From positions 832,001-896,000 of the forward strand of contig CAWIGG010000004.1 of NCBI GenBank assembly GCA_963835575.1: a stretch of 64,000 nt of DNA. Direction: 5' to 3'. This document shows, in pieces, positions 1 through 64,000 of the stretch. Every line of letters begins with the position of its first letter. Position 1 is the first letter of the stretch. The notes under the pieces were generated by a model. That model saw only the letters and a list, made by a program, of their open reading frames with translations, ran no database searches and was not told the origin of the DNA. Source of the DNA: an uncultured Spirochaetota bacterium. GTDB lineage: Bacteria > Spirochaetota > Brevinematia > Brevinematales > JAOACQ01. Position numbers and translations under genes: made by a program.

Positions 1-920
1 ATGATAAAAATACTGCTCAGGATAATTAAACCATGGGAGATGAAAAAGGTAAAATACTTTATTTCCGGAAAACCATGCAGGCCGATATCCGGAGTGAGAA
101 CTGCCTGAACCGCGGCGCCCAGTCCCCAGAAATAGATAAGCTCAGCCAGATACTGGCGCGTTTTTTCATTCCTTGTAAAAAGAGCGAAAGGTATTATCAG
201 AATCGCCAGGCCGCACATATGAAACATCAAGCTGCCGGGAGGATTCCAGGCGCCGATTGCAGACCAGTACCAGTGGTAAAATATTTCGTTGGCGCAGAGA
301 ATAAAAGGCAGAAGGAAGGAAAAATAAGGCTGAAGATGCTTATTTCGGCCCTTTCCGAATAACAAAAATATAAGTACTGAGCATAATATTATCAATATAA
401 TGGCGGTGATATGAGGCGGGCTGAAAAACCGGAATTCCCGGTTTTTTGTCATTGGATCGATTTTTATTTGCCGCGGGGCTGTTTCATTCGTTATGCCTGT
501 TCCTGCAGTCATCCTCGCAACGACTGTCCAATCTTCGGTTTTTTTTGTTTCAGGAAGTATGATGTCGGATGAAAATGCCGCAAGATGAAATAGAATTGTC
601 TGTCCATTGTATACTGTTGAACGTCTGGCACCGAATGTCAGGCGCTTGCCGTCCGATACCCTTGTCAAAATGATATTCACTTCAACATCTTTTCCTTTTT
701 CTATTGAATCTTTGTCCCAGGCAAGACCGGCCGCCTCAAATTGAAGGGGATATGAGCTGTTTACCACCGGACAGTGCAGTATGATCCGTGACTCCGCTCT
801 AAAATTTAAAAAAAGAATAAAATCAGTTATAAAAATTGAAATGACAGCTGCGGAAAAAAAGATCAGTATGATCAAATTGGATTGAGTTTTTTTTTCTTTT
901 TTAATGGTCTTTTTAGGCAT
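1..920 (-). CDS. YwaF/TIGR02206-like integral membrane protein, tandem paralog of 933..2201 (runs off window)
   Basis: Not in ORF track. ATG at 920 after GGAGG; reads MPKKTIKKEKKTQSNLIILIFFSAAVISIFITDFILFLNFRAESRIILHCPVVNSSYPLQFEAAGLAWDKDSIEKGKD, clearly homologous to the neighbouring ORF. Confidence 0.85.
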   Translation of the reverse strand, partial: MPKKTIKKEKKTQSNLIILIFFSAAVISIFITDFILFLNFRAESRIILHCPVVNSSYPLQFEAAGLAWDKDSIEKGKDVEVNIILTRVSDGKRLTFGARRSTVYNGQTILFHLAAFSSDIILPETKKTEDWTVVARMTAGTGITNETAPRQIKIDPMTKNREFRFFSPPHITAIILIILCSVLIFLLFGKGRNKHLQPYFSFLLPFILCANEIFYHWYWSAIGAWNPPGSLMFHMCGLAILIIPFALFTRNEKTRQYLAELIYFWGLGAAVQAVLTPDIGLHGFPEIKYFTFFISHGLIILSSIFI

Positions 921-932
921 TTTTCCTCCAGG

Positions 933-2201
933 CTATTTTATGATTCTTTCATTCGCTTCAACAAGTTTTGTTTTCTTTATTCCCTGATTTACTGCCTTCT
1001 GTTTTGAAAATACAAACGGCAGGCACAAGAGCCCGAATATGACCGCTCCCAAAAGCTCAAGCCCGATAACATACCGGGGAGAAGGCCCGAAAATCTGAAC
1101 AAGAAGATCAATTATTGAACCGTCGGGAGGAGGGTAACTGACGACAAAATAATTCCCGGGTTCAAAAGGAGAAATAAATTTAAGAAGATAATTTATAATA
1201 AACATAAAACCGATTGTAATATTGGTCAGGATGATGACGCGGATATATGAAGTAAGGCGGATTTTAATATTGTAGACGAGAATAATAAAAATACTATTCA
1301 ATATAATCAACCCATGTGATATGAAAAAGCAGAAAAACTTTAATTCAGGAAATCCATGTACGCTGATATCGGGTGTCAGGACAGCCTGGACAGCGCCGCC
1401 CAGTCCCCAGAAATAGATGAGTTCTGCAAGATACTGCCTGAATTTTTCATTTCTTGTAAAATGCGCGAATGGAATTAACAGGATAGCCAAACCGCACATT
1501 TGAATCATAAGGGCAGAAGTTGTTGACCATCCTCCAATTGCGGCCCAGTACCAGTGATAGGGAATTTCACTTGCGAAAATTGAAAAAACGAGGAAATAAG
1601 AAAAATAGGGTCTCAGGTTTTTATTGCGGCTCTTTCCGAATAATGCAAAAAGGAATGCAGAGCTTAATATTATCATTAAAATGACTATAATATGCTGTAT
1701 GGAAAACATACGGAATTCATGATTAGGCGTTACCGGATTTACTGTAATAATGCGCGGGGCTGTTTCAAGGACCCGGCCCGATTGAGCAGTCATTTTTGCA
1801 GTAACGATCCATTTTTCTGCAGTCCGGGCTTCAGGCAAATTTATGGCGCTTGAAAAGGCGGCGAGCCTGAAAAGAATCTGCGGGCCGTTATGTACAGCGG
1901 ACCTTTCGACCTTAAATACAAGGTTTTTCCCGTCTGATAACCGGGTCAAATTGATAGATATTTCAATATCTTTCCCTTTTTCTATGGAATCTTTGTCCCA
2001 GGCAAAACCGGCCGCCTTAAAATTAAGCGGGTAAGAGCTGTCAGCCACCGGGTAGTGCATTATGATCCGGGAATCTGCTTTAAAATTTAAAAAAATAAAG
2101 AGATCGGACACAAGAATTGTACAGATGGCCGCGATAGAAAGAAAAAGCATTATCAGATGAATTTTTGCCGGGTTTTCTTTTTTTTTAATATGCTCTTTCA
2201 A
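933..2201 (-). CDS. YwaF/TMEM164-like membrane protein with N-terminal extracytoplasmic domain
   Basis: Multiple TM segments; motifs MFSIQH, QMCG, YFWGLGGAVQAVLTPD, FFISHG, NY. Confidence 0.75.
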   Translation of the reverse strand: MKEHIKKKENPAKIHLIMLFLSIAAICTILVSDLFIFLNFKADSRIIMHYPVADSSYPLNFKAAGFAWDKDSIEKGKDIEISINLTRLSDGKNLVFKVERSAVHNGPQILFRLAAFSSAINLPEARTAEKWIVTAKMTAQSGRVLETAPRIITVNPVTPNHEFRMFSIQHIIVILMIILSSAFLFALFGKSRNKNLRPYFSYFLVFSIFASEIPYHWYWAAIGGWSTTSALMIQMCGLAILLIPFAHFTRNEKFRQYLAELIYFWGLGGAVQAVLTPDISVHGFPELKFFCFFISHGLIILNSIFIILVYNIKIRLTSYIRVIILTNITIGFMFIINYLLKFISPFEPGNYFVVSYPPPDGSIIDLLVQIFGPSPRYVIGLELLGAVIFGLLCLPFVFSKQKAVNQGIKKTKLVEANERIIK

Positions 2202-2422
2202 TTTATTATTCCTTCGGATTTATTATCAAAATAAATATTTAACATGCATCACCGGCAGATATTTTATCCAGCTGTATGGATTTTGGCAAAAAATAGGATG
2301 ATTTTTTTATTGTTTTTTTTTATTTTGCTTTTTTAAAGACCTTTATGTATAATTTCCAGGTAAATATAATCTTTTCGAAAAAGTTACTAGTTAATTTTAA
2401 TTATCGATAGGTATTGGAAACT

Positions 2423-3559
2423 ATGTCAACAAACAAAAAAATAACAACTAAGGCGGCGGAAATTCTTCTGGAAGATGATGGAATCATCAGAATTGCTGCC
2501 TTCGGTGAAATGCATTCTATAGAGGATGCCAAAGAAGTGACCGCTGCTGTCAGTCAAATCACCGGCAATAAAAGATATCCGGTCCTGATTGATTCGACAA
2601 ACGTAAAAGATATGTCTCCGGAAGGCAGGGCGTATTACACTTCCGAGGAAGCGTTCATGTCCGTTTCCGCGATTGCCATTATGATCAAATCGGGGATCTC
2701 AAAGTTAATGACGAATTTTTTCATTGATATGAGCAGGCTGCCCGGACCGCCGAGAAAGCTTTTTGATGATGAAAATAAAGCTGTCCTGTGGCTTAAAAAT
2801 TATATAGTTTCAGGCGCAGCTGTTACACGGGATATGGATGAAATAAATATTTTAATATATGAACCGATCAGCCAGATGCAGAAGCCCATCGTTTATACGC
2901 TTATTAATAACGGGATAAAATGCTTGTGTCTTAAAGAAAAAAAAGAGATCATAAATAAATTACGATCAAAGAAATACAATGTTTTTATCTGCTCGATTGC
3001 ACCGGGCACAAAGGATACCATTGATATTATTAAAGAGATCAAACAGATTGAAAGTTTGAATTTTATAAAAATCATTTTATGGTCGCCGCCTTCGTCCAAA
3101 GAATATTTTGAGGAAATGATCAAGCTTGGAATAAAGGGTGTCATATTAAAGCCCTTTGTAAATGAAACATTCGAAAATAATTTATTCAAATTGTTATTCC
3201 AGGATAATTTAAAGCCTGACCGCCGCCAGAATATAAGAGTGGAACCGGGTGATGATGATAGAATTATAGTTGCCATCCGGTCTTCCAGCACTCATAAAAC
3301 AATTGTCGGAAAATTAAAATCCTTATCCATGAACGGCCTGGTTTTAGAATTAACCGAGAATATAAGTGAGGATGACTTGAAAGAAAACGATGAAATCACC
3401 AATAATAATATTAAGATAACGATTAATGATAACGATATCAGCACAAACGGGCTGATCCATGCCAGGATACAGAATATTGTTGTGATCAGGTTCAGCGAAA
3501 TGCAGGATTATTATAAGAATATGCTGAGTTCTTATATATACAAAAGGATTAATTTTTAA
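2423..3559 (+). CDS. SpoIIAA/STAS-like + receiver-like + PilZ domain protein
   Basis: N-terminal VLIDSTNVKDMSPEGRAYY...FDDENKAVLWL; central REC-like region (GIKGVILKPF); C-terminal RxxxR (DRRQNIR) and SxxG. Confidence 0.65.
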   Translation: MSTNKKITTKAAEILLEDDGIIRIAAFGEMHSIEDAKEVTAAVSQITGNKRYPVLIDSTNVKDMSPEGRAYYTSEEAFMSVSAIAIMIKSGISKLMTNFFIDMSRLPGPPRKLFDDENKAVLWLKNYIVSGAAVTRDMDEINILIYEPISQMQKPIVYTLINNGIKCLCLKEKKEIINKLRSKKYNVFICSIAPGTKDTIDIIKEIKQIESLNFIKIILWSPPSSKEYFEEMIKLGIKGVILKPFVNETFENNLFKLLFQDNLKPDRRQNIRVEPGDDDRIIVAIRSSSTHKTIVGKLKSLSMNGLVLELTENISEDDLKENDEITNNNIKITINDNDISTNGLIHARIQNIVVIRFSEMQDYYKNMLSSYIYKRINF

Positions 3560-3590
3560 CTGACAGACTGGGAAAAACCATTCCCGGGCA

Positions 3591-4832
3591 TTATCCCGGC
3601 TTCCTGTTTGATCTCTGATACCACCGCGCCATATCGATAAGAAGGGAAGGCAGGACAACGGCCGGAGAAACATTGTTGAACTTTATTTTTTGAGTGATGC
3701 GTCCGATCTCGAAAGCCAGCTCTTTCAGCTCGCCTGTATTGACATGAGGTATGATCGGATGGGCCATTTTCTTATAATCCTGATCGATAAAAGCTGACAG
3801 GTCAACCCCGCGCAGGTATTCCTGGCGCATAAGATGGACATTCCTCAGAAACTCGCCGAGTTCCGAGAAGAAATGCCGTGAAAGCTTGCTGTTTTCATCC
3901 GAGATAAGATTATCGATAAATGAAAAGACAGCATTGTTGAATTGAATACGGGGCGCTATTTCAGTAAAAAATTCCAGCACCTTTTTCTTTCTTTCCTCTT
4001 CAAAATGGAAAAAATCATCTTCCATAAGATCTGCTGTCGAATAATAATTTTTTTTAAAATCCATTCCGAAAATATCCTTCAGGACGGATGGGGAAAGCTG
4101 AATAAAATGAATAATCATACTTCTGGAGAGAATTGTGGGGAGTATTCCGGCGCTTGAATTCGCTGTCAGGATGATGAGATTGCCGGCCGGGGGCTCTTCC
4201 AGAAGCTTGAGCGCGGCGTTCTGGGCTTCTTCCGCGGCGTTTTCGAAATTTCCTATAAGTGTTATCTTATGGCCTCCGCTGGTTTTCATGCTGTTGAACT
4301 CAATCGCGCTCCGTATGAAATCAATGGGTATTCTCTGCTTTTTTGAAAGCTCATCGGATACGGCAATCAGGTTTTCGGAAAAAGAAGGGTTTGATTCAAT
4401 AAGATCGTAATATTTTTGATTTATAATTATTTCATCCAGTTCATTTCTGAATTCCTGAATGGAAGAGGATTCTTTTCCCTGGGAGATCCTTTTAAGTTTA
4501 ACATTGCCGATTTCACTCATTGAAATCGCTGTGGACAATCTTCCCAATAAATAACTTAAGTAAGAGGGCAGAATTGTTTTTATTGCTCCCTTTGAATAAT
4601 TTTTCAGCATAAAACGGGATTTAATCGAATAATTATCATTCCGGTAGAAAATAAAATCAGCAGAGGAAAACGGGTTTTTCAGGAGAATTTTTTCAGCCGT
4701 ATCCACAGCGGCTGAAAATTTTCCGCAGCCCCGTTCCCCCAGGAAAATAAGGGTCCGGCCGAATGTATTTTCTTTCAACAGTTTTTGTATGACCGCTTCC
4801 GCTTGAGGCTGTCCTTTGATTAAGCTTTCCAT
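3591..4832 (-). CDS. holB: DNA polymerase III delta-prime-like clamp loader subunit
   Basis: LIFLGERGCGKFSAA; AQNAALKLLEEPP; ILPTILSR. Confidence 0.75.
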   Translation of the reverse strand: MESLIKGQPQAEAVIQKLLKENTFGRTLIFLGERGCGKFSAAVDTAEKILLKNPFSSADFIFYRNDNYSIKSRFMLKNYSKGAIKTILPSYLSYLLGRLSTAISMSEIGNVKLKRISQGKESSSIQEFRNELDEIIINQKYYDLIESNPSFSENLIAVSDELSKKQRIPIDFIRSAIEFNSMKTSGGHKITLIGNFENAAEEAQNAALKLLEEPPAGNLIILTANSSAGILPTILSRSMIIHFIQLSPSVLKDIFGMDFKKNYYSTADLMEDDFFHFEEERKKKVLEFFTEIAPRIQFNNAVFSFIDNLISDENSKLSRHFFSELGEFLRNVHLMRQEYLRGVDLSAFIDQDYKKMAHPIIPHVNTGELKELAFEIGRITQKIKFNNVSPAVVLPSLLIDMARWYQRSNRKPG

Positions 4833-7093
4833 TACCTAATCCCTTTTTTAATATCGATCAGGTTTAGACGGATTTCCTCGTTCCCCATGTATTTATTGAT
4901 TTCCGGCGTCACGATCAGGTCAAAAAGATCGTTTTTATCGGGATTCTCCAGGATTGTTTTTATTTTCTTAGACCAGTTCCAGCCTGTGACAGTAAAGGTT
5001 TTGCCTTCGCGCTGGATGGACATAAGGATATGTTCGCTATTCCTTCCGATATCGCGGTTGGAAACAATCCGGGCGTTTTTAATAAGAAGCTTCGGTATCT
5101 CATTGCCGTTACCGGTCGGCTCCATTACATTTTCCAGGTACCGGATCATATTCAGATTGATGTTTTCAAGCTGGTCCATTTCGGTATCTACAGCTATTTC
5201 CTTTTTTATATCATCTTGATTGAAGGTATCCATATATTTAAAAATCCGCTCTTTAAACACATCATTATTTTCGGTCTTAAGCGTAAAACCGCCTGCCGAT
5301 TTGTGGCCGCCGAATTGTATGACCAGGCTTTCCAGAGACTGCAGCATTTTTACCACATCAAAACCGGAAGGGGCCCTTATTGAACCTGTGGAAAAGGGAT
5401 TATCGACTGCGATAATAATCACCGGCATCATATACAGGTTTGAAAAACGGTTTGCCAGCAGCCCGGTCGTTCCCTTGGAAAATTTATCTGAAGCGATGAA
5501 GAGGACCTTATCCTTTGCCGGGGAATTCTGTTCCAGAAAGGCATTAATCAGTTCGATGCCGTCATCAACAATATTTTTTCTTTCAGTGTCTTTGGAAATA
5601 ATTTCTTTAACCAGATCTTCTGCTTCTTTTATCTTGTTCGAGATCAGGAGTTCGACGCTGAAACTCGCGTCGCCGATCCTTCCAGGAGAATTCAGTACCG
5701 GCGAAATGTTCCAGCTGATATCCCTGCTGGTCACTCTTTCAATATTCATATTGATTGCCCGGAGGAGACTTATCAGGCCGATCGGAGCATGGGGCATGAG
5801 CCTCAGTCCGTTTTTCACGATATTCCTGTTTTCATCTGTCAGCGGCATAATATCGGCCACAGTACCGACGGCGGCAAGCGGCAGGAATTCCTCATAGATT
5901 TCCATCAGTTTTGTATTTCTGCTGATAATAAGCCGCCTGTAGACTTCGGAGCAAATCTCGCTGTCAAATACGCTTCTATGCAGCTTTTCCTCTTCCGCGT
6001 ATAATCCCAGCGCTTTGGCGACAGTATTGAGTTTATGATCGTTTATTTTTTTCAGCATCACGCGGGCCATTTTAAGCGTGTCTTCAACCTGATTGGCGAT
6101 GATTGTTTTCAAATATTTTTTAAGCTGATGGTCCAGGAACCTCATGTCAAATTCAATGGCATTATGTCCTACCAGCTTTGAACTGCCCGCGAAATCAATA
6201 AATTGGCGTAAAGCCATGTCTATTTCTATCCCGTCTTTTGAAAGCATATCATTAGTTATGCCGGTCAATGATGTGATCTCGGCGGAAATGGGGCCTGAAG
6301 GTTTTATCAGCGTCTGGAATTCAGAAAGCTTGACGCCGTTCTTTACCTTGACGGCGCCGATTTCTATAATTTCATCTTTGGTCGGATTGAGGCCGGTTGT
6401 TTCAATATCAAAAAAAATAATTTCCTGATTGTAAGTCTCGTTTAACGCCGTTTTTTCAGCCATACCGCAGACAAGCTTGAATGCCACAGAAGATCCGCTT
6501 AGAAAAGAATAGGGGTAATGGTCCTGCGTGTTTTTCGGATTGATGATGGCATAAGCATTGGGAAGAATTTCGCGCGCTTCATGATGATCGGTTACGATAA
6601 CATCCAGGCCGATGGAGCGGGCATATTCGATTTCGTCAATGGAAGTGATGCCGCAGTCAACTGTAATGATCAGGCTGAACTCATTAAGCGCCGCCCAGCC
6701 GATCACTTCCCTGGTAATGCCGTAATTTTCCATTCCCTCGGGAACACGGTAGACAATGTTCGCGTCCAGGCGCTGGAGATATTTGTAAAGAATGGCGGTG
6801 GCGGTAACCCCGTCAGCGTCTTTATCGCCGAAAATGAGTATACCCTGTTTTTCCTGTACGGCTTTTTCGATCCGGTCAACGGCTTTTCCCATATCTTTAA
6901 AATAAAAGGGCGAATAGAGGCTAAAACAGGAGGGTTTGATAAAACGCATGATTTTAGCGGGAGTATCAATTCCGCGGCTGAGCAGTATGCTGGTTATGAA
7001 CTCGGGATAATGGAAAATATTTGAAAGCTCATTTATTATTTTATAATTTTTTCCTGCTATCTGCCAGGTCCTATTGGTATTCAGTGCATCCAT
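4832..7093 (-). CDS. recJ: ssDNA exonuclease RecJ with inserted DnaQ-like (DEDDh) exonuclease domain
   Basis: GDKDADG, TVDCG, TDHH, GTVADIMPL, GSIR, FGGHKSAGG; insert carries FFDIETTGL, VGHNAIEFD, HRSVFD. Confidence 0.92.
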   Translation of the reverse strand: MDALNTNRTWQIAGKNYKIINELSNIFHYPEFITSILLSRGIDTPAKIMRFIKPSCFSLYSPFYFKDMGKAVDRIEKAVQEKQGILIFGDKDADGVTATAILYKYLQRLDANIVYRVPEGMENYGITREVIGWAALNEFSLIITVDCGITSIDEIEYARSIGLDVIVTDHHEAREILPNAYAIINPKNTQDHYPYSFLSGSSVAFKLVCGMAEKTALNETYNQEIIFFDIETTGLNPTKDEIIEIGAVKVKNGVKLSEFQTLIKPSGPISAEITSLTGITNDMLSKDGIEIDMALRQFIDFAGSSKLVGHNAIEFDMRFLDHQLKKYLKTIIANQVEDTLKMARVMLKKINDHKLNTVAKALGLYAEEEKLHRSVFDSEICSEVYRRLIISRNTKLMEIYEEFLPLAAVGTVADIMPLTDENRNIVKNGLRLMPHAPIGLISLLRAINMNIERVTSRDISWNISPVLNSPGRIGDASFSVELLISNKIKEAEDLVKEIISKDTERKNIVDDGIELINAFLEQNSPAKDKVLFIASDKFSKGTTGLLANRFSNLYMMPVIIIAVDNPFSTGSIRAPSGFDVVKMLQSLESLVIQFGGHKSAGGFTLKTENNDVFKERIFKYMDTFNQDDIKKEIAVDTEMDQLENINLNMIRYLENVMEPTGNGNEIPKLLIKNARIVSNRDIGRNSEHILMSIQREGKTFTVTGWNWSKKIKTILENPDKNDLFDLIVTPEINKYMGNEEIRLNLIDIKKGIR

Positions 7094-7104
7094 TAAGCCT
7101 CTCC

Positions 7105-8019
7105 CTAAGATTCAAGAACAATCGATAAAAGCGCCATGCGGATAAAAAGCCCGTTATGGGCCTGCCGGAAATAAGCGGACCGGGGATCGCCGTCTACTTC
7201 GTATTTAATTTCATCCACTCTGGGAAGGGGATGCATAACAATGGCATTCTTTTGAAGAATGTTCATGATTTTTTTATCGATTATATAAATCCCTTTTGTT
7301 TTTTCATATTCTTCCATATTGGAAAACCGTTCCCGCTGGATCCGGGTTTGATAAATCACATCGACGCGCGAAGCCGTGTCTTCCAGATTATCAGATTCCT
7401 CATAAGAAACCTTATGCCTTGTTAAATATTCTTTTATATCATCCCTCATTTTAACATTGGGGGGAGCGACAAAAATTATTTTTATATCATTATATTTCGC
7501 GAGGAGATAAGCCAGTGAACGCGCTGTCCGGCCGTTCGCCAGGTCGCCGACCATGGCAATTTTAATCCCGTCAATACGGCCCAGTTCTTTTTGTATGGTA
7601 TAAAGATCGAGCAGGGATTGTGTGGGGTGCTGGCCTGTCCCGTCCCCCGCGTTGATGATGGGGATTTCGGACACAAGGCTCGCCTTTTTTGCCGCGCCGT
7701 TCTCCGGATGCCGGATCACGATCACATCGGCATAGCCGTTCAGGACGCGGATGGTATCCTCAAGAGTTTCTCCTTTTGCGGCGGAAGAAAAACTGGCCGC
7801 GTTTTCTGTTGATATTACGCTTCCGCCGAGTTTGATCATGGCCGCCTCAAAGGAAAGCCTTGTTCTTGTCGAGGGTTCATAAAAAAGCGTTATAAGGATT
7901 TTATTTTTAAGGACGGTTTCCTGTTCTGAGAGTTTTTCCATCCGGGCCGCAGTACCGAAAAGGTAATCCAGGTCTTTTCTGGAAAACTGCTGGGATTCGA
8001 TGACATGTTTCAGCTTCAT
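7105..8019 (-). CDS. pyrB: Aspartate carbamoyltransferase catalytic subunit
   Basis: FYEPSTRTRLSFE, HPTQSLLD, MHPLPR. Confidence 0.97.
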   Translation of the reverse strand: MKLKHVIESQQFSRKDLDYLFGTAARMEKLSEQETVLKNKILITLFYEPSTRTRLSFEAAMIKLGGSVISTENAASFSSAAKGETLEDTIRVLNGYADVIVIRHPENGAAKKASLVSEIPIINAGDGTGQHPTQSLLDLYTIQKELGRIDGIKIAMVGDLANGRTARSLAYLLAKYNDIKIIFVAPPNVKMRDDIKEYLTRHKVSYEESDNLEDTASRVDVIYQTRIQRERFSNMEEYEKTKGIYIIDKKIMNILQKNAIVMHPLPRVDEIKYEVDGDPRSAYFRQAHNGLFIRMALLSIVLES

Positions 8020-8062
8020 AATTATTCTCCTTTTTCATTATTTAGAAAAGGATAGAACCGGA

Positions 8063-8759
8063 TTATAAATAACCGCCGCTGTATTTAAGGGCAAGCTGAT
8101 AAATATCTTCTTCCTCATTTTTGAAAAGATGCATATTGTATCCGGATGTCGCCATGCTGTTATAATCATCGTTTTTCAAATCGCCGATATAGATAGCTTC
8201 TTTTTTTGGCAGGCGGAGCTTTTTTAATGTGATCTCAAAAAGAACAGAAAACGGATGGATTATCCCGGCTTCATCGGAAAAAGTCATGTCGTCAAAATAA
8301 TGATAAATGGATAGTTCTTTAAAAAGAAGCCGCATAATATCGCCGGGCGTCTTGTTCATTGTGGAAATAAGGCCGATCTTTTTCCCCCTTTCTTTAAGGA
8401 TGCTCAGGGCTTTTTCGGCGTTTTTACTCAGCTTCGGGGAAATCTGTAATACCGCGTCAATATAACAATCATAAACTTTTTTAAAGATAACGCTGTCGTG
8501 CACATTGAGGAGCTTGAGAAGATAATCCACCTGACGGAAAGGGCTGAACGACGCCCCCTTTTCTTTTTCCTCTTTATCTGCTATCGATAACATCTCTCTG
8601 TAATTTTTCTGAAGTGTATTGAATTTAATCGGAAATAACGACTTTTCCAGAATGGTATAGATATTGTCCAGCCTGTACCGCTCGCGCTCGGTACTCCCAT
8701 GCGAAATCATCCAGAAGAGTCTGATAGAGATCAAAGATGATGCAATTATAATCGCTCAT
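8063..8759 (-). pseudogene. HAD-family hydrolase, frameshifted near the 5' end (or sequencing error)
   Basis: ATG at 8759 after GGGGAG gives MSDYNCIIFDLYQTLLDD (HAD motif I), one base out of frame with the 8063..8734 ORF carrying IGLIS, FSDEAG and YIGD. Confidence 0.7.
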
Positions 8760-8773
8760 AACTCCCCCGCCTT

Positions 8774-11248
8774 TTATTCAGAAACTTTTACCGTTGATAT
8801 GGAAGAAACCTCATCATCGCCCACGATATCGATCAATTTGAGAAGATTGGAGCCCACCTTATTTGTTGAGAGTGAAATTCTTCTGCCGCTTTTTGTCGTG
8901 ATGATAAGCGTGTCTTCATCATCGCAGAGAACAAAATTCGCGAGGTACCGGTTCTTTCCCAGTAATACCAGCCTGTGTCCTTTCGCTCCTCTATGCAGGA
9001 GTTCCGAGAACTCGGACGGTTTTACTTTTCTGCCCCTGCCGTCTTTTGACATAAAGATGATGTACTTATCCTCAATGGCGACTTCCATGCCCAGCACTTC
9101 TTCTTCAATACTTTTTACTAATGTGGCTTTTTCGCCGCCTACTCCTCTATTATGAACAGGGAAAAGGTTTTCGTCAAATCTGAATCCTTTCGCGTTTCTC
9201 TTAACCAGGAAAAGCTTCTTTGAACCGTCTGTAATAACGGCGCTGACGACGGCGTCGCCCTCCTTGAGTTTAATGCTGTTGACACCCGTGCGGTTGACGC
9301 TTTCAAAACTGGCCAGGGATATTCTCGCGGCTTTTCCCTTTTTAGTGATGAATAGAATAAAGTGGTTCTCTGAAAATTCATGGACAACAAGGACGGCGGT
9401 GATCATTTCAACGCGGACTTCAATTTCCCTGAGGCGGTCAATATTCCTGATATGGGAGCGGGTGATTTTTCCTTCCGTATCGCCTCTGATTTCATAGCCT
9501 TTAAGCGAATAGATCCTTCCTGAATCAGTCACAAATAAAATGGTGTCCTTCAGGAACCCGGACACGGTGGCAAAAATGAAATCGTCGGATTCCAGGCGGT
9601 CGCTGTCGGTAACATCGCCTTTGCGTCCGCGGGTCCCGCGCATGCCGATTTTAACGGAATTGTCGATTTCGCGGATCAAAAAGCCTTTTTTAGAGACAGT
9701 CAGGAGGATCGGATCGTTGGAGATCAATTCCTCGGCCTCAATTTTTTCGGTGACAATCTGATCGAATTTTGTCCGCCTTTCGTCGCCTATCGCTTTGACC
9801 ATTTCGGCAAGTTCGGTTTTTATGATTTCATCGCGTATTTTAGCGCTGTTTAAAATGGATTTGAGTTCCTTGATGAGCTTTTCAAGCCCGGCCTTTTCCT
9901 CACGGAGCTTATTTGTTTCAAGGCCCGTCAGTTTCTGGAGCTTCATATCCAGTATCGCGTCCGCCTGAATTTCTGACAGCGAGAAATTCTTCATCAAGTT
10001 ATTTTTGGCTGTGGGAGTGTCTTTGGATGTTTTGATCGTATGGACGACGGCGTCGATATTGTCCAGCGCTATGAGGAGACCGTCGACAATATGGATGCGC
10101 TTCTGCGCCTTGTCCAGGTCGAACTGCGTCCTCCGGATAATGATTTCTCTTCTATGCTTGACATAATATTTAATCAGGTCTTTCAGGGCCATGACCCTGG
10201 GATGGTTTTTAACAAGGCCGACCATGTTCACTTTCAGCTTGACCTTCAGGGCCGTCTGGTTGTAGAGTGCCGTTTTGATCGCTTCAATATTCGCGTCTTT
10301 GAAGAGCTCGATGACAATGCGTATCCCTTCCTTGCTGGATTCGTCGCGCACCTCTTTAATGCCCCGGAGGATAAGGTTGTATTTGCTCTCGTTATTGAGA
10401 TAAAGGGTTGTGATTTCCTCAACCAGTTTTGACTTCACCACGCGGTAAGGGATCTCTGTAATGATCAGGTCTTTATGCATTCCCTTCTCTTCGATGGATA
10501 TTTTCCCGGCAAGCTCAACTGAACCGAGGCCTTTATCATAAATTTCCTTGAATGACTCGGCGTTTGTCAGGATCCCGTACGTCGGAAAATCGGGGCCTTT
10601 AATATATTCCATTAGACCGTCTGTTGTGATATCCGGATTGTCAATATAGGCGGTTATCGCGCCGGCGACCTCGGTGAAATTGTGAGGCGGGACATCTGTC
10701 GCCAGACCGACGGCAATCCCTGAAGTGCCGTTGCAGAGAAGGTTCGGGAACTTGCCCGGCAGCACCGATGGTTCCTGAAGCGTGTCGTCGTAATTGGGTC
10801 TGAAATTAACCGTGTTTTTATCGAGGTCTTCGAGCATATATTCCGCGACTTTGGAAAGCTTGGCCTCGGTGTAACGTTGTGCCGCGGGAGGATCATCATC
10901 GATGGAACCGAAATTACCCTGGCCTATGACCAGGGGATAGCGCAGATGAAAATCCTGGGCCATTTTAACCATGGCCATATAAATAGATGCGTCCCCGTGA
11001 GGATGGTATTTACCCATCACTTCACCTGTGATTCTCGCGCTTTTCTTTGTGGGTTTGTCATGCCAGACGGCCAATTCGGCCATTCCGAAAAGAATTCTTC
11101 TCTGTACCGGTTTGAAACCGTCGCTCACGTCGGGAATTGCCCTGCCTGTAATGACGCTGTATGCGTAATTAAGATAGGACGTTTTTATTTCATCTTCAAA
11201 ATAAGAATTGATAAGCTGAGATTTGTCAAAGATTTCGCCTTTGGCCAT
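8774..11248 (-). CDS. gyrA: Type IIA topoisomerase subunit A (GyrA/ParC)
   Basis: RAIPDVSDGFKPVQRRIL, YHPHGD, AAQRYTE, C-terminal pinwheel repeats; GyrA box degenerate, so may be ParC; ATG at 11248 after AGAGGGGG. Confidence 0.88.
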   Translation of the reverse strand: MAKGEIFDKSQLINSYFEDEIKTSYLNYAYSVITGRAIPDVSDGFKPVQRRILFGMAELAVWHDKPTKKSARITGEVMGKYHPHGDASIYMAMVKMAQDFHLRYPLVIGQGNFGSIDDDPPAAQRYTEAKLSKVAEYMLEDLDKNTVNFRPNYDDTLQEPSVLPGKFPNLLCNGTSGIAVGLATDVPPHNFTEVAGAITAYIDNPDITTDGLMEYIKGPDFPTYGILTNAESFKEIYDKGLGSVELAGKISIEEKGMHKDLIITEIPYRVVKSKLVEEITTLYLNNESKYNLILRGIKEVRDESSKEGIRIVIELFKDANIEAIKTALYNQTALKVKLKVNMVGLVKNHPRVMALKDLIKYYVKHRREIIIRRTQFDLDKAQKRIHIVDGLLIALDNIDAVVHTIKTSKDTPTAKNNLMKNFSLSEIQADAILDMKLQKLTGLETNKLREEKAGLEKLIKELKSILNSAKIRDEIIKTELAEMVKAIGDERRTKFDQIVTEKIEAEELISNDPILLTVSKKGFLIREIDNSVKIGMRGTRGRKGDVTDSDRLESDDFIFATVSGFLKDTILFVTDSGRIYSLKGYEIRGDTEGKITRSHIRNIDRLREIEVRVEMITAVLVVHEFSENHFILFITKKGKAARISLASFESVNRTGVNSIKLKEGDAVVSAVITDGSKKLFLVKRNAKGFRFDENLFPVHNRGVGGEKATLVKSIEEEVLGMEVAIEDKYIIFMSKDGRGRKVKPSEFSELLHRGAKGHRLVLLGKNRYLANFVLCDDEDTLIITTKSGRRISLSTNKVGSNLLKLIDIVGDDEVSSISTVKVSE

Positions 11249-11458
11249 AGATCCCCCTCTCCATTGACACATGTTGTATACGTTATCTTAATAGCAGCAT
11301 TATTAAATTTTAAGACATAATATTATATCAAAAAAGGGCTGTTCTGTAAAGTTTAAGGATGAAGGTAAAATAATTAAATTGAAAATATTGCCTCAATTTA
11401 TTTTCTTTTTTCTTAATCGTTTGTTAAAATATATAGCTGTTTTTTTCAGGGAGAAAGA

Positions 11459-13399
11459 ATGATTGCTTTAAAGCTGGGAAAAGGAAATTTATCTCTTGAT
11501 AAGCCTCAGACTGTCAAAGAAATATTAACTTACTTGAAAGAAAACATGGATAAAGCGAAAGAGCTGGGCGTACAGGGCATTTTAAACGATGTCATCGCGG
11601 CGGATTTTAACGGTAAGTTAATTGATCTTTCTTTTAAAGTCGCAGAAAACGGAAATTTGAAGTTTTTTAACTCCCAATCGGCAGAGGGTCTGGATACTCT
11701 CAGGCACAGCGCCTCCCATATCATGGCTCAGGCGGTATTACGGCTTTATCCTAATTCCAAACTGGGGATCGGTCCTACCATTCAGGACGGTTTTTATTAT
11801 GATATAGAGACATCATCCCCGATAAACGAACCCGATCTGGCCAGGATTGAAGAGGAAATGAATAAGATCGTTGAAGAAAACTTTGAGTTTTCACGGGAAG
11901 ATATGGACAGTAAAAAAGCTTCCGGGTATTTTAAAAGCGTTAAACAGTCATATAAAGTCGAGTTGATAAAAGACATAGCGAGCGACAAGGTCAGTTTGTA
12001 CAAACAGGGCGAGTTTACAGACCTCTGCCGCGGTCCTCATATTCCATCAACAAAGTACTTAAAGGCATTCAAGCTTCTTTCCGTTTCCGGCGCTTACTGG
12101 AGAGGAAGCGAAAAGAACGCGATGCTGACACGTATTTACGGGACAGCCTTTCCTGACAGGAAAGAGCTCCAGCAGCACATAGCCATGCTGGAAGAGGCGA
12201 AAAAGAGGGACCATAGAAAATTAGGCAGGGAACTGGATCTGTTTTCAATAGACGATCAAATTGGAGGCGGTCTGGTTCTATGGCACCCGAAAGGCGGCAG
12301 GATACGCTACGAACTCGAACAGTTCTGGCGGGAAGAACATTACCGGAACGGCTATGAGCTTGTTTTTACTCCGCATATCGGCCGGGGGCAGCTCTGGGAA
12401 ACCAGCGGTCACCTCGGTTTTTACAATGAAAATATGTACTCCCCGATGGATATTGACGGGCAGCCATTTTATGTAAAGCCGATGAACTGTCCGTTTCATA
12501 TTGCAATTTATAAAACAAAAGCGCATTCTTACCGCGATCTTCCCTATCGCTGGGCGGAACTCGGCACGGTTTACCGTTATGAAAGAAGCGGCGTCCTCCA
12601 TGGATTGATGAGGGTCCGCGGGTTCACACAGGACGATGCACATATCTTCTGCACTCCGGAACAGATGCCGGAAGAAATCGACCGCACTTTGAGTTTCTGT
12701 CTCAAAATGATCCGTTCTTTCGGTTTCAACGATTTTAAGTTATATCTTGCCACCCGTCCGAATGATGCAGTCGGCGATCCGGAAAGGTGGGACGCGGCGA
12801 TCAAATCCCTGAAAGAGGCCATTGAAAGGACCGGTCTGCCAAGCGAACTGGATGAGGGCGGCGGTGCGTTCTACGGCCCCAAGATCGATCTTAAGATTAA
12901 AGATGCTCTTGGACGCGAATGGCAATGTTCCACCATTCAGTTCGATTTTAACGAGCCCGAACGCTTTAAAATGACCTACACAGGAAGCGATGGAGCCGAC
13001 CACCAGCCGTATATGATCCACAGGGCGCTTTTCGGTTCAATCGAACGTTTTTTTGGAGTGCTTATCGAGCACTACGCCGGTAAATTCCCGCTCTGGCTGT
13101 CGCCGGTTCAGGTCACATTATTGCCTGTATCCGACAAATTCAATGAGTACGCGAAAAAAATCGAGCAGACTCTGATTGACAACAAAATACGCGTCGAATC
13201 GGATTTGACCCCGGAAAAGCTGGGGTATAAGATCAGAAAAGCACAGATGCTGAAGATCCCCTATATGCTGATCGTGGGTGAGAAAGAGGCTGAAACAAAA
13301 ACAATATCATTACGGCACAGGGATAAAGGTGATCTGGGGACATCTACCCTCGAAGAATTTTTAAAGAATATACTTGAAGAAAATATAAAGAGAGTGTAA
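11459..13399 (+). CDS. thrS: Threonine--tRNA ligase
   Basis: LRHSASH, DLCRGPH, KPMNCPFH, RVRGFTQDDAHIF, FYGPKID, MIHRA. Confidence 0.98.
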   Translation: MIALKLGKGNLSLDKPQTVKEILTYLKENMDKAKELGVQGILNDVIAADFNGKLIDLSFKVAENGNLKFFNSQSAEGLDTLRHSASHIMAQAVLRLYPNSKLGIGPTIQDGFYYDIETSSPINEPDLARIEEEMNKIVEENFEFSREDMDSKKASGYFKSVKQSYKVELIKDIASDKVSLYKQGEFTDLCRGPHIPSTKYLKAFKLLSVSGAYWRGSEKNAMLTRIYGTAFPDRKELQQHIAMLEEAKKRDHRKLGRELDLFSIDDQIGGGLVLWHPKGGRIRYELEQFWREEHYRNGYELVFTPHIGRGQLWETSGHLGFYNENMYSPMDIDGQPFYVKPMNCPFHIAIYKTKAHSYRDLPYRWAELGTVYRYERSGVLHGLMRVRGFTQDDAHIFCTPEQMPEEIDRTLSFCLKMIRSFGFNDFKLYLATRPNDAVGDPERWDAAIKSLKEAIERTGLPSELDEGGGAFYGPKIDLKIKDALGREWQCSTIQFDFNEPERFKMTYTGSDGADHQPYMIHRALFGSIERFFGVLIEHYAGKFPLWLSPVQVTLLPVSDKFNEYAKKIEQTLIDNKIRVESDLTPEKLGYKIRKAQMLKIPYMLIVGEKEAETKTISLRHRDKGDLGTSTLEEFLKNILEENIKRV

Positions 13400-13441
13400 A
13401 ATAATACAGCATAAGGTTTTTATAAACTGAGGAGGTTTTTT

Positions 13442-13966
13442 ATCGCTAGCAAAAATGACAGCCTGCTGATTAATGACCAGATAAAGGCAAAGGAAGTCAG
13501 GGTTATTGACGAAAGCGGGGGTCAATTGGGCGTTCTTTCGCTTGAAGATGCTATAAAGAAGGCACAGGAATTGGATGTGGATCTGGTGGAGGTTTCACCG
13601 GAAGCCAAACCTCCTGTCTGCAGGCTGATAAATTATGGGAAGTTCCTTTATCAGAAGGAAAAGAAGGCGAAGGAAGCTAGAAAAAAACAGAAGGTAATTG
13701 AAATAAAAGAGATGAAATTCCGCCCTAAAATCGATATTCATGATTTTGAATATAGAATTAAGCAGATAAAAGGCTTTTTAGAAGCCGGGGACAAAGTAAA
13801 AATAACCATCCGGTTCAGAGGCAGGGAGCTGATCCATGCGCAGCTTGGCTTTGACCTGGTTAACAGGATTGTTGAAGAATTGAAGGAACTGGGTACTCCT
13901 GATAAAAATCCCAAAATGGAAGGCAGGAATATCGTTGTCGTCATTTCAGCCAATCATAAGAAATAA
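13442..13966 (+). CDS. infC: Translation initiation factor IF-3, non-canonical ATC start
   Basis: GGAGG at 13431, in-frame ATC at 13442 gives IASKNDSLLINDQIKAKEVRVID, continuing into DLVEVSPEAKPPVCRL and KVKITIRFRGRE. Confidence 0.95.
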   Translation: MASKNDSLLINDQIKAKEVRVIDESGGQLGVLSLEDAIKKAQELDVDLVEVSPEAKPPVCRLINYGKFLYQKEKKAKEARKKQKVIEIKEMKFRPKIDIHDFEYRIKQIKGFLEAGDKVKITIRFRGRELIHAQLGFDLVNRIVEELKELGTPDKNPKMEGRNIVVVISANHKK

Positions 13967-14018
13967 TAAGCAGATATTTATTAAATAATGCTTCTTATAT
14001 AAATTTGTGGAGGAAATT

Positions 14019-14216
14019 ATGCCTAAAATTAAGACAAATAAATCGGCTGCTAAAAGATTTTATAAAAGCGGCACCGGGAAGCTATTGAGAAATAAAGGTT
14101 ATAAACGGCATTTGCTTTCCCATAAAAGCCGGAAGACAAAAAGAAACCTGAAAAAGAAATCTGTTCTTTTTTCGGGTGATGTTTCAAGAGTAAAAAGACT
14201 GATACCATACGCATAA
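14019..14216 (+). CDS. rpmI: 50S ribosomal protein L35
   Basis: MPKIKTNKSAAKRF; position between infC and rplT. Confidence 0.96.
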   Translation: MPKIKTNKSAAKRFYKSGTGKLLRNKGYKRHLLSHKSRKTKRNLKKKSVLFSGDVSRVKRLIPYA

Positions 14217-14262
14217 AAAGCGACGTTATTGAAGATTTAAGAGGAATGTTTGGAGGTTATTC

Positions 14263-14625
14263 ATGCGGACGAGATATACGGTTGCGAGCAGAAAAAGAAG
14301 GAAAAAGGTTTTAGAAAGAGCTAAAGGATTTCATGGCGCGAGAAAACTCCGGATTAAGGCGGCCAGAGAAGCCGTTATGCACGCCATGCAGTATCAATAT
14401 AGAGACAGGAGAAAGAGAAAGAGAGATTACCGTACTCTCTGGATCAGCAGGATCAACGCGTTTGTGAGAAGCCATGACATGACTTACAGCAAATTTATTG
14501 AAGGTTTATCAAAAGCGAAAATCGTTGTGAATAGAAAGTTCCTGTCCAATCTTGCCGTGGAAGACGCTGCGGCTTTTGAGAAATATATTGAGATAGCAAA
14601 AGAGAATGTCGGAAAAAAAATATAA
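14263..14625 (+). CDS. rplT: 50S ribosomal protein L20
   Basis: YQYRDRRKRKRDYRTLWISRINA. Confidence 0.97.
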   Translation: MRTRYTVASRKRRKKVLERAKGFHGARKLRIKAAREAVMHAMQYQYRDRRKRKRDYRTLWISRINAFVRSHDMTYSKFIEGLSKAKIVVNRKFLSNLAVEDAAAFEKYIEIAKENVGKKI

Positions 14626-15441
14626 ATTAAGTATTATTCTCATTCTTTTTTTTTTGATCTGGTTTCTGCAAATCCATGCTTAAGACTTGTTAATCCTAAT
14701 TATTCTTTAAAAGGCGGCGCTGTCAGCTTTTCCCTGGATTATGAGAATATCGGTTTGCAGGGCACATTTTTAAATATCTATGAAGCCAGCCTGGATTACG
14801 GCGTGAGCGAAAATGTTCTTATCAATATCAGCTTTCCTTATTTAACACTGGCCGATGTAGATGACGGCGGAGCTTTTGGGGATTTTTCCACATCCATTAA
14901 AGTTTTGTTGGCGGAACAGTCTGATGCCATAATGTGGCGTACCTTTGCGTCTTTCTATTTCCGTTTCCCGACGGGCATCAGTCCTCAGGATTCTTACAGG
15001 AAAATAGGAGAGAAGACTGTCAGTTATTACCCATTCGCCTCAGGGAATTATTGTTTTTCCCCATCACTTCTCATGAGCCTGATTATTGATGAATTCGCAA
15101 TTAATCTGACCGTATTTTATCAGGCGGAAAACAGCGCGTCGGAAGGCTTTTTTTCTTTCAGAACAGATAATGACCGGTTTGATTTTCAATTATCCGCCGA
15201 TTATCCTTTTAAAATAGACTTTTCAGGCATAGATCCCATCTCCATCCGCCCGGCCGTTTACCTGGACTATAAATATAATATATCCAGTCTGCCGATAATA
15301 CCAGACAGCTGGTATCTGACTCTGGAAAACAATATTAAAATCGGGGAATATTGGAAAATCAGGTTTTATTATACTATTCCAATAACAGATAATGGGATTT
15401 ATAAATACAGCCTCTGTTTCCAGGTTGGCAGATATTTTTAA
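14606..15441 (+). CDS. Putative outer-membrane beta-barrel protein; signal peptide out of frame at a T10 tract
   Basis: ATG at 14606 gives MSEKKYKLSIILILFF; body frame open from 14626 to 15441 with aromatic-rich strands ending QVGRYF. Confidence 0.55.
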
Positions 15442-15494
15442 TAAAAACCCTTTTATTTTGTTATTTATAATGTATAATGTATTGGGAGATGTTA

Positions 15495-16070
15495 ATGCCC
15501 TTTAATGAATTAAGTGAAATTGATATCATTAAAAAAATGAAAGAATTAATGAAAAGCGGCGATTTATACAAAGATGTAACCAGACAGTACTTTCAGGAAC
15601 TCTATAACCGTTATTATTTTCAGTGCTATAATATATCCCGCTATTACGGTTTGAACCGTAATGACGCTGAGGATGCCGTTCAGGATGCTTTTGTTAAATT
15701 ATATAGAAATATAACATCATTTGATGAAAACAGGGTTTTCAAACCCTGGCTTTTTAAATTAGTGCTGAACTGCGTTAAAGATAGATATAAAGATCTAGTT
15801 AAACACACATACACAGAGATAGAAAAAGCAGAGAATTTTAAAAGTGAAGAACAGGAAAATATTTTTGAAGAATTTCAGATGAGAGATGTTTTTCACAGTA
15901 TTATTATTAGGCTCCCAGAGAAGTTGAAATCAGTGATTGTTCTCAGAAACTACAGCGGGATGGAACTTGAAGCCATTGCGAAGATGCTTAACCTGACTGT
16001 CAGGCAGCTGCATAATCGCCTCGCGAGAGCCTATACTCTTATTAAAGAGGGGTTGGAGAATGATAAGTGA
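15495..16070 (+). CDS. ECF RNA polymerase sigma factor
   Basis: DAEDAVQDAFVKLY, FKPWLFKL, region 4 with IAKML...RLARA. Confidence 0.92.
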   Translation: MPFNELSEIDIIKKMKELMKSGDLYKDVTRQYFQELYNRYYFQCYNISRYYGLNRNDAEDAVQDAFVKLYRNITSFDENRVFKPWLFKLVLNCVKDRYKDLVKHTYTEIEKAENFKSEEQENIFEEFQMRDVFHSIIIRLPEKLKSVIVLRNYSGMELEAIAKMLNLTVRQLHNRLARAYTLIKEGLENDK

Positions 16071-18450
16071 AGAGATGGAACAAGCTTTAAAACAAAATGC
16101 TTTTAAAGATGGAAAAGCGGATTTTGATGCGCTCTGGCTGAAGATCGAAAAAGGAAATTATAAGAAGGAGGCTCATATGGCCGATAAAAAAGGCGGCTTT
16201 AAGATCTTTGTGTGGATTCTGAGCTTTATGATTGTGGCGGCGATCGGTTGGTTCGGATTAACAAAGATGTCTTTAATTAAAAAAAATGAAAAAATAGAAA
16301 AGGGCGAAGCCATTGTGGTAACGCTTTTAGTTGGCAATGTTCAGGTAAAGAAAATGGGTTCCACAGACTGGAGATTAGTCAATGTGGAAGATGATCTGCA
16401 GATGGGCGACGCTATTAAAACTGCTTCGGATTCCTATTGTGAACTCCAGATGGTCAACAGGGGTATATTCCGGATTGAGGCTTCTTCCGAGCTTTTCCTG
16501 TCCACCCTTGTTAATACTGACGATAAGGTAAATTCACGCATGAAATTAACCAAGGGGACCATTGCTCTAAAACCCAGCAAACTCAAACAGGGAGAAAATT
16601 TTGAAGTCGAGACTTCGACAGCCGTTGCCGCGGTCAGGGGTACAAAATTCATCGTAAATGTTGACGATCAGGGTAATACCAGGATCGCAGTAAATGAAGG
16701 AAAAGTGGCTGTCAAACCTGTTATCAGGTCTATCAATTCGGCGCAGGAGAAAGGAATTGTCAATGAAAAGGCTTCGGAAATACTGGACAAAGAGATTGTA
16801 AGATCTGTTGATGTCAGGCCGGGAGAGGAAGTGAATCTTAATACTAAGAAGATTGAAGCGCTTGACAAATCCATTGAAAAAGTGATTGATCAGGTTGCAC
16901 AGAAGGAAGAAGGCAAAGTAATTACTGAAGATACTCTTGCCAAGGTTACTGTAGAACATCAGAAACAAGGCAGAAAAACAGTTGAAAAATCGGTCACCGG
17001 GACGGAATCTATAGTGGCTAAAGTACAGCAGGATATCAGGCCCGAAATGTTTGCCAGGAATATTCCGCTCAAAAAAGAAGATACGATTATGTCAACTGTT
17101 GTACAAAAGCAGGTGATTTCAGAGGAATCAAAAAACAAGATGGACGAGTTGAACGAGAATAAAATTATCAATAAAGTCGCTGATATGGTTAAGGTGCGCT
17201 TTGAAACAACTCCTGCTGGTGCTGATGTTTATGTGGATAATGTAAAAGTCGGCGTAACACCGGCGGAAATTATCATAGAGAAAGGCAAGAGGGCTTATGT
17301 AAAGCTTTCAAAAGAAGGATTTACTGATGTTTCAAAAGATCTTCCTGTTGACGGCGATTTTACTTTTAACATGGCATTAATCCCGTCAGGGCAGGAGACG
17401 GCGCTTGCCGATACAAATGCGGCAGCCACGAATCTGACTGAAAATATTGAGGCTAAAAAACTGCCCGGCCAGCTTGAATGGGAAAAACCGATTCCTTTAA
17501 AGATTGAAACAGCGTATAAAGAACCGGTTGATCCGGTATTGTACAAAGGGAAGATATTTGTCACGAAAGGCAACAGGCTGTTTGTTATTTCAACTGAAGG
17601 CAAGCTGTTAAAGTCAGTGGCGGTTGTTGAAGACGGCTATAAGGTGACAAAGCCTTCCGTCAGCGACGGGATTGTTTATGTCGGTTCAGATAATGGCGGC
17701 ATATTCGCCTATTCCGTTTCCGGTGAATTATTATGGAAAAAGGATGCCGGAAGTGAAAAGTACGGGGCTGCTCCCGCGGCGGGATATGGTATAGTGGCTA
17801 TTCCGTCTATTGACAAAGGAATTATGATTTATGATAAAACCGGTGCGTTAGTCGCTCAAATAGAATCTGACTCTATCTATTCCGCGCCTCTTTTATTGAA
17901 TAAAGGAAAAACTCTTGTTTATGCTACAGAAAGCGGAAATATTGTATCTTATGATATTGAAAACAAAACACAGAACTGGAGCAAAAGCTATAATGAAAGA
18001 TTCCTTTATCCGCTTGTCGGCGATGAGGCTGTTATAGCGCTTGCCAGAAGCAGCGGAAAAGTTATTGCTGTGAAACCGTCTGACGGTTCCCTCTTATGGA
18101 GCGCCGCTTTTACCGAAATACAGAAGACAAAGATCAATCCTCAGTATGTGCAGGGTAAAGTGATCCTGGCGAATAACGCCGAAAAGTCGGTTGTGATAGT
18201 ACTGAATGTTATGACCGGCAAGGTCCTTTCTAAAACAACATTTGATAATGAGACAATCACAATGCCGTATCTTGTGGACAAAGAAGTCTATTTCGGTACG
18301 GAATCCGGAAAAGTATATTCATATGATGTACTTCAGAAAAAGAATGAATGGACATATAAATCATCCGGAAGCTCAATATCTCTTGTTGTGGCTGACAAGG
18401 ATGGAATATACGCGCTTTCACCCAACACTATGTACAGACTTGTAAAATAA
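16060..18450 (+). CDS. FecR + PEGA + PQQ-like beta-propeller membrane protein (probable anti-sigma factor)
   Basis: TM helix, VETSTAVAAVRGTKF (FecR), TTPAGADVYVDNVKVGVTP (PEGA), repeated G..LW propeller blades; overlaps sigma stop codon. Confidence 0.85.
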   Translation: MISEEMEQALKQNAFKDGKADFDALWLKIEKGNYKKEAHMADKKGGFKIFVWILSFMIVAAIGWFGLTKMSLIKKNEKIEKGEAIVVTLLVGNVQVKKMGSTDWRLVNVEDDLQMGDAIKTASDSYCELQMVNRGIFRIEASSELFLSTLVNTDDKVNSRMKLTKGTIALKPSKLKQGENFEVETSTAVAAVRGTKFIVNVDDQGNTRIAVNEGKVAVKPVIRSINSAQEKGIVNEKASEILDKEIVRSVDVRPGEEVNLNTKKIEALDKSIEKVIDQVAQKEEGKVITEDTLAKVTVEHQKQGRKTVEKSVTGTESIVAKVQQDIRPEMFARNIPLKKEDTIMSTVVQKQVISEESKNKMDELNENKIINKVADMVKVRFETTPAGADVYVDNVKVGVTPAEIIIEKGKRAYVKLSKEGFTDVSKDLPVDGDFTFNMALIPSGQETALADTNAAATNLTENIEAKKLPGQLEWEKPIPLKIETAYKEPVDPVLYKGKIFVTKGNRLFVISTEGKLLKSVAVVEDGYKVTKPSVSDGIVYVGSDNGGIFAYSVSGELLWKKDAGSEKYGAAPAAGYGIVAIPSIDKGIMIYDKTGALVAQIESDSIYSAPLLLNKGKTLVYATESGNIVSYDIENKTQNWSKSYNERFLYPLVGDEAVIALARSSGKVIAVKPSDGSLLWSAAFTEIQKTKINPQYVQGKVILANNAEKSVVIVLNVMTGKVLSKTTFDNETITMPYLVDKEVYFGTESGKVYSYDVLQKKNEWTYKSSGSSISLVVADKDGIYALSPNTMYRLVK

Positions 18451-18468
18451 ACAAAAGATAAAAATCTT

Positions 18469-18505
18469 AACCCTGCCTCTTTGAATAAAAGGGGCGGGGT
18501 TTTTT
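18469..18505 (+). terminator. Rho-independent terminator
   Basis: AACCCTGCCTCTTT / AAAGGGGCGGGGTT stem followed by a T run. Confidence 0.8.
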
Positions 18506-18606
18506 ATTGAAAACCCGGATTTAAAAACCCCGGAGCATAATGATATTCTGAAGCTTTTTTTGAAAAGAAAAATATTTCTCTTTTCAGGGATTTTATAGTA
18601 TATTAA

Positions 18607-18744
18607 ATATTAAGGTGTTTCATTCATATCAATTATTTCCCTGTCCGAGATGAAAAGGGAAATTATCTGGGGACGCTGGAAGAGAAGCGGGATATAACAA
18701 ATATCCGGAAACTGGAAGGTGATAAACGACTGCTGGTTGAATAA
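18607..18744 (+). pseudogene. C-terminal fragment of a DUF438/PAS-type protein
   Basis: Reads FIHINYFPVRDEKGNYLGTLEEKRDITNIRKLEGDKRLLVE*, with an in-frame stop just upstream and no start codon. Confidence 0.6.
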
Positions 18745-18812
18745 TTATTATTAATCAAGTTATTCAGATCAGAAAATGGTTCTTCTAAATAAACTGAAAA
18801 GGAGTCGATGAT

Positions 18813-19868
18813 ATGCCTGTAAAAAAAATAGCCTTTTTTGACGCGAAACCCTATGACTCCGATTCGTTTGATAAAATGAATGAAAGGTTCGGTTTTGAAT
18901 TGAAGTATTTTAAAGGGCATCTGACTGAAGATACTGTGCCGATCGCCAAAGGATACGATGCGGTATGCCTTTTTGTGAATGACCAGGTGACAAAGCAAAT
19001 CATTCAGGCTTTGAAAAATAACGGCGTCAAACTCATTGCGTTAAGAAGCGCCGGATATAATAATGTGGATCTGAAAGCCGCTTTCGGCAACCTCCATGTC
19101 GTCCGTGTACCGGCTTATTCGCCGTATGCCGTAGCCGAGCATGCCGTCGCGCTGATGCTGGCTTTGAACCGGAAAACTCATAAAGCCTATTACAGGGGCC
19201 TGGACAAAAATTTTACAATCGCAGGACTGTTAGGCTTTGATATGTTCAGAAAGACCGCGGGTATTATAGGCACCGGCCAGATAGGAAAAGTGCTGATCCA
19301 TATCCTGAAAGGGTTCGGAATGAAGATTCTCGCGTATGACACTTTCCCGAATAAGGAATTCGCAAAAACGGAAGATTTTGAATATACAGACCTTGAAACC
19401 ATCTACAGGGAATCCGATATCATATCGCTGCACTGCCCGCTGACCCCGGAGACCCAGTATCTGATCAATGAGGAAAGCATCTCGAAGATGAAGGACGGCG
19501 TGATGATCATCAATACCAGCAGGGGAAAGCTGATCAAGACAAAAGCCCTGATTGCCGGACTGAAGAAAAAGAAGATCGGCTTTGCCGGGCTGGATGTCTA
19601 TGAGGAGGAAAGCGAATACTTTTTTGAGGATAAATCCGCCGATGTGCTGGATGATGATGTGCTGGCGAGGCTTTTGACCTTTAATAACGTTCTTGTCACG
19701 GCGCATCAGGCTTTCTTTACACAGGAAGCGTTGAATAACATCGCCGAAACAACTCTTCAGAATATTCAGGATTATTTCGGAGGCAAGCCTTTAAAAAATG
19801 AGATATGCTATAAATGCGGTCAGGAAACCGCGAATTGCAGTAAGAACAAAACAGGGAGATGTTTTTAA
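18813..19868 (+). CDS. ldhA: D-lactate / 2-hydroxyacid dehydrogenase
   Basis: ALRSAGYNNVDL, VPAYSPYAVAEHA, GIIGTGQIG, INTSRG, LDVYEEE, TAHQAF. Confidence 0.9.
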   Translation: MPVKKIAFFDAKPYDSDSFDKMNERFGFELKYFKGHLTEDTVPIAKGYDAVCLFVNDQVTKQIIQALKNNGVKLIALRSAGYNNVDLKAAFGNLHVVRVPAYSPYAVAEHAVALMLALNRKTHKAYYRGLDKNFTIAGLLGFDMFRKTAGIIGTGQIGKVLIHILKGFGMKILAYDTFPNKEFAKTEDFEYTDLETIYRESDIISLHCPLTPETQYLINEESISKMKDGVMIINTSRGKLIKTKALIAGLKKKKIGFAGLDVYEEESEYFFEDKSADVLDDDVLARLLTFNNVLVTAHQAFFTQEALNNIAETTLQNIQDYFGGKPLKNEICYKCGQETANCSKNKTGRCF

Positions 19869-19930
19869 AAGTCGGCAGCCGATAGAACATTTTATTAATT
19901 ATTATTTGCTGATTAAAACAGGAGGTATTT

Positions 19931-20254
19931 ATGGAAAATATGGATACAAACCAGCCTGTTATATTGAAGGATGATATAACCTATTCTCCGGATTCGATTG
20001 TCAGTAAAACGCTCCTGGAAAATGATGGCGGGACAATCACTTTATTCGCCTTTGATCAGGGGCAGAATCTGAGCGAGCACACAGCCCCGTTCGATGCGGA
20101 AGTCATTGTCCTTGAAGGAAAGGCGGATGTGTTTATTGCGGGTAAAATCAATGTGGTGCCCGAAGGCGGAATGATACTGATGCCGGCGGATATTCCTCAT
20201 GCTGTAAAGGCTTCTGAGAAATTCAAGATGCTGTTGATTATGATCCAGAAATGA
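19931..20254 (+). CDS. Cupin domain protein
   Basis: LFAFDQGQNLSEHTAP, MPADIPHAV. Confidence 0.9.
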   Translation: MENMDTNQPVILKDDITYSPDSIVSKTLLENDGGTITLFAFDQGQNLSEHTAPFDAEVIVLEGKADVFIAGKINVVPEGGMILMPADIPHAVKASEKFKMLLIMIQK

Positions 20255-20281
20255 AAGGCTGATTAAATAAATGTAAATATA

Positions 20282-20367
20282 TGCCGGGGGCGGGACTCGA
20301 ACCCGCACAGGCGTTAAATCCCGAGGGATTTTAAGTCCCTTGTGTCTACCAATTCCACCACCTCGGC
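20282..20367 (-). tRNA. tRNA-Leu(TAA)
   Basis: GCCGAGGTGGTGGAATTGGTAGACACAAGGGAC-TTAAAA-TCCC, long variable arm, GGTTCGAGTCCC; CCA not encoded. Confidence 0.96.
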
Positions 20368-20384
20368 ACACATATATAAAAACG

Positions 20385-20457
20385 AGGGGATGGTCGGAAT
20401 TGAACCGACGAATAGCGGTTTTGCAGACCGCCGCCTTAGCCACTTGGCTACATCCCC
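20385..20457 (-). tRNA. tRNA-Cys(GCA)
   Basis: GGGGATGTAGCCAAGTGGCTAAGGCGGCGGTC-TGCAAA-ACCGC...GGTTCAATTCCGACCATCCCCT. Confidence 0.96.
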
Positions 20458-20470
20458 GTAACGGGACATA

Positions 20471-20499
20471 ATTATAATCAAATTCATATCACCTGTCAA
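20471..20499 (-). promoter_or_regulatory. sigma70 promoter for tRNA-Cys/tRNA-Leu
   Basis: TTGACA-17 nt-TATAAT, perfect consensus. Confidence 0.85.
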
Positions 20500-20523
20500 T
20501 TTTATTCAATATCAAGCCCGCTA

Positions 20524-20552
20524 TTGACTAATGTCGAACTGTTTTTTATACT
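20524..20552 (+). promoter_or_regulatory. sigma70 promoter for the GGDEF gene
   Basis: TTGACT-17 nt-TATACT. Confidence 0.7.
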
Positions 20553-20621
20553 AAACTTGAGTCTTCTAATGAAGCGTCAGGGGCGTTTTTAAATTTTAAA
20601 AAAAAGAGAGTAGTTTGTTTA

Positions 20622-22940
20622 ATGGCTGGGAATAAAACAAAACGGAAAACTCTTGCTTTTCAGATTACATTTCTGGGCGATACTTACGCGAATATGCTCT
20701 GGCCGGGCGTGGCCGATGTGGCCAGGGAAAAAGATTACAATCTCATTATTTTCACCGGCGGTTCTTATAATTCTCCCCAGGGATATAATTATCAGCAGAA
20801 TGTGATCTATGAATTTGTCAATAAAAATAATGTCGATGCCTTTGTCATGACAACAGGGACGCTGTTAAGTTATGTTAAAATGGAAGAATTTAATAATTAT
20901 TATAACAAATTTTTGAAATTACCCGTTGTCAGCATCAATGTAAAGCTGGAGGGAATCCCCAGTATCTTGATAGACAATAAATTCGGGATGAAAGAAACGG
21001 TCAACCACCTGATTAAGGTTCATGGCCTGAACAAAATCGCTTTTATCCGGGGCCCCGAAAATAATCCCGAGGCTCAAGTGCGTTATAGCGCCTATCTGGA
21101 AGCATTATCTGAGAATGGAATAAAAACTGATCCTCAGCTTATTGTTCAGGGTAATTTTTTGTCTCCCTCCGGTTATGAGGCTGTGGAGACATTAGTTAAT
21201 AAAAGGAAATGCCTGTTTGACGCGATTGTTTCTTCAAACGATGAAATGGCTTTAAGCGCAATCGAGGCGCTAACGCAGAGGGGCATCAAAATCCCGGATG
21301 ATGTTGTCGTGACAGGCTTTGATGACGCTGAAATGGCGCAGTTCAGCTCGCCGCCGCTGACCACAATCAGGCAGCCTATTTATCAACAGGCCAGATTGGC
21401 CGCCGAGACGGTTATCGCGATGCTGGAAGGGAAAAAAGTGCCGGAAGAAATAATATTACCGACAAAACTGATTGTCCGCTCATCCTGCGGCTGTTTTTCC
21501 GAGTCTGTCAGCATGGTAAAAAGCAGGTTTCAAAAGATAAAGCAAATCAGTTATTTTAATAAAAATAATATAATCAATGACTGCAAGGAAAAATCGGCTT
21601 TAGAAATCGGCCGGTTGTTGCAAGAATATCCTGCCGAAATTAATAGAATAATAAATACTTTAAACGGTTTGTTTGATGTTTTTCAAGAAAGCGATATTAA
21701 TAAAGAAAATTCGGAAACCTTCCTGAAGCTCTTTAATAATATTTTGAAAGATGAATTGAAAGCGAAAAGGGATATAAAGATGTGGCAGGATATCCTGACT
21801 ATTTTTTTTAATCAGATGCATTCGGTATATAACAATTTTGCAAAAAGCCTGCTGCTGACGCCGCTTTCCCATAAAGCAAGAATTATTCTTTCGGAAATGA
21901 TTGAACTGACGCAGGCGCGCAAGCGGCTGGACCTCTATTTAAGCCATCTGCTCTTCAGGGACTTCCAGCAGGGCCTGGCGGCTTCTCTTGACCTGGAAGA
22001 TATGACCAAGAGCTTGGCGCTGGAGCTTCCGAAGATCGGAATAAAAAGCTGTTATTTATCGCTATTCGGCAAGGAATTAAAACACCTGAAGAACGAGCCA
22101 TGGCTGATCCCTGAAAACTCAACATTGATAATGGCTTATAATGAAACCGGTAATATCAGAATCACTTCAAAAACAAGAATTAAATACTCATCTAAACATC
22201 TGGTACCGCCTGAATATTTACCGTCTCAAGCCAGATATACAATGATCGCTTCCTCCATCTATTTCAGGGAGGTCCAGCTGGGAATTATTCTTTATGAACT
22301 TGGAACAAGGGATAAAAGCGTCTATGAAACCCTGGGGATTCAGATCGGCGCCGCCTTAAAAAGCGCCCTTCTTTTTACTGAGCGCCAGTCGGTACAGAAG
22401 AAGCTTGTCCGCGTTTTGAATGAGCTGGAAAAGTCCAATGAAAAATTAAAAACGCTTTCAGAAAAAGACGAGCTGACCGGCCTGTATAACAGGAGGGGAT
22501 TTCTGCATCTCGTGGAGCAGAATATGAACCTTGTCAGGCGGATGAAAAAACAGGGAATGCTTTTATTTATCGACATTGATGGTTTGAAAATAATTAATGA
22601 CACATACGGGCATAAAGAAGGAGACAGAGCTATTAAAGAGACAGGCCGTATTCTGGGGAAATCTTTCAGGGCGATGGATATTATCGGACGCATCGGCGGG
22701 GATGAATTTGTCATCTTTGTTATGGACGCGGACAAAAAGAGTTATGAATTGATAAAAGAAAGGCTTTACCGCGCGGCTGAGGAATTCAATTCGAAATCGC
22801 GGAAGCCTTATATGGTTTCTTTCAGCATTGGAACTGTCCCGTTTTCTCATTCCCATATGAGCTCAATGGAAAACCTGATATCCGAAGCGGACAAAAATTT
22901 ATACAGAAATAAAAGATTGAAAAAACGCGCGAAATCTTAA
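20622..22940 (+). CDS. LacI-type sugar-binding domain + GGDEF diguanylate cyclase
   Basis: IAFIRGP, SSNDEMA, VTGFDD, PPLTTIRQP, RSSCGC; DELTGLYNRRG, RIGGDEF. Confidence 0.92.
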   Translation: MAGNKTKRKTLAFQITFLGDTYANMLWPGVADVAREKDYNLIIFTGGSYNSPQGYNYQQNVIYEFVNKNNVDAFVMTTGTLLSYVKMEEFNNYYNKFLKLPVVSINVKLEGIPSILIDNKFGMKETVNHLIKVHGLNKIAFIRGPENNPEAQVRYSAYLEALSENGIKTDPQLIVQGNFLSPSGYEAVETLVNKRKCLFDAIVSSNDEMALSAIEALTQRGIKIPDDVVVTGFDDAEMAQFSSPPLTTIRQPIYQQARLAAETVIAMLEGKKVPEEIILPTKLIVRSSCGCFSESVSMVKSRFQKIKQISYFNKNNIINDCKEKSALEIGRLLQEYPAEINRIINTLNGLFDVFQESDINKENSETFLKLFNNILKDELKAKRDIKMWQDILTIFFNQMHSVYNNFAKSLLLTPLSHKARIILSEMIELTQARKRLDLYLSHLLFRDFQQGLAASLDLEDMTKSLALELPKIGIKSCYLSLFGKELKHLKNEPWLIPENSTLIMAYNETGNIRITSKTRIKYSSKHLVPPEYLPSQARYTMIASSIYFREVQLGIILYELGTRDKSVYETLGIQIGAALKSALLFTERQSVQKKLVRVLNELEKSNEKLKTLSEKDELTGLYNRRGFLHLVEQNMNLVRRMKKQGMLLFIDIDGLKIINDTYGHKEGDRAIKETGRILGKSFRAMDIIGRIGGDEFVIFVMDADKKSYELIKERLYRAAEEFNSKSRKPYMVSFSIGTVPFSHSHMSSMENLISEADKNLYRNKRLKKRAKS

Positions 22941-25018
22941 AACAGCAATTCTAAAGATCCGGCCAGGCTTTTTTCACTGGCTTGAACTCTATATGCTTTT
23001 GTTCTCTCATCGTCAGAAAAATTAAATAATAGTAATGAACCTTCTGAAATATTGAATTTAATGAGGAATGAAACTTCATTGCCGATACCGTAATAGGACT
23101 TTATCTGTGTTATTCCTGCCGGTATTTCTTCTTCAATGGCAAAAAGAGCGGAATTATAGCTGTAAGAGCGGTAGCTGTTCCATAAAAAAACAAAACTGAA
23201 ATTCCTGACCGGGATGATTTCAAACCGGATAGTACCCATATTGCCCATTTCCTCATCCGTAAAATCGAGCAGGTTCTGCCATTTCAGGTTCAGCCGGATT
23301 TTGTCATGAAAAAGCGAGAACTTATTATTAAAATAAGAACGCAGATTATCACCTTCCGAAAGTATTGAATATCTGGATTTAAGTTCTGTCTCCAGAGAGT
23401 TAACGAACTCATTCTGAAAATTAAACATGGATTTGAGCTTTATTTCATGTTTTTGATTAAGAGGAGAATTGGTGATTTTACTATAAAAGTCAGAATAAAA
23501 CTGGACGGTAATAACGGGGAATTTATAATTACAACCGGCGAATATTCCTTTCACATCAGCGTCATCATGAAGCACAATACCGCGGTACGGCGCGGAATAA
23601 TTGGCTTCCAGGTAATAGCCCAGGATTGAGGCTGTGAACCGGTCTATTTTTAAAATAGTTCCCTGCTCGGCAGCCGTTCCGCCGTAGGACGCGTATTCAC
23701 CGAAAAGATTGACCGTGTCGAAAAGGTATGAATCGTAGTAAACACTTCCGCCGTTCATATGAGCGACAGAGTCCGCTCCCTGATGTGAAATATAAGCGCC
23801 GCCCAGCATGGTATCAAAAAGAGGGATCTTTGACTCCGCGGAAAAGCCGTAATCGACCTGGTTTGTTTTTTCCATGGATGGCCCTGTTTCAAAATAAGAA
23901 TAAAATCCGGCTATTTTCGGTTCGGGATAGAAACCGGCTATATTGAATTGAGATAAAGAAACAGAGGCGGCGGCGCCGTTCAGGAAATCCCAGACATTAT
24001 CGTAATTGGAATCATAACCGAAACTGAGACTCGGATAGAGGCCGCGGTTCAATTTTTTGACAGGGGCCTTATCGATATCCGATGGGGAAACAGCATAGCG
24101 CTTTCCCATAAGAAGTCCCTGGCCGGCGCTGAATTGATACTGGCCGGCTATGATGGAAAAATCAGGGCTTTCCCAGAGCGCGCTGAGCCGGATGTTGGAA
24201 ATGGAGCTGTCCCAATGCGAGAATTCGGTAATATTCGTATAGGTTTTTATACTGCAGTAAATTTTCAGCCGGCTTGCCGTCAGTATCAGGCGGTAAAAGT
24301 ATTCATCTGCTTCTGAATTTTCATTCGTTATTTTATTCGATATTTCCATTGATGATGTATTGAGAATCCCGGCCTTGAGCGATAATGTCAGCCCTTTTTC
24401 AACAGGCGGTTTGATCGTAATAAAGGGCGATAAAATAAGAAGATCATCAGGAGTCAACCCGGCATTCGTCAGGTCAAAGAGTTCATTAATGGGCTTTTCA
24501 TTTCTATATTCAATAATAGCGGCGGCTTTCTTTTCATCCATAGCGGGCAGGGATGCCATATCCTTTTGTCCGGCGGCATTCAGATTGACGGGAAAGATCA
24601 GGAAATCGGAATAATAGTCGATATTTTCGAGCCTGTCGCCTTCCAGACCTTCCAGGATTTCTTCGATGGATTTCCGCCGGCTTTCAATATAAAAATAGCT
24701 TTTAAGAGATTCAATAATATCCGGTTCGACCGGAATAAGAAGAAGCTCGTCAAAATTCTCAATCTCGCCATGGATTTTACGGTATTTGATGATATCGATA
24801 GCTTTTTTTTCATCGATATTCATTATTTTAAAGAAATGCAGCATGGTATTTTCAGGAACAGCGTTCAAGTCCCTTTTTTCTTCAGTTAATTTCAAGAAAA
24901 AAGCCTGATCTTCAGGATTCATATTGGATAACGCGCTTTCCTGCAAAGTCCGGGAATAGAGTAAGCCGGTCCATAATAATAATAAAACGAAAAGTGTTAA
25001 AATTTTTAAATTATTCAT
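22937..25018 (-). CDS. ComEA-like helix-hairpin-helix protein with C-terminal beta-barrel
   Basis: Signal peptide; two HhH modules (DLNAV..KAIDIIKYR; VNLNAA..KAAAIIEYR); FSAGQGL; terminal Phe. Confidence 0.7.
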   Translation of the reverse strand: MNNLKILTLFVLLLLWTGLLYSRTLQESALSNMNPEDQAFFLKLTEEKRDLNAVPENTMLHFFKIMNIDEKKAIDIIKYRKIHGEIENFDELLLIPVEPDIIESLKSYFYIESRRKSIEEILEGLEGDRLENIDYYSDFLIFPVNLNAAGQKDMASLPAMDEKKAAAIIEYRNEKPINELFDLTNAGLTPDDLLILSPFITIKPPVEKGLTLSLKAGILNTSSMEISNKITNENSEADEYFYRLILTASRLKIYCSIKTYTNITEFSHWDSSISNIRLSALWESPDFSIIAGQYQFSAGQGLLMGKRYAVSPSDIDKAPVKKLNRGLYPSLSFGYDSNYDNVWDFLNGAAASVSLSQFNIAGFYPEPKIAGFYSYFETGPSMEKTNQVDYGFSAESKIPLFDTMLGGAYISHQGADSVAHMNGGSVYYDSYLFDTVNLFGEYASYGGTAAEQGTILKIDRFTASILGYYLEANYSAPYRGIVLHDDADVKGIFAGCNYKFPVITVQFYSDFYSKITNSPLNQKHEIKLKSMFNFQNEFVNSLETELKSRYSILSEGDNLRSYFNNKFSLFHDKIRLNLKWQNLLDFTDEEMGNMGTIRFEIIPVRNFSFVFLWNSYRSYSYNSALFAIEEEIPAGITQIKSYYGIGNEVSFLIKFNISEGSLLLFNFSDDERTKAYRVQASEKSLAGSLELLF

Positions 25019-25053
25019 GGTGAAAATAAAAAAGATGCCTCGTTTTTTATTTT

Positions 25054-25260
25054 TTAAGAATTCTTTTTTATAGCCACTGTCTGCATGGCCCCGCCCAGGT
25101 ATTCCTGAAAGCGGCGGCGTATCTCCTCCGCCTTCTCTTTAACGACCATTTTATGCCCGGACTGGAAAACAACAATTGTGTCGGGCGTTTCCTCGACATA
25201 TTCGACAAGGAAGAGGTTGATGGAGATTTTTGTGTCGTTCAGACGCGTTAATTCGACCAA
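25054..25260 (-). CDS. flbD: Flagellar FlbD family protein
   Basis: MVELTRLN...VEETPDTIV...GHKMVVKE; downstream of flgE. Confidence 0.9.
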   Translation of the reverse strand: MVELTRLNDTKISINLFLVEYVEETPDTIVVFQSGHKMVVKEKAEEIRRRFQEYLGGAMQTVAIKKNS

Positions 25261-25338
25261 TGACGGCCTCCTTTTTTGTGCTGACTCAAATAATACAGTA
25301 ACAAGGTATACATAAGGAAATCTGTCAACTTATAGCCC

Positions 25339-25482
25339 GTCATTGCGAGGAGAAAAATATCTACCTTGCCGGGAGCTTCAGCCCGAAGCAATCTGTCTGC
25401 ATAAAAAGAACACTTCATGTGCAGACAGATTGCTTCGCTTTCCAATCAGCGGCTATGGAGAAGACTGGGCGCTCGCAATGAC
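25339..25482. repeat. REP-like palindromic element
   Basis: GTCATTGCGAG...CGAAGCAATCTGTCTGCA / TGCAGACAGATTGCTTCG...CTCGCAATGAC nested inverted repeats. Confidence 0.8.
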
Positions 25483-25496
25483 GCCTTTGTTTTTAA

Positions 25497-25531
25497 TAAA
25501 AAAATCCTGCCTGTATATTACAGGCAGGATT
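25497..25531 (-). terminator. Terminator after flgE
   Basis: AATCCTGCCTGTA-TAT-TACAGGCAGGATT with T run on the minus strand. Confidence 0.75.
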
Positions 25532-25561
25532 AATTATAAAATAGTTTTCTTATTTAGCCAA

Positions 25562-26926
25562 TTATCTCTTCAGGTTCAAAATTTCCTGGAGCATGTTGTC
25601 TGTCGTTGTCACAACGCGGGAATTGGCCTGGAAACCTCTTTCAGTGACGATCATATCCGTAAATGTTTCGGAAAGGTCGACGTTGCTCATTTCCAGCGCG
25701 CCGGCGTAGATTTTTCCCCGGCCCTGCGTCCCGGCCGTGCCCATATTCGGCATACCGGAGTTGTTGGATTCGCTGTAAAGGCTTTCGCCCTCTTTTGTCA
25801 GGCCCGCCGGGTTGGTGAATGCGGAAATGGCGATCTGTCCGATGACCCGCCGTTCGCTGTTGGAATAGGAACCGGTGATCGTTCCTGAATCGTCGATCTT
25901 GAATGATTCAAGATAGGACATTTCATAGCCGTCCTGGTAGTAGGCGCGGGTTGTTGTCGCGGAACTGAACTGCGTGATGGAATCCTGCACCTTGCCTACT
26001 GAGCCGACATCCATATTAAAATTTCTGGTCTGGCCGTCGGGAAGCGTATATGAAACGGTGGCAGTAAGCGCGCCCTGTGCGACGGTCTGGGGAGTGGCCC
26101 CTGCTCCTTCCTGGATGGAGGCGATCGTGCCGTTCGTGTTGAAATTGATCAGCATGGAGTTGTTTGTATCGGTTTTGACCGTACCGACGTTGACTTTGAT
26201 ATTATTATCAGGAATGCCGTCGATGGTGGCCACAGCGCGCCACTGGTTCAGCCCGACCTTCTGGAAATTCATGACCATCCTTCTTTTCAACCCATACGGA
26301 TCGACCACGTCGATGGATGTCGAATGCGTGTTCTTGATGATATCATCCGGGGTGGCATTGGGCGCCAGTACGGGGGTTTTTATATCAAGGTTGCTTTTCA
26401 GGCGGACAACAGATGTTTCCCTGGCCTCGAGCTTTTCCATCAGAGGGATGCGCATATCTTCGATGGGGGCCGCCGTATTGACGAAACGGTCTCCGTTCTG
26501 GAGCGTGACGGCATTCCATCCCTGGACTTTCAGTCCGTTGGGATTGACAAGCATGCCGTCGCGGTCGATGATAAAGTTTCCTGATCGCGTATAGAAAGTC
26601 CTGTCCCCCAGCTTCGTGGTAAAGAAGCCTTCCCCGGTTATGGCCAGGTCGGTGTTCTTGCCGGTTGTCTGGATGCTGCCCTGGTTCATCAGAGTGTCGA
26701 TGCTGGCGACGGTCATGCCCAGGCCGATCTGCCTCGGGTTCAAGCCGCCCCTTTCATCAGAGGGCTTCGCCGCTCCGGTGAGGGTCTGCGACAGTATATC
26801 CTGAAAAGTCACTCTGCCTTTTTTGAAGCCGGTTGTATTGACGTTCGCGACATTGTTGCCGATGACGTCCATCCTGACCTGGTGGTTCTGAAGGCCGGAT
26901 ACGGCTGAATAAAGTGATCTCATCAT
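25562..26926 (-). CDS. flgE: Flagellar hook protein
   Basis: MMRSLYSAVSGL..HQVRMDVIGNNVANVNT; LEMSNVDL..FTDMIVTERGFQAN. Confidence 0.96.
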   Translation of the reverse strand: MMRSLYSAVSGLQNHQVRMDVIGNNVANVNTTGFKKGRVTFQDILSQTLTGAAKPSDERGGLNPRQIGLGMTVASIDTLMNQGSIQTTGKNTDLAITGEGFFTTKLGDRTFYTRSGNFIIDRDGMLVNPNGLKVQGWNAVTLQNGDRFVNTAAPIEDMRIPLMEKLEARETSVVRLKSNLDIKTPVLAPNATPDDIIKNTHSTSIDVVDPYGLKRRMVMNFQKVGLNQWRAVATIDGIPDNNIKVNVGTVKTDTNNSMLINFNTNGTIASIQEGAGATPQTVAQGALTATVSYTLPDGQTRNFNMDVGSVGKVQDSITQFSSATTTRAYYQDGYEMSYLESFKIDDSGTITGSYSNSERRVIGQIAISAFTNPAGLTKEGESLYSESNNSGMPNMGTAGTQGRGKIYAGALEMSNVDLSETFTDMIVTERGFQANSRVVTTTDNMLQEILNLKR

Positions 26927-26962
26927 AGGCTTATCTCCTTTCTTCTTATTCTATATATGGGA

Positions 26963-27445
26963 TTATTTCTGTACAGTGTCAGGGGTCTCTGTTTTTTGAA
27001 CATCCTTGACTTCCTCTATCTGGGCAAGAGGGACTTCCATGCCGTTGATGTTCATGAATGTATCGCCGTTTTTGACTTTAATGCTGTCCACAACGCCGCT
27101 GTTGTATTTTCCGTTATCGTCAACCCAGGAGATCACCTTGCCGACGAGAGAGACAGCTTTGGTAAATGTGAATTCCCTGCTGAGTGTTTTAATGTTTTCA
27201 GTCAGATCGTTCATCTGCTTGAGAGAGGTGAACTGGGCCATCTGGCCGATGAATTCCTTGTCATCCAGAGGCTTTGTCGGGTCCTGTGTCTTGAGCTGGG
27301 TGATGAGGAGCTTCATAAAGTCGGCCTGGTCCAGAGTGTTCTTGCTTGTGATCTTCTGGTCCGCTTTCAGCTTGGTATTGAAATCGTCCACTCTATAATT
27401 AAGGACGTTGATTTCCTGCGGGCTCATCTGAGTATTGATTTCCAT
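26963..27445 (-). CDS. flgD: Flagellar hook capping protein
   Basis: FMKLLITQLKTQDPTKP..EFIGQMAQFTSL. Confidence 0.95.
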   Translation of the reverse strand: MEINTQMSPQEINVLNYRVDDFNTKLKADQKITSKNTLDQADFMKLLITQLKTQDPTKPLDDKEFIGQMAQFTSLKQMNDLTENIKTLSREFTFTKAVSLVGKVISWVDDNGKYNSGVVDSIKVKNGDTFMNINGMEVPLAQIEEVKDVQKTETPDTVQK

Positions 27446-27469
27446 AAGGGCCTCCTTTAATATTTCTCT

Positions 27470-28795
27470 TTATGCGAGAAAGTTGATGCTCGATTCAAAT
27501 AATGAATGCGGGGAATATTTAATTTCTTCCAGTCTTTCTTCCGCTGTTTTTCCCGGATAAGCCTGCACGGCTTCTGTTGAAGCCTGGCCGGAATTGTCCT
27601 GCTCCTGCTGGGACAGGCTTACGTCCATGCCGCCGATATTGATGCCGGCCTGCTGGAGCGCGCGCTGAAGATCGCCCATGTTCTGGTCAAAGAGCATTTT
27701 CGCTTCCGGAGTCGACACGACTATCTTTCCCAGGAGCAGTCCGTCCTCAAGCGAGAACTTCATGCTCATTCTTCCCAGTTCCGGCGGAATGAGGTTCATC
27801 CTCAGTTCGCTTTTCCCGTCCTTCAGCGTGACAAGCGCCCTGCCGGTGATGTTCTGCATCAGGGCTTCCAGGGTCGCCTTGCTGACAGGGGAAGCATAGG
27901 AAACGGTCTGACGCAGTATGGCGGACTGTATATCCATTTTATTCAAATTGACCGCTGTATTTTCTTTTGTGATTATTTTATCCGTATTTTCTTTATCAAG
28001 GACTTTGATAATGGAAGCGTCCCCGGTTTTATTTTCCTTTATTTCATTCTTGAATAAACTGAAGGAAGGATTGTCGCCGGAATTATTTTTATTTTCTTTA
28101 TTATTCATTTTAGCCGGGCCGGCCTCTTCCGGTTTTGTTCTTTTATCAATGACAACGACTTTATCCGGGGTATTTTTATTTTCGTCTTCCGTATTCTTCA
28201 TCATCCCGGATTGAAGCGCCGTTTCTTCAGTTTTTACGGAAGATGTATTATTCAGTCCCATTTTACCGCTGATGTCCTGAAGCTGGTTTTTCAGGAGGTC
28301 CAGCGAATTGGCGCTGCCGCCGAAATTCTGCTTGTCCAGCATTGCGCCGAGCTGTTCGAGTATCTGCGCCATATAGGAAAGAACGCTGACGGTGGAATCT
28401 CCCATTTCGATATTCCACTGCGCCGGTTTTTCCTGGACGCCCGCCAGGATCTTTTTAATTTCTTTGACTATTGCTTTTACGGTCTCTATTTCTTTATTAT
28501 TTTTGCCTTCATGGCTTTCCGATAATTTGTCCAGCTTTTTCTCAATATCGTCCAGTTTGTTCTTCACGTCTTTCCATTCGACAGGTTTTTCCCTTTTATT
28601 ATCCTTACTATTGTCGGAAATATTCCGGAGAACGTCCCTGAAGGATAATTCCTGTGTTTCTTCGCTTCTGTTCTTCTGAATGTTCTGCCCTTTATTATTT
28701 CCCTGTAAACGGAATAGATCAACCGGCTGACGCTCGGGATTGTTCTGGAGACTGTTCAAGAGGGAAAACAAATTTGTTCCTTCCATACCTATCAA
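27470..28795 (-). CDS. fliK: Flagellar hook-length control protein
   Basis: Low-complexity N-terminus; LRMNLIPPELGRM C-terminal domain; upstream of flgD. Confidence 0.88.
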   Translation of the reverse strand: MIGMEGTNLFSLLNSLQNNPERQPVDLFRLQGNNKGQNIQKNRSEETQELSFRDVLRNISDNSKDNKREKPVEWKDVKNKLDDIEKKLDKLSESHEGKNNKEIETVKAIVKEIKKILAGVQEKPAQWNIEMGDSTVSVLSYMAQILEQLGAMLDKQNFGGSANSLDLLKNQLQDISGKMGLNNTSSVKTEETALQSGMMKNTEDENKNTPDKVVVIDKRTKPEEAGPAKMNNKENKNNSGDNPSFSLFKNEIKENKTGDASIIKVLDKENTDKIITKENTAVNLNKMDIQSAILRQTVSYASPVSKATLEALMQNITGRALVTLKDGKSELRMNLIPPELGRMSMKFSLEDGLLLGKIVVSTPEAKMLFDQNMGDLQRALQQAGINIGGMDVSLSQQEQDNSGQASTEAVQAYPGKTAEERLEEIKYSPHSLFESSINFLA

Positions 28796-28991
28796 ACACT
28801 CCTTTTTTTACTATCTTGATATGATTTTCGGTAGAATTAAAAAAAGGTTAATAAGAATGAAGAAATAAAAATAAATATTTGATGATTGACATAAGCCGTT
28901 AAGATGACCCCGATGTGGCAGGATAACCTGGAATTTGAAGGATAATATTATTGGGGAATTTCACTGGAGGTGGGAAGGGGAACGGGGGTTG

Positions 28992-29086
28992 GCCACAGAA
29001 TTTCACGGAAAAACACAGAATTTATAAGATAAAATAAAGGTTTTATTAATATTTTATTTCCGTGAATTTCTGTGTAATTCCGTGGC
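28992..29086. repeat. Inverted pair of 3x10-bp CAC(A/G)GAA repeats
   Basis: GCCACAGAATTTCACGGAAAAACACAGAAT ... TTTCCGTGAATTTCTGTGTAATTCCGTGGC, about 35 bp AT spacer. Confidence 0.85.
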
Positions 29087-29166
29087 AGACTTCTTTTTTT
29101 TTAAGCATGACAGTTCAATAGGGACTCTATAATTAAGTCCCGCGGCTTTAAAATCAAGAGATTATG

Positions 29167-29547
29167 CTATTTTGAGTTTAATTTTTTCATGCTCTTAAGA
29201 TAAGCTGCCACAAAAGCCTTTTTATTTGTTTCATCAAGACCCTGCATAAATTCCCCTGCTTTATTGTTATATTCGGTAAGTTCCAGGGATAATTTGTTCA
29301 TCTTATCGATTTTGGTCTGGTCTTTTGTATTCTGCGCTTCCTTTGATGCCTTGGCGAATAATTTCACAAAAGCATCATACTCTTTCAGCCACTTTTTTGC
29401 CTCTTCCATTGTCACCGGCTTGACGGATGCTGCGGCGCTGGATGTGACAACACTGTTTGTGTTAGAACTGCTGTTTTGTTTTCCGCCGCAGCTCGTAACA
29501 AAAAACGATATGATGACTATTAATATGAATTGTAATGTCAATTTCAT
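29167..29547 (-). CDS. Hypothetical lipoprotein
   Basis: Lipobox-like FVTSC, Ser-rich linker, helical domain. Confidence 0.75.
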   Translation of the reverse strand: MKLTLQFILIVIISFFVTSCGGKQNSSSNTNSVVTSSAAASVKPVTMEEAKKWLKEYDAFVKLFAKASKEAQNTKDQTKIDKMNKLSLELTEYNNKAGEFMQGLDETNKKAFVAAYLKSMKKLNSK

Positions 29548-29841
29548 ATTATCCTCCTGTAAACATATTATAGAAAATAAAAATCCATGAATAGTATTTT
29601 AGATTGAATAGGTGAATTTAGCAAAAAAATAAGAAGAACGTTTTAGAAAAATAAAGATAGGATCATTTGAATAATAATTGAAATTAACTGCCTTTCTAAA
29701 TTTAAAATTTCGTGATGATTGATGTTCCGGAAAAAGGGGGAAATGCGGCAAAGGCTGCCGACAAACAACTGCCCTTATTTCAGAAGGGATCTAAAGACAT
29801 TCTGTCCTTTGTAAAATTTACCGATAGCATATTTCAAAAAA

Positions 29842-30654
29842 TCAGGAATCGAACGTCAAAGCCAGAATAGACGATAAAACGCTGTCAGGCAGATACCTCT
29901 TTGAAAAGTATAAAAATTTGTTAAAAAGGCCGGCCACGACGCGGACAGGAAGCCTTTTTTTATTTATGAGCCTGCCGATCATGACAGCGATTTTCTTTGG
30001 ATCATACCCGTTCAATTCTTCATGTTTCATGTTCTTTATGGACTTTTTCATCCTTTCCGAATAGACCGAGTTCAGGGCGTTTTTGGAAAAGACTCTGTTC
30101 TTTGGAAAATCAGTTCTGGTATCGCCCGGCGCCACTGAAGTCACCTGGATATTATAATGCCTGACCTCAAGCTTTAAAGCCTGCGTGTACACATCTATGG
30201 CCCCTTTTGAAGCGGAATAAAACGACTGGTATGGCACTGTAAAGAGGCCCGCAATAGACCCGATATTAATGATTTTCCCGCTTCCCTGTGTCCGCATAAA
30301 AGGCAGGACTTTTCTGCAGACGCGGCAAAGCCCGAAAAAATTCACATTGAATTGATTGTAAATATCCTCATCACTGCAGTCCTCTATCGCGCCCGCAATG
30401 CCGAAACCCGCGTTGTTGACGACAACATCAATCCTGTCCTGCTGTTTAATGATCTGATCGATACAATTATCGACATCCTGTGGTTTGGTAATATCCAGGC
30501 AGAGAGTTCTGAACTGATCATTAGTAAAGGATAATTCCGGAGAAATATAAGTCCCATAAACAATATGCCCCAGTCCGGATAAATGCTTTGCCGTCGCGTG
30601 GCCTATTCCGGAAGAGGCCCCGGTAACAAGCACAACCTTTGGTTGATTTTTCAT
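29842..30654 (-). CDS. SDR family oxidoreductase
   Basis: TGASSGIG, NNAG, YSASK; ATG at 30654 after GGAG. Confidence 0.93.
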   Translation of the reverse strand: MKNQPKVVLVTGASSGIGHATAKHLSGLGHIVYGTYISPELSFTNDQFRTLCLDITKPQDVDNCIDQIIKQQDRIDVVVNNAGFGIAGAIEDCSDEDIYNQFNVNFFGLCRVCRKVLPFMRTQGSGKIINIGSIAGLFTVPYQSFYSASKGAIDVYTQALKLEVRHYNIQVTSVAPGDTRTDFPKNRVFSKNALNSVYSERMKKSIKNMKHEELNGYDPKKIAVMIGRLINKKRLPVRVVAGLFNKFLYFSKRYLPDSVLSSILALTFDS

Positions 30655-30977
30655 TTTGCTTCTCCTGCATAAATATAAACCGGACAATAAATGATTTGAA
30701 TTTAATATTACTGACAGGTTATATTTAATATGAACCGGATTATTCTACCGTCAGGACAAAAAAAACGCAAAATGTCATAAACAGGAAATCAGGAAAAAGC
30801 TGCTATTTCCGTGTATTTCTGTGTATTTCTGTGAACTTCCGTGGCAGACTTCGCGTCACTTCGGTATTGCTCAATACATAGCTTCCAGTCTTCCTGTGAA
30901 ATTCTATTCTGAGGATCCTGATAAATCCTGTTAATCCCGATTAATTGGGGTCTGATCAATAAAGCATTTGGTAATAA

Positions 30978-31451
30978 TTACTTTTCATACGATATGTCAT
31001 CAGGCAGTTCGTTCACATCATCGCTTTTGTAGGGAAAATGCTTTTTCAATGTCTTGCCGATCTTTTCGATGCCGAATGCTATGCCGCCGGCGAAATCGTC
31101 CTTTTTAAAATATTCCTGCATTTCTTCAGTAATCTTCTTCCAGCTTTTATCGCCCATTTTTTTATGGATGCCGCTGTCGCCCAGGATGGCGAATCTTTTA
31201 TTTTTAACAGCGAAAAAGACAAGGACGCCATTACGAAGTTTGGTTTTTGTCATGCCGATCCGTTCGAAGACAAGGGCCGTTTCTTTCATGATATCTTCTT
31301 TTACGCTTTTAGCGACATGTACACGGAATTCGCCGGAAGTTTCCTTTTCCGCCGCGATGACCGCCTGTTTGATATGCTCTTTCTCGCGGGCCGAGAAAAA
31401 GAGAACCGGATTATTCGAGCGCTTTATTTTGATATTTTTACCAGCTTCCAC
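30978..31451 (-). CDS. TPM domain protein
   Basis: AEKETSGEFRVHV, TKLRNGVLVF, ILGDSGIH, NELPD; probable GTG start at 31451. Confidence 0.88.
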   Translation of the reverse strand: MEAGKNIKIKRSNNPVLFFSAREKEHIKQAVIAAEKETSGEFRVHVAKSVKEDIMKETALVFERIGMTKTKLRNGVLVFFAVKNKRFAILGDSGIHKKMGDKSWKKITEEMQEYFKKDDFAGGIAFGIEKIGKTLKKHFPYKSDDVNELPDDISYEK

Positions 31452-32277
31452 TTGACCCTCCTCCGCCGAAACTTCCGCCCCCGCCGCCGAAGCCGCCTCC
31501 GCCTCCCCAGCCGCTGCTGCCACCGCCGAACCCGCCGCGCGAGCGTCCGGATAAAAGAATATAAAATAAAAGCTTTATAATAGCAAAGGTAATACTGAAT
31601 ATGATCAGCCATTCGATAAATGAATAGCGCTGCTGATAATTTCTATGGCTTGAAGCGTATCCGCCGAAGCGGAATATGTCTATGAGAAAGAGAAAAGCGA
31701 TAAAACCGGCTATGATCAGCGCGATCTGTGTGATCTTCTGCTTATTCAAGCCGTAAAAGCTGGTATTTTCTTCTTCCGCGGGAGGAGCTTCCCCGCCGGA
31801 TATGACTTTTATGATCGAGTTTACGCCTTCTTTAATACCGCCGGCGTAATCGCCGGTTTTAAAGCGGGGCGCTATGACATTGCGTATGATGGAGGAAGCA
31901 TCCGCGTCGGGCAGAACATCTTCCAGGCCGTAGCCGACCTCGATCCGCATTTTCCTCTCGGTAATAAAAGCCAGAAGAATGACGCCGTTATCCTTGCCCT
32001 TCTGCCCGATCTTCCATTTTTCGGCAAGATGAATGGAAAAATCCTCCAAAGATTCACCCTCAAGCGATGGGAATACCGCCACGGCGATCTGAATACCGGT
32101 ATTATCCTCAAAAGCCTGAAGTGTTGAATTTATATCAGCTTTACTTTCCTCGCTCATTATCCCCGCCCAGTCGCTCACGCGGCCGAGGGGAGCCGCCGGA
32201 ATTTTGAGGGAAAACGCCGGCAGGCTTTGTATTAGAATAAATAGTATTAATAAAGAAATGCGTTTTATATATTTCAT
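31438..32277 (-). CDS. TPM domain (YgcG-like) membrane protein
   Basis: WKIGQKGKDNGVILL, RIEVGYGLE, Gly-rich tail ending GGSSGSW. Confidence 0.92.
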   Translation of the reverse strand: MKYIKRISLLILFILIQSLPAFSLKIPAAPLGRVSDWAGIMSEESKADINSTLQAFEDNTGIQIAVAVFPSLEGESLEDFSIHLAEKWKIGQKGKDNGVILLAFITERKMRIEVGYGLEDVLPDADASSIIRNVIAPRFKTGDYAGGIKEGVNSIIKVISGGEAPPAEEENTSFYGLNKQKITQIALIIAGFIAFLFLIDIFRFGGYASSHRNYQQRYSFIEWLIIFSITFAIIKLLFYILLSGRSRGGFGGGSSGWGGGGGFGGGGGSFGGGGSSGSW

Positions 32278-32373
32278 AAATATCCTTGTCTTAGAATCAA
32301 GATAATTGTAAGAAGCTACCCCAAGAGTCCCTTTTCTACTATCAGCAGTGTCTCAAAGAATACCAATAATTCT

Positions 32374-32500
32374 TTGTGTCCATTCGCGTGGATTAACGGA
32401 TTGATTGGTCTTCCGCTAAGCCACACGAAGACACGCTAATGAGAATTTATTTTCAAATTATTCAATTTCCTTCGCGTCTATTCGCGTGTATTAGCGGATT
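32374..32500. repeat. Inverted (CGCGAA/CGCTAA)n repeat cluster
   Basis: TCCGCTAAGCCACACGAAGACACGCTAA vs TTCGCGTCTATTCGCGTGTATTAGCGGA, plus an extra copy at about 32374-32400. Confidence 0.7.
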
Positions 32501-32529
32501 ATCCGTCCTTATACCGGTTTTAAGCACCG

Positions 32530-33138
32530 TTACTCAAACTTTACCTTCGGGGCTGTTTTGGCGCCTTCCTCGGCCTGGAAATAGGCTTTTTCCTGGAAGC
32601 CTCCCATATTGGCTATAAACATGGCCGGGAAGCTTCTGCGGAACGCGTTATACTGCTGTGCGGCCTCATTATAGCGCATTCTTTCCACAGTGATGCGGTT
32701 TTCCGTTCCTTCCAGCTGGGACTGGAGGTCCAGGAAGTTTTCGTTCGCCTTTAAATTGGGATAATTTTCCGTCACGACAAGAAGCCTGGAAAGCGCGCCG
32801 GAAAGCTCGCCCTGAGCGGCCTGGTATTTCTTAAAGGCTTCCGGGTTATTAATGATGCTTTGATCGATCTTGATGGACCCGACGCGGCTCCGGGCGTCAA
32901 CGACGGCCTGGAGGGTTTCACTTTCGTGTTTTGCGTAGCCTTTCACCGTTTCCACAAGGTTCGGGATCAGGTCCGCGCGTCTTTGATAGACGTTTTCCAC
33001 CTGCGCCCAGGCGGATTTCACGCCTTCGTCCATATTCACAAGCTTATTGTAATTTCCCGGCCCGACGCAGTAAACAAATCCGCCTAGAATTATGATAACG
33101 CCGAGAATGATCAGGCCGGTCCTTATGCCTTTACTCAT
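32530..33138 (-). CDS. lemA: LemA family protein
   Basis: YQRRADLIPNLVETVKGYA, ENYPNLKA, LEGTENRI. Confidence 0.95.
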   Translation of the reverse strand: MSKGIRTGLIILGVIIILGGFVYCVGPGNYNKLVNMDEGVKSAWAQVENVYQRRADLIPNLVETVKGYAKHESETLQAVVDARSRVGSIKIDQSIINNPEAFKKYQAAQGELSGALSRLLVVTENYPNLKANENFLDLQSQLEGTENRITVERMRYNEAAQQYNAFRRSFPAMFIANMGGFQEKAYFQAEEGAKTAPKVKFE

Positions 33139-33364
33139 ATTATTACTCCTTTTTAAAATCAGACTGCTTTAAATTTACATTAAATAATGTTTAATATCAA
33201 GTGAAACGGGTGATTTAGAGTAATTTTTACCCTTTGATAAAGATAGATTGCTTTATAAAAAAATGAAGGCGGTAAAATTCTCTTTAATATTATTCTAAGT
33301 CCCTTTAAATGACAAGCATAGTTCAAAAATGAAAAAATAATATTTTTGAATGTAATATTGTATA

Positions 33365-34561
33365 TTATTGCTTGTTTTCAAGAGATTTTAATAAAACATA
33401 AAGTCTTACCAGTCTGTTATTAAAAATATATTTGCCTTTTTCATCTCCAGATTTTAACACATTAAGTTTTTTCATTCTTTGCAGGAAATTATTAAATTTT
33501 CGTTTTTCCTGCTCAGTTAATTTATCCTCAATATCTGCTTTTTTAAAAGACAAATCAAAACTTTCTTTTCCTAATTTAGATAAAATTGAATGATAATCAC
33601 CGCTTCTTAAAGCTTTATAAACCTGCTGATCAACGAACTTTCTTCCAATATCTTCCGCGCTTAAAATTATTCCATTTATGACAACTTCTTTATTAATAAC
33701 AGGTTCTTGAGCAAGCCAGTAGATATTATCACCAATTATATGCATGATTTTAGGAAAACCTGCGGAGTAATGTATTAATTCCGACATACCCGCTTCTTCA
33801 ATAGTCATATTTGCGGATTGGAAAGATTTTTGATAAAAATCTTTCATTTCCTCTTTTAACATTGGTTTAATTTCAACAATATCAAATATCCTTTCAATCG
33901 GCTGGTGATTCAATATCATTTCTCTTCTTCTTTCTTCGACCCCGCTAAGCATTAATAAAAGAGGGAGAGGCTGCCGACTTAATGCGTTTTCATCAACTAA
34001 ACTTTTAATAAAATGGGCGAATTCCCTATTTTCAGCAATTCCGTTTATTTCATCAAGGATTAAAAAAATTCCTTTGATACCATCTTCTTTTACTCTATTA
34101 TATAGTTCATTTAAAAAAGGCAGGAATCCTTTTTGAAAATTCAGAGCATCTGTCTTTAATACATCAAAATTAATACTAAAACCGAAAATCTCCTGTTTTC
34201 CTATGTATTTAGATAAAAAATTCCTTATTTTTTCCGATGTAGTAGGCTTATATACATCCCTTTGAATAATTTCTATTAAAATTTTCTCGGTTGTTTCAAT
34301 AACGTTTTTTGCTCCTCCTAAGAGGACATGAATACCTAATAAATTATTTATTTCCTCTGCGAAATAACGCATAAAGCCTGCTAATGAGCTTTTGCCAATG
34401 CCATATTCACCTGTTAAAAATATATATTGCGGTTTACCAAGTTCTACCTGTTTAATAGCTCTGGTAATCCGCTGTATTTCATTACTTCTACCAACAAAGT
34501 ATTCTATTGGAACAGGTTGTCCAGGGTAAAATGGACTCTTACCCTTATTAATTAATTCCAT
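33365..34561 (-). CDS. Standalone P-loop ATPase (archaeal-ATPase/STAND-like), AT-rich
   Basis: SPFYPG..FVGR, GEYGIGKSS, LILDE, AGFP; probable C-terminal wHTH. Confidence 0.8.
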   Translation of the reverse strand: MELINKGKSPFYPGQPVPIEYFVGRSNEIQRITRAIKQVELGKPQYIFLTGEYGIGKSSLAGFMRYFAEEINNLLGIHVLLGGAKNVIETTEKILIEIIQRDVYKPTTSEKIRNFLSKYIGKQEIFGFSINFDVLKTDALNFQKGFLPFLNELYNRVKEDGIKGIFLILDEINGIAENREFAHFIKSLVDENALSRQPLPLLLMLSGVEERRREMILNHQPIERIFDIVEIKPMLKEEMKDFYQKSFQSANMTIEEAGMSELIHYSAGFPKIMHIIGDNIYWLAQEPVINKEVVINGIILSAEDIGRKFVDQQVYKALRSGDYHSILSKLGKESFDLSFKKADIEDKLTEQEKRKFNNFLQRMKKLNVLKSGDEKGKYIFNNRLVRLYVLLKSLENKQ

Positions 34562-34705
34562 TTAAAACCTCTTATACACTGAATAATTAATAATATTAAA
34601 TTATTTTAATATGATGTAATTAAACAAGCAATAAAATAAAAGTATTTTTTGTTTTAATATATAATATAAACCATAAAACTTGTTTGATCAAATTGGGATA
34701 AATTT

Positions 34706-36526
34706 ATGATTCAGGTTCAGGGAATAAAAAAATCCTACGGCTCGCAGATGCTTCTGGATAATGTCAGCTTTAATATCAACGCCGGCGAGCATATCGGCCT
34801 CATCGGCAGGAACGGCCATGGAAAAACGACGCTTCTCCGGATCATAGCCGGCATGGAAGAACCGGATTCGGGCTCCATAACCATACCCCGGAATTACACC
34901 ATCGGCTTTTTGGAACAGCAGATAAAATTCATGGAATCGAGCGCGCTGGGTGAAGCAAGCCTCGGACTTTCGGAAGAACACAAAGGCAATACCTGGATGG
35001 CCGAGAAGATCCTTTCAGGCCTCGGGTTTTCCGCGGAGGACATGGAAAAAAAGCCTGTGCTCTTTTCGGGCGGTTACCAGGTCAGGATACAGCTCGCGAA
35101 AGTCCTTGTCGGCGATCCCAACCTCCTGCTTCTGGATGAACCGACGAACTACCTGGATATTGTTTCCATACGCTGGCTGATCCGCTTTCTGCGCGATTTG
35201 AAAAAAGAGTTCATTTTAATTACCCATGACCGGAGCTTTATGGACAGCGTGACGACGCACACGATGGGCATCCACAGGAAGAAAATACGCAAGATCGAGG
35301 GGCCGACGGAAAAGCTTTATCAGCAGATCATAAAGGAAGAAGAAGTTTATGAAAAGACCCGCGTGAATGACGATAAAAGACGGAAGGAAATAGAGCTCTT
35401 TATCACCCGGTTCAGGGCGAAAGCAAGGCTGGGCGGGCTGGTGCAGTCCAGGGTCAAGCTCCTGGAAAAGAAGGAAAAGCTCAATAAACTCGAGAAAATG
35501 AAAACGCTGGAATTCTCTTTCAGGGAAGCACCGACCGACGCGAAGTGGGCGGTCGAAGCGAAAAACACATCTTTTTCATATGATGGGAAAAAGCCATATC
35601 TTATCAATAATTTTAACCTGATCGTCGGCAAAAATGACAGGATTGGGATTGTAGGCAGGAACGGGGCCGGTAAATCGACATTAATGAAGCTTCTGGCCGG
35701 CATCATGACCCCGCTGGAAGGGGCTGTCAAAAACCACCCTCAGATCAGGATGGGTTATTTCGGGCAGACGAATATCGAACAGCTCAATGAGTACAGGACG
35801 GTTGAGGAAGAGATCGCCGCTTCCCATCCCGAACACGACCGCCAGGCCGCCCGGGACATCTGCGGGGCGATGCTCTTTGAAGGGGACATGGCGCTCAAAA
35901 AAATATCGGTTCTATCAGGCGGCGAGAAAAGCCGGGTCCTTCTCGGCAAGCTTCTGGTTTCACCCACGCACCTTCTATTATTAGATGAGCCGACGAACCA
36001 CCTCGATATGGAATCATGCGATTCGCTGATTGCCGCGCTGGATTCCTTCAACGGCTCCGTGATCATTGTGACGCATAACGAGATGTACCTGAACGCTCTG
36101 ACAAACCGCATGGTCATATTTGACCGGGATAAGATCACCCTTTATGAGGGGAATTACCAGGACTTTCTGCATGATATCGGCTGGTCGGGCGAGGATGATG
36201 GGAGGAAAAAGGAAGAGATCAATCCGGCCAGTAAAAAGGCGATCCGGAGGGCCCGCGCCGGGATCATACAGGAAAAGTCAAAAGTCCTGCGGCCGATGGA
36301 AGAGAAAATCCGGGAAAAGGAAAATGCGATCCATCAGCTGGAAATGGAAATTAAAGATGACAATCAGCTGGTGATTGAAGCTTCCATCAAAGGGGACAGC
36401 GCCGGGATCGCTCAGCTTTCAAAAAAAATCAGCGATGCCCAGTCAAAGCTGGACCTGTTCATGAAAGAATGGGAAGACCTGCACACAAAGTATGAAGAGG
36501 AAATGAAGAAATTTGAGATTGATTGA
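34706..36526 (+). CDS. ABC-F family ATPase
   Basis: Two ABC domains (GRNGHGKT, GRNGAGKS, LLLDEPTN x2), no TM segments, coiled-coil tail. Confidence 0.93.
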   Translation: MIQVQGIKKSYGSQMLLDNVSFNINAGEHIGLIGRNGHGKTTLLRIIAGMEEPDSGSITIPRNYTIGFLEQQIKFMESSALGEASLGLSEEHKGNTWMAEKILSGLGFSAEDMEKKPVLFSGGYQVRIQLAKVLVGDPNLLLLDEPTNYLDIVSIRWLIRFLRDLKKEFILITHDRSFMDSVTTHTMGIHRKKIRKIEGPTEKLYQQIIKEEEVYEKTRVNDDKRRKEIELFITRFRAKARLGGLVQSRVKLLEKKEKLNKLEKMKTLEFSFREAPTDAKWAVEAKNTSFSYDGKKPYLINNFNLIVGKNDRIGIVGRNGAGKSTLMKLLAGIMTPLEGAVKNHPQIRMGYFGQTNIEQLNEYRTVEEEIAASHPEHDRQAARDICGAMLFEGDMALKKISVLSGGEKSRVLLGKLLVSPTHLLLLDEPTNHLDMESCDSLIAALDSFNGSVIIVTHNEMYLNALTNRMVIFDRDKITLYEGNYQDFLHDIGWSGEDDGRKKEEINPASKKAIRRARAGIIQEKSKVLRPMEEKIREKENAIHQLEMEIKDDNQLVIEASIKGDSAGIAQLSKKISDAQSKLDLFMKEWEDLHTKYEEEMKKFEID

Positions 36527-36571
36527 TGCTGTTAATAAAGTTTAAAATTATTAATTCTGATATTATAATAT

Positions 36572-36751
36572 TTGGAATAAAATGTTACAGGAAGTAAGGA
36601 AGCCGGGAAGAAATTAATAGTTAAGGATAAAAGTTGGAAGATTGTCTTATATTAATAATCCAGATTCTTAATTAATATATGAATGCTTGGAAATTTAATT
36701 GAGATACTTGTTTTTAGCGACCTTCCCGCCTTCCAGTCTTCCTGTAAAATT
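36572..36751. repeat. Inverted (GGAAG)3 repeat pair around ~105 bp AT-rich spacer
   Basis: TTGGAATAAAATGTTACAGGAAGTAAGGAAGCCGGGAAG ... CTTCCCGCCTTCCAGTCTTCCTGTAAAATT; same motif at about 51509-51550 and 30881-30903. Confidence 0.75.
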
Positions 36752-36773
36752 AAAGATTTGAAGAGGAGTCCGT

Positions 36774-38177
36774 ATGGCCATTCGATTTTACAACACTCTT
36801 ACCCGGAAAGTGGAAGAATTTATTCCCCTGAAGAAAGGGCAGGTCAGCCTCTATACCTGCGGCCCGACTATTTACAACACGCCGCACATCGGCAACCTCC
36901 GGACATTTGTCTTTGAGGACCTGCTCCACCGCTGGCTGGAGTACAGGGACTACCAGGTCCACCATGTGATGAACCTCACTGATATCGACGACAAGACGAT
37001 CAAGAACTCCATACAGAGAAAAATGAGCCTGAAGGAATACACGGATATTTACAGAAAGGAATTCTTCGATTCCATTCAGGCTTTGAACTTTAAAACCGCC
37101 GAGCATTATCCGGCCGCCACGGAGTATATCCCGGAAATGATCAAACTGGTGGAAGGCCTGCTGGAAAAAGGCTTCGCCTATGACGCGCCGGATGGAGTGT
37201 ATTATAAGGTCTCCGCTTTTAACGAATATGGAAAGCTCTCGCATATGGATAAATCTTCGCTCAAGGCCGGCGCCAGCGGCAGAATGAGCCGGGATGAGTA
37301 CACAAAGGACGAGGTGTCCGATTTCGCGCTCTGGAAAAAATGGACGCCGGAAGACGGCGATGTAAAGTGGAGCGCTCCCTTCGGCGAAGGGCGCCCCGGA
37401 TGGCATATCGAGTGCTCGGCGATGAGCATGAAACTCCTGGGGGAGACACTGGACATCCACTGCGGCGGCGTGGACAATATGTTCCCGCATCATGAGAATG
37501 AGATCGCTCAGAGCGAGGCGTTTACGGGAAAGAAGTTTGTCAATTACTGGCTGCATTCCGTCCACCTGATGGTAGACGGTGAGAAAATGGCCAAGTCGAA
37601 AGGGAATTTTTATACAATCAGGGACATTTCGGAAAAAGGCTATTCGGCGAGAGTCCTCCGCTACGCTCTGATCACGACGCATTACAGGAAGCCGCTGAAC
37701 TTTACATTCGACCTGCTGAAACAGGCGGAATCTTCCCTCAAGCGGATTGACGATTTTATTTTTGATCTGAAAAATGTCGCGAAAACCGGAAGTAAAGACG
37801 CCGGGCTGTCCGGCGCCCTGAGTAAGGCGGCGGCCGGTTTCGAAGCTTCGCTTGATGACGACCTGAATATATCGGAGGCTATGGCCGCATTGTTTGAACT
37901 CATCTCCTATTATTATGATAATAAGGCATCGGCGGTCCGGGAAAATATTCCTGAAATTCTGAGCTTTCTGGAAAAAGCCGACAGCGTGCTCGGTTTCATC
38001 AAAACGGAAAGTAAAGATACCCTGTCGCCTGAAGAGGAAAAGCTCCTGCAGGAACGCGCTGACGCCAAGCAGAATAAGGATTACGCCCGCGCCGACGCCG
38101 TCCGCGCCCGCCTGCTGGAACTCGGCATTGAGGTCCGCGACACGAAAGACGGCGTTGTATGGAAGAGGATTAATTAA
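36774..38177 (+). CDS. cysS: Cysteine--tRNA ligase
   Basis: YTCGPT, HIGN, GRPGWHIECSAM, FPHHENE, KMAKS. Confidence 0.98.
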   Translation: MAIRFYNTLTRKVEEFIPLKKGQVSLYTCGPTIYNTPHIGNLRTFVFEDLLHRWLEYRDYQVHHVMNLTDIDDKTIKNSIQRKMSLKEYTDIYRKEFFDSIQALNFKTAEHYPAATEYIPEMIKLVEGLLEKGFAYDAPDGVYYKVSAFNEYGKLSHMDKSSLKAGASGRMSRDEYTKDEVSDFALWKKWTPEDGDVKWSAPFGEGRPGWHIECSAMSMKLLGETLDIHCGGVDNMFPHHENEIAQSEAFTGKKFVNYWLHSVHLMVDGEKMAKSKGNFYTIRDISEKGYSARVLRYALITTHYRKPLNFTFDLLKQAESSLKRIDDFIFDLKNVAKTGSKDAGLSGALSKAAAGFEASLDDDLNISEAMAALFELISYYYDNKASAVRENIPEILSFLEKADSVLGFIKTESKDTLSPEEEKLLQERADAKQNKDYARADAVRARLLELGIEVRDTKDGVVWKRIN

Positions 38178-38234
38178 ATATATTTAATAAAATTATGACA
38201 GGAGAGATCGAATAAAATTTAGTTCAATTGAGCA

Positions 38235-38263
38235 TTGACATTTTGGGTTAATGTCAGTATACT
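38235..38263 (+). promoter_or_regulatory. sigma70 promoter
   Basis: TTGACA-17 nt-TATACT. Confidence 0.8.
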
Positions 38264-38271
38264 TCATATAT

Positions 38272-38406
38272 AAGGGAAGAGCAGGTTTTCAAACCGGGCC
38301 TCCTTGAGAGGCAGTAGAAATAAAGAGCTTTTCTACAGGACTTCCTTCAATTTAAAATGTTATGAATTGGAGCGGTCACAGGTTGTGAAAGTTGTTGTTC
38401 CCTTTT
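38272..38406 (+). ncRNA. Candidate structured RNA (sRNA or 5' leader), family not recognised
   Basis: Long 5'/3' closing stem enclosing three hairpins; begins at the predicted TSS and ends in a U run. Confidence 0.5.
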
Positions 38407-38473
38407 CTCATTTTTCACCCCGCCCGGAATGTTTTTTTATTTTGAATCCATCTAAGTGAATTGAAAGGTTTAT

Positions 38474-39448
38474 ATGAGAAGTTTATATGGAGTCATATTG
38501 TTATCGCTGGGTTTTTTGATAATGAATCAAATGTCTTTCGCGGACAGAATACGCGCTAAATTCGAGCCGCCCGAAGGGAAAAAACTCTTTATAATCGGGC
38601 AGGACAACAATACGATAGAGAATTATATCGCATCCAACAGCCATGTTCCGGCGGGCTTTATGCTGTACACTTCAATCCAGAAACTTGAAGGGCTTGATAA
38701 TGAATCGCCGGACTACGGTTCCGGTATTATGCATGCGGAAGAGCTCATCCGGAAATATCCCAATACAGTTCTCCAGATAGGTCTCTATATGGTAGGCGCG
38801 TTAAAGGAAACCTATGAAGGCCGGTATGACGGCAATATCCTGAGGCTGGCGGCATGGCTCAAAAAAATTAAAATCCCTGTTTTTTTACGCATCGGTTATG
38901 AATGCGACGGCCCCCATAACCGCTATAATCCCGACGATTATAAAAAGGCGTTCCGGCACATAGTCGATCTGCTCAGGCGGCAGAATGTTTATAATGCCGC
39001 TTATGTCTGGCATGTACATTCTCATAAGGCAAAACCGGGGCTGAACGCCTGGTATCCGGGCGATGATTATGTGGACTGGGTCGGCGTCAGTTATTTTGAT
39101 CAGCCGCAGAGCGTCATTGCCGCATCGGTTCAATTCGCCAATGATCATAAAAAGCCGGTCATGGTGGCTGAAGGGACGCCGAAAGGAGTGGGCAGCGGCC
39201 GCGGCCGTTATTCCTGGGAAGCCTGGTACGGCGATTTCTTTAATTTTATTAATAAGCATGAGATCAAGGCGGTTTGCTATATCAATAACAACTGGGATGA
39301 ACAGGAAATGTGGCGCGGCCAGGGATGGAAAGACGCGCGTGTCGAGGCGAATGAGTATGTAAAGAAACAATGGCTTAAAGAAATCAATAAAGACAAATAT
39401 TTGAAATCATCAAAAGAATTATATGATTCCTTAACTAATTCAAAGTGA
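38474..39448 (+). CDS. Secreted glycoside hydrolase family 26
   Basis: FLRIGYECDG, WYPGDDYVDWVGVSYF, KPVMVAE. Confidence 0.88.
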   Translation: MRSLYGVILLSLGFLIMNQMSFADRIRAKFEPPEGKKLFIIGQDNNTIENYIASNSHVPAGFMLYTSIQKLEGLDNESPDYGSGIMHAEELIRKYPNTVLQIGLYMVGALKETYEGRYDGNILRLAAWLKKIKIPVFLRIGYECDGPHNRYNPDDYKKAFRHIVDLLRRQNVYNAAYVWHVHSHKAKPGLNAWYPGDDYVDWVGVSYFDQPQSVIAASVQFANDHKKPVMVAEGTPKGVGSGRGRYSWEAWYGDFFNFINKHEIKAVCYINNNWDEQEMWRGQGWKDARVEANEYVKKQWLKEINKDKYLKSSKELYDSLTNSK

Positions 39449-39484
39449 AAAAGATATCCGGTAAAAAAAGATAAATTGGCCCGT

Positions 39485-41383
39485 TTAATAAAACTCGATC
39501 TGTTCTATCGAAATAGTTCCCGAGCCCTGGCTGCCGGGGATGGCCAGTTCAATATCATTCAGTCCCTGAAGATCGATTGTTTTATTGCCGGATTGATTTC
39601 CCCAGACCGGCCGGATATTGAAAGACTCAAAATTATAGATATAATTAGTCAAGATGCTGATCCCGTAAGATTCATCGGCGGAAAAGCTTTCGCCGTCGGC
39701 GCCGTTTACGCCCGGATATTTCTTTTTCCATACCTGGTCGACGCCGCTCTCATTAAGATAAATAATGAATTTCAATTTCTGGGGTACAGACATCCTGATA
39801 TTAAAACCTTTATAGCCCGTGGCATCATAATAGCCGGTTTTCTCAAAATTCGGCGGGAAAATAGAGATCCCGCAGCCCCATCCTGTGCCAGTGTTAAAAT
39901 TTAAAATCAGGGCCTTTTTCTTTTTCTGAATAGTGATCCTGGCATCATTATCGGAGTCGCCCCATGTTGTTATCAGGTTATTCAGGGCAGTGTTTGTGCT
40001 GAGGTAAACAGAGTCGAAATCAGGGTTTTTTCTGCCTTTTCTTACTGATATTATATCAGCCAGGCGGATGCTTCCCGGTTGTATATTAATTTGACTGTCC
40101 CTGTGAAGGGCTTGTATTTTGGGGTTTGTTTCGCGCATGGCTTTGATAAGCGGCTGATAGAGTCTGCCGTATATGTCCACCAGACCGTAATTGCTGTCTT
40201 CATCATCCGAAGCCCTGCCGTCCTGGGGGTCGTCAAAGAACTGGAACCAGTGATAGCCGACTATAAATGGAAGTTCCGCAAAGGATTTCGCGTATTTAAT
40301 AAAATGGTTCCCCCTTTCCTGCTGATTGGAAACGGTAGTATCGGGACCGACTTTATTCAAGAGGCCTGAAGTATTGTCCATGGAGCGGAAAGTGAATTCG
40401 GAAATGATCAGAGGCTTGCCGGCATAATAAGATAGAGCGGCAAGAAAGCTCCGGTCAATGTCCGGCAGGTTTTTATAATAGTTGATTGATACTGCATCGC
40501 AATATTTTCCTGATATTTTTACAACTGTTTCAGGAACAGAATTGGCAAAACGGTCGGAAAAGATGAGATGGTTTTTATCCAGGGCCCGGATTTTTTCCGT
40601 TATGACGTTGTAGTAGCGTTCCGCCACTATTGCGAGAAATTCATTGCGGAGCTTATTGATATTTTTTGAATTAAACTGGTACTGTTTTAAATCAGCGATA
40701 TCCTCAAATTTCTTTAAATTCAAGCCCCAGTCATTATTAAAACCTTGAATATCCTTATATTTCTGTTTCATGAAATCAATGACCCTTTTTTTACCGGCTG
40801 AATAACCCGGCAGTTCGAAATACATATCCAGCAGATAGGATTCATGGCCCATATAAAAAGAATAATCTCCGTACCAGTTCAGGTCATTCCCGACAAAATA
40901 ACCGATCAAATTCGGGTCATTTATATAGGGCTTACTCTGATCCCGGACGATGAATTCCATTTCTTTTTCAAACTGAGCGTCGAAAATATCGACAAGTTTG
41001 TTTTTATCGAATTTTTTATATTCAATAATGACCGTATAAGGGATTTTCTGTTTATAGATTTCCTCCGAAGACCAGCTTCCCATGGTATTAAATCCGATGT
41101 TTGTCAGAAAAGTGATCGTTTCTTTTGCCCAGGCCTCTTCAGTTTTGGATTTTAAGCCGTTGTAGTGATTCGCTCCGAGTTTGACGTCTTTATCCTCCGG
41201 GGTCACATTGCATATGCCGATGGAGAAGAACGGTTTATTGTCAGGCGTCTGGAACCACCATTTACCGCCGATTTTCTTCAATGTAATAAATTTCGAAAGG
41301 TTTGTCTGACTTTCTGAAAAATCCTGTTCAAAATTAAGAAAAAAAACCATTAAGATAAGAATATAACTAAAAATACGGATCAT
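39485..41383 (-). CDS. Secreted GH-A clan (GH50/agarase-like) protein with C-terminal carbohydrate-binding-like domain
   Basis: GKWWFQTPD, GFNTMGSWS, DPNLIGYFVGND, KPLIISEF, VGYHWFQFFD. Confidence 0.7.
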   Translation of the reverse strand: MIRIFSYILILMVFFLNFEQDFSESQTNLSKFITLKKIGGKWWFQTPDNKPFFSIGICNVTPEDKDVKLGANHYNGLKSKTEEAWAKETITFLTNIGFNTMGSWSSEEIYKQKIPYTVIIEYKKFDKNKLVDIFDAQFEKEMEFIVRDQSKPYINDPNLIGYFVGNDLNWYGDYSFYMGHESYLLDMYFELPGYSAGKKRVIDFMKQKYKDIQGFNNDWGLNLKKFEDIADLKQYQFNSKNINKLRNEFLAIVAERYYNVITEKIRALDKNHLIFSDRFANSVPETVVKISGKYCDAVSINYYKNLPDIDRSFLAALSYYAGKPLIISEFTFRSMDNTSGLLNKVGPDTTVSNQQERGNHFIKYAKSFAELPFIVGYHWFQFFDDPQDGRASDDEDSNYGLVDIYGRLYQPLIKAMRETNPKIQALHRDSQINIQPGSIRLADIISVRKGRKNPDFDSVYLSTNTALNNLITTWGDSDNDARITIQKKKKALILNFNTGTGWGCGISIFPPNFEKTGYYDATGYKGFNIRMSVPQKLKFIIYLNESGVDQVWKKKYPGVNGADGESFSADESYGISILTNYIYNFESFNIRPVWGNQSGNKTIDLQGLNDIELAIPGSQGSGTISIEQIEFY

Positions 41384-42955
41384 TTAAACCTCCTGCCGTT
41401 TTAAAGCGCGTTTTTTTAACTGGACCTTGATTAAAAAAATAATCAAATAGACAATCAGAAAGACCTGGGTCAATATCAGCAGAATAAACCATCCTAAAAA
41501 AGGATAGGATTCCCATAGCCTGAAAGTGATATTTTTAAGAAGAACCGCATTGAGAAGGTTATAAGTCTCTATGGAGATTATCGCGGCCGATATGATTATA
41601 AAACTGATGAAATGCTTGGAAACAGTATGGACCTTTTTCTGGGAAGGCACCCATTCCAGTTTTCTATTGATGATCATCACAAGAAGAGTATAGAAATAGG
41701 TAAAAGACTGAAGGGTGGAAGCCACAATAGATCCGATATTCACTCTTTTTAAGCGGTATAAAGGCTGTATGAGGAACATAAACAGGAAATACGGAATAAA
41801 ATATACAAAGTAACGGGTATCGATCGTATGATGTTCTATAGTCATCATAACGCTGAATAAAAGAATGACCAGAATTGAGAATGCCTCTGCTATATAATAG
41901 AAAATATTTGAAAGATAAGACAACCGGATAGGAAAGCCGATGGGCGCTTTAAACATTTTTTTGGAGAATAAAAGCCTCATACAGCTGTAGCACCACCGCC
42001 GGTGCTGGTTGAAATAAGCCTGCGGGTCTTCAGGGCTGCGTCCCTGCGCCAATATCAGCGGGATGTACAGGATATAATCCCCGCTGGCGGTAACATTAAA
42101 ACCCGTTTCAAAATCCTCGCACCATGAGACCGGCGCTATTCCGCCGGCCTTTTTGAGGCTTGACCTTCTGTATAAAACATTTGTCCCCACGCATATCGCC
42201 CCATGGAAATTATTGCGGGACGGCTGAATGATCTTGTAGAAATCCTCCTGCAGAGAGGCTGACCCTTTTGTCAGGATTGTGTCTTTGTAATCCGAGTCTT
42301 TTTCCAGAAAAAATTGGGGGGATTGTATGATCCCGGTTTTTTCATCGGAAAAATACGGCAGCAGGTCTTTTAAAAATTCCTTTTCGGGTTTGAAATCGGC
42401 GTCAAATATGGCAATGAATTCTCCTTCAGTATAGCCCATGGCATATCTGATATTTCCGGCTTTTTTTAAAAAACCTTTATCCGGCCTGCTGATATAACCT
42501 ATGCCGAGCTCTTCAGAGAGATTTTTGATTCCTGTGTCTCTGGAATCATCAAGAATAAATATTTTTTTATTTTCATAGTCAACATTCTTCGCGGCCAGGC
42601 AAGTCTGTTTTATAATGGCAATTCCTTCTCCGCTGTAGGGAATGAAGATATCCACGGAGGGCCTGTTTTTATTATCCAGCCAGAATCTTTCTGCCCATTC
42701 CTGATGAAATTGGGGCTGGAATTTTTTATAAAACAGGTTAAAAATATAATGAGTGGTATAATAAAACAAAAAGACCGCTATCAGCGGCGTGAAAATAATA
42801 AAAAAAGCCGTATTGCGGATGCAGAGCAGAATAAGACCGAAGATCATGATTAAACTTGTTAATAAACCAATTATATTGATGATCTTAGTATAGAGCTCAT
42901 TATAATCGGAATAATAGTATTTCATAGGCGGTGATGGACGCTTTGTGTTTTTCAT
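41384..42955 (-). CDS. GT2 processive polysaccharide synthase (cellulose-synthase-like)
   Basis: ILDD, KAGN, FDADF, QSPQ, GTN, CED, QHRRW; N- and C-terminal TM helices. Confidence 0.88.
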   Translation of the reverse strand: MKNTKRPSPPMKYYYSDYNELYTKIINIIGLLTSLIMIFGLILLCIRNTAFFIIFTPLIAVFLFYYTTHYIFNLFYKKFQPQFHQEWAERFWLDNKNRPSVDIFIPYSGEGIAIIKQTCLAAKNVDYENKKIFILDDSRDTGIKNLSEELGIGYISRPDKGFLKKAGNIRYAMGYTEGEFIAIFDADFKPEKEFLKDLLPYFSDEKTGIIQSPQFFLEKDSDYKDTILTKGSASLQEDFYKIIQPSRNNFHGAICVGTNVLYRRSSLKKAGGIAPVSWCEDFETGFNVTASGDYILYIPLILAQGRSPEDPQAYFNQHRRWCYSCMRLLFSKKMFKAPIGFPIRLSYLSNIFYYIAEAFSILVILLFSVMMTIEHHTIDTRYFVYFIPYFLFMFLIQPLYRLKRVNIGSIVASTLQSFTYFYTLLVMIINRKLEWVPSQKKVHTVSKHFISFIIISAAIISIETYNLLNAVLLKNITFRLWESYPFLGWFILLILTQVFLIVYLIIFLIKVQLKKRALKRQEV

Positions 42956-43196
42956 AAAACCCCGTTCTTAATTTTTAATAATTCTTATATAAAGCTAACA
43001 AATGTTTGTGAATAAGGCAAAAATACTTTATAAAAAGGATAAATACCTTGTGAATTACAGACAATTTCAAAGCTTCATTTTGCATAGCGGCATTTATTGA
43101 TTATTTAATAATATCAACATACTATTTCTTAATAATTCCATTACTTTGTTGGATTAAAAGTTATAAAGAACCCGGCATTATTATTGCCGCTTCGAG

Positions 43197-43922
43197 CTAA
43201 TGCTTTCTTATAAAACCCTTTATTTCGACCAATGCCTTGTCTCTGACCTCATCCTTTTCCATCAGGATTTCGTGGTATGAACTTTCGAACAGCACTTTCT
43301 TGCAGCCTTTGATCCTTGAGGCCGCCTCATTCATTCCGCCCGGATTGACTATCTTATCGTCCTCTGCCTGCAGGAACAAAACGGGTATTTTGACTTTATC
43401 CGCTTTCTTCAAAGCGGTATTCCCGACGTCCAGACAAACCTTGATCCAGTTAAAATTGGCTCCACCCAGGGTTATTGACGGGTTTTCCGGCACATAATAT
43501 TTTTCCCATAAAAACCAGCGCTGGAAATCCCTTGAATTCAAATTCTTATCAAACTCCGGTACAATTCTGTAGCCCTGCCCCGTCGCGAAAGACTGACCCT
43601 GTCCGAGGCAGACGTTCAAGCCGCTGAACAGCCCGGCGAGCCATTTCGGAAAAGAGCCGGTGTTCATATCGACCAGCGGCGAAGAGAGGATAGCGCCGTT
43701 AAAATCGTCCGGGTATTCTTCTATAAACCGGAGGGCTTCCAATCCTCCCAGGGAATGGCCCAGGATAAAAAGCTTTTTCGGCATATCGGGCTTGATGATT
43801 TTTTCGACAAAAACCCTGACGTCGGTCAGATAATCGTCAAAATCTTTGACATAGAGTTTTTGAGTGTCCGGCAGCAGCCTTTCGGAAAAACCCATGCCTC
43901 TATGATCGAAAATGTATATTGA
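43197..43922 (-). pseudogene. Lysophospholipase-like alpha/beta hydrolase, 5'-truncated
   Basis: Frame begins at IYIFDHRGMGFS with a stop just upstream; GHSLGG and HEILME intact. Confidence 0.75.
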
Positions 43923-44896
43923 AAATTATTGACATGAAAGGCGCAGCCGTATTGCCCGGCTTCTTTAATACGCATGTCCATAACGCCTATAATGAAAATA
44001 ATTTAAAAACCTGGGCCGGATCGGGGATCACCACCGTCAGGGATTTATCGACAGGCCTGAATTCCCTGGACAGCGCTTTAATTATGCGCGACAGGACTTT
44101 AAAAGACCCATATCTGGCCAGGATCGTATCCGCCGGGACCGGGATAACCGTGCCGGAGGGCTATCCGGTCAGGCAGTTCCATATGGATTCTGTTCTGGCC
44201 GCAACGCCGGAGGAAGCCGGGACGAAAACAGAATGGCTTCTGAATAAAGGCGTTGACGTCATAAAGATATTTCTGGAAAGCGGTAAAATCTTTCTCTATG
44301 CCAATCTTAAATGGCCCGTCCTGACAAAGGAAGAAGTAATCAATATTATAGAAGCCGCTCATAAAAGGGGTACAATTGTCACCGCCCATGTCAGCGATTC
44401 GTCCGATTTGAAGTTGGCCCTGGAATGCGGGGTCGATGATATCGCCCATATGGTCACGGATGAGCTCAAGGATGATGAGCTTGTTAATATAATGGTTTTA
44501 AACAATATCTACTGGGTCCCTACGCTCGAGCTCTGGAAAGGGGTCCATCTGGACAGATATACTACAAATAATCTCAGGCGGTTTATTCAAGCCGGGGGCA
44601 GAACCGCCCTGGGGACGGATTATGCCGGCTATTCCATGCCTTTTCAATTAGGGATGCCTATCCTGGAAATGGAGCTGATGCTTGATGCCGGTATGACGCC
44701 GATGCTGGTCATCATGGCCGGGACAAAAAACGCGGCCCATGTCTGCAGCAGGGAAGCGGTTCTTGGGACATTGGAGACAAATAAGATCGCCGATATCATT
44801 GCCGTCGGCGGCAACCCTCTTCAAGACATTCACTGCCTGACGAATGCCCTGTTTGTCATGAAAAGCGGTGTTATAATAAAAAATACGCTTAAATAA
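43919..44896 (+). pseudogene. Amidohydrolase family protein, probably 5'-truncated
   Basis: Starts at KIIDMKGAAVLPGFFNTHVH, lacking the usual N-terminal beta-strands and an RBS; TAH, IAH, GTD present. Confidence 0.65.
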
Positions 44897-44911
44897 AAGG
44901 AGGATAGAAGA

Positions 44912-45796
44912 ATGACTTTTTTCAGGAAAGCATTGCTTTTAGCGTGCCTTATTTTCTTTTCAGGAGGATGGTTTTATGCCGGGGAACTTCCTGCCGGCTG
45001 GAAGATCGCGTTCCAGTCAAAATACTCCGATGACAAAAAAATGTATGTTGCCGGGTTTTTAAACGATAAGTTCGGAGTTATGGCCGGTTACGCCGGCGCC
45101 GTTTTCTATACATCGGACGGCGGGAAAACATGGTACGGCGGAAAGAACACTTCATGGTGCCGGTGGGGAATGGACATACTGGATGAAAAAACCGCTTATA
45201 CCTGCGGCAATAGCGGGCATAACCGGATCTCGAAGGACGGAGGCGTTACATGGACGCTTTTGTCGGATTACGGCGGGATGGAACCGGACAATGGAAAGTT
45301 CATTTCTTTTGCCGACAGGGATAACGGCTGGGCTGCCGCACGGCTTAAGCTTGCTTCGACCCGGGATGGAGGGTTGACATGGAATGAAATCGCGCTGCCC
45401 CCGGACTCAAAAATGCTTTATGCCGTAACTCTGCGTAAAAAGGATGAAGGATATATTCTGGACAGGACGGGCCAGCTCTTTGAAACAAAAGACGGCGGTA
45501 AAAGCTGGAACAAAATGCATTTTGAATTAAACGGAAGAACGATTATTCCATTTCCTTTTAACAACGCTGTCGCTTCCGTCGGTTTTTGGGATGAAAAAAA
45601 CGGAAAGGTTATTTTGTTTATGGTCAAACCCGAAAGGCAGTGGGTTTCGTATATAACTTCGGATGGTGGAAAATCCTGGAAGGAAGAAAGCCTTCCAATC
45701 AATACTTTTGGGGCCGTATACCTTTCTCATGACGGAAAAACCCTTTCCATCACGGATACAATAGATAAAATGATAACAGTACTACACCCCCTGTAA
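44912..45796 (+). CDS. Secreted YCF48/BNR-repeat beta-propeller protein
   Basis: Five (S/T)xDGGxxW repeats; signal peptide. Confidence 0.85.
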   Translation: MTFFRKALLLACLIFFSGGWFYAGELPAGWKIAFQSKYSDDKKMYVAGFLNDKFGVMAGYAGAVFYTSDGGKTWYGGKNTSWCRWGMDILDEKTAYTCGNSGHNRISKDGGVTWTLLSDYGGMEPDNGKFISFADRDNGWAAARLKLASTRDGGLTWNEIALPPDSKMLYAVTLRKKDEGYILDRTGQLFETKDGGKSWNKMHFELNGRTIIPFPFNNAVASVGFWDEKNGKVILFMVKPERQWVSYITSDGGKSWKEESLPINTFGAVYLSHDGKTLSITDTIDKMITVLHPL

Positions 45797-45817
45797 GTAC
45801 CAGACTATCAAGTAAAG

Positions 45818-45850
45818 CGGCCTTGTTTTAAAAACAAGGCCGTTATTTTA
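45818..45850. terminator. Hairpin between convergent genes
   Basis: CGGCCTTGTTTT-A-AAAACAAGGCCG. Confidence 0.65.
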
Positions 45851-45904
45851 TAGAATATCAAACAGCTCAATTCAGGAATAATAAACTTCTGAAAGAAAAG
45901 GTTT

Positions 45905-46000
45905 TTAAAATTTTATAAAGTGGCCGAGCCAGAACATAAAGGCAACGGCAAAAACATGCAGAATCCACCAGCCCAGCTTGAATAATAATATCTTACTCAT
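45905..46000 (-). CDS. 31-aa single-TM small protein
   Basis: GGGAGG RBS; MSKILLFKLGWWILHVFAVAFMFWLGHFIKF*; similar to the C-terminus of the upstream gene. Confidence 0.75.
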   Translation of the reverse strand: MSKILLFKLGWWILHVFAVAFMFWLGHFIKF

Positions 46001-46011
46001 ATAATCCTCCC

Positions 46012-46479
46012 TTATTTCCACAGAATGTGGCCGAGGTAATACACTATGCTCAGGGCAGCCAGATGCACTCCCCAGTAGCCCATATTCGGGTAGCGGAAAA
46101 AGCGCCCCTTATGCCGCGGCGCATCAAGATTATTGGTGTTTGTCATCTCCAGATCAAACAAAAGCTTGCCGATGAAAAACACGCCCCAGAGTATAAGAAT
46201 GTCAGGCAATATAGGATGCTTAACCAATCCATAATGCACCATTGTTATGGTGCCGATGATAGCAAGCATTCCGTTGGTCAGATAGGCAAAGGGAATGAGC
46301 TTTTTGAAGCAGAACATCGTGGAAACAACCAGGACGCTGATGATCCCGGCGAAAAACGGAACAAAATTGGCCGGAAGCTTCTGAATGGGGTGAATCCCCA
46401 GATGAAGCAGAAAACCGCCCAATGAGATGCAAACCAGTGTAGTAATGAGAACAATCTTCAGGTATTTTTTCTGGACCAT
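46012..46479 (-). CDS. Hypothetical His-containing membrane protein
   Basis: GGGAGG RBS; about 5 TM helices. Confidence 0.8.
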   Translation of the reverse strand: MVQKKYLKIVLITTLVCISLGGFLLHLGIHPIQKLPANFVPFFAGIISVLVVSTMFCFKKLIPFAYLTNGMLAIIGTITMVHYGLVKHPILPDILILWGVFFIGKLLFDLEMTNTNNLDAPRHKGRFFRYPNMGYWGVHLAALSIVYYLGHILWK

Positions 46480-46808
46480 ATAGACCTCCCTTTTTAATGT
46501 TTATCAGGTGTTTTTAGGATTTGTATAGATTCAGCCTCATTCCCGCCAAATTATATAAAAAAATGAATTATAAACCGGGATAAAGGAAAATAATAATCTT
46601 CCGGCTGTTAGTCAAACAGCTTTTGTTAAAAAGCATATTGAAAATTATATTGATAAGAATTTTGCAGACCGGTTTCAGGTCATTTGGAATTTATATTTGA
46701 CATTTGCTGTGTTAATTCATACCTTTCTATATATATTATTAATTTGCATTATTATGAATCTTTTTTTATGATTTTAGACTTAACAGTTTATATTACAGGA
46801 ATTTTTGC

Positions 46809-48197
46809 ATGTGGAATTTTATGAAAGTCTTTTGCAGTTTATTATTATGCTTATTTATTGCCGGATATATCTATCCCGGTGATGTTTTAACCCTGACCCT
46901 CAGCAATGCCCTGGATCTGGCATTAAAGAACAATCTGGACGTTCTTCAAGCCGATAAAGATGTCCGTGTGGCGGAAGCTCTGGTGGGGCAGAGCTATGCC
47001 GATTTGCTCATTCCTACTGTTACCGCATCGGGCAATTTCAGTTATCTTGACCCGAAAACGGCCAGCAAGGGAGTTGTCACCGAGCCCTACGGGTCGCAGA
47101 ATGCTGTCATCACAAATACTTTTCCGGACAACTATTCAGGAGCATTAGGCATTACAAAACCGCTTTTCCAGGGATTCAAATACTGGAACGCCGCTGTGAC
47201 GCAGAGGCTGAACCTTGTCCTCGCGCAGAACAAGCTGCAGGACACTATAAAGAACGTTCAGATGACCATCATGACGAATTTTTATGATCTTTTTCTTTAC
47301 CGTGAAAATGTCCGGATCAACAATGAAATCGATCAAAACCTGAAAGGAAAAGTGGACTCCGCCGAGATCAGCAATAAAAGAGGCATGATATCGGAGCTGG
47401 ATTATTTGAAGGCCATACTTCCATATAAAACAAATATCCCCAAGCTTACCAAGGCAAGGCATGATGAAATTTCCGCCAAAGTCGCGCTCTGTGATTCTCT
47501 TAATTTAACTAATTATGATGGAGTGGAATTTATCGGGAGTTTTCTGGATATTACCAATTATGCCGGGGAAGAGACCAATGAAGAGTATCTTTTTATTGAA
47601 ACTGTTTCCAACGATATTACCCTCCAGACGATTGTCTATAATATCGACAGCGCGAAATTGACCAAACAGACGCAGGAATGGTCCCGCCTGCCGTCGTTAA
47701 CGGCCGGTTTCAATTATGATTATGATTATAAGAAAAATGATTTTTCTTCATTTGATAATACACGGTACTGGCAGCCTTCCTGGACATTTAATTTACAGCT
47801 TTCCATGCCAATCGATGATCTTCTGCCTTTTTCCTCATCGGCAAAAAATATTGAGTCTCAGGATGAAAACATAAAAAAACTGGAATTTTCGCGGCAGAGC
47901 CAGGTGAATACCTTAAGAGAAACTGTAATAACATCACTCCATCAGATAGAGGAATTGAAGGAAACGGCTCAAAGCCAGGCCGATAACCTGGAAATCGCGC
48001 GGAGAACACTGGAGATGACAAAACTGCAGCTGGGAAGGGGTAACGTGACCGGGCTTGATCTTCAGGACGCGCAGATCAGCTATGACCAGGCCCTTCTGGC
48101 GTATTACCAGTCTTTGTACGATTATATTTCTGCGGTTTTGAAGCAAAGGCGGACGAGCGGATTAAGCTTGTTCGGAAAGAGTTTTCCGAAAACATAA
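46809..48197 (+). CDS. TolC family outer membrane protein
   Basis: LTLSNALDLALKNN, ITKPLFQG, two helical repeats; first gene of efflux operon. Confidence 0.88.
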   Translation: MWNFMKVFCSLLLCLFIAGYIYPGDVLTLTLSNALDLALKNNLDVLQADKDVRVAEALVGQSYADLLIPTVTASGNFSYLDPKTASKGVVTEPYGSQNAVITNTFPDNYSGALGITKPLFQGFKYWNAAVTQRLNLVLAQNKLQDTIKNVQMTIMTNFYDLFLYRENVRINNEIDQNLKGKVDSAEISNKRGMISELDYLKAILPYKTNIPKLTKARHDEISAKVALCDSLNLTNYDGVEFIGSFLDITNYAGEETNEEYLFIETVSNDITLQTIVYNIDSAKLTKQTQEWSRLPSLTAGFNYDYDYKKNDFSSFDNTRYWQPSWTFNLQLSMPIDDLLPFSSSAKNIESQDENIKKLEFSRQSQVNTLRETVITSLHQIEELKETAQSQADNLEIARRTLEMTKLQLGRGNVTGLDLQDAQISYDQALLAYYQSLYDYISAVLKQRRTSGLSLFGKSFPKT

Positions 48198-48221
48198 ACT
48201 GTGAGAAGAGAGGAAGAGGAT

Positions 48222-49478
48222 ATGAAAAAAAGAACTTTGCTGATTATCGGCATTGCGGTTGTTATTATCGCCGCCGTTGTTATATTCCTGAATCTGCCCC
48301 ATAAGCAATATTTTCAGTATGTGAATATTCAGAGAGGGGATATAGAACAGACAATAGCCAGCACCGGTAACCTTCAGTTTGATAAAACGAATAATGTCAA
48401 CGCGCAGATCGCCGGGACAATTGCCGGGGTTTATACGGATTTTAATAAAAAGGTTTATAAAGGCCAGCTTCTGACCAAGCTTGATGATTCCCTTCTTGCG
48501 GCGGCTGTGGATGAAGCAAAAGCCAATCTGGATAACGCAAAAGCGCTGCTTATAAAAGCCCAGCAGGATTATGATGATGCCAAAGCCCTTTTTGATCAGA
48601 AATTTAAGGCCCAAACGGACCTGAATACGGCCGCGAATACCCTTGTAAGCGCAAAGGTCGCGGTTGAAACGATGCAGGCGGAATTGGAAAAAGCGCAGAT
48701 CAATTTGAAATATGCTTATATCCGGTCCCCCATGAACGGTTTTGTTGTCCAGAAAAACGCCGAAATCGGCCAGGTTGTCAGTACCGGAAGCATTCCTCTT
48801 TTCATCATCGCTTCCGACAGGTCTAAAATGCAGATCCTGGCGGCGGTCGCCGAAGGGGATATCAGCCAGGTAAAGCGGGGAGAAAAGTCCCGTTTTACAG
48901 TGCAGGCCTACAGCGATAAAACATTCAACGGCACTGTGAGCGATATTTATCTTCAGCCTGTCATCATACAGAATGTCGTCAATTTTACTGTTGTCATAGA
49001 TTTTATTGATAAGGAAGGCCTCCTTATGCCTGGAATGACGGCCACAATCGACATCGTCACGGATTCGAGGACCAATATTTTAAAAATCCCGAACAGCGTC
49101 CTGAAGTTCCGGCCTACACAGCAGATGTACAGGCAGTTCTTCGGCAATGCCACGAATAATAATATGAACCGGTTCAGAGGAACAAACCAGGGAATGGCAA
49201 ACCGCCAGACCGGCCAGCAAAGTATGAGGACAAACCAGCAGAACGGGACGGTACTCTGGATTTCGGATGAAAAAACCGGCAGGGTTCAGCCTGTAAGGGT
49301 TAAATTAGGAATGTCTGACGGCCAGATGACGGAAATAGAATCGGACAGAATCAGCGAGGGGATGAGCGTCATCAGCGGCCTGTCCAATCAGAACGGCCAG
49401 TCCGGCCGGAACATAAGTCAAAGTACATCGCCCTTCCAGGGTGCTTTTCCGGGCGGCGGCGGCATGGGCATGCGCTAA
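48222..49478 (+). CDS. Efflux periplasmic adaptor subunit (MacA-like)
   Basis: VNAQIAGTI..KGQLL, IRSPMNG, LMPGMTA. Confidence 0.92.
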   Translation: MKKRTLLIIGIAVVIIAAVVIFLNLPHKQYFQYVNIQRGDIEQTIASTGNLQFDKTNNVNAQIAGTIAGVYTDFNKKVYKGQLLTKLDDSLLAAAVDEAKANLDNAKALLIKAQQDYDDAKALFDQKFKAQTDLNTAANTLVSAKVAVETMQAELEKAQINLKYAYIRSPMNGFVVQKNAEIGQVVSTGSIPLFIIASDRSKMQILAAVAEGDISQVKRGEKSRFTVQAYSDKTFNGTVSDIYLQPVIIQNVVNFTVVIDFIDKEGLLMPGMTATIDIVTDSRTNILKIPNSVLKFRPTQQMYRQFFGNATNNNMNRFRGTNQGMANRQTGQQSMRTNQQNGTVLWISDEKTGRVQPVRVKLGMSDGQMTEIESDRISEGMSVISGLSNQNGQSGRNISQSTSPFQGAFPGGGGMGMR

Positions 49479-49490
49479 AAAGAGGATAAA

Positions 49491-50222
49491 ATGAAAGATA
49501 ATGATGATATAATCAGAACAACCGGGTTGACAAAAATATACCAGGCGGGCGAAGTCCAGGTTGAAGCGCTGAAAGGCATAGATATGGTGATCCGCCGGGG
49601 GGAATTCACGGCGATCATGGGGGCTTCCGGTTCAGGTAAAAGCACATTGATGAATATTCTGGGCTGCCTGGATGTCCCGACAGCGGGGGATTATTACCTT
49701 GAGGAAATCCGTGTGAACACCCTTTCCCATGACGAGCTGAGCGATATCCGCAACAGAAAAATCGGTTTTGTGTTCCAGGGGTTCAATCTTCTGGCCCGCA
49801 CCAGCGCGCTGGCAAACGCGGAGCTTCCGCTTCTTTATAACAGGAATAATGAGGGGCATGACCCGGAAAAAAGGGCCATTCAGGCGCTGGAACAGGTCGG
49901 TTTGAGGGACAGGATGCACCATTTTCCCAATCAGCTTTCCGGAGGCCAGCAGCAGCGCGTGGCCATAGCGAGGGCGCTGGTCAATAACCCGGCCCTGATC
50001 CTGGCGGATGAGCCGACGGGAAACCTTGACACTAAAACAAGCGTGGAGATCATCGCCGTTTTTCAGGAATTGAATAAACAGGGCATCACGGTGGTCATTG
50101 TCACTCATGAGAACGATATCGCGGAATACACGAAAAGGATCATCGAATTCCGGGACGGAATTATCATGAGGGACCATAAAAACCCGAAGCCGAGAAACGC
50201 TTCGGTGGAAACCGGCAGATAA
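49491..50222 (+). CDS. ABC transporter ATP-binding protein (MacB-type)
   Basis: [34 protein letters not shown]. Confidence 0.95.
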
Positions 50223-50238
50223 GGGCGGCGGAGGAATT

Positions 50239-51456
50239 ATGCGGCTGCAGGACCTTTTAACAATCGCATTTCAATCCATCTTTAAAAATAAAATGCGGAG
50301 CTTTCTAACCATGCTCGGCATCATCATCGGCGTCGGCGCCGTGATTGTTATGGTCTCCATCGGTCAGGGAGCTCAAAAGCAGATCAAGGACCAGATCCAG
50401 GGCCTTGGGGTCAATCTGCTGACTGTTTTTCCTGTCGCGTTCAGGCAGGGCGGCGTCAGTTACGGCGGAGGATCACTTTCGCGCCTGACGGTCGACGATG
50501 TGAATAAACTCAAAAAAGAAAGCACGCTCCTTGCCGGTGTTTCCCCGGTCATCCGCACGAGCGCCCAGGTGATCGGCGGCTCAGGGAACTGGAGCACTTC
50601 TATTATGGGTGTTTCCCCTGACTATCTGATCATCCGGGACTGGAGCTTATCGAGCGGCAGCCCGTTCACGGATAATGATGTCCGGGCGCAGACAAGGGTA
50701 TGCCTGATCGGTTATACTGTTGCCACAAATCTTTTCGGCAGCAGCGACCCTGTTAACCAGAGGCTCAGGATCCGAAGCGAACCTTTTAAAATTATCGGTG
50801 TGCTTTCCGTTAAAGGCCTGGCAGGCAGCGGGGTCGACCAGGATGATGTTATCCTTGGCCCGTACACGACAGTCCAGAACAGGCTCAGCCAGAACCGGTA
50901 TATCCAGCAGATCCTCTGCAGCAGCGTTTCCGCGGAGCAGATGGATAATGCCCAGGATGAGATCCGCTCCTTATTGCGGGAAACCCATAAAATCCCGGAA
51001 GGGGCCGATGAAGACTTTACCGTCCGGAACCAGGCTGATGTGATCAATACGGCCAATCAGACCACGGGGATACTCACGGCGTTTCTGGCCGCGATCGCCG
51101 GGATTTCGCTCCTTGTCGGCGGCATCGGGATTATGAATATTATGCTTGTTTCCGTTACTGAAAGGACAAGGGAAATCGGCATACGGATGGCCGTCGGCGC
51201 GAGAAGCCTGGACATACTGATGCAGTTTCTTGTGGAAGCCGTTGTACTTTCTCTTACGGGAGGGATCATCGGTATTATACTGGGCTTTTTAGTCACTGTT
51301 TTTATACAGGTTGTCTTTAACTGGTCCATGGTATTCTCTTTTCAGACGATTCTATTGTCGTTTGTTTTTTCCTTTATCGTGGGCGCGTTTTTCGGTTTTT
51401 ATCCCGCAAGAAAGGCATCATCTTTGAACCCGATCGACGCTCTCAGGTACGAATAA
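50239..51456 (+). CDS. ABC transporter permease (MacB/FtsX family)
   Basis: RSFLTMLGIIIGV, GGIGIMNIMLVSVTERTREIGIRMAVGA. Confidence 0.95.
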   Translation: MRLQDLLTIAFQSIFKNKMRSFLTMLGIIIGVGAVIVMVSIGQGAQKQIKDQIQGLGVNLLTVFPVAFRQGGVSYGGGSLSRLTVDDVNKLKKESTLLAGVSPVIRTSAQVIGGSGNWSTSIMGVSPDYLIIRDWSLSSGSPFTDNDVRAQTRVCLIGYTVATNLFGSSDPVNQRLRIRSEPFKIIGVLSVKGLAGSGVDQDDVILGPYTTVQNRLSQNRYIQQILCSSVSAEQMDNAQDEIRSLLRETHKIPEGADEDFTVRNQADVINTANQTTGILTAFLAAIAGISLLVGGIGIMNIMLVSVTERTREIGIRMAVGARSLDILMQFLVEAVVLSLTGGIIGIILGFLVTVFIQVVFNWSMVFSFQTILLSFVFSFIVGAFFGFYPARKASSLNPIDALRYE

Positions 51457-51468
51457 ACACATTTAAAC

Positions 51469-52052
51469 GACCCCAATTCGGCAGGATCAGCAGGATTTGT
51501 CAGGATTCTTGGAATAAAATTTCACAGGAAGACGGGAAGGCACGAAGGGAAATTAACGTCACTTTATTTTTAATTGGAAATGTTCATCATAATTTCTTTG
51601 TGGTAATATCCGATGGTGCACACGGATGATGCAGGTAATGTGGATTTGCACGGATCTTGGGATTGGGTACGACTGAGGTAACCACAGATTTCACAGATTA
51701 CATAGACAGGGAGCGAGGAATCGGAGGAAATTGTTTTGGAGTTGCGCACTGTGAACAAGGTATAGCCTCCTCCTAAAATCCCTATTCACAAATGTCCTAT
51801 ATCATATCCGGCTTCGAATAAAACTTTACAGGCATCGTTAAGTAATACTAAATCCTATAAATCCGCCTTCATCCATGCAATCTGTGTGAAATGGGGTCGC
51901 TCATTAAGCTTTAATAAAACAAAAAGGACATCTCAATCAAAATCTCTCATCTACCGGGCGTAGCCCCCGATTTCAGTCCTTTCCGTGAAATTCTGTGGTA
52001 GACTTCGCGTTTTCCTGTATAATTCTAAAAAAAATCCTGATTTATTGGGGTC
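51469..52052. mobile_element. ~585-bp non-coding element with GACCCCAAT...ATTGGGGTC ends and nested repeat modules
   Basis: Left 72 bp match the reverse complement of 30881-30952 at 59/72 (hand alignment); inner module 51608-51898 matches the kinase flanks. Confidence 0.6.
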
Positions 52053-52165
52053 AATACTTAAAAGAATTTTAAAGGACAGAACTTTTCTTAATTTATTTTT
52101 GAATTTAAATTCAATCATTTGTATAATTTATACAATTGATTTATATTTTTATCAGGAATAGTATA

Positions 52166-53500
52166 ATGAATAAGGATAAATCTACTCCGCTGTTTGAAAA
52201 CATGAAGCATACGTTCAGGGCTTTCCGGAACAGGAATTACCGGCTTTTTTTCGGCGGCCAGGGTATTTCCCTCGTCGGGACCTGGCTCCAGCAGATCGCG
52301 ATGGGCTGGCTCGTTTACAGTATGACAAACTCAAAATTTCTACTCGGGTTTGTCAGTTTTTCGGGCCAGATACCGCTTCTGTTCCTGACGCCGCTGGCCG
52401 GGGTCCTGAGCGACAGGCTGAACCGCCGGACAATTCTGATTATAACACAGACGCTTTCCATGGTCCAGGCTTTGATATTGAGCGTTCTCGTGTTGACAGG
52501 GAATATACAGGTATGGCATATCATAGTCCTGTCGATATTTCTGGGCACGGTAAACGGGTTTGATATGCCGATACGTCAGGCGTTTGTCGTGGAAATGGTC
52601 GAAAAAAGAGAGGACCTCAGCAATGCCATTGCCCTGAATTCGGCCATGTTTAACGGAGCGCGTTTTATCGGTCCTTCCATCGGAGGTTTGCTCATCGCTG
52701 TTGTCGGCGAAGGGATGTGCTTTTTGCTGAACGGCATTAGTTATATAGCCGTTATTATCGCCCTGTTCCAGATAAGGACAAAGTTCAAAAAAAGAGAAGT
52801 AAAAAAAGAAAAAATCTTAACTGAATTAAAGGAAGGTTTTAAGTACACATTCGGTTTTCCGCCTCTGCGCGACATCATTCTTTTTATCGCGCTGGTCAGC
52901 CTGACGGCTATGCCCTATGCCGTCATCATGCCGGTCTTCGCGAAGGATATTCTCCATGGCGGGCCGCAGTCGCTCGGGTTTCTGATGACGGCTGTCGGCG
53001 CGGGCGCCCTTACGGGAGCGCTTTATCTCGCCTCGCGTAAAAACGTTCTGGGTCTTGGCAAAATCATTGCCGGGGCCGCGCTTTTTTTTGGAACAGGGCT
53101 GATTCTTTTTTCTATTTCCCGTCTGCATTGGCTTTCTCTGGTTATTCTCTATTTTACCGGGATCGGTATGATGATACAGACAGCCAGCTGCAATACTTTA
53201 CTGCAGACAATCACGGATGATGATAAACGGGGAAGGGTGATGAGCTTTTATTCCATGTCGTTCATGGGCATGGCGCCCTTCGGCAGTCTTTTAGTAGGCT
53301 TTTTATCTGACAGGATCAGCGCGCCGGCAACCGTTGCAATCGGGGGTATTTGCTGTATTCTGGCCGGTGTATTATTTTCCAGAAGGCTTCCAGATCTTCG
53401 AAAACTGATTCACCCGATTTATATCAGGAAAGGGATCATAAAGGAGATTGAGATCGGGCTTGAATCGGCCGCTCAGTTGACAAGGCCTCCGGACGCTTGA
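52166..53500 (+). CDS. MFS transporter
   Basis: AGVLSDRLNRR, NAIALNS, about 12 TM helices. Confidence 0.93.
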   Translation: MNKDKSTPLFENMKHTFRAFRNRNYRLFFGGQGISLVGTWLQQIAMGWLVYSMTNSKFLLGFVSFSGQIPLLFLTPLAGVLSDRLNRRTILIITQTLSMVQALILSVLVLTGNIQVWHIIVLSIFLGTVNGFDMPIRQAFVVEMVEKREDLSNAIALNSAMFNGARFIGPSIGGLLIAVVGEGMCFLLNGISYIAVIIALFQIRTKFKKREVKKEKILTELKEGFKYTFGFPPLRDIILFIALVSLTAMPYAVIMPVFAKDILHGGPQSLGFLMTAVGAGALTGALYLASRKNVLGLGKIIAGAALFFGTGLILFSISRLHWLSLVILYFTGIGMMIQTASCNTLLQTITDDDKRGRVMSFYSMSFMGMAPFGSLLVGFLSDRISAPATVAIGGICCILAGVLFSRRLPDLRKLIHPIYIRKGIIKEIEIGLESAAQLTRPPDA

Positions 53501-53506
53501 TTCTCT

Positions 53507-53671
53507 TTATGCCCGGCCGGCCACGCTTTTCATGTACTTCTTCGGTTTTTTAACAAACAAATCCCGGCAATCCTTAGAACAGAAATAATAAGTCTTGTCG
53601 ACAATTTCGATTTCGGCAAACGCATCCCATTTTTCCAGTTCCATTCCGCAAACGGGATCTTTTTCTTTCAT
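53507..53671 (-). CDS. YHS/TRASH domain small protein (54 aa)
   Basis: Not in ORF track; GGAGG RBS; MKEKDPVCGM...TYYFCSKDCRDLFVKKPKKY. Confidence 0.9.
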   Translation of the reverse strand: MKEKDPVCGMELEKWDAFAEIEIVDKTYYFCSKDCRDLFVKKPKKYMKSVAGRA

Positions 53672-53788
53672 AAAAACCTCCATCGATTAGATTATTTAAA
53701 TTATAATTCCAGAAACTGTTTGCGTCAAGGCGGTACAACATTTGTTTCTATGCGTTAGAGGCCGGGTAAAATAACAATGCTATTGATT

Positions 53789-53832
53789 TAAGGGCAGTTC
53801 CAAAAACTTTAAGGTTTTTGGAACTGCCCTTA
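53789..53832. repeat. 19-bp perfect inverted repeat
   Basis: TAAGGGCAGTTCCAAAAAC-6 nt-GTTTTTGGAACTGCCCTTA. Confidence 0.85.
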
Positions 53833-53961
53833 TAATAATTATTGCTAAAAAACGAATAATTTATTATAATATCCAGTTAGAGTTCATTGTCCCATAGAAG
53901 ATTAGATCAATATTCACATCACTTAAAAATCACTGCATTTCTCTAATCCGAGGAGGAAAAC

Positions 53962-54450
53962 ATGTTTGAAAAGAAAGAAGCGGCTGTTCACCTGACCGAA
54001 AAACTCATCGCCTTTATTGATAAATGGAAACATGTGGAAGGCAGTTTGATCATGATCCTGCACAGCGTTCAGGAAGAATACGGCTATATACCGCGTGAAG
54101 TCGCCCTTCAGCTGTCCAGGATGCTGAACGTCCCCCTGGCGAAAATATACGGGGTTATCACGTTCTATCATTTCTTCAAGCTTAAAAAGCCCGGCAAATA
54201 TAATATAGCCGTCTGCATGGGGACGGCCTGCTACTTAAAAGGCGGAGAGGACATCCTGAACGAGCTGGAAACGCACCTCGGGATCGGCGTGGGCGGCATT
54301 ACGGAGGACAGTCTCTTCTCACTGGAAGCTGTACGGTGCGTCGGCTGCTGCGGCCTTTCCCCTGTGCTGACGATCAATAACGAAGTATTCGGGCGGCTGA
54401 CAAAAAAGGGAATACCGGAAATCCTCTCAAAATTCAAGAGTAAGGTATAA
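53962..54450 (+). CDS. [FeFe]-hydrogenase NuoE-like subunit (HydC/HndA)
   Basis: VCMGTACYLKG, VRCVGCCGLSP. Confidence 0.92.
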   Translation: MFEKKEAAVHLTEKLIAFIDKWKHVEGSLIMILHSVQEEYGYIPREVALQLSRMLNVPLAKIYGVITFYHFFKLKKPGKYNIAVCMGTACYLKGGEDILNELETHLGIGVGGITEDSLFSLEAVRCVGCCGLSPVLTINNEVFGRLTKKGIPEILSKFKSKV

Positions 54451-54464
54451 AAAAGGGGGTTATT

Positions 54465-54854
54465 ATGTCAAAGCTGAATTTAAAGTCCCTGCAAACATTA
54501 AGGGAAAATGAAAAGAAAAAAATAAAGGATAAATTGTCGGAAGGTAAATTAACGACCATTTTGGTCGGCATGGGCACATGCGGCATAGCCGCCGGCGCGA
54601 AAGAAAGCATGAAGACCTTCATCGAGCAGGTGGAGAAAATGGGGCTGAAAGATGTGGAGGTCAAACCGACCGGGTGTATGGGGAGCTGTTTCGCGGAGCC
54701 GACCGTGGAGGTCATTTCTCCCGGTATGCCGGCCGTTCTTTACGGCAGAGTCACGCCGGGAACGGCAAAAAAAATCCTGGAGCGGCATGTTGTCCAGAAG
54801 CTGTTATTGAACGATAATATTTTTGACAAACCGGCGATGGATATTTTGAAGTAA
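54465..54854 (+). CDS. Thioredoxin-like [2Fe-2S] subunit (HydD/HndB)
   Basis: VGMGTCGIAAGA, TGCMGSCFAEP. Confidence 0.9.
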   Translation: MSKLNLKSLQTLRENEKKKIKDKLSEGKLTTILVGMGTCGIAAGAKESMKTFIEQVEKMGLKDVEVKPTGCMGSCFAEPTVEVISPGMPAVLYGRVTPGTAKKILERHVVQKLLLNDNIFDKPAMDILK

Positions 54855-54872
54855 AAGGGGGCAGTCAATCAT

Positions 54873-56659
54873 ATGACATATAAAAAGTATGTTCTTGTCT
54901 GCGGCTGCGCGAACTGCGACAAAAATAACTCGCATGAAATTTATGAAAATATCAATAAAGAACTGATCGCGGAAGGATTAAAGGAAGAAGTCCAGGTGGT
55001 CAAGGCCGGCTGTTTCGGCTTCTGCGGACAGGGGCCTGTCGTGAAAATACTTCCCGAAGAAACGATGTATGTGCATGTCGGGCCGGGCGACGCCGCGGCG
55101 ATTGTCAAAGAACATCTGAAAAATGGAAAGGTTGTAGCGCGCCTTCTTTATGATAAGAGTTTGAGCAGGAAGAACGTCAAAATTAAAGACATGGATTTTT
55201 ATCAAAAGCAGTTCCGCATCGTTTTGCGCAACTGCGGTGTGATCAACCCGGAAAGCATAAATGAATATATAGCCCGCGACGGGTATAAAGCCCTGGAAAG
55301 GGCGTTGTTTGAAATGAAGCCCGGTGATATTATCGAGGAATTGAAAACCGCCGGGCTCCGCGGCAGGGGCGGAGCGGGCTATCCGACATGGAAAAAATGG
55401 GTCCTTACAAAAGATGAGAACTCGGACATCAAGTATGTCGTCTGCAACGCGGATGAGGGAGACCCGGGCGCCTATATGAACCGGAGCACCATCGAAGGCG
55501 ACCCGCACAGTATTCTCGAGGCGATGACTGTCTGCGGCTATACTGTCGGCTCCCATAACGGCTATATCTACATCCGCGCCGAGTATCCGCTTGCCATTCA
55601 AAGGCTGGAAATAGCGATAAAACAGGCGCATGAGCTGGGGCTCCTCGGCAAAAACATCCTCGGAAGCGGTTTTGATTTCGACATCGAGATCCGCCTCGGA
55701 GCGGGAGCGTATGTCTGCGGAGAGGAAACGGCGCTGATCGCTTCCATAGAAGGGAACAGGGGTATGCCGAGGCCCAGGCCTCCATTCCCTTCAGCAAAAG
55801 GGCTCTGGAACAAACCGACCGTGATCAATAACGCCGAAACCTGGGCTAATATTCCCGTCATCCTGACAAAGGGCGGGAAGTGGTTCTCGTCTATCGGCAC
55901 AGAAACATCGAAAGGAACAAAGGTTTTCGCTCTGACGGGAAAGGTCAATAATTCCGGCCTGGTCGAGGTCCCGATGGGGACAACTTTGAGGGAAGTGATT
56001 TTCGACATCGGCGGCGGAATAAAAGACGGCAGAGAGTTCAAAGCGGCCCAGAGCGGCGGGCCTTCGGGCGGCGTCATTCCGGCGGAATATCTGGACACGC
56101 CCATCGACTATGAGAATCTGCAGAAACTGGGCGCCATCATGGGCTCGGCGGGCTGATCGTCATGGACGAGGACGACTGCATGGTCGACATAGCGAAGTTT
56201 TACATGCAGTTCGCCGTGGACGAGAGCTGCGGGAAATGCTCGCCTTGCCGGATCGGGGGAAAACAGCTTCTGGAAACCCTTGAGTTGATCAGTAAAGGAA
56301 AGGGGCAGATGGAGCACCTGGCCAACCTCAAAAGGATTTGTTTCGCGATGCAGAAGGCCTCTCTCTGCGGACTGGGGCAGAATACGCCGAACCCGGTGCT
56401 TTCCACGCTCAAGTATTTCGAGGGCGAATATATCGACCATATTCAGAATAAGAAATGCCATTCCGGATCATGCAAGAGCCTTATCAGCTTTGTTATCGAT
56501 CCTGAAAAATGCATCGGCTGCGGCCTCTGCGCCATGAAATGCCCGGTGAACTGCATCGGCGGTGAAAAACGGAAGCCCTATACGATCGATCAGATCGAGT
56601 GCATCAAATGCGGCGAATGCTTTGAAGTCTGCAAATTCGGCGCCGTGATCAGGCAGTAA
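54873..56659 (+). CDS. NuoF-like diaphorase subunit (HydB/HndC), split by a one-base frameshift at about 56147-56152
   Basis: GLRGRGGAGYP, CNADEGDPG, YVCGEETAL; GAIMGS|GGLIVMDE interrupted; ESCGKCSPCR and 2x[4Fe-4S] in the second frame. Confidence 0.88.
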
Positions 56660-56789
56660 CAGCAAGTTGCAATCAATATTAGAGCAACTTTGTTGTGCGG
56701 GACTCGGCTCTGACTTACGAAAGTGTTTCTCTGCCGGGGAAAGAGCACAACAAATAGCTGCTTTTTGATTGCAAGATAAAGGGGGAAAT

Positions 56790-58550
56790 ATGGAAAAGAT
56801 AAAGAAGATCAATGTAAAAATAAACGGCATACCGGTCAAAGTTGACGGTAATTCGACCATTCTCAACGCGGCCAGGCTGGTCCAGGTGAACATCCCAAAA
56901 CTCTGCAATCATCCCGACCTTCCGCCGAGCGCGGCTTGCGGGCTCTGCATTGTGAAGATCAAAGGCTCGTCCAAAATGGTCCGCGCATGCGCGACCGCTG
57001 TCGAAGAGGGAATGGACATCACGACGCACGACCCGGAATTATTCGGGGTCAGAAGGACGGTGCTCGAGCTGATCCTTTCCAACCATCCGAATGACTGCCT
57101 CCAGTGCGCCCGTAACGGCAACTGCGAGCTCCAGCAATTGGCGGGCGATTTCGGGATCAGGGAAGTGGACTTCTCTCAGATGCTGGTGAACCATCCCGTC
57201 GACAATTCGACCGGTTCGATCGTCCTGAACCCGGAAAAATGCGTCAAATGCGGTAGATGTGTCGAAGTCTGCCAGATCATGCAGCACGTCTGGGCGATCG
57301 AGTTCATCGGCAGGGGATATAACATGAGGATCGCGCCCGCCGCGGACACGCTTCTGAAAGACAGCCCATGCATCAAGTGCGGACAGTGTACGGCGCACTG
57401 CCCCGTCGGCGCGCTGTATGAAAAAAGTGATAATGTCCGGGTCTGGCAGGACCTGGAGAACCAGGACCTGCATAAAGTCGTTCAGATCGCGCCGGCAACG
57501 CGCGTGGCTCTGGGCGAGGCGTTCGGGCTGGAACCCGGCGCCGTGACGACAAAAAAAATGTACACGATTTTGAGAAGGCTCGGGTTTGACGCCGTTTTCG
57601 ACACAAACTTCGGTGCAGACCTGACTATAATGGAAGAAGCCTCCGAGTTTGTCCAGCGGTTTGGAAAGAAAAAGGGCGATCTGCCGCTTATCACGAGCTG
57701 CTGTCCCGGTTGGGTGGACTACCTTGAAAAATTCTATCCCGAGATGATCCCGCATTTTTCGACGGCAAAATCCCCTCATCAGATGGTGGGCGTCCTGTCC
57801 AAAACCTATTACGCGCAGAAGATGGGAATAGACCCGGCCAAAATATATATGGTGTCGATCATGCCCTGTACGGCGAAGAAGTATGAGATCAGCCGGACGG
57901 ACGAGATGTTCGCGAGCGGCTACCAGGACATCGATGTCGTGCTGACGACGCGCGAGCTTTCCAGGATGATCAAGGCCTCAGGCATCGACTTCCTCAATCT
58001 GCCCGATTCCGAGGCGGATTCGATCCTGGGCGACTATTCCGGGGCGGCGACGATCTTCGGCGCCACGGGCGGCGTTATGGAAGCGGCGCTGAGGACGGCC
58101 TACCACCTCATCACGAAAAAAGAGCTGGGCAATGTGGACTTTGTGGAAACACGGGGGCTCAATGGAATAAAAACAGCGAAGGTCGATATAGAAGGAAAGG
58201 AAGTGAAGATCGCCGTGGCGCATGGACTTGCCAATGTCGAATTTATTATGGAAGAGGTCAAGGCCGCGCAAAAGGAAGGCAAAGAACTTCCCTATCATAT
58301 CATCGAAGTGATGGCATGCCGCGGCGGGTGCGTCGGCGGGGGCGGACAGCCCTACGGCGCGACGGACGAGATCCGCAGGAAGAGGGCCATGGGCCTCTAT
58401 GAGGACGACCGCGAAAGCATCCGGCGCTGTTCGTACCAGAACCCGTATATCAAGGAACTGTACGACGAATTCCTGGGGACGCCGTTGTCGGAAAAGGCGC
58501 ATGAGCTTCTGCACACGCAGTACCATGAAAGGCCGCTGTATAATAAGTAA
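56790..58550 (+). CDS. hydA: [FeFe]-hydrogenase catalytic subunit, group A (HydA/HndD)
   Basis: H-cluster motifs TSCCPGW, MPCTAKKYE, EVMACRGGCVGGGGQP; N-terminal FeS domains. Confidence 0.95.
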   Translation: MEKIKKINVKINGIPVKVDGNSTILNAARLVQVNIPKLCNHPDLPPSAACGLCIVKIKGSSKMVRACATAVEEGMDITTHDPELFGVRRTVLELILSNHPNDCLQCARNGNCELQQLAGDFGIREVDFSQMLVNHPVDNSTGSIVLNPEKCVKCGRCVEVCQIMQHVWAIEFIGRGYNMRIAPAADTLLKDSPCIKCGQCTAHCPVGALYEKSDNVRVWQDLENQDLHKVVQIAPATRVALGEAFGLEPGAVTTKKMYTILRRLGFDAVFDTNFGADLTIMEEASEFVQRFGKKKGDLPLITSCCPGWVDYLEKFYPEMIPHFSTAKSPHQMVGVLSKTYYAQKMGIDPAKIYMVSIMPCTAKKYEISRTDEMFASGYQDIDVVLTTRELSRMIKASGIDFLNLPDSEADSILGDYSGAATIFGATGGVMEAALRTAYHLITKKELGNVDFVETRGLNGIKTAKVDIEGKEVKIAVAHGLANVEFIMEEVKAAQKEGKELPYHIIEVMACRGGCVGGGGQPYGATDEIRRKRAMGLYEDDRESIRRCSYQNPYIKELYDEFLGTPLSEKAHELLHTQYHERPLYNK

Positions 58551-58567
58551 CACTGCAGAATGAAGCC

Positions 58568-58673
58568 GTCCCTTCGCAAGCTCAGGGCAGGCTATTGCGA
58601 GCGGAAATTTATCGTCATCGCAATAGTTTTACGCGCGAAGCAATGGTTCGACAGGCTCACCACGGCGTCTGTC
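58568..58673. repeat. Composite REP-like element
   Basis: GTC[CCTTCGCAAGCTCAGGGCAGGCT]ATTGCGAG...CGAAGCAAT[GGTTCGACAGGCTCACCACGGCG]TCTGTC; backbone matches the left half of 25339-25482. Confidence 0.65.
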
Positions 58674-58719
58674 AGCTCATTAAGGTTTTTTATCAGCAAA
58701 CAAAAAAGAGAGGTATATA

Positions 58720-59484
58720 ATGTTCGAATCCGTAAAATCAAGGATCAGCCATGGTTTTCCATACATTCCGAATATCCGGAAAGCGGGTGTGGACGAAAAA
58801 TTCCGCGGTCTTCCATCATTAAAGAAAAATGTCTGTAAAGACTGCTCATCGTGCGTCGAGGTTTGCCCGACCGGGGCCATCTCGCTTAAATCGTTCAGGA
58901 TAGACATCGGCAAGTGCATCTTCTGCGGCGACTGTGAGAGGGAGTGTTCAAAAGGCGCTGTAAATTTTACACCATTTCATAAAACGGCAGCCTCATCGCG
59001 GGAAGCCCTTATCGTTTCGGAAGGGGATTCTTCCGCCGATTTCGAGAAGAAGGCAATACAGATAGACGAAAAGATACGAAGTATCTTCGGAAGGTCGCTG
59101 AAGCTCCGGCAGGTCTCGGCCGGCGGATGCAGCGCCTGCGAGATGGAGCTCGGCGCCTGCTCGAACGTCAATTTCGACATGGGGCGCTTCGGCATCGAGT
59201 TTACCGCCTCCCCCCGCCATGCGGACGGGATCGTCATAACCGGGCCTGTAACATTTAATATGGCTGAAGCCCTGGAAGACGCCCTGAGCGCAGTGCCGGA
59301 ACCGAAGCTCATCATCGCCGTGGGAAGCTGCGCGATCAGCGGCGGGATTTTTCAGGACTCGCCGGCGATGAAGAGGGATTTTTTCGAGAAGCATAAAGTG
59401 GATTTGTATGTGCCGGGATGTCCCATCCATCCTTTGACGTTTATCAACGGACTGCTGGATTTTACAAGGGGCAAAAGGGATTAG
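58720..59484 (+). CDS. Fused 2x[4Fe-4S] ferredoxin + NuoB/HycG-like subunit
   Basis: CKDCSSCVEVCP, CIFCGDCEREC; AGGCSACE, SPRHADG, AVGSCAISGG, VPGCP. Confidence 0.88.
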   Translation: MFESVKSRISHGFPYIPNIRKAGVDEKFRGLPSLKKNVCKDCSSCVEVCPTGAISLKSFRIDIGKCIFCGDCERECSKGAVNFTPFHKTAASSREALIVSEGDSSADFEKKAIQIDEKIRSIFGRSLKLRQVSAGGCSACEMELGACSNVNFDMGRFGIEFTASPRHADGIVITGPVTFNMAEALEDALSAVPEPKLIIAVGSCAISGGIFQDSPAMKRDFFEKHKVDLYVPGCPIHPLTFINGLLDFTRGKRD

Positions 59485-59689
59485 CCACGAGGCACGGAGG
59501 ATGGGCTACGCCTGACAGATAAAAGCTCTATACTATGAATTCCTTTCTGTTTTATTAAAAATCATGATTCAATCCCAATTTCACACAGATTGCACGGATG
59601 AGGCGGATTGACGCGGATTATCTGTAGTAACTTATGTTTTGGCTTTTTCTAAAAAAACACTTTTTCAACAATCTCGTAAAGCGGCGAAA

Positions 59690-61216
59690 TTACGCTAAAA
59701 GTAGACGTAACCACTTCTCTATTTCAGCATTTTCAAGTTTTTTCGTTTCTACTTCTCGTACATGCATAGCAACTCTAGAGAGATTATATTCATTATAGAA
59801 TTCGTTACTATCCAAAGCGTAATTTTCTTTATGCGGTCCACGAACTAAAGCAGAATCTTTAAATATAGCAAAATACCATTCTCCATAAATATCATCTTGC
59901 TTTTCTTTCCTTAAAATCAAATTCACGGAATATTCGTTCTTTGTACCACTTAAATTCATCACCCCAACCAAAATTATCAGTTCTTTATCGAAAATTATAC
60001 CTTCAGGTTCTTGCATAACCATTCCATATTTTTGTTTCTGAAATTCTATAGATCTTCTTCTTCGTTCATCTTTATAATTAGCAATCCCATTCACATCAAA
60101 AAATGATATATCTAATGCTCGTTCCATAAAAGATACTCTTAGACTTTCTAAATTATTTCTTTTCCCATTTTTTATGATGAATTTTGCATTTTCTAAGTTT
60201 TTGTTCACAGACTCAACTAGAGAACATACAGAATTAATCAATTCATTGATAGAATAATTTAAATATCGCAACTTCTCCTCATGTTCATCTTGTCTCTTTG
60301 AGCTTTTTGCCAATTCCTCTTCTTTTTTTCTAATAAGCTGATGAGCCATACTAGCAATCGACGTAGCTATATTCGCGTCTTTTGTATTACTTTTAAGAAA
60401 ATCGTTAAGACTCTTAAGTATTTCTTCATCATTTTTATATCGCTGGTCCTTTTTTTTATTTGACATCTTTATGATTATTTCTTTTAATTTTATAGGAACA
60501 TCGCTTCTATTTGTACTTAAATCCGGTAACGGTTCAAATAGATGACACTGTCTATAATCTTGTGGTGTTGCACAAATATAGGGTTTCTTAAGTGTTAAGA
60601 TTTCAAAGAACATTATCCCCATTGAATAAATGTCCATTGAAATCGTATTTGCTTCTCCAAGCCATGCTTCAGGAGACATATAAGCATAAGTCCCTGCACC
60701 TTTAAAAGAGAATGTTTTTGTTGATTCATCTACATATTTTGACATTCCAAAATCGCAAACCTTAGCTGTGCCATCCACATCAATTAATATATTATTCGGC
60801 TTCAAGTCTCTATGTATCACTTTTTTATGAGCATATTCCAATCCTTTCAATATATCTGTAAAAATACTATAGCATTTATCCAAAGGCAACATAACCTTCT
60901 GCGTTTTTAGAAATGCATCTAGGCTGCCATTAGGCATATATTTCATTACCAAATAAAAATAATCACCCGCATCACTTTCTCCAGAATAGTAAGTACTTAT
61001 TATATTAGCATGTGCTAGTGTGGCGGATATATCTATTTCTCTTTTTAAGGTTTGTCTATATTGCTCATCAAAGATAGGGGCAATTTTTATTGCCACTTTC
61101 GTTTTATTTATTAAATCATCAGATAGATAGACGTCGCCAAATCCACCTGCATTAATTTTTGTACCAAGCTCATACTGTTCACTGCTTTCAGGACCTCGTA
61201 ATTTATTCATGACCAC
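59690..61216 (-). CDS. Hanks-type Ser/Thr protein kinase with unknown C-terminal domain, AT-rich
   Basis: GGFGDVY, VAIK, HRDLKPNN, DFG, GTYAYMSPE, DIYSMG; no TM segment. Confidence 0.93.
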   Translation of the reverse strand: MVMNKLRGPESSEQYELGTKINAGGFGDVYLSDDLINKTKVAIKIAPIFDEQYRQTLKREIDISATLAHANIISTYYSGESDAGDYFYLVMKYMPNGSLDAFLKTQKVMLPLDKCYSIFTDILKGLEYAHKKVIHRDLKPNNILIDVDGTAKVCDFGMSKYVDESTKTFSFKGAGTYAYMSPEAWLGEANTISMDIYSMGIMFFEILTLKKPYICATPQDYRQCHLFEPLPDLSTNRSDVPIKLKEIIIKMSNKKKDQRYKNDEEILKSLNDFLKSNTKDANIATSIASMAHQLIRKKEEELAKSSKRQDEHEEKLRYLNYSINELINSVCSLVESVNKNLENAKFIIKNGKRNNLESLRVSFMERALDISFFDVNGIANYKDERRRRSIEFQKQKYGMVMQEPEGIIFDKELIILVGVMNLSGTKNEYSVNLILRKEKQDDIYGEWYFAIFKDSALVRGPHKENYALDSNEFYNEYNLSRVAMHVREVETKKLENAEIEKWLRLLLA

Positions 61217-61295
61217 TTTTACTCCCTCATATGAAATTTGTATTACGTCTTACTTCATATAAGCAAATTTAATATATGTGAATTTTCTCCCCTTC

Positions 61296-61324
61296 ATCTT
61301 AATAAAGCCCAATTCACCTGTCAA
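61296..61324 (-). promoter_or_regulatory. sigma70 promoter for the kinase
   Basis: TTGACA-17 nt-TAAGAT just inside the repeat end. Confidence 0.6.
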
Positions 61325-61521
61325 GACCGATATCGGGACGCAATAATCTGATCCGTGAAAATCCGCATCATCCGCCTAATCCGCGTGCCGAATCGGATCA
61401 GTACAATAAGGCGGCAATTATTATAGAATTACAATAGCTTAACAAAGGCATTGAAATGAAATAATTCTCTGTGCCCCTGTGTCTCGATAGCGAATTCTCT
61501 GTGGCGGTTTATCCTGTAATT

Positions 61522-62178
61522 CTATTTATCCTTCCATAGTGTCTCGCCCTTTATGAGCCATGAAACGCCGAAAGCCCATAGAGTGAATGATTCCAGAATC
61601 AAATCGGGTTTGATAATTGAAATTATTGAAGTCTTTAAAAAGAATTCATATATTCCAATCAAGATTATAGAAATGACTATTATGATACCGCAGGCTCTAT
61701 ATATTCTATTTCTCACTATTTTTTGACCGGTCATTATTTTGGCGTTGCTTTTTGTAAACAGGAAGAAGGATATAAAAGCCAGTATCCCGAAGAATAAGCC
61801 GGCGCATATAAAATGAATTACCCCGGAAATATGATCGCTGATCTGAAATGTCCCGACTATTACGGCCTGATCACTTCCTGTAAATGTCGGAAACAGAGTC
61901 ACTCCAAGAGCGCAGGCCCCGCAGATTGTCGCTATAATATCGTCAAAATTACCGTAACCTTTGTAAGAGATTAAAAACAGGGCCAATCCGCATGTAATGC
62001 CGATAAAAACATCCCTCAAATTCGTATAATAATAACTGCTGATCGATTCCTGGATCGCTTTTCCCGCGATCAAACCGCCGATGAATAAAATAAACGGCAG
62101 GATAATCCCTAAAATACCGAGAATCCGGCGCATTGTTAAATACGATATTGTCAGACAATTGCTCTTTGGAACAGGCAT
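61522..62178 (-). CDS. DUF998-like membrane protein
   Basis: SISSYYYT, LFPT, IHFICA, FGVSWLIKG. Confidence 0.75.
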   Translation of the reverse strand: MPVPKSNCLTISYLTMRRILGILGIILPFILFIGGLIAGKAIQESISSYYYTNLRDVFIGITCGLALFLISYKGYGNFDDIIATICGACALGVTLFPTFTGSDQAVIVGTFQISDHISGVIHFICAGLFFGILAFISFFLFTKSNAKIMTGQKIVRNRIYRACGIIIVISIILIGIYEFFLKTSIISIIKPDLILESFTLWAFGVSWLIKGETLWKDK

Positions 62179-62315
62179 TGTTTCCTCCTTAAAGTTTTAG
62201 GTATTACTTCTGATATAATGCAAATTACAGAAATTTAGAGATTGCCGGGCGATTTTGCCAAAAGTGTACTCGCCGCAGCCGGCAACTTGATTTTAGACGT
62301 TGTAAAGAAAAAGTG

Positions 62316-62780
62316 TTATTCAACAACATTAAATCCCAATTTTGCATATAATTTCATCGCCGGTTCATTCCCTTCGAGTATTTTTAATGTAACTTCCATA
62401 CTTCCTTTTGAAAGTATTTCATTAACTGCATATTTTGTTAATTTTGAGCCATAACCTTTTCGCTGAAATTTCCTATCAATACTGAGAGATTGAATATAAT
62501 TATTAAGAAATAGTATAGACCCTATTAAATAATTGCCTATATCAAAGAGGAAATAAAATGTATCCTTATTTTTATTAAAAAATGATTTTATCTCACTTAA
62601 TTCTGATTCGGATGATTCGTTTATCCTGTGAGGAGTTATATTGTTTTTTCCCCGTAATTCGTAAAATAAGTCTGATTCCAAATCAAGTTCCATTTTAAAA
62701 TAATCATCACAATATTTTACCGGATTAATTTCCGGATCTTCATATATGGGTCCTTTATAAACTAATTTTAATTCATTCAT
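62316..62780 (-). CDS. GNAT family N-acetyltransferase, AT-rich
   Basis: FQRKGYGSKL, NEPAMKLYAKLGF. Confidence 0.88.
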   Translation of the reverse strand: MNELKLVYKGPIYEDPEINPVKYCDDYFKMELDLESDLFYELRGKNNITPHRINESSESELSEIKSFFNKNKDTFYFLFDIGNYLIGSILFLNNYIQSLSIDRKFQRKGYGSKLTKYAVNEILSKGSMEVTLKILEGNEPAMKLYAKLGFNVVE

Positions 62781-62794
62781 TTGTCAGCCGCTTT

Positions 62795-63133
62795 TCAGAG
62801 GGCGTCTTCCCCGGTCTGGCCCGTCCTGATGCGGATGGCTTCCTCAATAGTGCTGATAAATATCTTCCCGTCGCCATGCTGGCCGGAATGGCAGATCGTC
62901 CGTATTTTTTCCACGATCTTTTCAACAAGCGCCTCGCCGGTGACTATTTCCAGCTTGGTTTTCGGGACCAGCGAAACATCGCCCTCGGCGAACTCGATGA
63001 TGCTCTGGTGCCCGCGCTGGTGGCCGAAGCCTCCTGCCTCGATAACGGTAATTCCCTGGACCCCCAGGTCTGAAAGGGCCTTCTGGATTTCAGCCAGTTT
63101 GGAACGGCGGATAATCACCTCTATTTTCTTCAT
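62795..63133 (-). CDS. glnB: P-II family nitrogen regulator
   Basis: MKKIEVIIR, GFGHQRG, PKTKLE, GDGKIF, IRIRTG; ATG at 63133. Confidence 0.9.
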   Translation of the reverse strand: MKKIEVIIRRSKLAEIQKALSDLGVQGITVIEAGGFGHQRGHQSIIEFAEGDVSLVPKTKLEIVTGEALVEKIVEKIRTICHSGQHGDGKIFISTIEEAIRIRTGQTGEDAL

Positions 63134-63436
63134 GAAGGGGCCTCCTGAACTGTCAATTATAAAAAATATAACCATATCTTACTGATGATATAAAAAAATT
63201 ACAATAAAATAAAAAATGCCGTATTTCCCGCGAAGATTTTCAATACAAAATTTCAACGGGATATTATTTCACAGTCATATTATTTCAATTTATATTTCTG
63301 ATCCGGAAAACTTTCAGATAAAACTGAAAATATTTCATTCAGGCCCCCATCCTTAATACGTAATGTTTGATTTTTCCGCCGTTCCGTGCTAAAATTTTGA
63401 ATTAGTTTTTTAGAGGGGCAGGTCATAGAGTAGAGT

Positions 63437-64000
63437 ATGGATCTGAAATTAAAAGATGTCTGCGGCCTTCTGGGCGTCGAAGAAAAAAAGCTTGTCGGCT
63501 GGATTAAAGAGAATAAAATACCGGCTTATGAAATCCAGCATCAATATTTTTTCAACAAAGCCGAAATTCACGAGTGGATCCTTAAAAACAACTGGCCGGT
63601 CTCAAAAAGCGCGCTGGACCTGGCTTTGACGAACGAGCCGGTCTCGCTCGTTTCCCTTCTGGACAAAGGCGGGATTTTTTATCAAATCCCGGGCAGGGAT
63701 GCCAGGTCGGTTATAAAGAATTCCGTAAAAAACATTCCTCTCCCGCCCGGACAGACCCAGGATACGGTTATTTCGACGCTGCTGGAAAGGGAGGAGATGA
63801 TGCCGACGGCGGTCGGTAAGGGGATTGCCATTCCCCATCCGCGGAACCCGATCGTTTCCGATATTGAAAACGAGAGCGTGTCCCTCTGCTTTTTAAAAAA
63901 TAAAATAGATTTCGGGGCGCTGGACGGACTGCCTATAACGGCGCTCTTTATTGTCCTCAGCGCGAATGCCAGAAGGCACCTGGAGATTTTATCTAAAATA
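63437..64000 (+). CDS. HTH (excisionase-like) + PTS EIIA(Ntr)-like protein, runs off window
   Basis: Not in ORF track; MDLKLKDVCGLLGV..WIKENKIPAY; LEREEMMPTAVGKGIAIPHPRNP. Confidence 0.88.
   Translation, partial: MDLKLKDVCGLLGVEEKKLVGWIKENKIPAYEIQHQYFFNKAEIHEWILKNNWPVSKSALDLALTNEPVSLVSLLDKGGIFYQIPGRDARSVIKNSVKNIPLPPGQTQDTVISTLLEREEMMPTAVGKGIAIPHPRNPIVSDIENESVSLCFLKNKIDFGALDGLPITALFIVLSANARRHLEILSKI

Follow-up and report, generated by a model that had tools for sequence, protein, structure and literature searches.

Unpaired arms, made of arrays of short repeated words, are polarized toward AT-rich genes in the genome of an uncultured Spirochaetota bacterium (Brevinematales), mostly through the CGGAT family, and this polarity is new. 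It is accompanied by a layout of nested, inward-facing arm pairs (brackets), empty orthologous sites in congeners, candidate promoter modules shared between unrelated genes, and homology of half-brackets. We tentatively favor the reading that arms of the type flanking GxxExxY nuclease genes are polar capture slots, filled inside their loop and reshuffled as half-brackets, a proposal that we place slightly short of an even chance.

Five bracket loci lie in the window, the whole stretch of 64,000 nucleotides analyzed, all between protein genes and none in rRNA (Table 1). The original prediction, made from the window's letters, described inward-facing inverted pairs nested inside one another, and all five occur at the coordinates it gave. 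Its alignment between stacks of loci 1 and 4 was reproduced to the base, and a scan of 50 window ORFs gave no match to a transposase or integrase family, as it had also stated. Its spacing of about 10 bp, one helical turn, holds loosely: the arms are short-period word arrays, but the period is family specific (9 or 10 bp in AGGAT and CGGAT, 9 in CGAAG and CAGAT, 10 in CACxGAA and CGCGAA, 8 in GGAAG, and 7 in TTAGC), so that one turn is only an approximation. The supposed "decayed filler" of locus 4 turned out to be structured, since 51763-51987 is an 84.5% copy (226 bp) of the arm stack at C4:995844-996069. A third CACxGAA arm at locus 1 places its cargo between two direct copies, and locus 2 is also three-armed. 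At locus 1 the degenerate left AGGAT and GGAAG arms, and at locus 5 the CACxGAG arms, fall below our 13-bit cut and are supported by alignment, motif match, and duplex energy; the left and right stacks of locus 1 pair at -105.7 kcal/mol, compared to -56.5 +/- 6.7 with shuffled partners.

Table 1. Arms, cargo, and associated motifs at the five bracket loci of the window
Locus	Feature	Coordinates	Strand	Details
1	Outer left stack	28906..28980	+	GACCCC motif (M), degenerate AGGAT arm, GGAAG-like arm
1	Left CACxGAA arm	28989..29026	+	39.5 bits
1	CACxGAA arm closing short AT loop	29051..29093	-	Direct copy of 30814-30852, 35/39
1	Cargo: probable lipoprotein, 126 aa	29167..29547	-	Lipobox-like N-terminus by sequence reading; GC3 0.45
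1	Cargo: short-chain dehydrogenase	29842..30687	-	GC3 0.52
1	CACxGAA arm, 5' of cargo genes	30804..30852	-	Profile match
1	Outer right stack	30881..30952	-	GGAAG arm, AGGAT arm, M motif; reverse complement 59/72 to 51469-51540
2	Three CGCGAA arms	32365..32504		32365-32401 (-), 32407-32448 (+), 32463-32504 (-)
3	Inward GGAAG pair, 8-bp period	36581..36751		Loop 23% GC; between ABC-F gene and cysS
4	Left stack	51469..51708	+	M-AGGAT 51469-51510, GGAAG 51518-51549, CGGAT 51605-51651, CAGAT 51678-51708
4	Right stack	51763..52052	-	Copied module with CGGAT arm 51857-51897, GGGCTACGCC motif 51957-51966, CACxGAA 51968-52006, truncated M-AGGAT 52032-52052
5	Left stack	59484..59620	+	CACxGAG arm, GGGCTACGCC motif 59503-59512, M-CGGAT arm 59572-59620
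5	Cargo: Ser/Thr kinase	59690..61216	-	32% GC; GC3 0.24
5	Promoter module PE (TTGACA-17-TAAGAT)	61293..61329	-	Homologous to seven other genome copies
5	Right stack	61355..61507	-	CGGAT arm 61355-61398, CACxGAG arm 61460-61507

The genes of locus 1, a lipoprotein with a weak DUF6568 match below the cut-off and a dehydrogenase whose best congener match is 35-37%, are not AT-rich, whereas the kinase gene of locus 5 is. The kinase domain scores with defense kinases (mad6 and PD-T4-6 profiles) as a generic kinase. No homolog was found for its C-terminal half, and residues 250-508 matched only the kinase itself; among 101 pattern matches in the genome contig collection no kinase relative was confirmed, and the Atlas gave no match.

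Arms are far more abundant than expected by chance: ten profiles of ten families found at least 713 in the genome at >=13 bits, and the reversed genome gave 3 matches at >=12 bits and none at >=14 bits. ORFs of >=150 aa cover 80% of the genome but contain just 9 of the 713 arms. The consensuses are periodic direct words set in inverted arrays. Rather than being unpaired or randomly oriented, same-family neighbors less than 300 bp apart face inward in 157 of 188 cases (13 outward, 18 direct); this excess is absent at 2-6 kb spacing (19 vs 14), which counts against the capture-slot reading. Nesting follows a majority order in 111 of 134 adjacent pairs, and a strict outer-to-inner order was rejected because reversals were found. 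Partner arms are 69-83% alike, no more so than permuted partners, which fits putative protein binding of the arms. In four families an arm resembled its own partner less than it did permuted ones; we do not claim conserved mismatches, since imperfect polarity assignment may cause the signal and Hymenobacter arms are near-perfect. The arms matched no Rfam family, and locus 4 matched no plasmid record. Target-site duplications are absent, as first noted: the longest word shared in the 40-nt flanks of 126 closed clusters is 5.49, compared to 5.34 after shuffling.

The polarity is seen in the genes faced by unpaired arms, which are low in GC3 in 54/243 cases inward and 4/243 outward, compared to 3/252 beside closed hairpins and 226/3472 in the whole genome. 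CGGAT arms face low-GC3 genes in 29 of 74 cases, other families in 19 of 169. Cargo has no fixed orientation relative to CGGAT arms (14 upstream vs 15 downstream), a candidate rule that we rejected. The enclosed genes are lineage-specific and enriched for foreign and defense-type functions, an enrichment raised in the original prediction, and they include restriction-modification, toxin-antitoxin, ImmA/IrrE, Panacea, and kinase genes along with many unknown ORFs. Among 122 foreign islands, 41 touch an inward arm and 77 have no arm at all, the latter counting against capture. Copies are mutually related, and p-values overstate the significance of these counts. In a second family of the order, too, the same arm points toward foreign genes; in relatives the inward signal is weaker (6 inward vs 2 outward of 18), again a point against capture slots. 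Type IIG enzymes lie beside arms in genomes G000 and G008 and are only distantly related.

Arm-free counterparts exist in congeners at seven tested sites, where the flanking genes abut in most or all of them. At locus 2, a 252-bp gap separates lemA from a TPM gene, and the two abut in 4/4 congeners; at locus 3, the ABC-F gene and cysS abut in the three congeners having both there. Bracket and cargo replace a spacer of <60 bp at several sites. The fliK-TPM site carries arm-free inserts in 2/4 congeners and is therefore permissive anyway, another point against capture slots. No empty site was found for locus 5, whose neighbors differ in all seven relatives viewed; the comparison at locus 4 gave matches of 38-40% only, and a two-component site had no match at 1e-60. 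Cargo junctions are ragged, with no sharp junction seen.

The original prediction also pointed to periodic repeats beside GxxExxY genes in other bacteria, and this link is borne out, as all nine copies in this genome (TIGR04256/PF13366) adjoin arms, which belong to five families (CGAAG, CGCGAA, CACxGAA, CAGAT, and GGAAG); examples are C4:157426-157830 with CGCGAA arms and C5:384637-385014 with CAGAT arms. Outside this genome, GxxExxY genes enclosed by CGGAT arms occur in Balneolales, Hymenobacter, and Luteimonas. One of the nine has a three-arm layout like that of locus 1. GxxExxY/PDDEXK_3 is a widespread nuclease family, with its function listed as "unknown" (PMC3424549); in the protein, E31, D71, E81, and K83 are invariant, and the closest folds are those of Cas4 SSO0001 and lambda exonuclease. 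Neither AGGAT and CACxGAG arms nor the M motif were seen around any GxxExxY gene of this genome. Three observations count against capture slots: the CGGAT/M arms, which face most cargo, flank 0/9 GxxExxY genes here; genome G008 (99% complete) carries M-CGGAT arms and gave no match to GxxExxY; and in G002 five GxxExxY genes occur without a CGGAT pattern.

Two candidate promoter modules inside arms, PE and PA, precede mutually unrelated ORFs, including the window kinase. Five of the seven other copies of the PE module also stand behind a CGGAT arm, and two have no arm; moreover, the module patterns were defined after these loci had been seen, and both points count against the capture-slot reading. 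Together with arms that point inward at a small nuclease gene, at other arms, or at a foreign gene, the arm-borne candidate promoters suggest an undescribed way of gene uptake. Ends are mostly shared singly: among 276 pairs of 24 brackets, >=90 bp is common to one end only in 31 and to both ends in 2. One read run with a small share gave short exact pieces, with no bracket-spanning joint among those listed. No circle or mixed allele was seen, which counts against capture slots. Phage carriage was rejected, as the eight viral matches, seven without a partner arm and mostly in coding DNA, looked like chance; capture by reverse transcriptase was rejected as well, with no RVT_1 match in 4/4 genomes of the other arm-rich family.

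In the mechanism that we propose, arms would be the ends of GxxExxY (PD-(D/E)XK) elements, multiplied in one lineage into dispersed slots. An arm pair would first land at a gene end, and new DNA, whether another arm pair, a foreign gene, or later an IS, would enter within the pair and never beside it; nested brackets would result from such insertion inside existing pairs. M-motif CGGAT arms would be the usual cargo-facing end, and the promoter module of some would drive whichever ORF follows. Stacks may spread between loci as half-brackets through recombination between dispersed arms. We infer cutting, capture, and movement by the arm system: the GxxExxY protein would bind the word arrays and cut or resect in the loop, and strand-annealing repair would bring cargo in. 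The bolder version, dispersed integrase-free capture in which GxxExxY opens brackets, ORFs join behind the promoter, and about one-third of this genome's small foreign islands, many of them defense-type, entered in this way, is doubtful. If true, it would serve as an integron does, through a new chemistry, and PF13366 would gain a function.

Some of the same evidence would suit passive landing pads, in which selfish, REP-like arms have fragile or harmless AT-rich loops that collect foreign DNA through repair, recombination, and IS activity, a reading that we regard as rather improbable but of real weight. Closed clusters are distributed like REPs, with 13/126 between divergent genes compared to 462/1802 long spacers; congeners took arm-free inserts at the same site; IS copies and IS-end MITEs are found inside arms and cargo; and both the ragged junctions and the absence of arms at all 80 homologs of one bracketed gene (39-61% identity) agree with it. 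Neutral landing, however, would not predict common promoter modules before unrelated ORFs, and the families in which empty hairpins are most numerous (CGCGAA, CAGAT, and CACxGAA) seldom face cargo, whereas in CGGAT empty hairpins are rare and cargo facing is frequent. The armless homologs count against the model of the original prediction, a fixed-end, non-autonomous unit of bracket and cargo that is cut out and reinserted in trans, hosts drawing on a common pool of cargo. Its GxxExxY arms, inward nesting, and lineage-specific content stand, and none of the three outcomes that the prediction named as refuting was encountered; a unit moving with its cargo is not supported, given single-end sharing and the lack of target duplications. 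Moreover, of the 23 low-GC3 ORFs that lie close to arms in relatives, just 3 have a homolog here that is also low in GC3 (32-39%), and the viral matches looked like chance. The closest cargo homologs include P0003 (85%) and P0004 (75%). One four-arm composite was duplicated whole (81% over 357 bp), brackets with cargo replaced short spacers, direct arm copies flank the cargo of locus 1 as a single crossover would leave them, and one cargo family is arm-facing in G022 and bracketed here (39% identity), yet we consider this model unlikely.

Action at the RNA level, as in 23S rRNA intervening sequences, would have arms pair and RNase III remove the insert from the operon transcript, so that insertions are tolerated. 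Sense-strand G-U exceeds A-C (121 vs 79), CGCGAA pairs are oriented along transcription in 34/44 cases, locus 2 folds well (z -4.1), and the 7-bp-period family flanks the sole IVS-type four-helix gene of the genome. Nevertheless, locus 4 does not fold better than shuffled sequence (z -1.0), the similarity of partner arms does not exceed that of permuted ones, convergent genes without a shared transcript flank many cargo sites, and the spread of arms would go unexplained, making this reading very unlikely. Least probable of all is movement of arms by a RAYT-like Y1 enzyme or an IS transposase. The genome carries many IS copies, tyrosine recombinases, and reverse transcriptases, 29 of 208 multicopy intervals lie within 300 bp of an arm, and its one RAYT-like gene sits just inside a CGCGAA arm; but this gene scores 66.5 against a family cut-off of 80 and has its own, different flanking palindromes, and the arms are word arrays rather than 14-bp palindromes, with neither duplication nor an IS-like terminal repeat.

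If the capture-slot reading is right, the GxxExxY family gains a candidate substrate, the word arrays, and a testable role in opening slots for incoming DNA; a large share of small foreign islands in this genome would have been gained by a route other than integrons, ISs, and phages, and brackets would mark candidate defense genes. If capture is passive, the arms remain a class of repeats not described before, with a sharp directional effect on where foreign DNA lands. Our literature search, mainly of freely accessible text without supplements, found no description of such a bracket system.

Integrons have an integrase, IntI, and an element-borne promoter before exchangeable ORFs, each of which travels between hosts with its attC. 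The brackets resemble them in having small foreign, often defense-type ORFs behind a candidate element-borne promoter, and occasional direct arm repeats around cargo. They differ in that slots are dispersed, cargo lies within an inverted pair in either orientation, and homologs of one cargo family elsewhere lack the ends. In this genome (94% complete), the best score for an integron integrase (TIGR02249) is 213.7 against a cut-off of 265, among 15 of 18 XerD-like matches (three same-score duplicates left out).

As far as the available text of each source describes them, other elements share further features. Like MITEs and the integron mobilization unit, brackets have non-coding inverted ends without a transposase inside and can flank cargo, but they lack target duplications, and their ends are non-identical and exchanged singly (PMC3184786). 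In ORF-bearing 23S rRNA intervening sequences, too, complementary ends close a loop that holds a small ORF, and tandem repeats of a short word adjoin the start codon, whereas brackets lie outside rRNA, with imperfect arms and variable cargo (PMC4990558). The TAACTGA heptamers of Beggiatoaceae, proposed to bind protein or aid rearrangement, are also abundant intergenic short-period repeat sets, described there as direct repeats without inverted brackets, nuclease gene, or cargo (PMC4679880). Similar in distribution is REPIN-RAYT, in which two inverted REPs, each a palindrome of about 14 bp, accompany a single-copy HUH/Y1 gene (10.1101/2021.07.10.451892, PMC3733652): both systems comprise hundreds of extragenic inward doublets with variable spacers, near 3' ends and rare between divergent genes, and both are tied to a gene for a small nuclease that has these repeats on either side. 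In contrast to REPINs, the arms here are arrays of 7-10 bp words instead of short palindromes, the accompanying PD-(D/E)XK gene is multi-copy, and the families nest and enclose kilobase cargo.

Every bracket locus of the original prediction, an inward pair of arms (arrays of a short word at 7-10 bp period) around cargo, was found in the window as described, and the homology between 51469-51540 and the reverse complement of 30881-30952 is exactly 59/72. Scanning the whole genome (4.39 Mb, 94% complete) with profiles seeded from periodic words, we found 713 arms in ten families at a cut-off of at least 13 bits; the reversed genome gave 3 matches at ≥12 bits and 0 at ≥14 bits, and long ORFs hold only 9 of the 713. 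This number is a lower bound, since more words exist beyond the ten profiles (CGCAAAG/CGCAGAG with 20 copies and CACCAAG with 12; controls 0). Inward pairing holds genome-wide, with 157 of 188 same-family neighbors less than 300 bp apart facing inward. Of 42 consecutive pairs of unbalanced stacks (adjoining arms) spaced by less than 2 kb, 23 are face to face, 2 are back to back and the others share one direction; this inward excess is absent at 2 to 6 kb (19 vs 14). A period of about 10 bp, read earlier as one helical turn, stands for some families, but others repeat at 7, 8 or 9 bp, and the single-turn reading is therefore loose. The arm system is real and no artefact, and the arms fit no described family. 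As separate observations, the genome has 40 TTAGC arms, some in rRNA operon spacers; a short motif of GGCAGGCTCACCACAAG type (14/14 copies near arms) interrupts AGGAT, CGGAT and CAGAT arms between their units, and is itself interrupted by an element of ~110 bp with CAGACTGTGTGAAAA ends.

Coordinates of bracket loci and of side observations (window positions unless a contig, C2 to C6, of the genome under study or a relative is named; the window is C4:832001-896000)
Feature	Position	Strand	Observation
Locus 1	28906-30952		lipoprotein and SDR genes
Locus 2	32365-32504		
Locus 3	36581-36751		
Locus 4	51469-52052		
Locus 5	59484-61507		kinase gene, 32% GC
GxxExxY cassette	C2:377246		
GGCAGGCTCACCACAAG-type motif, examples	C2:481012, C2:1037578, C3:118053		
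Bracketed 176-aa protein	C4:357108-357638 (L023:208-738)		inserted between response regulator and its sensor kinase
RHS-like genes	C4:1037076-1062066		CGCGAA arm within coding frame of several paralogs
Four-helix-bundle (23S IVS protein) gene	C6:1988-2589		only one of genome, within 7-bp TTAGC arrays
L206, in relative G006	G006:C9:403948-405338		cysS apparently in two pieces, in-frame TGA
Diverged tandem duplication	1-2200		1281-bp spacing, 79% over 227 nt; involves TMEM164-family gene
RecJ-like gene	4832-7093	-	DHH and DHHA1 parts separated by DEDDh (RNase T type) exonuclease domain
NiCo riboswitch match	38267-38345	+	38.8 vs gathering score 37; upstream of glycosyl hydrolase 26 gene, not metal transporter
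Abutting inverted repeat (AGGGCAGTTCCAAAAAC type)	53782-53839		near-identical copies elsewhere in genome; looks like paired IS ends or MITE
NuoF/HydB-like hydrogenase subunit	54873-56659		two ORFs (427 + 165 aa)

Mapping what the arms point at, we found an enrichment for AT-rich genes: the gene faced by an open stack has GC3 below 0.28 in 54/243 cases and the gene behind it in 4/243, against 3/252 for genes adjoining closed hairpins and 226/3472 for the whole genome. With six ORFs of the GxxExxY nuclease family omitted, low-GC3 genes are faced by 29/74 CGGAT stacks versus 19/169 of other families (p 2e-6, overstated because arm copies are related). The 122 low-GC3 islands have inward arms on both sides in 19 cases, on one side in 22, only outward arms in 4 and none in 77. 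Defence-type cargo was likewise present among 51 mechanically called ORFs from 20 hand-picked loci; their families cover a Type IIG restriction enzyme and a DNA methylase, YafQ-like and HEPN/MNT toxin-antitoxin genes, a second kinase, Panacea, ImmA/IrrE with DUF4411, DUF2971 and IS transposases, and many of the ORFs match no family. A clean CGGAT bracket in the relative G015 encloses a PIN-like toxin gene, its family assigned from sequence.

Empty counterparts of filled sites exist in four congeners. polA/dprA, alaS/pgsA and dinG/ftsK are adjacent in 4/4, dnaN and the gene next to it in 3/4, and purE/ugd in 1/4; the genome under study carries brackets of 1.0 to 4.4 kb at these five sites, and no arms were found there in the congeners (20 loci). 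At locus 1, the fliK/TPM spacer is 122 to 143 bp in 2/4 congeners, in agreement with the window minus its 2047-bp bracket, and the remaining two hold other, arm-free genes; lemA/TPM (locus 2) is adjacent in 4/4 and ABC-F/cysS (locus 3) in the three congeners having both. The CGGAT pattern, with 42 copies in the genome under study, is present in 0/4 congeners, and its combination with M, a GACCCC motif at the stack, occurs in 16/401 genomes of the phylum, in multiple copies only inside the order. Among relatives' M-CGGAT loci (19, of which 18 scorable, after 3 own loci and 8 single out-of-order matches were dropped), a difference of >0.15 makes the inward gene the more AT-rich one at 6 and the outward gene at 2.

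The predicted association with GxxExxY genes (PF13366, PD-(D/E)XK) is borne out, since all nine matches in the genome adjoin arms, of five families, and seven are enclosed by a same-family inward pair of 60 to 700 bp. E31, D71, E81 and K83 are kept in thirteen aligned members, and the fold nearest to the structure model (pLDDT 91) is Cas4 SSO0001 (E 1e-4, TM 0.54), followed by lambda exonuclease and further PD-(D/E)XK proteins. Across GTDB genomes, the CGGAT pattern gave 92 stretches in many phyla; among the 80 listed with DNA, the inward partner lies within 250 bp in 33 cases, at 250 to 700 bp in 6 (PF13366 in 3) and farther away in 3, and is missing in 38; outward partners number 4. M-CGGAT, the end that faces cargo, is without a cognate GxxExxY gene in the genome under study, and in neither of the relatives G008 and G002 does its occurrence go with that of GxxExxY; both points weaken the mechanism proposed below.

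The stacks are composite. Locus 1 has an outer M-AGGAT-GGAAG stack at either end, which recurs on the left of locus 4 and, truncated, on its right; in three of these four places a CACxGAA arm continues it. Locus 1 starts with one arm, followed by the cargo, a further arm, a short loop and an inverted arm, exactly the order of the tabulated GxxExxY cassette, with the SDR and lipoprotein genes in the position of the nuclease gene. The supposed decayed filler of locus 4 is instead a 226-bp copy (84.5%) of an arm stack at another locus, and a complete empty composite is duplicated in the genome (81% over 357 bp). Two homologous sigma-70-like modules, predicted promoters, recur immediately inside arms on the 5' side of cargo. 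PA (TTGCA-n-GTATAAT), a pattern drawn from these same loci, matches the genome 8 times; 6 of the matches lie behind an inward arm and 5 precede a low-GC3 ORF; a generic TTGAC-TATAAT control lies behind an arm in 5/130. For PE, derived in the same way, 8 copies were gathered; a CGGAT arm stands in front of 6, and one of these 6 precedes the window kinase; homology stops ~25 to 40 nt beyond the -10 box, and seven downstream ORFs show no cross matches at E 0.01.

As the likeliest of the readings compared, we tentatively propose that GxxExxY proteins would recognize the word arrays and open the bracket loop, that repair, with strands annealing to or invading a different copy of the arms, would import half-stacks and promoter modules, and that foreign DNA would be joined at the opposite end. 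Such opening and repair would explain why insertions lie only inside the brackets, why brackets nest or stay one-sided, and why junctions are ragged and duplications lacking. It is rather unlikely that the arms are selfish hairpins serving as passive landing sites. The original prediction of a fixed-end unit, bracket plus cargo, moved in trans has become improbable: in 276 pairs of 24 brackets selected from the genome's bracket list and the window, 31 have at least 90 bp in common at a single end and 2 at both ends, the flanks of 126 closed clusters bear out the lack of target-site duplication, and the bracketed 176-aa gene has 543 confirmed homologs in metagenomes, of which the best 80 (39 to 61% identity) lack arms. 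Because its closest homologs (85%, 75%) are outside those 80, a local cargo pool shared between hosts may exist. Only 3/23 low-GC3 ORFs near relatives' arms have low-GC3 homologs in the genome under study, at 32 to 39%. The 176-aa protein itself belongs to a large family (455 homologs, the named ones Bacteroidota) without Pfam match.

A sense-strand G-U excess in arm pairs (121 vs 79) and alignment of CGCGAA pairs with transcription (34/44) allow for some role in RNA or single-stranded form, and locus 2 folds better than shuffles; but true partners are no more alike than permuted ones and the folding of locus 4 does not exceed that of its shuffles, making IVS-like RNA excision very improbable. 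Moreover, arm pairs are polar, with two end subtypes whose internal likeness is 0.75 to 0.87 versus 0.69 to 0.75 to partners (GGAAG excepted), and this polarity and the unlike partners are easier to reconcile with separate binding arrays than with a maintained stem. RAYT or IS enzymes are the most doubtful agents of all.

Openly readable main texts yielded no published account of these arms or of cargo within them; the comparison also covered 10.1101/2021.01.26.428298, PMC4679880 and PMC3424549. The arms are like REPINs in spread (10.1101/2021.07.10.451892, PMC3733652) but fail a defining REPIN test. Similarly, the system is like integrons in cargo and promoter, like MITE/IMU (PMC3184786) in flanking, and like IVS (PMC4990558) in its gene-in-loop layout, but departs from each on a defining test.

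What the first reader, a model, noticed from the sequence alone, without database searches (positions are those of the whole stretch)
59572..61398. Same asymmetric X/Y end pair holds a 1.5-kb kinase gene here but only ~200 bp of debris at 51608-51898
End X (51608-51656) matches the reverse complement of 61350-61398 at 38/49 ungapped. End Y (51851-51898) shares ATTTCACACAGATTGCA.GGATGA (23/24) with 59572-59619. The two modules lie in opposite orientation, and the kinase reads from X to Y from a TTGACA-17-TAAGAT promoter just inside X. A weaker outer pair (GCCACGAGGCACGGAG at 59484; CTCTGTGCCCCTGTGTC...CTCTGTGGC at about 61467-61506) encloses it. This is the strongest direct evidence that the ends are polar and the cargo interchangeable.
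Basis: seen in the sequence. Interest (0 to 1): 0.8.

Follow-up and report, generated by a model that had tools for sequence, protein, structure and literature searches.

The report
Repeat-bounded slots holding foreign defence genes
The two 'ends' are copies of one short repeat found 109 times in this bacterium's genome, where facing copies bracket foreign, often defence-like genes such as this kinase at gene junctions that are empty in relatives; the repeats likely derive from the ends of a small nuclease-gene cassette, and that nuclease would be what opens the slots, but the ends do not pair in the fixed X-to-Y order first proposed.

Summary
The matches are real (38/49; 23/24), but X and Y are one repeat family with 109 copies. 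Facing copies pair at random by type (X-Y in 7 of 22; 9.4 expected), and cargo reads X-to-Y in 3 of 5, so the polarity claim fails. The 'debris' is almost all further repeat modules; about 38 bp is unique. A different polarity holds: heads face host genes, tails face AT-rich foreign genes (80 of 109). Twenty-seven inward-facing arm pairs hold foreign genes (restriction-modification, toxin-antitoxin, kinases), 23 with an X/Y core. Both window junctions lack arms and cargo in 2 and 3 of 4 same-genus relatives. The promoter belongs to a conserved end subtype. In one metagenome contig X-type ends directly flank a GxxExxY nuclease gene; related arms flank all 10 GxxExxY loci here. A full-length kinase relative sits beside an attC-like site in another spirochaete. 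Best reading: orphan GxxExxY cassette ends forming gene-capture slots; the nuclease step is untested. The scan noted GxxExxY arm cassettes before, on other DNA and in this genome; I did not find them in print.

The parts
58720..59484 (+). Host hydrogenase small-subunit-like gene; its stop codon abuts the outer arm. In G001 and G004 its orthologue is followed directly by the orthologue of the PTS-IIA-like gene at 63437
59484..59499 (+). Outer arm, CACGGAG/CACAGAG-unit type, shortened (two units); read by eye, below the profile threshold
59503..59569 (+). Shared spacer (GGGCTACGCC motif plus about 55 bp) that precedes several Y-type cores
59570..59625 (+).
59690..61216 (-). Foreign Ser/Thr kinase, 508 aa, GC 32%, GC3 0.24, catalytic motifs intact; member of a 500-520-aa family; no attC
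61296..61324 (-). TTGACA-17-TAAGAT promoter-like site, part of a conserved end subtype and pointing into the cargo
61342..61406 (-).
61467..61508 (-). Outer arm, CACAGAG-unit type, matching the arm at 59484; read by eye
61522..63175 (-). Three more genes (membrane protein, GNAT, P-II) outside the arms that are also missing from this junction in G001 and G004
51474..51549 (+). Empty module, left outer arms (CAGGAT type, then CAGGAAG type), starting 18 bp after the ABC permease stop codon
51598..51661 (+).
51677..51707 (+). CACAGAT-type arm inside the supposed debris
51725..51762 (.). Centre of the empty module, the only part without another genome copy; not a GxxExxY remnant
51763..51839 (-). 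Inner spacer of the Y end; 19 copies of this spacer family were aligned
51840..51898 (-).
51899..52052 (-). Right outer part: shared spacer with GGGCTACGCC, CACAGAA-type arm (51976-52004), then decayed CAGGAA- and CAGGAT-type arms read by eye

Best explanation
X and Y are two subtypes of one repeat whose inward-facing copies bracket foreign genes at host gene junctions; they likely descend from the ends of GxxExxY nuclease cassettes, and a GxxExxY nuclease acting in trans would open these slots so that incoming DNA is captured between the arms. Shown: (1) one ~60-bp family, 109 copies, within a set of 692 arms of nine types; (2) arms sit just after host stop codons, heads out and tails in; (3) the inside is empty, a GxxExxY gene, or AT-rich foreign DNA; (4) the junctions are empty in relatives; (5) one end subtype carries a conserved inward promoter. 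Inferred: (6) the 9-10-bp-phased units are binding sites of the nuclease; (7) facing arms, possibly extruded as a cruciform, are cut between them; (8) repair from incoming DNA, anchored by arm homology on one or both sides, replaces the centre, which yields mismatched left and right ends and nested mosaics; (9) the promoter end expresses promoterless cassette-type genes such as the kinase, whose role is probably anti-phage. The 51.5-52.0 kb module is an empty slot of two facing mosaics.
For: Family and decoy; 692 arms, decoys 0. Outer heads lie within 60 bp of a gene 3' end in 199 of 320 cases against 48 of 222 at 5' ends. Tail-side genes have lower GC3 than head-side genes in 80 of 109 (34% vs 2% under 0.30; p 2e-10). 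Inward pairs with genes hold a low-GC gene in 32 of 44 (5 are GxxExxY), outward pairs in 6 of 117. 23 of the 27 foreign-cargo pairs include an X/Y core; 36 of 54 cargo flanks against 104 of 542 arm runs. Against 2.4 Mb of G004, 18 of 24 syntenic X/Y junctions carry at least 500 bp extra here (19 after one tile artefact) against 90 of 825 armless ones. L104: C-type and A-like cores flank a TIGR04256 gene inward. All 10 GxxExxY loci here have arms within 700 bp. Across 51 GxxExxY loci, 25 have inward units on both sides (7 in the outward control) and the unit word clusters on the protein tree (19 changes vs 30.4 shuffled). PD-(D/E)XK fold with invariant E, E-x-K and near-invariant D; Cas4 and Hjc resolvases lead the Foldseek list. 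End types match across empty pairs (137 of 160) but not across cargo (10 of 27, p 0.07). Five loci from related genomes outside the genus (L041, L044, L078, L080, L009) show the same tail-side AT-rich genes.
Against: No GxxExxY gene with X/Y arms exists in this 94%-complete genome; the nearest is 5.2 kb away. The direct link rests on one contig (L104); its two closest tree neighbours share only the unit word. 26 of 51 GxxExxY loci fail the both-sides test. No cutting, binding or movement was observed. No non-IS cargo gene occurs in two slots as an arm-bounded unit. None of 12 relatives of one cargo gene, nor the kinase relative, has facing arms. At both window junctions the DNA missing from relatives extends beyond the arms. 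The relatives are distant (median 67% protein identity), so absence could be loss. The structure search has no clear winner (best Z 8.3). Some core-bearing loci in the other genomes (L007, L067, L072, L073, L076) have no foreign gene on the tail side.
Confidence: 0.45

Rival explanations
1. The arms are leftovers of GxxExxY cassettes but now act passively, as homology anchors for RecA-type recombination with DNA from kin that carry similar arms, like Neisseria NIME arrays. No dedicated enzyme moves the cargo.
For: Mismatched, mosaic ends across cargo; spacer families recombined across head types; no cognate nuclease gene for X/Y here; a few slots carry 83-96% copies of the host gene or its 3' end; no target-site duplication.
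Against: Copies are only about 71% alike over 55 bp, short for RecA (established knowledge). It does not explain why X/Y arms, 19% of runs, make up 67% of cargo flanks, nor how a cargo first got between arms. 3'-end duplication is rare: 2 of 55 vs 3 of 700 controls.
Confidence: 0.3
2. Each arm-cargo-arm unit is a non-autonomous composite transposon (MITE-bounded) that moves whole into gene junctions.
For: Inverted ends, empty sites in relatives, matched outer arms on the kinase module, two similar empty C-A doublets.
Against: No target-site duplication at 40 junctions (mean longest repeat 6.4 vs 6.1 for random pairs); ends unmatched in 17 of 27 cargo units; partner cores no more alike than random (72% vs 71%); no cargo unit in two places.
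Confidence: 0.1
3. Foreign genes arrived first by other routes, and the repeats later collected beside them because such places tolerate insertions.
For: 104 of 131 genes with GC3 under 0.25 lie outside any inward pair; 90 large insertions have no arms; IS elements also collect in the cargo.
Against: Later insertion would put whole doublets beside the cargo in either orientation. Instead the halves are split around it: 27 of 39 inward vs 6 of 117 outward pairs (p 2e-15), with a conserved promoter pointing in.
Confidence: 0.1
4. One reading: X and Y are a left and a right site of a site-specific system (Xer/pdif- or integron-like) that fixes cargo direction.
For: In L104 and in three units here a C-type core faces an A-type core with little or one sense gene between; both Xer-like genes have an arm-bounded insert right after their stop codons; 6 of 8 copies of the promoter motif precede a sense gene.
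Against: Random X/Y pairing and direction; heads do not resemble the genome's likely dif site; attC-like sites after 0 of 39 cargo genes; no integron integrase over cut-off.
Confidence: 0.05

Closest known systems
REPIN-RAYT systems (PMC8049555, PMC3733652; passages read)
   Same: Hundreds of intergenic inverted doublets, mostly after gene 3' ends, tied to a small enzyme gene flanked by the same repeats; lineage-specific bursts (460 arms in 4.39 Mb here vs 15 in 2.4 Mb of G004).
   Different: Arms are phased tandem words, not palindromes; no GTAG/CGTC tag; the partner is a PD-(D/E)XK nuclease in several copies, not a single HUH transposase; doublets here enclose kilobases of foreign genes.
Neisserial intergenic mosaic elements, dRS3/RS arrays (PMC1797815; passages read)
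   Same: Short conserved sites alternating with families of 50-150-bp spacers; the authors proposed that they promote exchange or insertion of array-flanked genes through a specific recombinase.
   Different: dRS3 is a 20-bp palindrome and the paper calls the arrays Neisseria-specific; there they vary resident surface genes, here direction-bearing arms split around foreign defence-like genes.
Integron gene cassettes (attC, Pc promoter; definition recalled)
   Same: Single promoterless-type genes supplied with a promoter by the platform; overlapping cargo pool, since a 34%-identical full-length kinase relative is followed by an attC-like hairpin in G279.
   Different: No attC, no integrase over cut-off, inverted rather than direct sites, dispersed slots rather than one array.
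GxxExxY / PDDEXK_3 family (TIGR04256, PF13366; function 'Unknown' in the table passage of PMC3424549)
   Same: The X/Y core flanks such a gene in L104; sister arm types flank all 10 loci here.
   Different: No X/Y-armed gene in this genome; the arms carry other cargo.
pdif modules and MITE-bounded composite transposons (recalled)
   Same: Inverted sites around accessory genes.
   Different: No dif-like site, no terminal inverted repeat pair, no target-site duplication.

Membership tests
REP/REPIN-RAYT | Inverted doublets forming hairpins, dispersed in intergenic DNA | tested here: met
   130 simple facing doublets, nearly all of matched type; two empty X doublets fold with z -7.2 and -3.0
REP/REPIN-RAYT | Palindromic REP unit with GTAG or CGTC tag | tested here: not met
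   Tag near 10 of 109 heads; single cores fold no better than shuffles (z -0.4 to -1.3)
REP/REPIN-RAYT | Repeat-flanked RAYT (Y1 HUH) gene | tested here: not met
   Only two weak partial PF01797 matches, one inside a 1208-aa frame; the flanked genes are PF13366
Integron cassette | attC site after the gene | tested here: not met
   0 of 39 cargo genes; the same rule finds the site after the G279 kinase relative
Integron cassette | Integron integrase with attI beside the array | tested here: not met
   TIGR02249 best 127 bits vs cut-off 265; that gene is 21.8 kb from the nearest X/Y core
Integron cassette | Platform promoter driving the cargo | tested here: inconclusive
   Conserved promoter-like motif on 6 core-linked ends; no RNA data
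pdif / Xer modules | XerC-6 bp-XerD site resembling the host dif | tested here: not met
   A dif-like site exists once on C2; the A head has a 7-bp centre and unlike arms, B and C heads differ further (dif motif recalled)
MITE / composite DDE transposon | Target-site duplication | tested here: not met
   40 junctions, mean longest repeat 6.4 vs 6.1 random, maximum 9
MITE / composite DDE transposon | Matched terminal inverted repeats around the cargo | tested here: not met
   Outer types match in 10 of 27 (6.6 expected, p 0.07)
NIME arrays | dRS3 palindromes alternating with RS spacer families | tested here: inconclusive
   Alternation of arms with spacer families is met; the arms are not dRS3; no dedicated dRS3 search was run
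GxxExxY arm cassette (scan notes, not in print) | Inward-facing arrays of a 7-base word at 9-10-bp period | tested here: met
GxxExxY arm cassette (scan notes, not in print) | GxxExxY gene between the arms | tested here: not met
   Not in either window module nor between any X/Y pair here; met in L104
GxxExxY arm cassette (scan notes, not in print) | Nuclease binds or cuts the arms | not testable with these tools
   Fold and catalytic residues only

The most novel reading that the evidence does not exclude
An integrase-free gene-capture platform: a PD-(D/E)XK nuclease of the GxxExxY family recognises phased repeat arms, cuts between facing arms at gene junctions and lets foreign defence genes, including former integron cassettes, be installed behind an arm-borne promoter at dozens of dispersed slots.
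Probability: 0.3. Interest if true: 0.88.

Novelty: new variant of a known kind. Interest (0 to 1): 0.62.

Why it matters
It gives a widespread nuclease family of unknown function a concrete DNA target and a testable job, and it shows a route to dispersed defence hotspots that needs no integrase or transposase. It is also a discovery tool: many cargo genes in these slots have no Pfam family (23 of 53 scanned) while their neighbours in the set are restriction-modification, toxin-antitoxin, cyclase and kinase genes, so the unknown ones and this kinase family are candidate anti-phage genes. If the arms are only passive anchors, it is a NIME-like system outside Neisseria: still undescribed in the papers searched, but less surprising.

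Tried and rejected
Debris as a GxxExxY remnant: a blastx hint (E 0.008) failed, profile score -1.1, rank 1596, DNA alignment no better than shuffles. Target-site duplications: none. General duplication of host 3' ends: 2 of 55 vs 4 of 600 and 2 of 55 vs 3 of 700, a lead only. Xer/pdif reading of the A head: rejected. attC and integron integrase: rejected. Rfam: no family at either module. Sequencing runs: no RNA holder listed; one DNA run holds eight listed short contigs identical to the window, two across the ends, and no joint across either module; it may be the source sample and contigs drop rare variants, so it tells nothing on excision. Word-index search of the kinase C-terminal half found only itself, corrected by the full scan; Atlas best 0.77. 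No match of the kinase module in plasmids or phages. No relative of the L104 protein in viral contigs. One cargo (183 aa) had no relative in 400 genomes. No solved relative of GxxExxY by sequence; no structural family stands out. The strict A/C-head pattern matched 5 genome records and 8 metagenome stretches, several by chance inside genes. Paper searches found no description of GxxExxY flanking repeats; subscription papers and bioRxiv supplements are not covered.

Full report
Observation. The coordinates and counts hold: X 38/49, Y motif 23/24, opposite orientation, TTGACA-17-TAAGAT at 61324-61296, outer arms at 59484-59499 and 61467-61508. The cargo is a 508-aa Ser/Thr kinase with intact motifs, 32% GC against 53% for the host gene beside it. 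The host is probably a Brevinematales-like spirochaete; this is inferred from the titles of records that share the repeat.

X and Y are one family. A profile from both finds 109 copies and none in a reversed decoy.

The polarity test fails. Among 22 facing pairs under 10 kb there are 11 X-X, 7 X-Y, 3 Y-Y and 1 unclear, with 9.4 X-Y expected by shuffling; 44 of 103 flanks are in such pairs; cargo reads X-to-Y in 3 and Y-to-X in 2. What is polar is inside against outside. Flanks under 1 kb apart face inward in 10 of 10 cases, and at 1-5 kb in 8 of 16, with 3 outward. The gene on the tail side has lower GC3 than the gene on the head side in 80 of 109. The promoter is part of an end subtype: six core-linked copies; a motif search found 8 copies, 6 before a sense gene. 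The debris-side X lacks it.

The debris. Of 194 bp, 51659-51724 and 51763-51850 recur elsewhere, including an arm of another type and a spacer family of which 19 copies were aligned. About 38 bp is unique and is not a nuclease remnant. The whole module spans about 51474-52052 and is two facing mosaics with nothing between.

The wider system. A general word scan gave 460 intergenic arms against 8-17 in controls. Nine profiles gave 692 arms, decoys 0. Of 206 facing pairs under 10 kb, 160 are empty and 44 hold genes; 32 of these hold a low-GC gene, 5 being GxxExxY genes; only 6 of 117 outward pairs do. Of the 27 foreign-cargo units, 23 include an X/Y core. I scanned ORFs from 20 loci chosen for low GC (58 ORFs; 53 to Pfam, 42 including the kinase to PADLOC): type IIG/ISP restriction-modification, methylases, GmrSD, Panacea, IrrE-DUF4411, PIN, a cyclase, AAA ATPase, a second kinase and IS elements; 17 of 42 hit PADLOC, many by shared domains only. 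Most AT-rich genes (104 of 131) lie outside such pairs.

Empty sites. In G001 and G004 the hydrogenase gene is followed after 3 and 75 bp by the orthologue of the gene at 63437; G002, G006 and G008 have other neighbours. In G001, G003 and G004 the ABC permease is followed after 126-147 bp by the orthologue of the gene at 53962, with no arms; G002 has about 3.2 kb of other DNA. In both cases the missing DNA includes genes outside the arms. Over 2.4 Mb of G004 (67% of it; the rest could not be fetched), 18 of 24 syntenic X/Y junctions have at least 500 bp extra here, 19 after correcting a gene split by a tile edge, against 90 of 825 armless junctions; X/Y junctions also keep synteny less often (24 of 73 vs 825 of 1076). 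G004 has no X/Y core in that DNA. In related genomes outside the genus, L041 and L067 are one junction (flanks 71% and 78% alike): one has a core and two foreign genes (with an assembly gap), the other a 1.1-kb repeat mosaic only.

Origin of the arms. In L104 a C-type and an A-like core directly flank a GxxExxY gene, twice in tandem, with 40 bp of the host gene end repeated on each side. All 10 GxxExxY loci here, three of them broken, have arms of five sister types, none X/Y. Among 51 GxxExxY loci, 25 have inward units on both sides, and the unit word follows the protein tree (kin share labels, so this is not proof of co-evolution). The model (pLDDT 93) has a PD-(D/E)XK fold; Cas4 and Hjc lead Foldseek, and no family stands out by Z.

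The kinase. 29 of the best 150 rows are full-length relatives at 33-43%, one from Desulfobacter. The only relative in 400 phylum genomes (34% over 480 aa) is followed by a folded attC-like site, with a second attC-like site upstream seen by eye only, and has no arms. PADLOC matches (PD-T4-6, mad6) cover the kinase domain only, so a defence role is inferred from context.

Mechanism. Empty pairs match in type (137 of 160) while cargo pairs do not (10 of 27), there is no target-site duplication, and relatives of cargo genes lack facing arms (0 of 12). This fits capture between resident arms better than transposition of whole units. Whether a nuclease cut or passive recombination does it cannot be told from sequence; I favour the nuclease (0.45 against 0.3) because the arms are short, diverged and tied to that family.

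Literature. Passages read: PMC3424549 (PF13366 function unknown), PMC3733652 and PMC8049555 (REP/REPIN/RAYT), PMC1797815 (NIME). PMC4990558 (23S intervening sequence) and the other hits were seen as listings only. Nine searches found no account of these repeats; unseen supplements or subscription papers could hold one. The GxxExxY link was first my recalled lead; scan notes agree and are not independent support. Integron, pdif and MITE definitions are recalled.

Verdict. Real feature; fixed X-to-Y polarity refuted; interchangeable content supported; likely a cargo-capturing variant of a repeat-plus-enzyme system. Interest 0.62.

Noticed in passing
G000 C2:1244954-1250847 and C4:112495-115075: Both XerC/XerD-like housekeeping genes have an arm-bounded foreign insert starting at or within 16 bp of their stop codons; may be chance.
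   Followed up: partly
G000 C5:56020-66541; C4:909955-913297; L104; L067: Host gene 3' ends, or a whole rlmL-like gene, are repeated at 83-96% inside arm-bounded islands, as after repeated integration; not general.
   Followed up: partly
window 53782-53839: 58-bp near-perfect palindrome with 109 blast pieces on both strands, so roughly 55 genome copies; unrelated to X/Y.
   Followed up: no
G000, e.g. C2:1037536, C2:1087843, C5:244939, C2:307202: A 20-25-bp GC-rich motif (CTTCGGC..GCTCAGCAC type) is inserted at the same place inside several X/Y cores.
   Followed up: no
G004 junctions orthologous to G000 C2:306958 and C2:613984: G004 carries 7-bp-period repeats where this genome carries arms: the same junction hosts different repeat families.
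   Followed up: no
   Followed up: partly
G000 C2, minus strand, offset about 901339: A single dif-like site.
   Followed up: no
window 28987-29091, 30815-30947, 32371-32503, 36722-36752: More arm doublets and mosaics of sister types.
   Followed up: partly
window 38267-38345: NiCo riboswitch match just over the gathering score; tRNAs at 20282-20457.
   Followed up: no
G000 C2:1615390-1628380 vs C5:255972-267543: A block of about 13 kb of genes is duplicated at 82-100% protein identity.
   Followed up: no
window 1-227 and 1282-1508: 227-bp direct repeat at 79%, spacing 1281.
   Followed up: no
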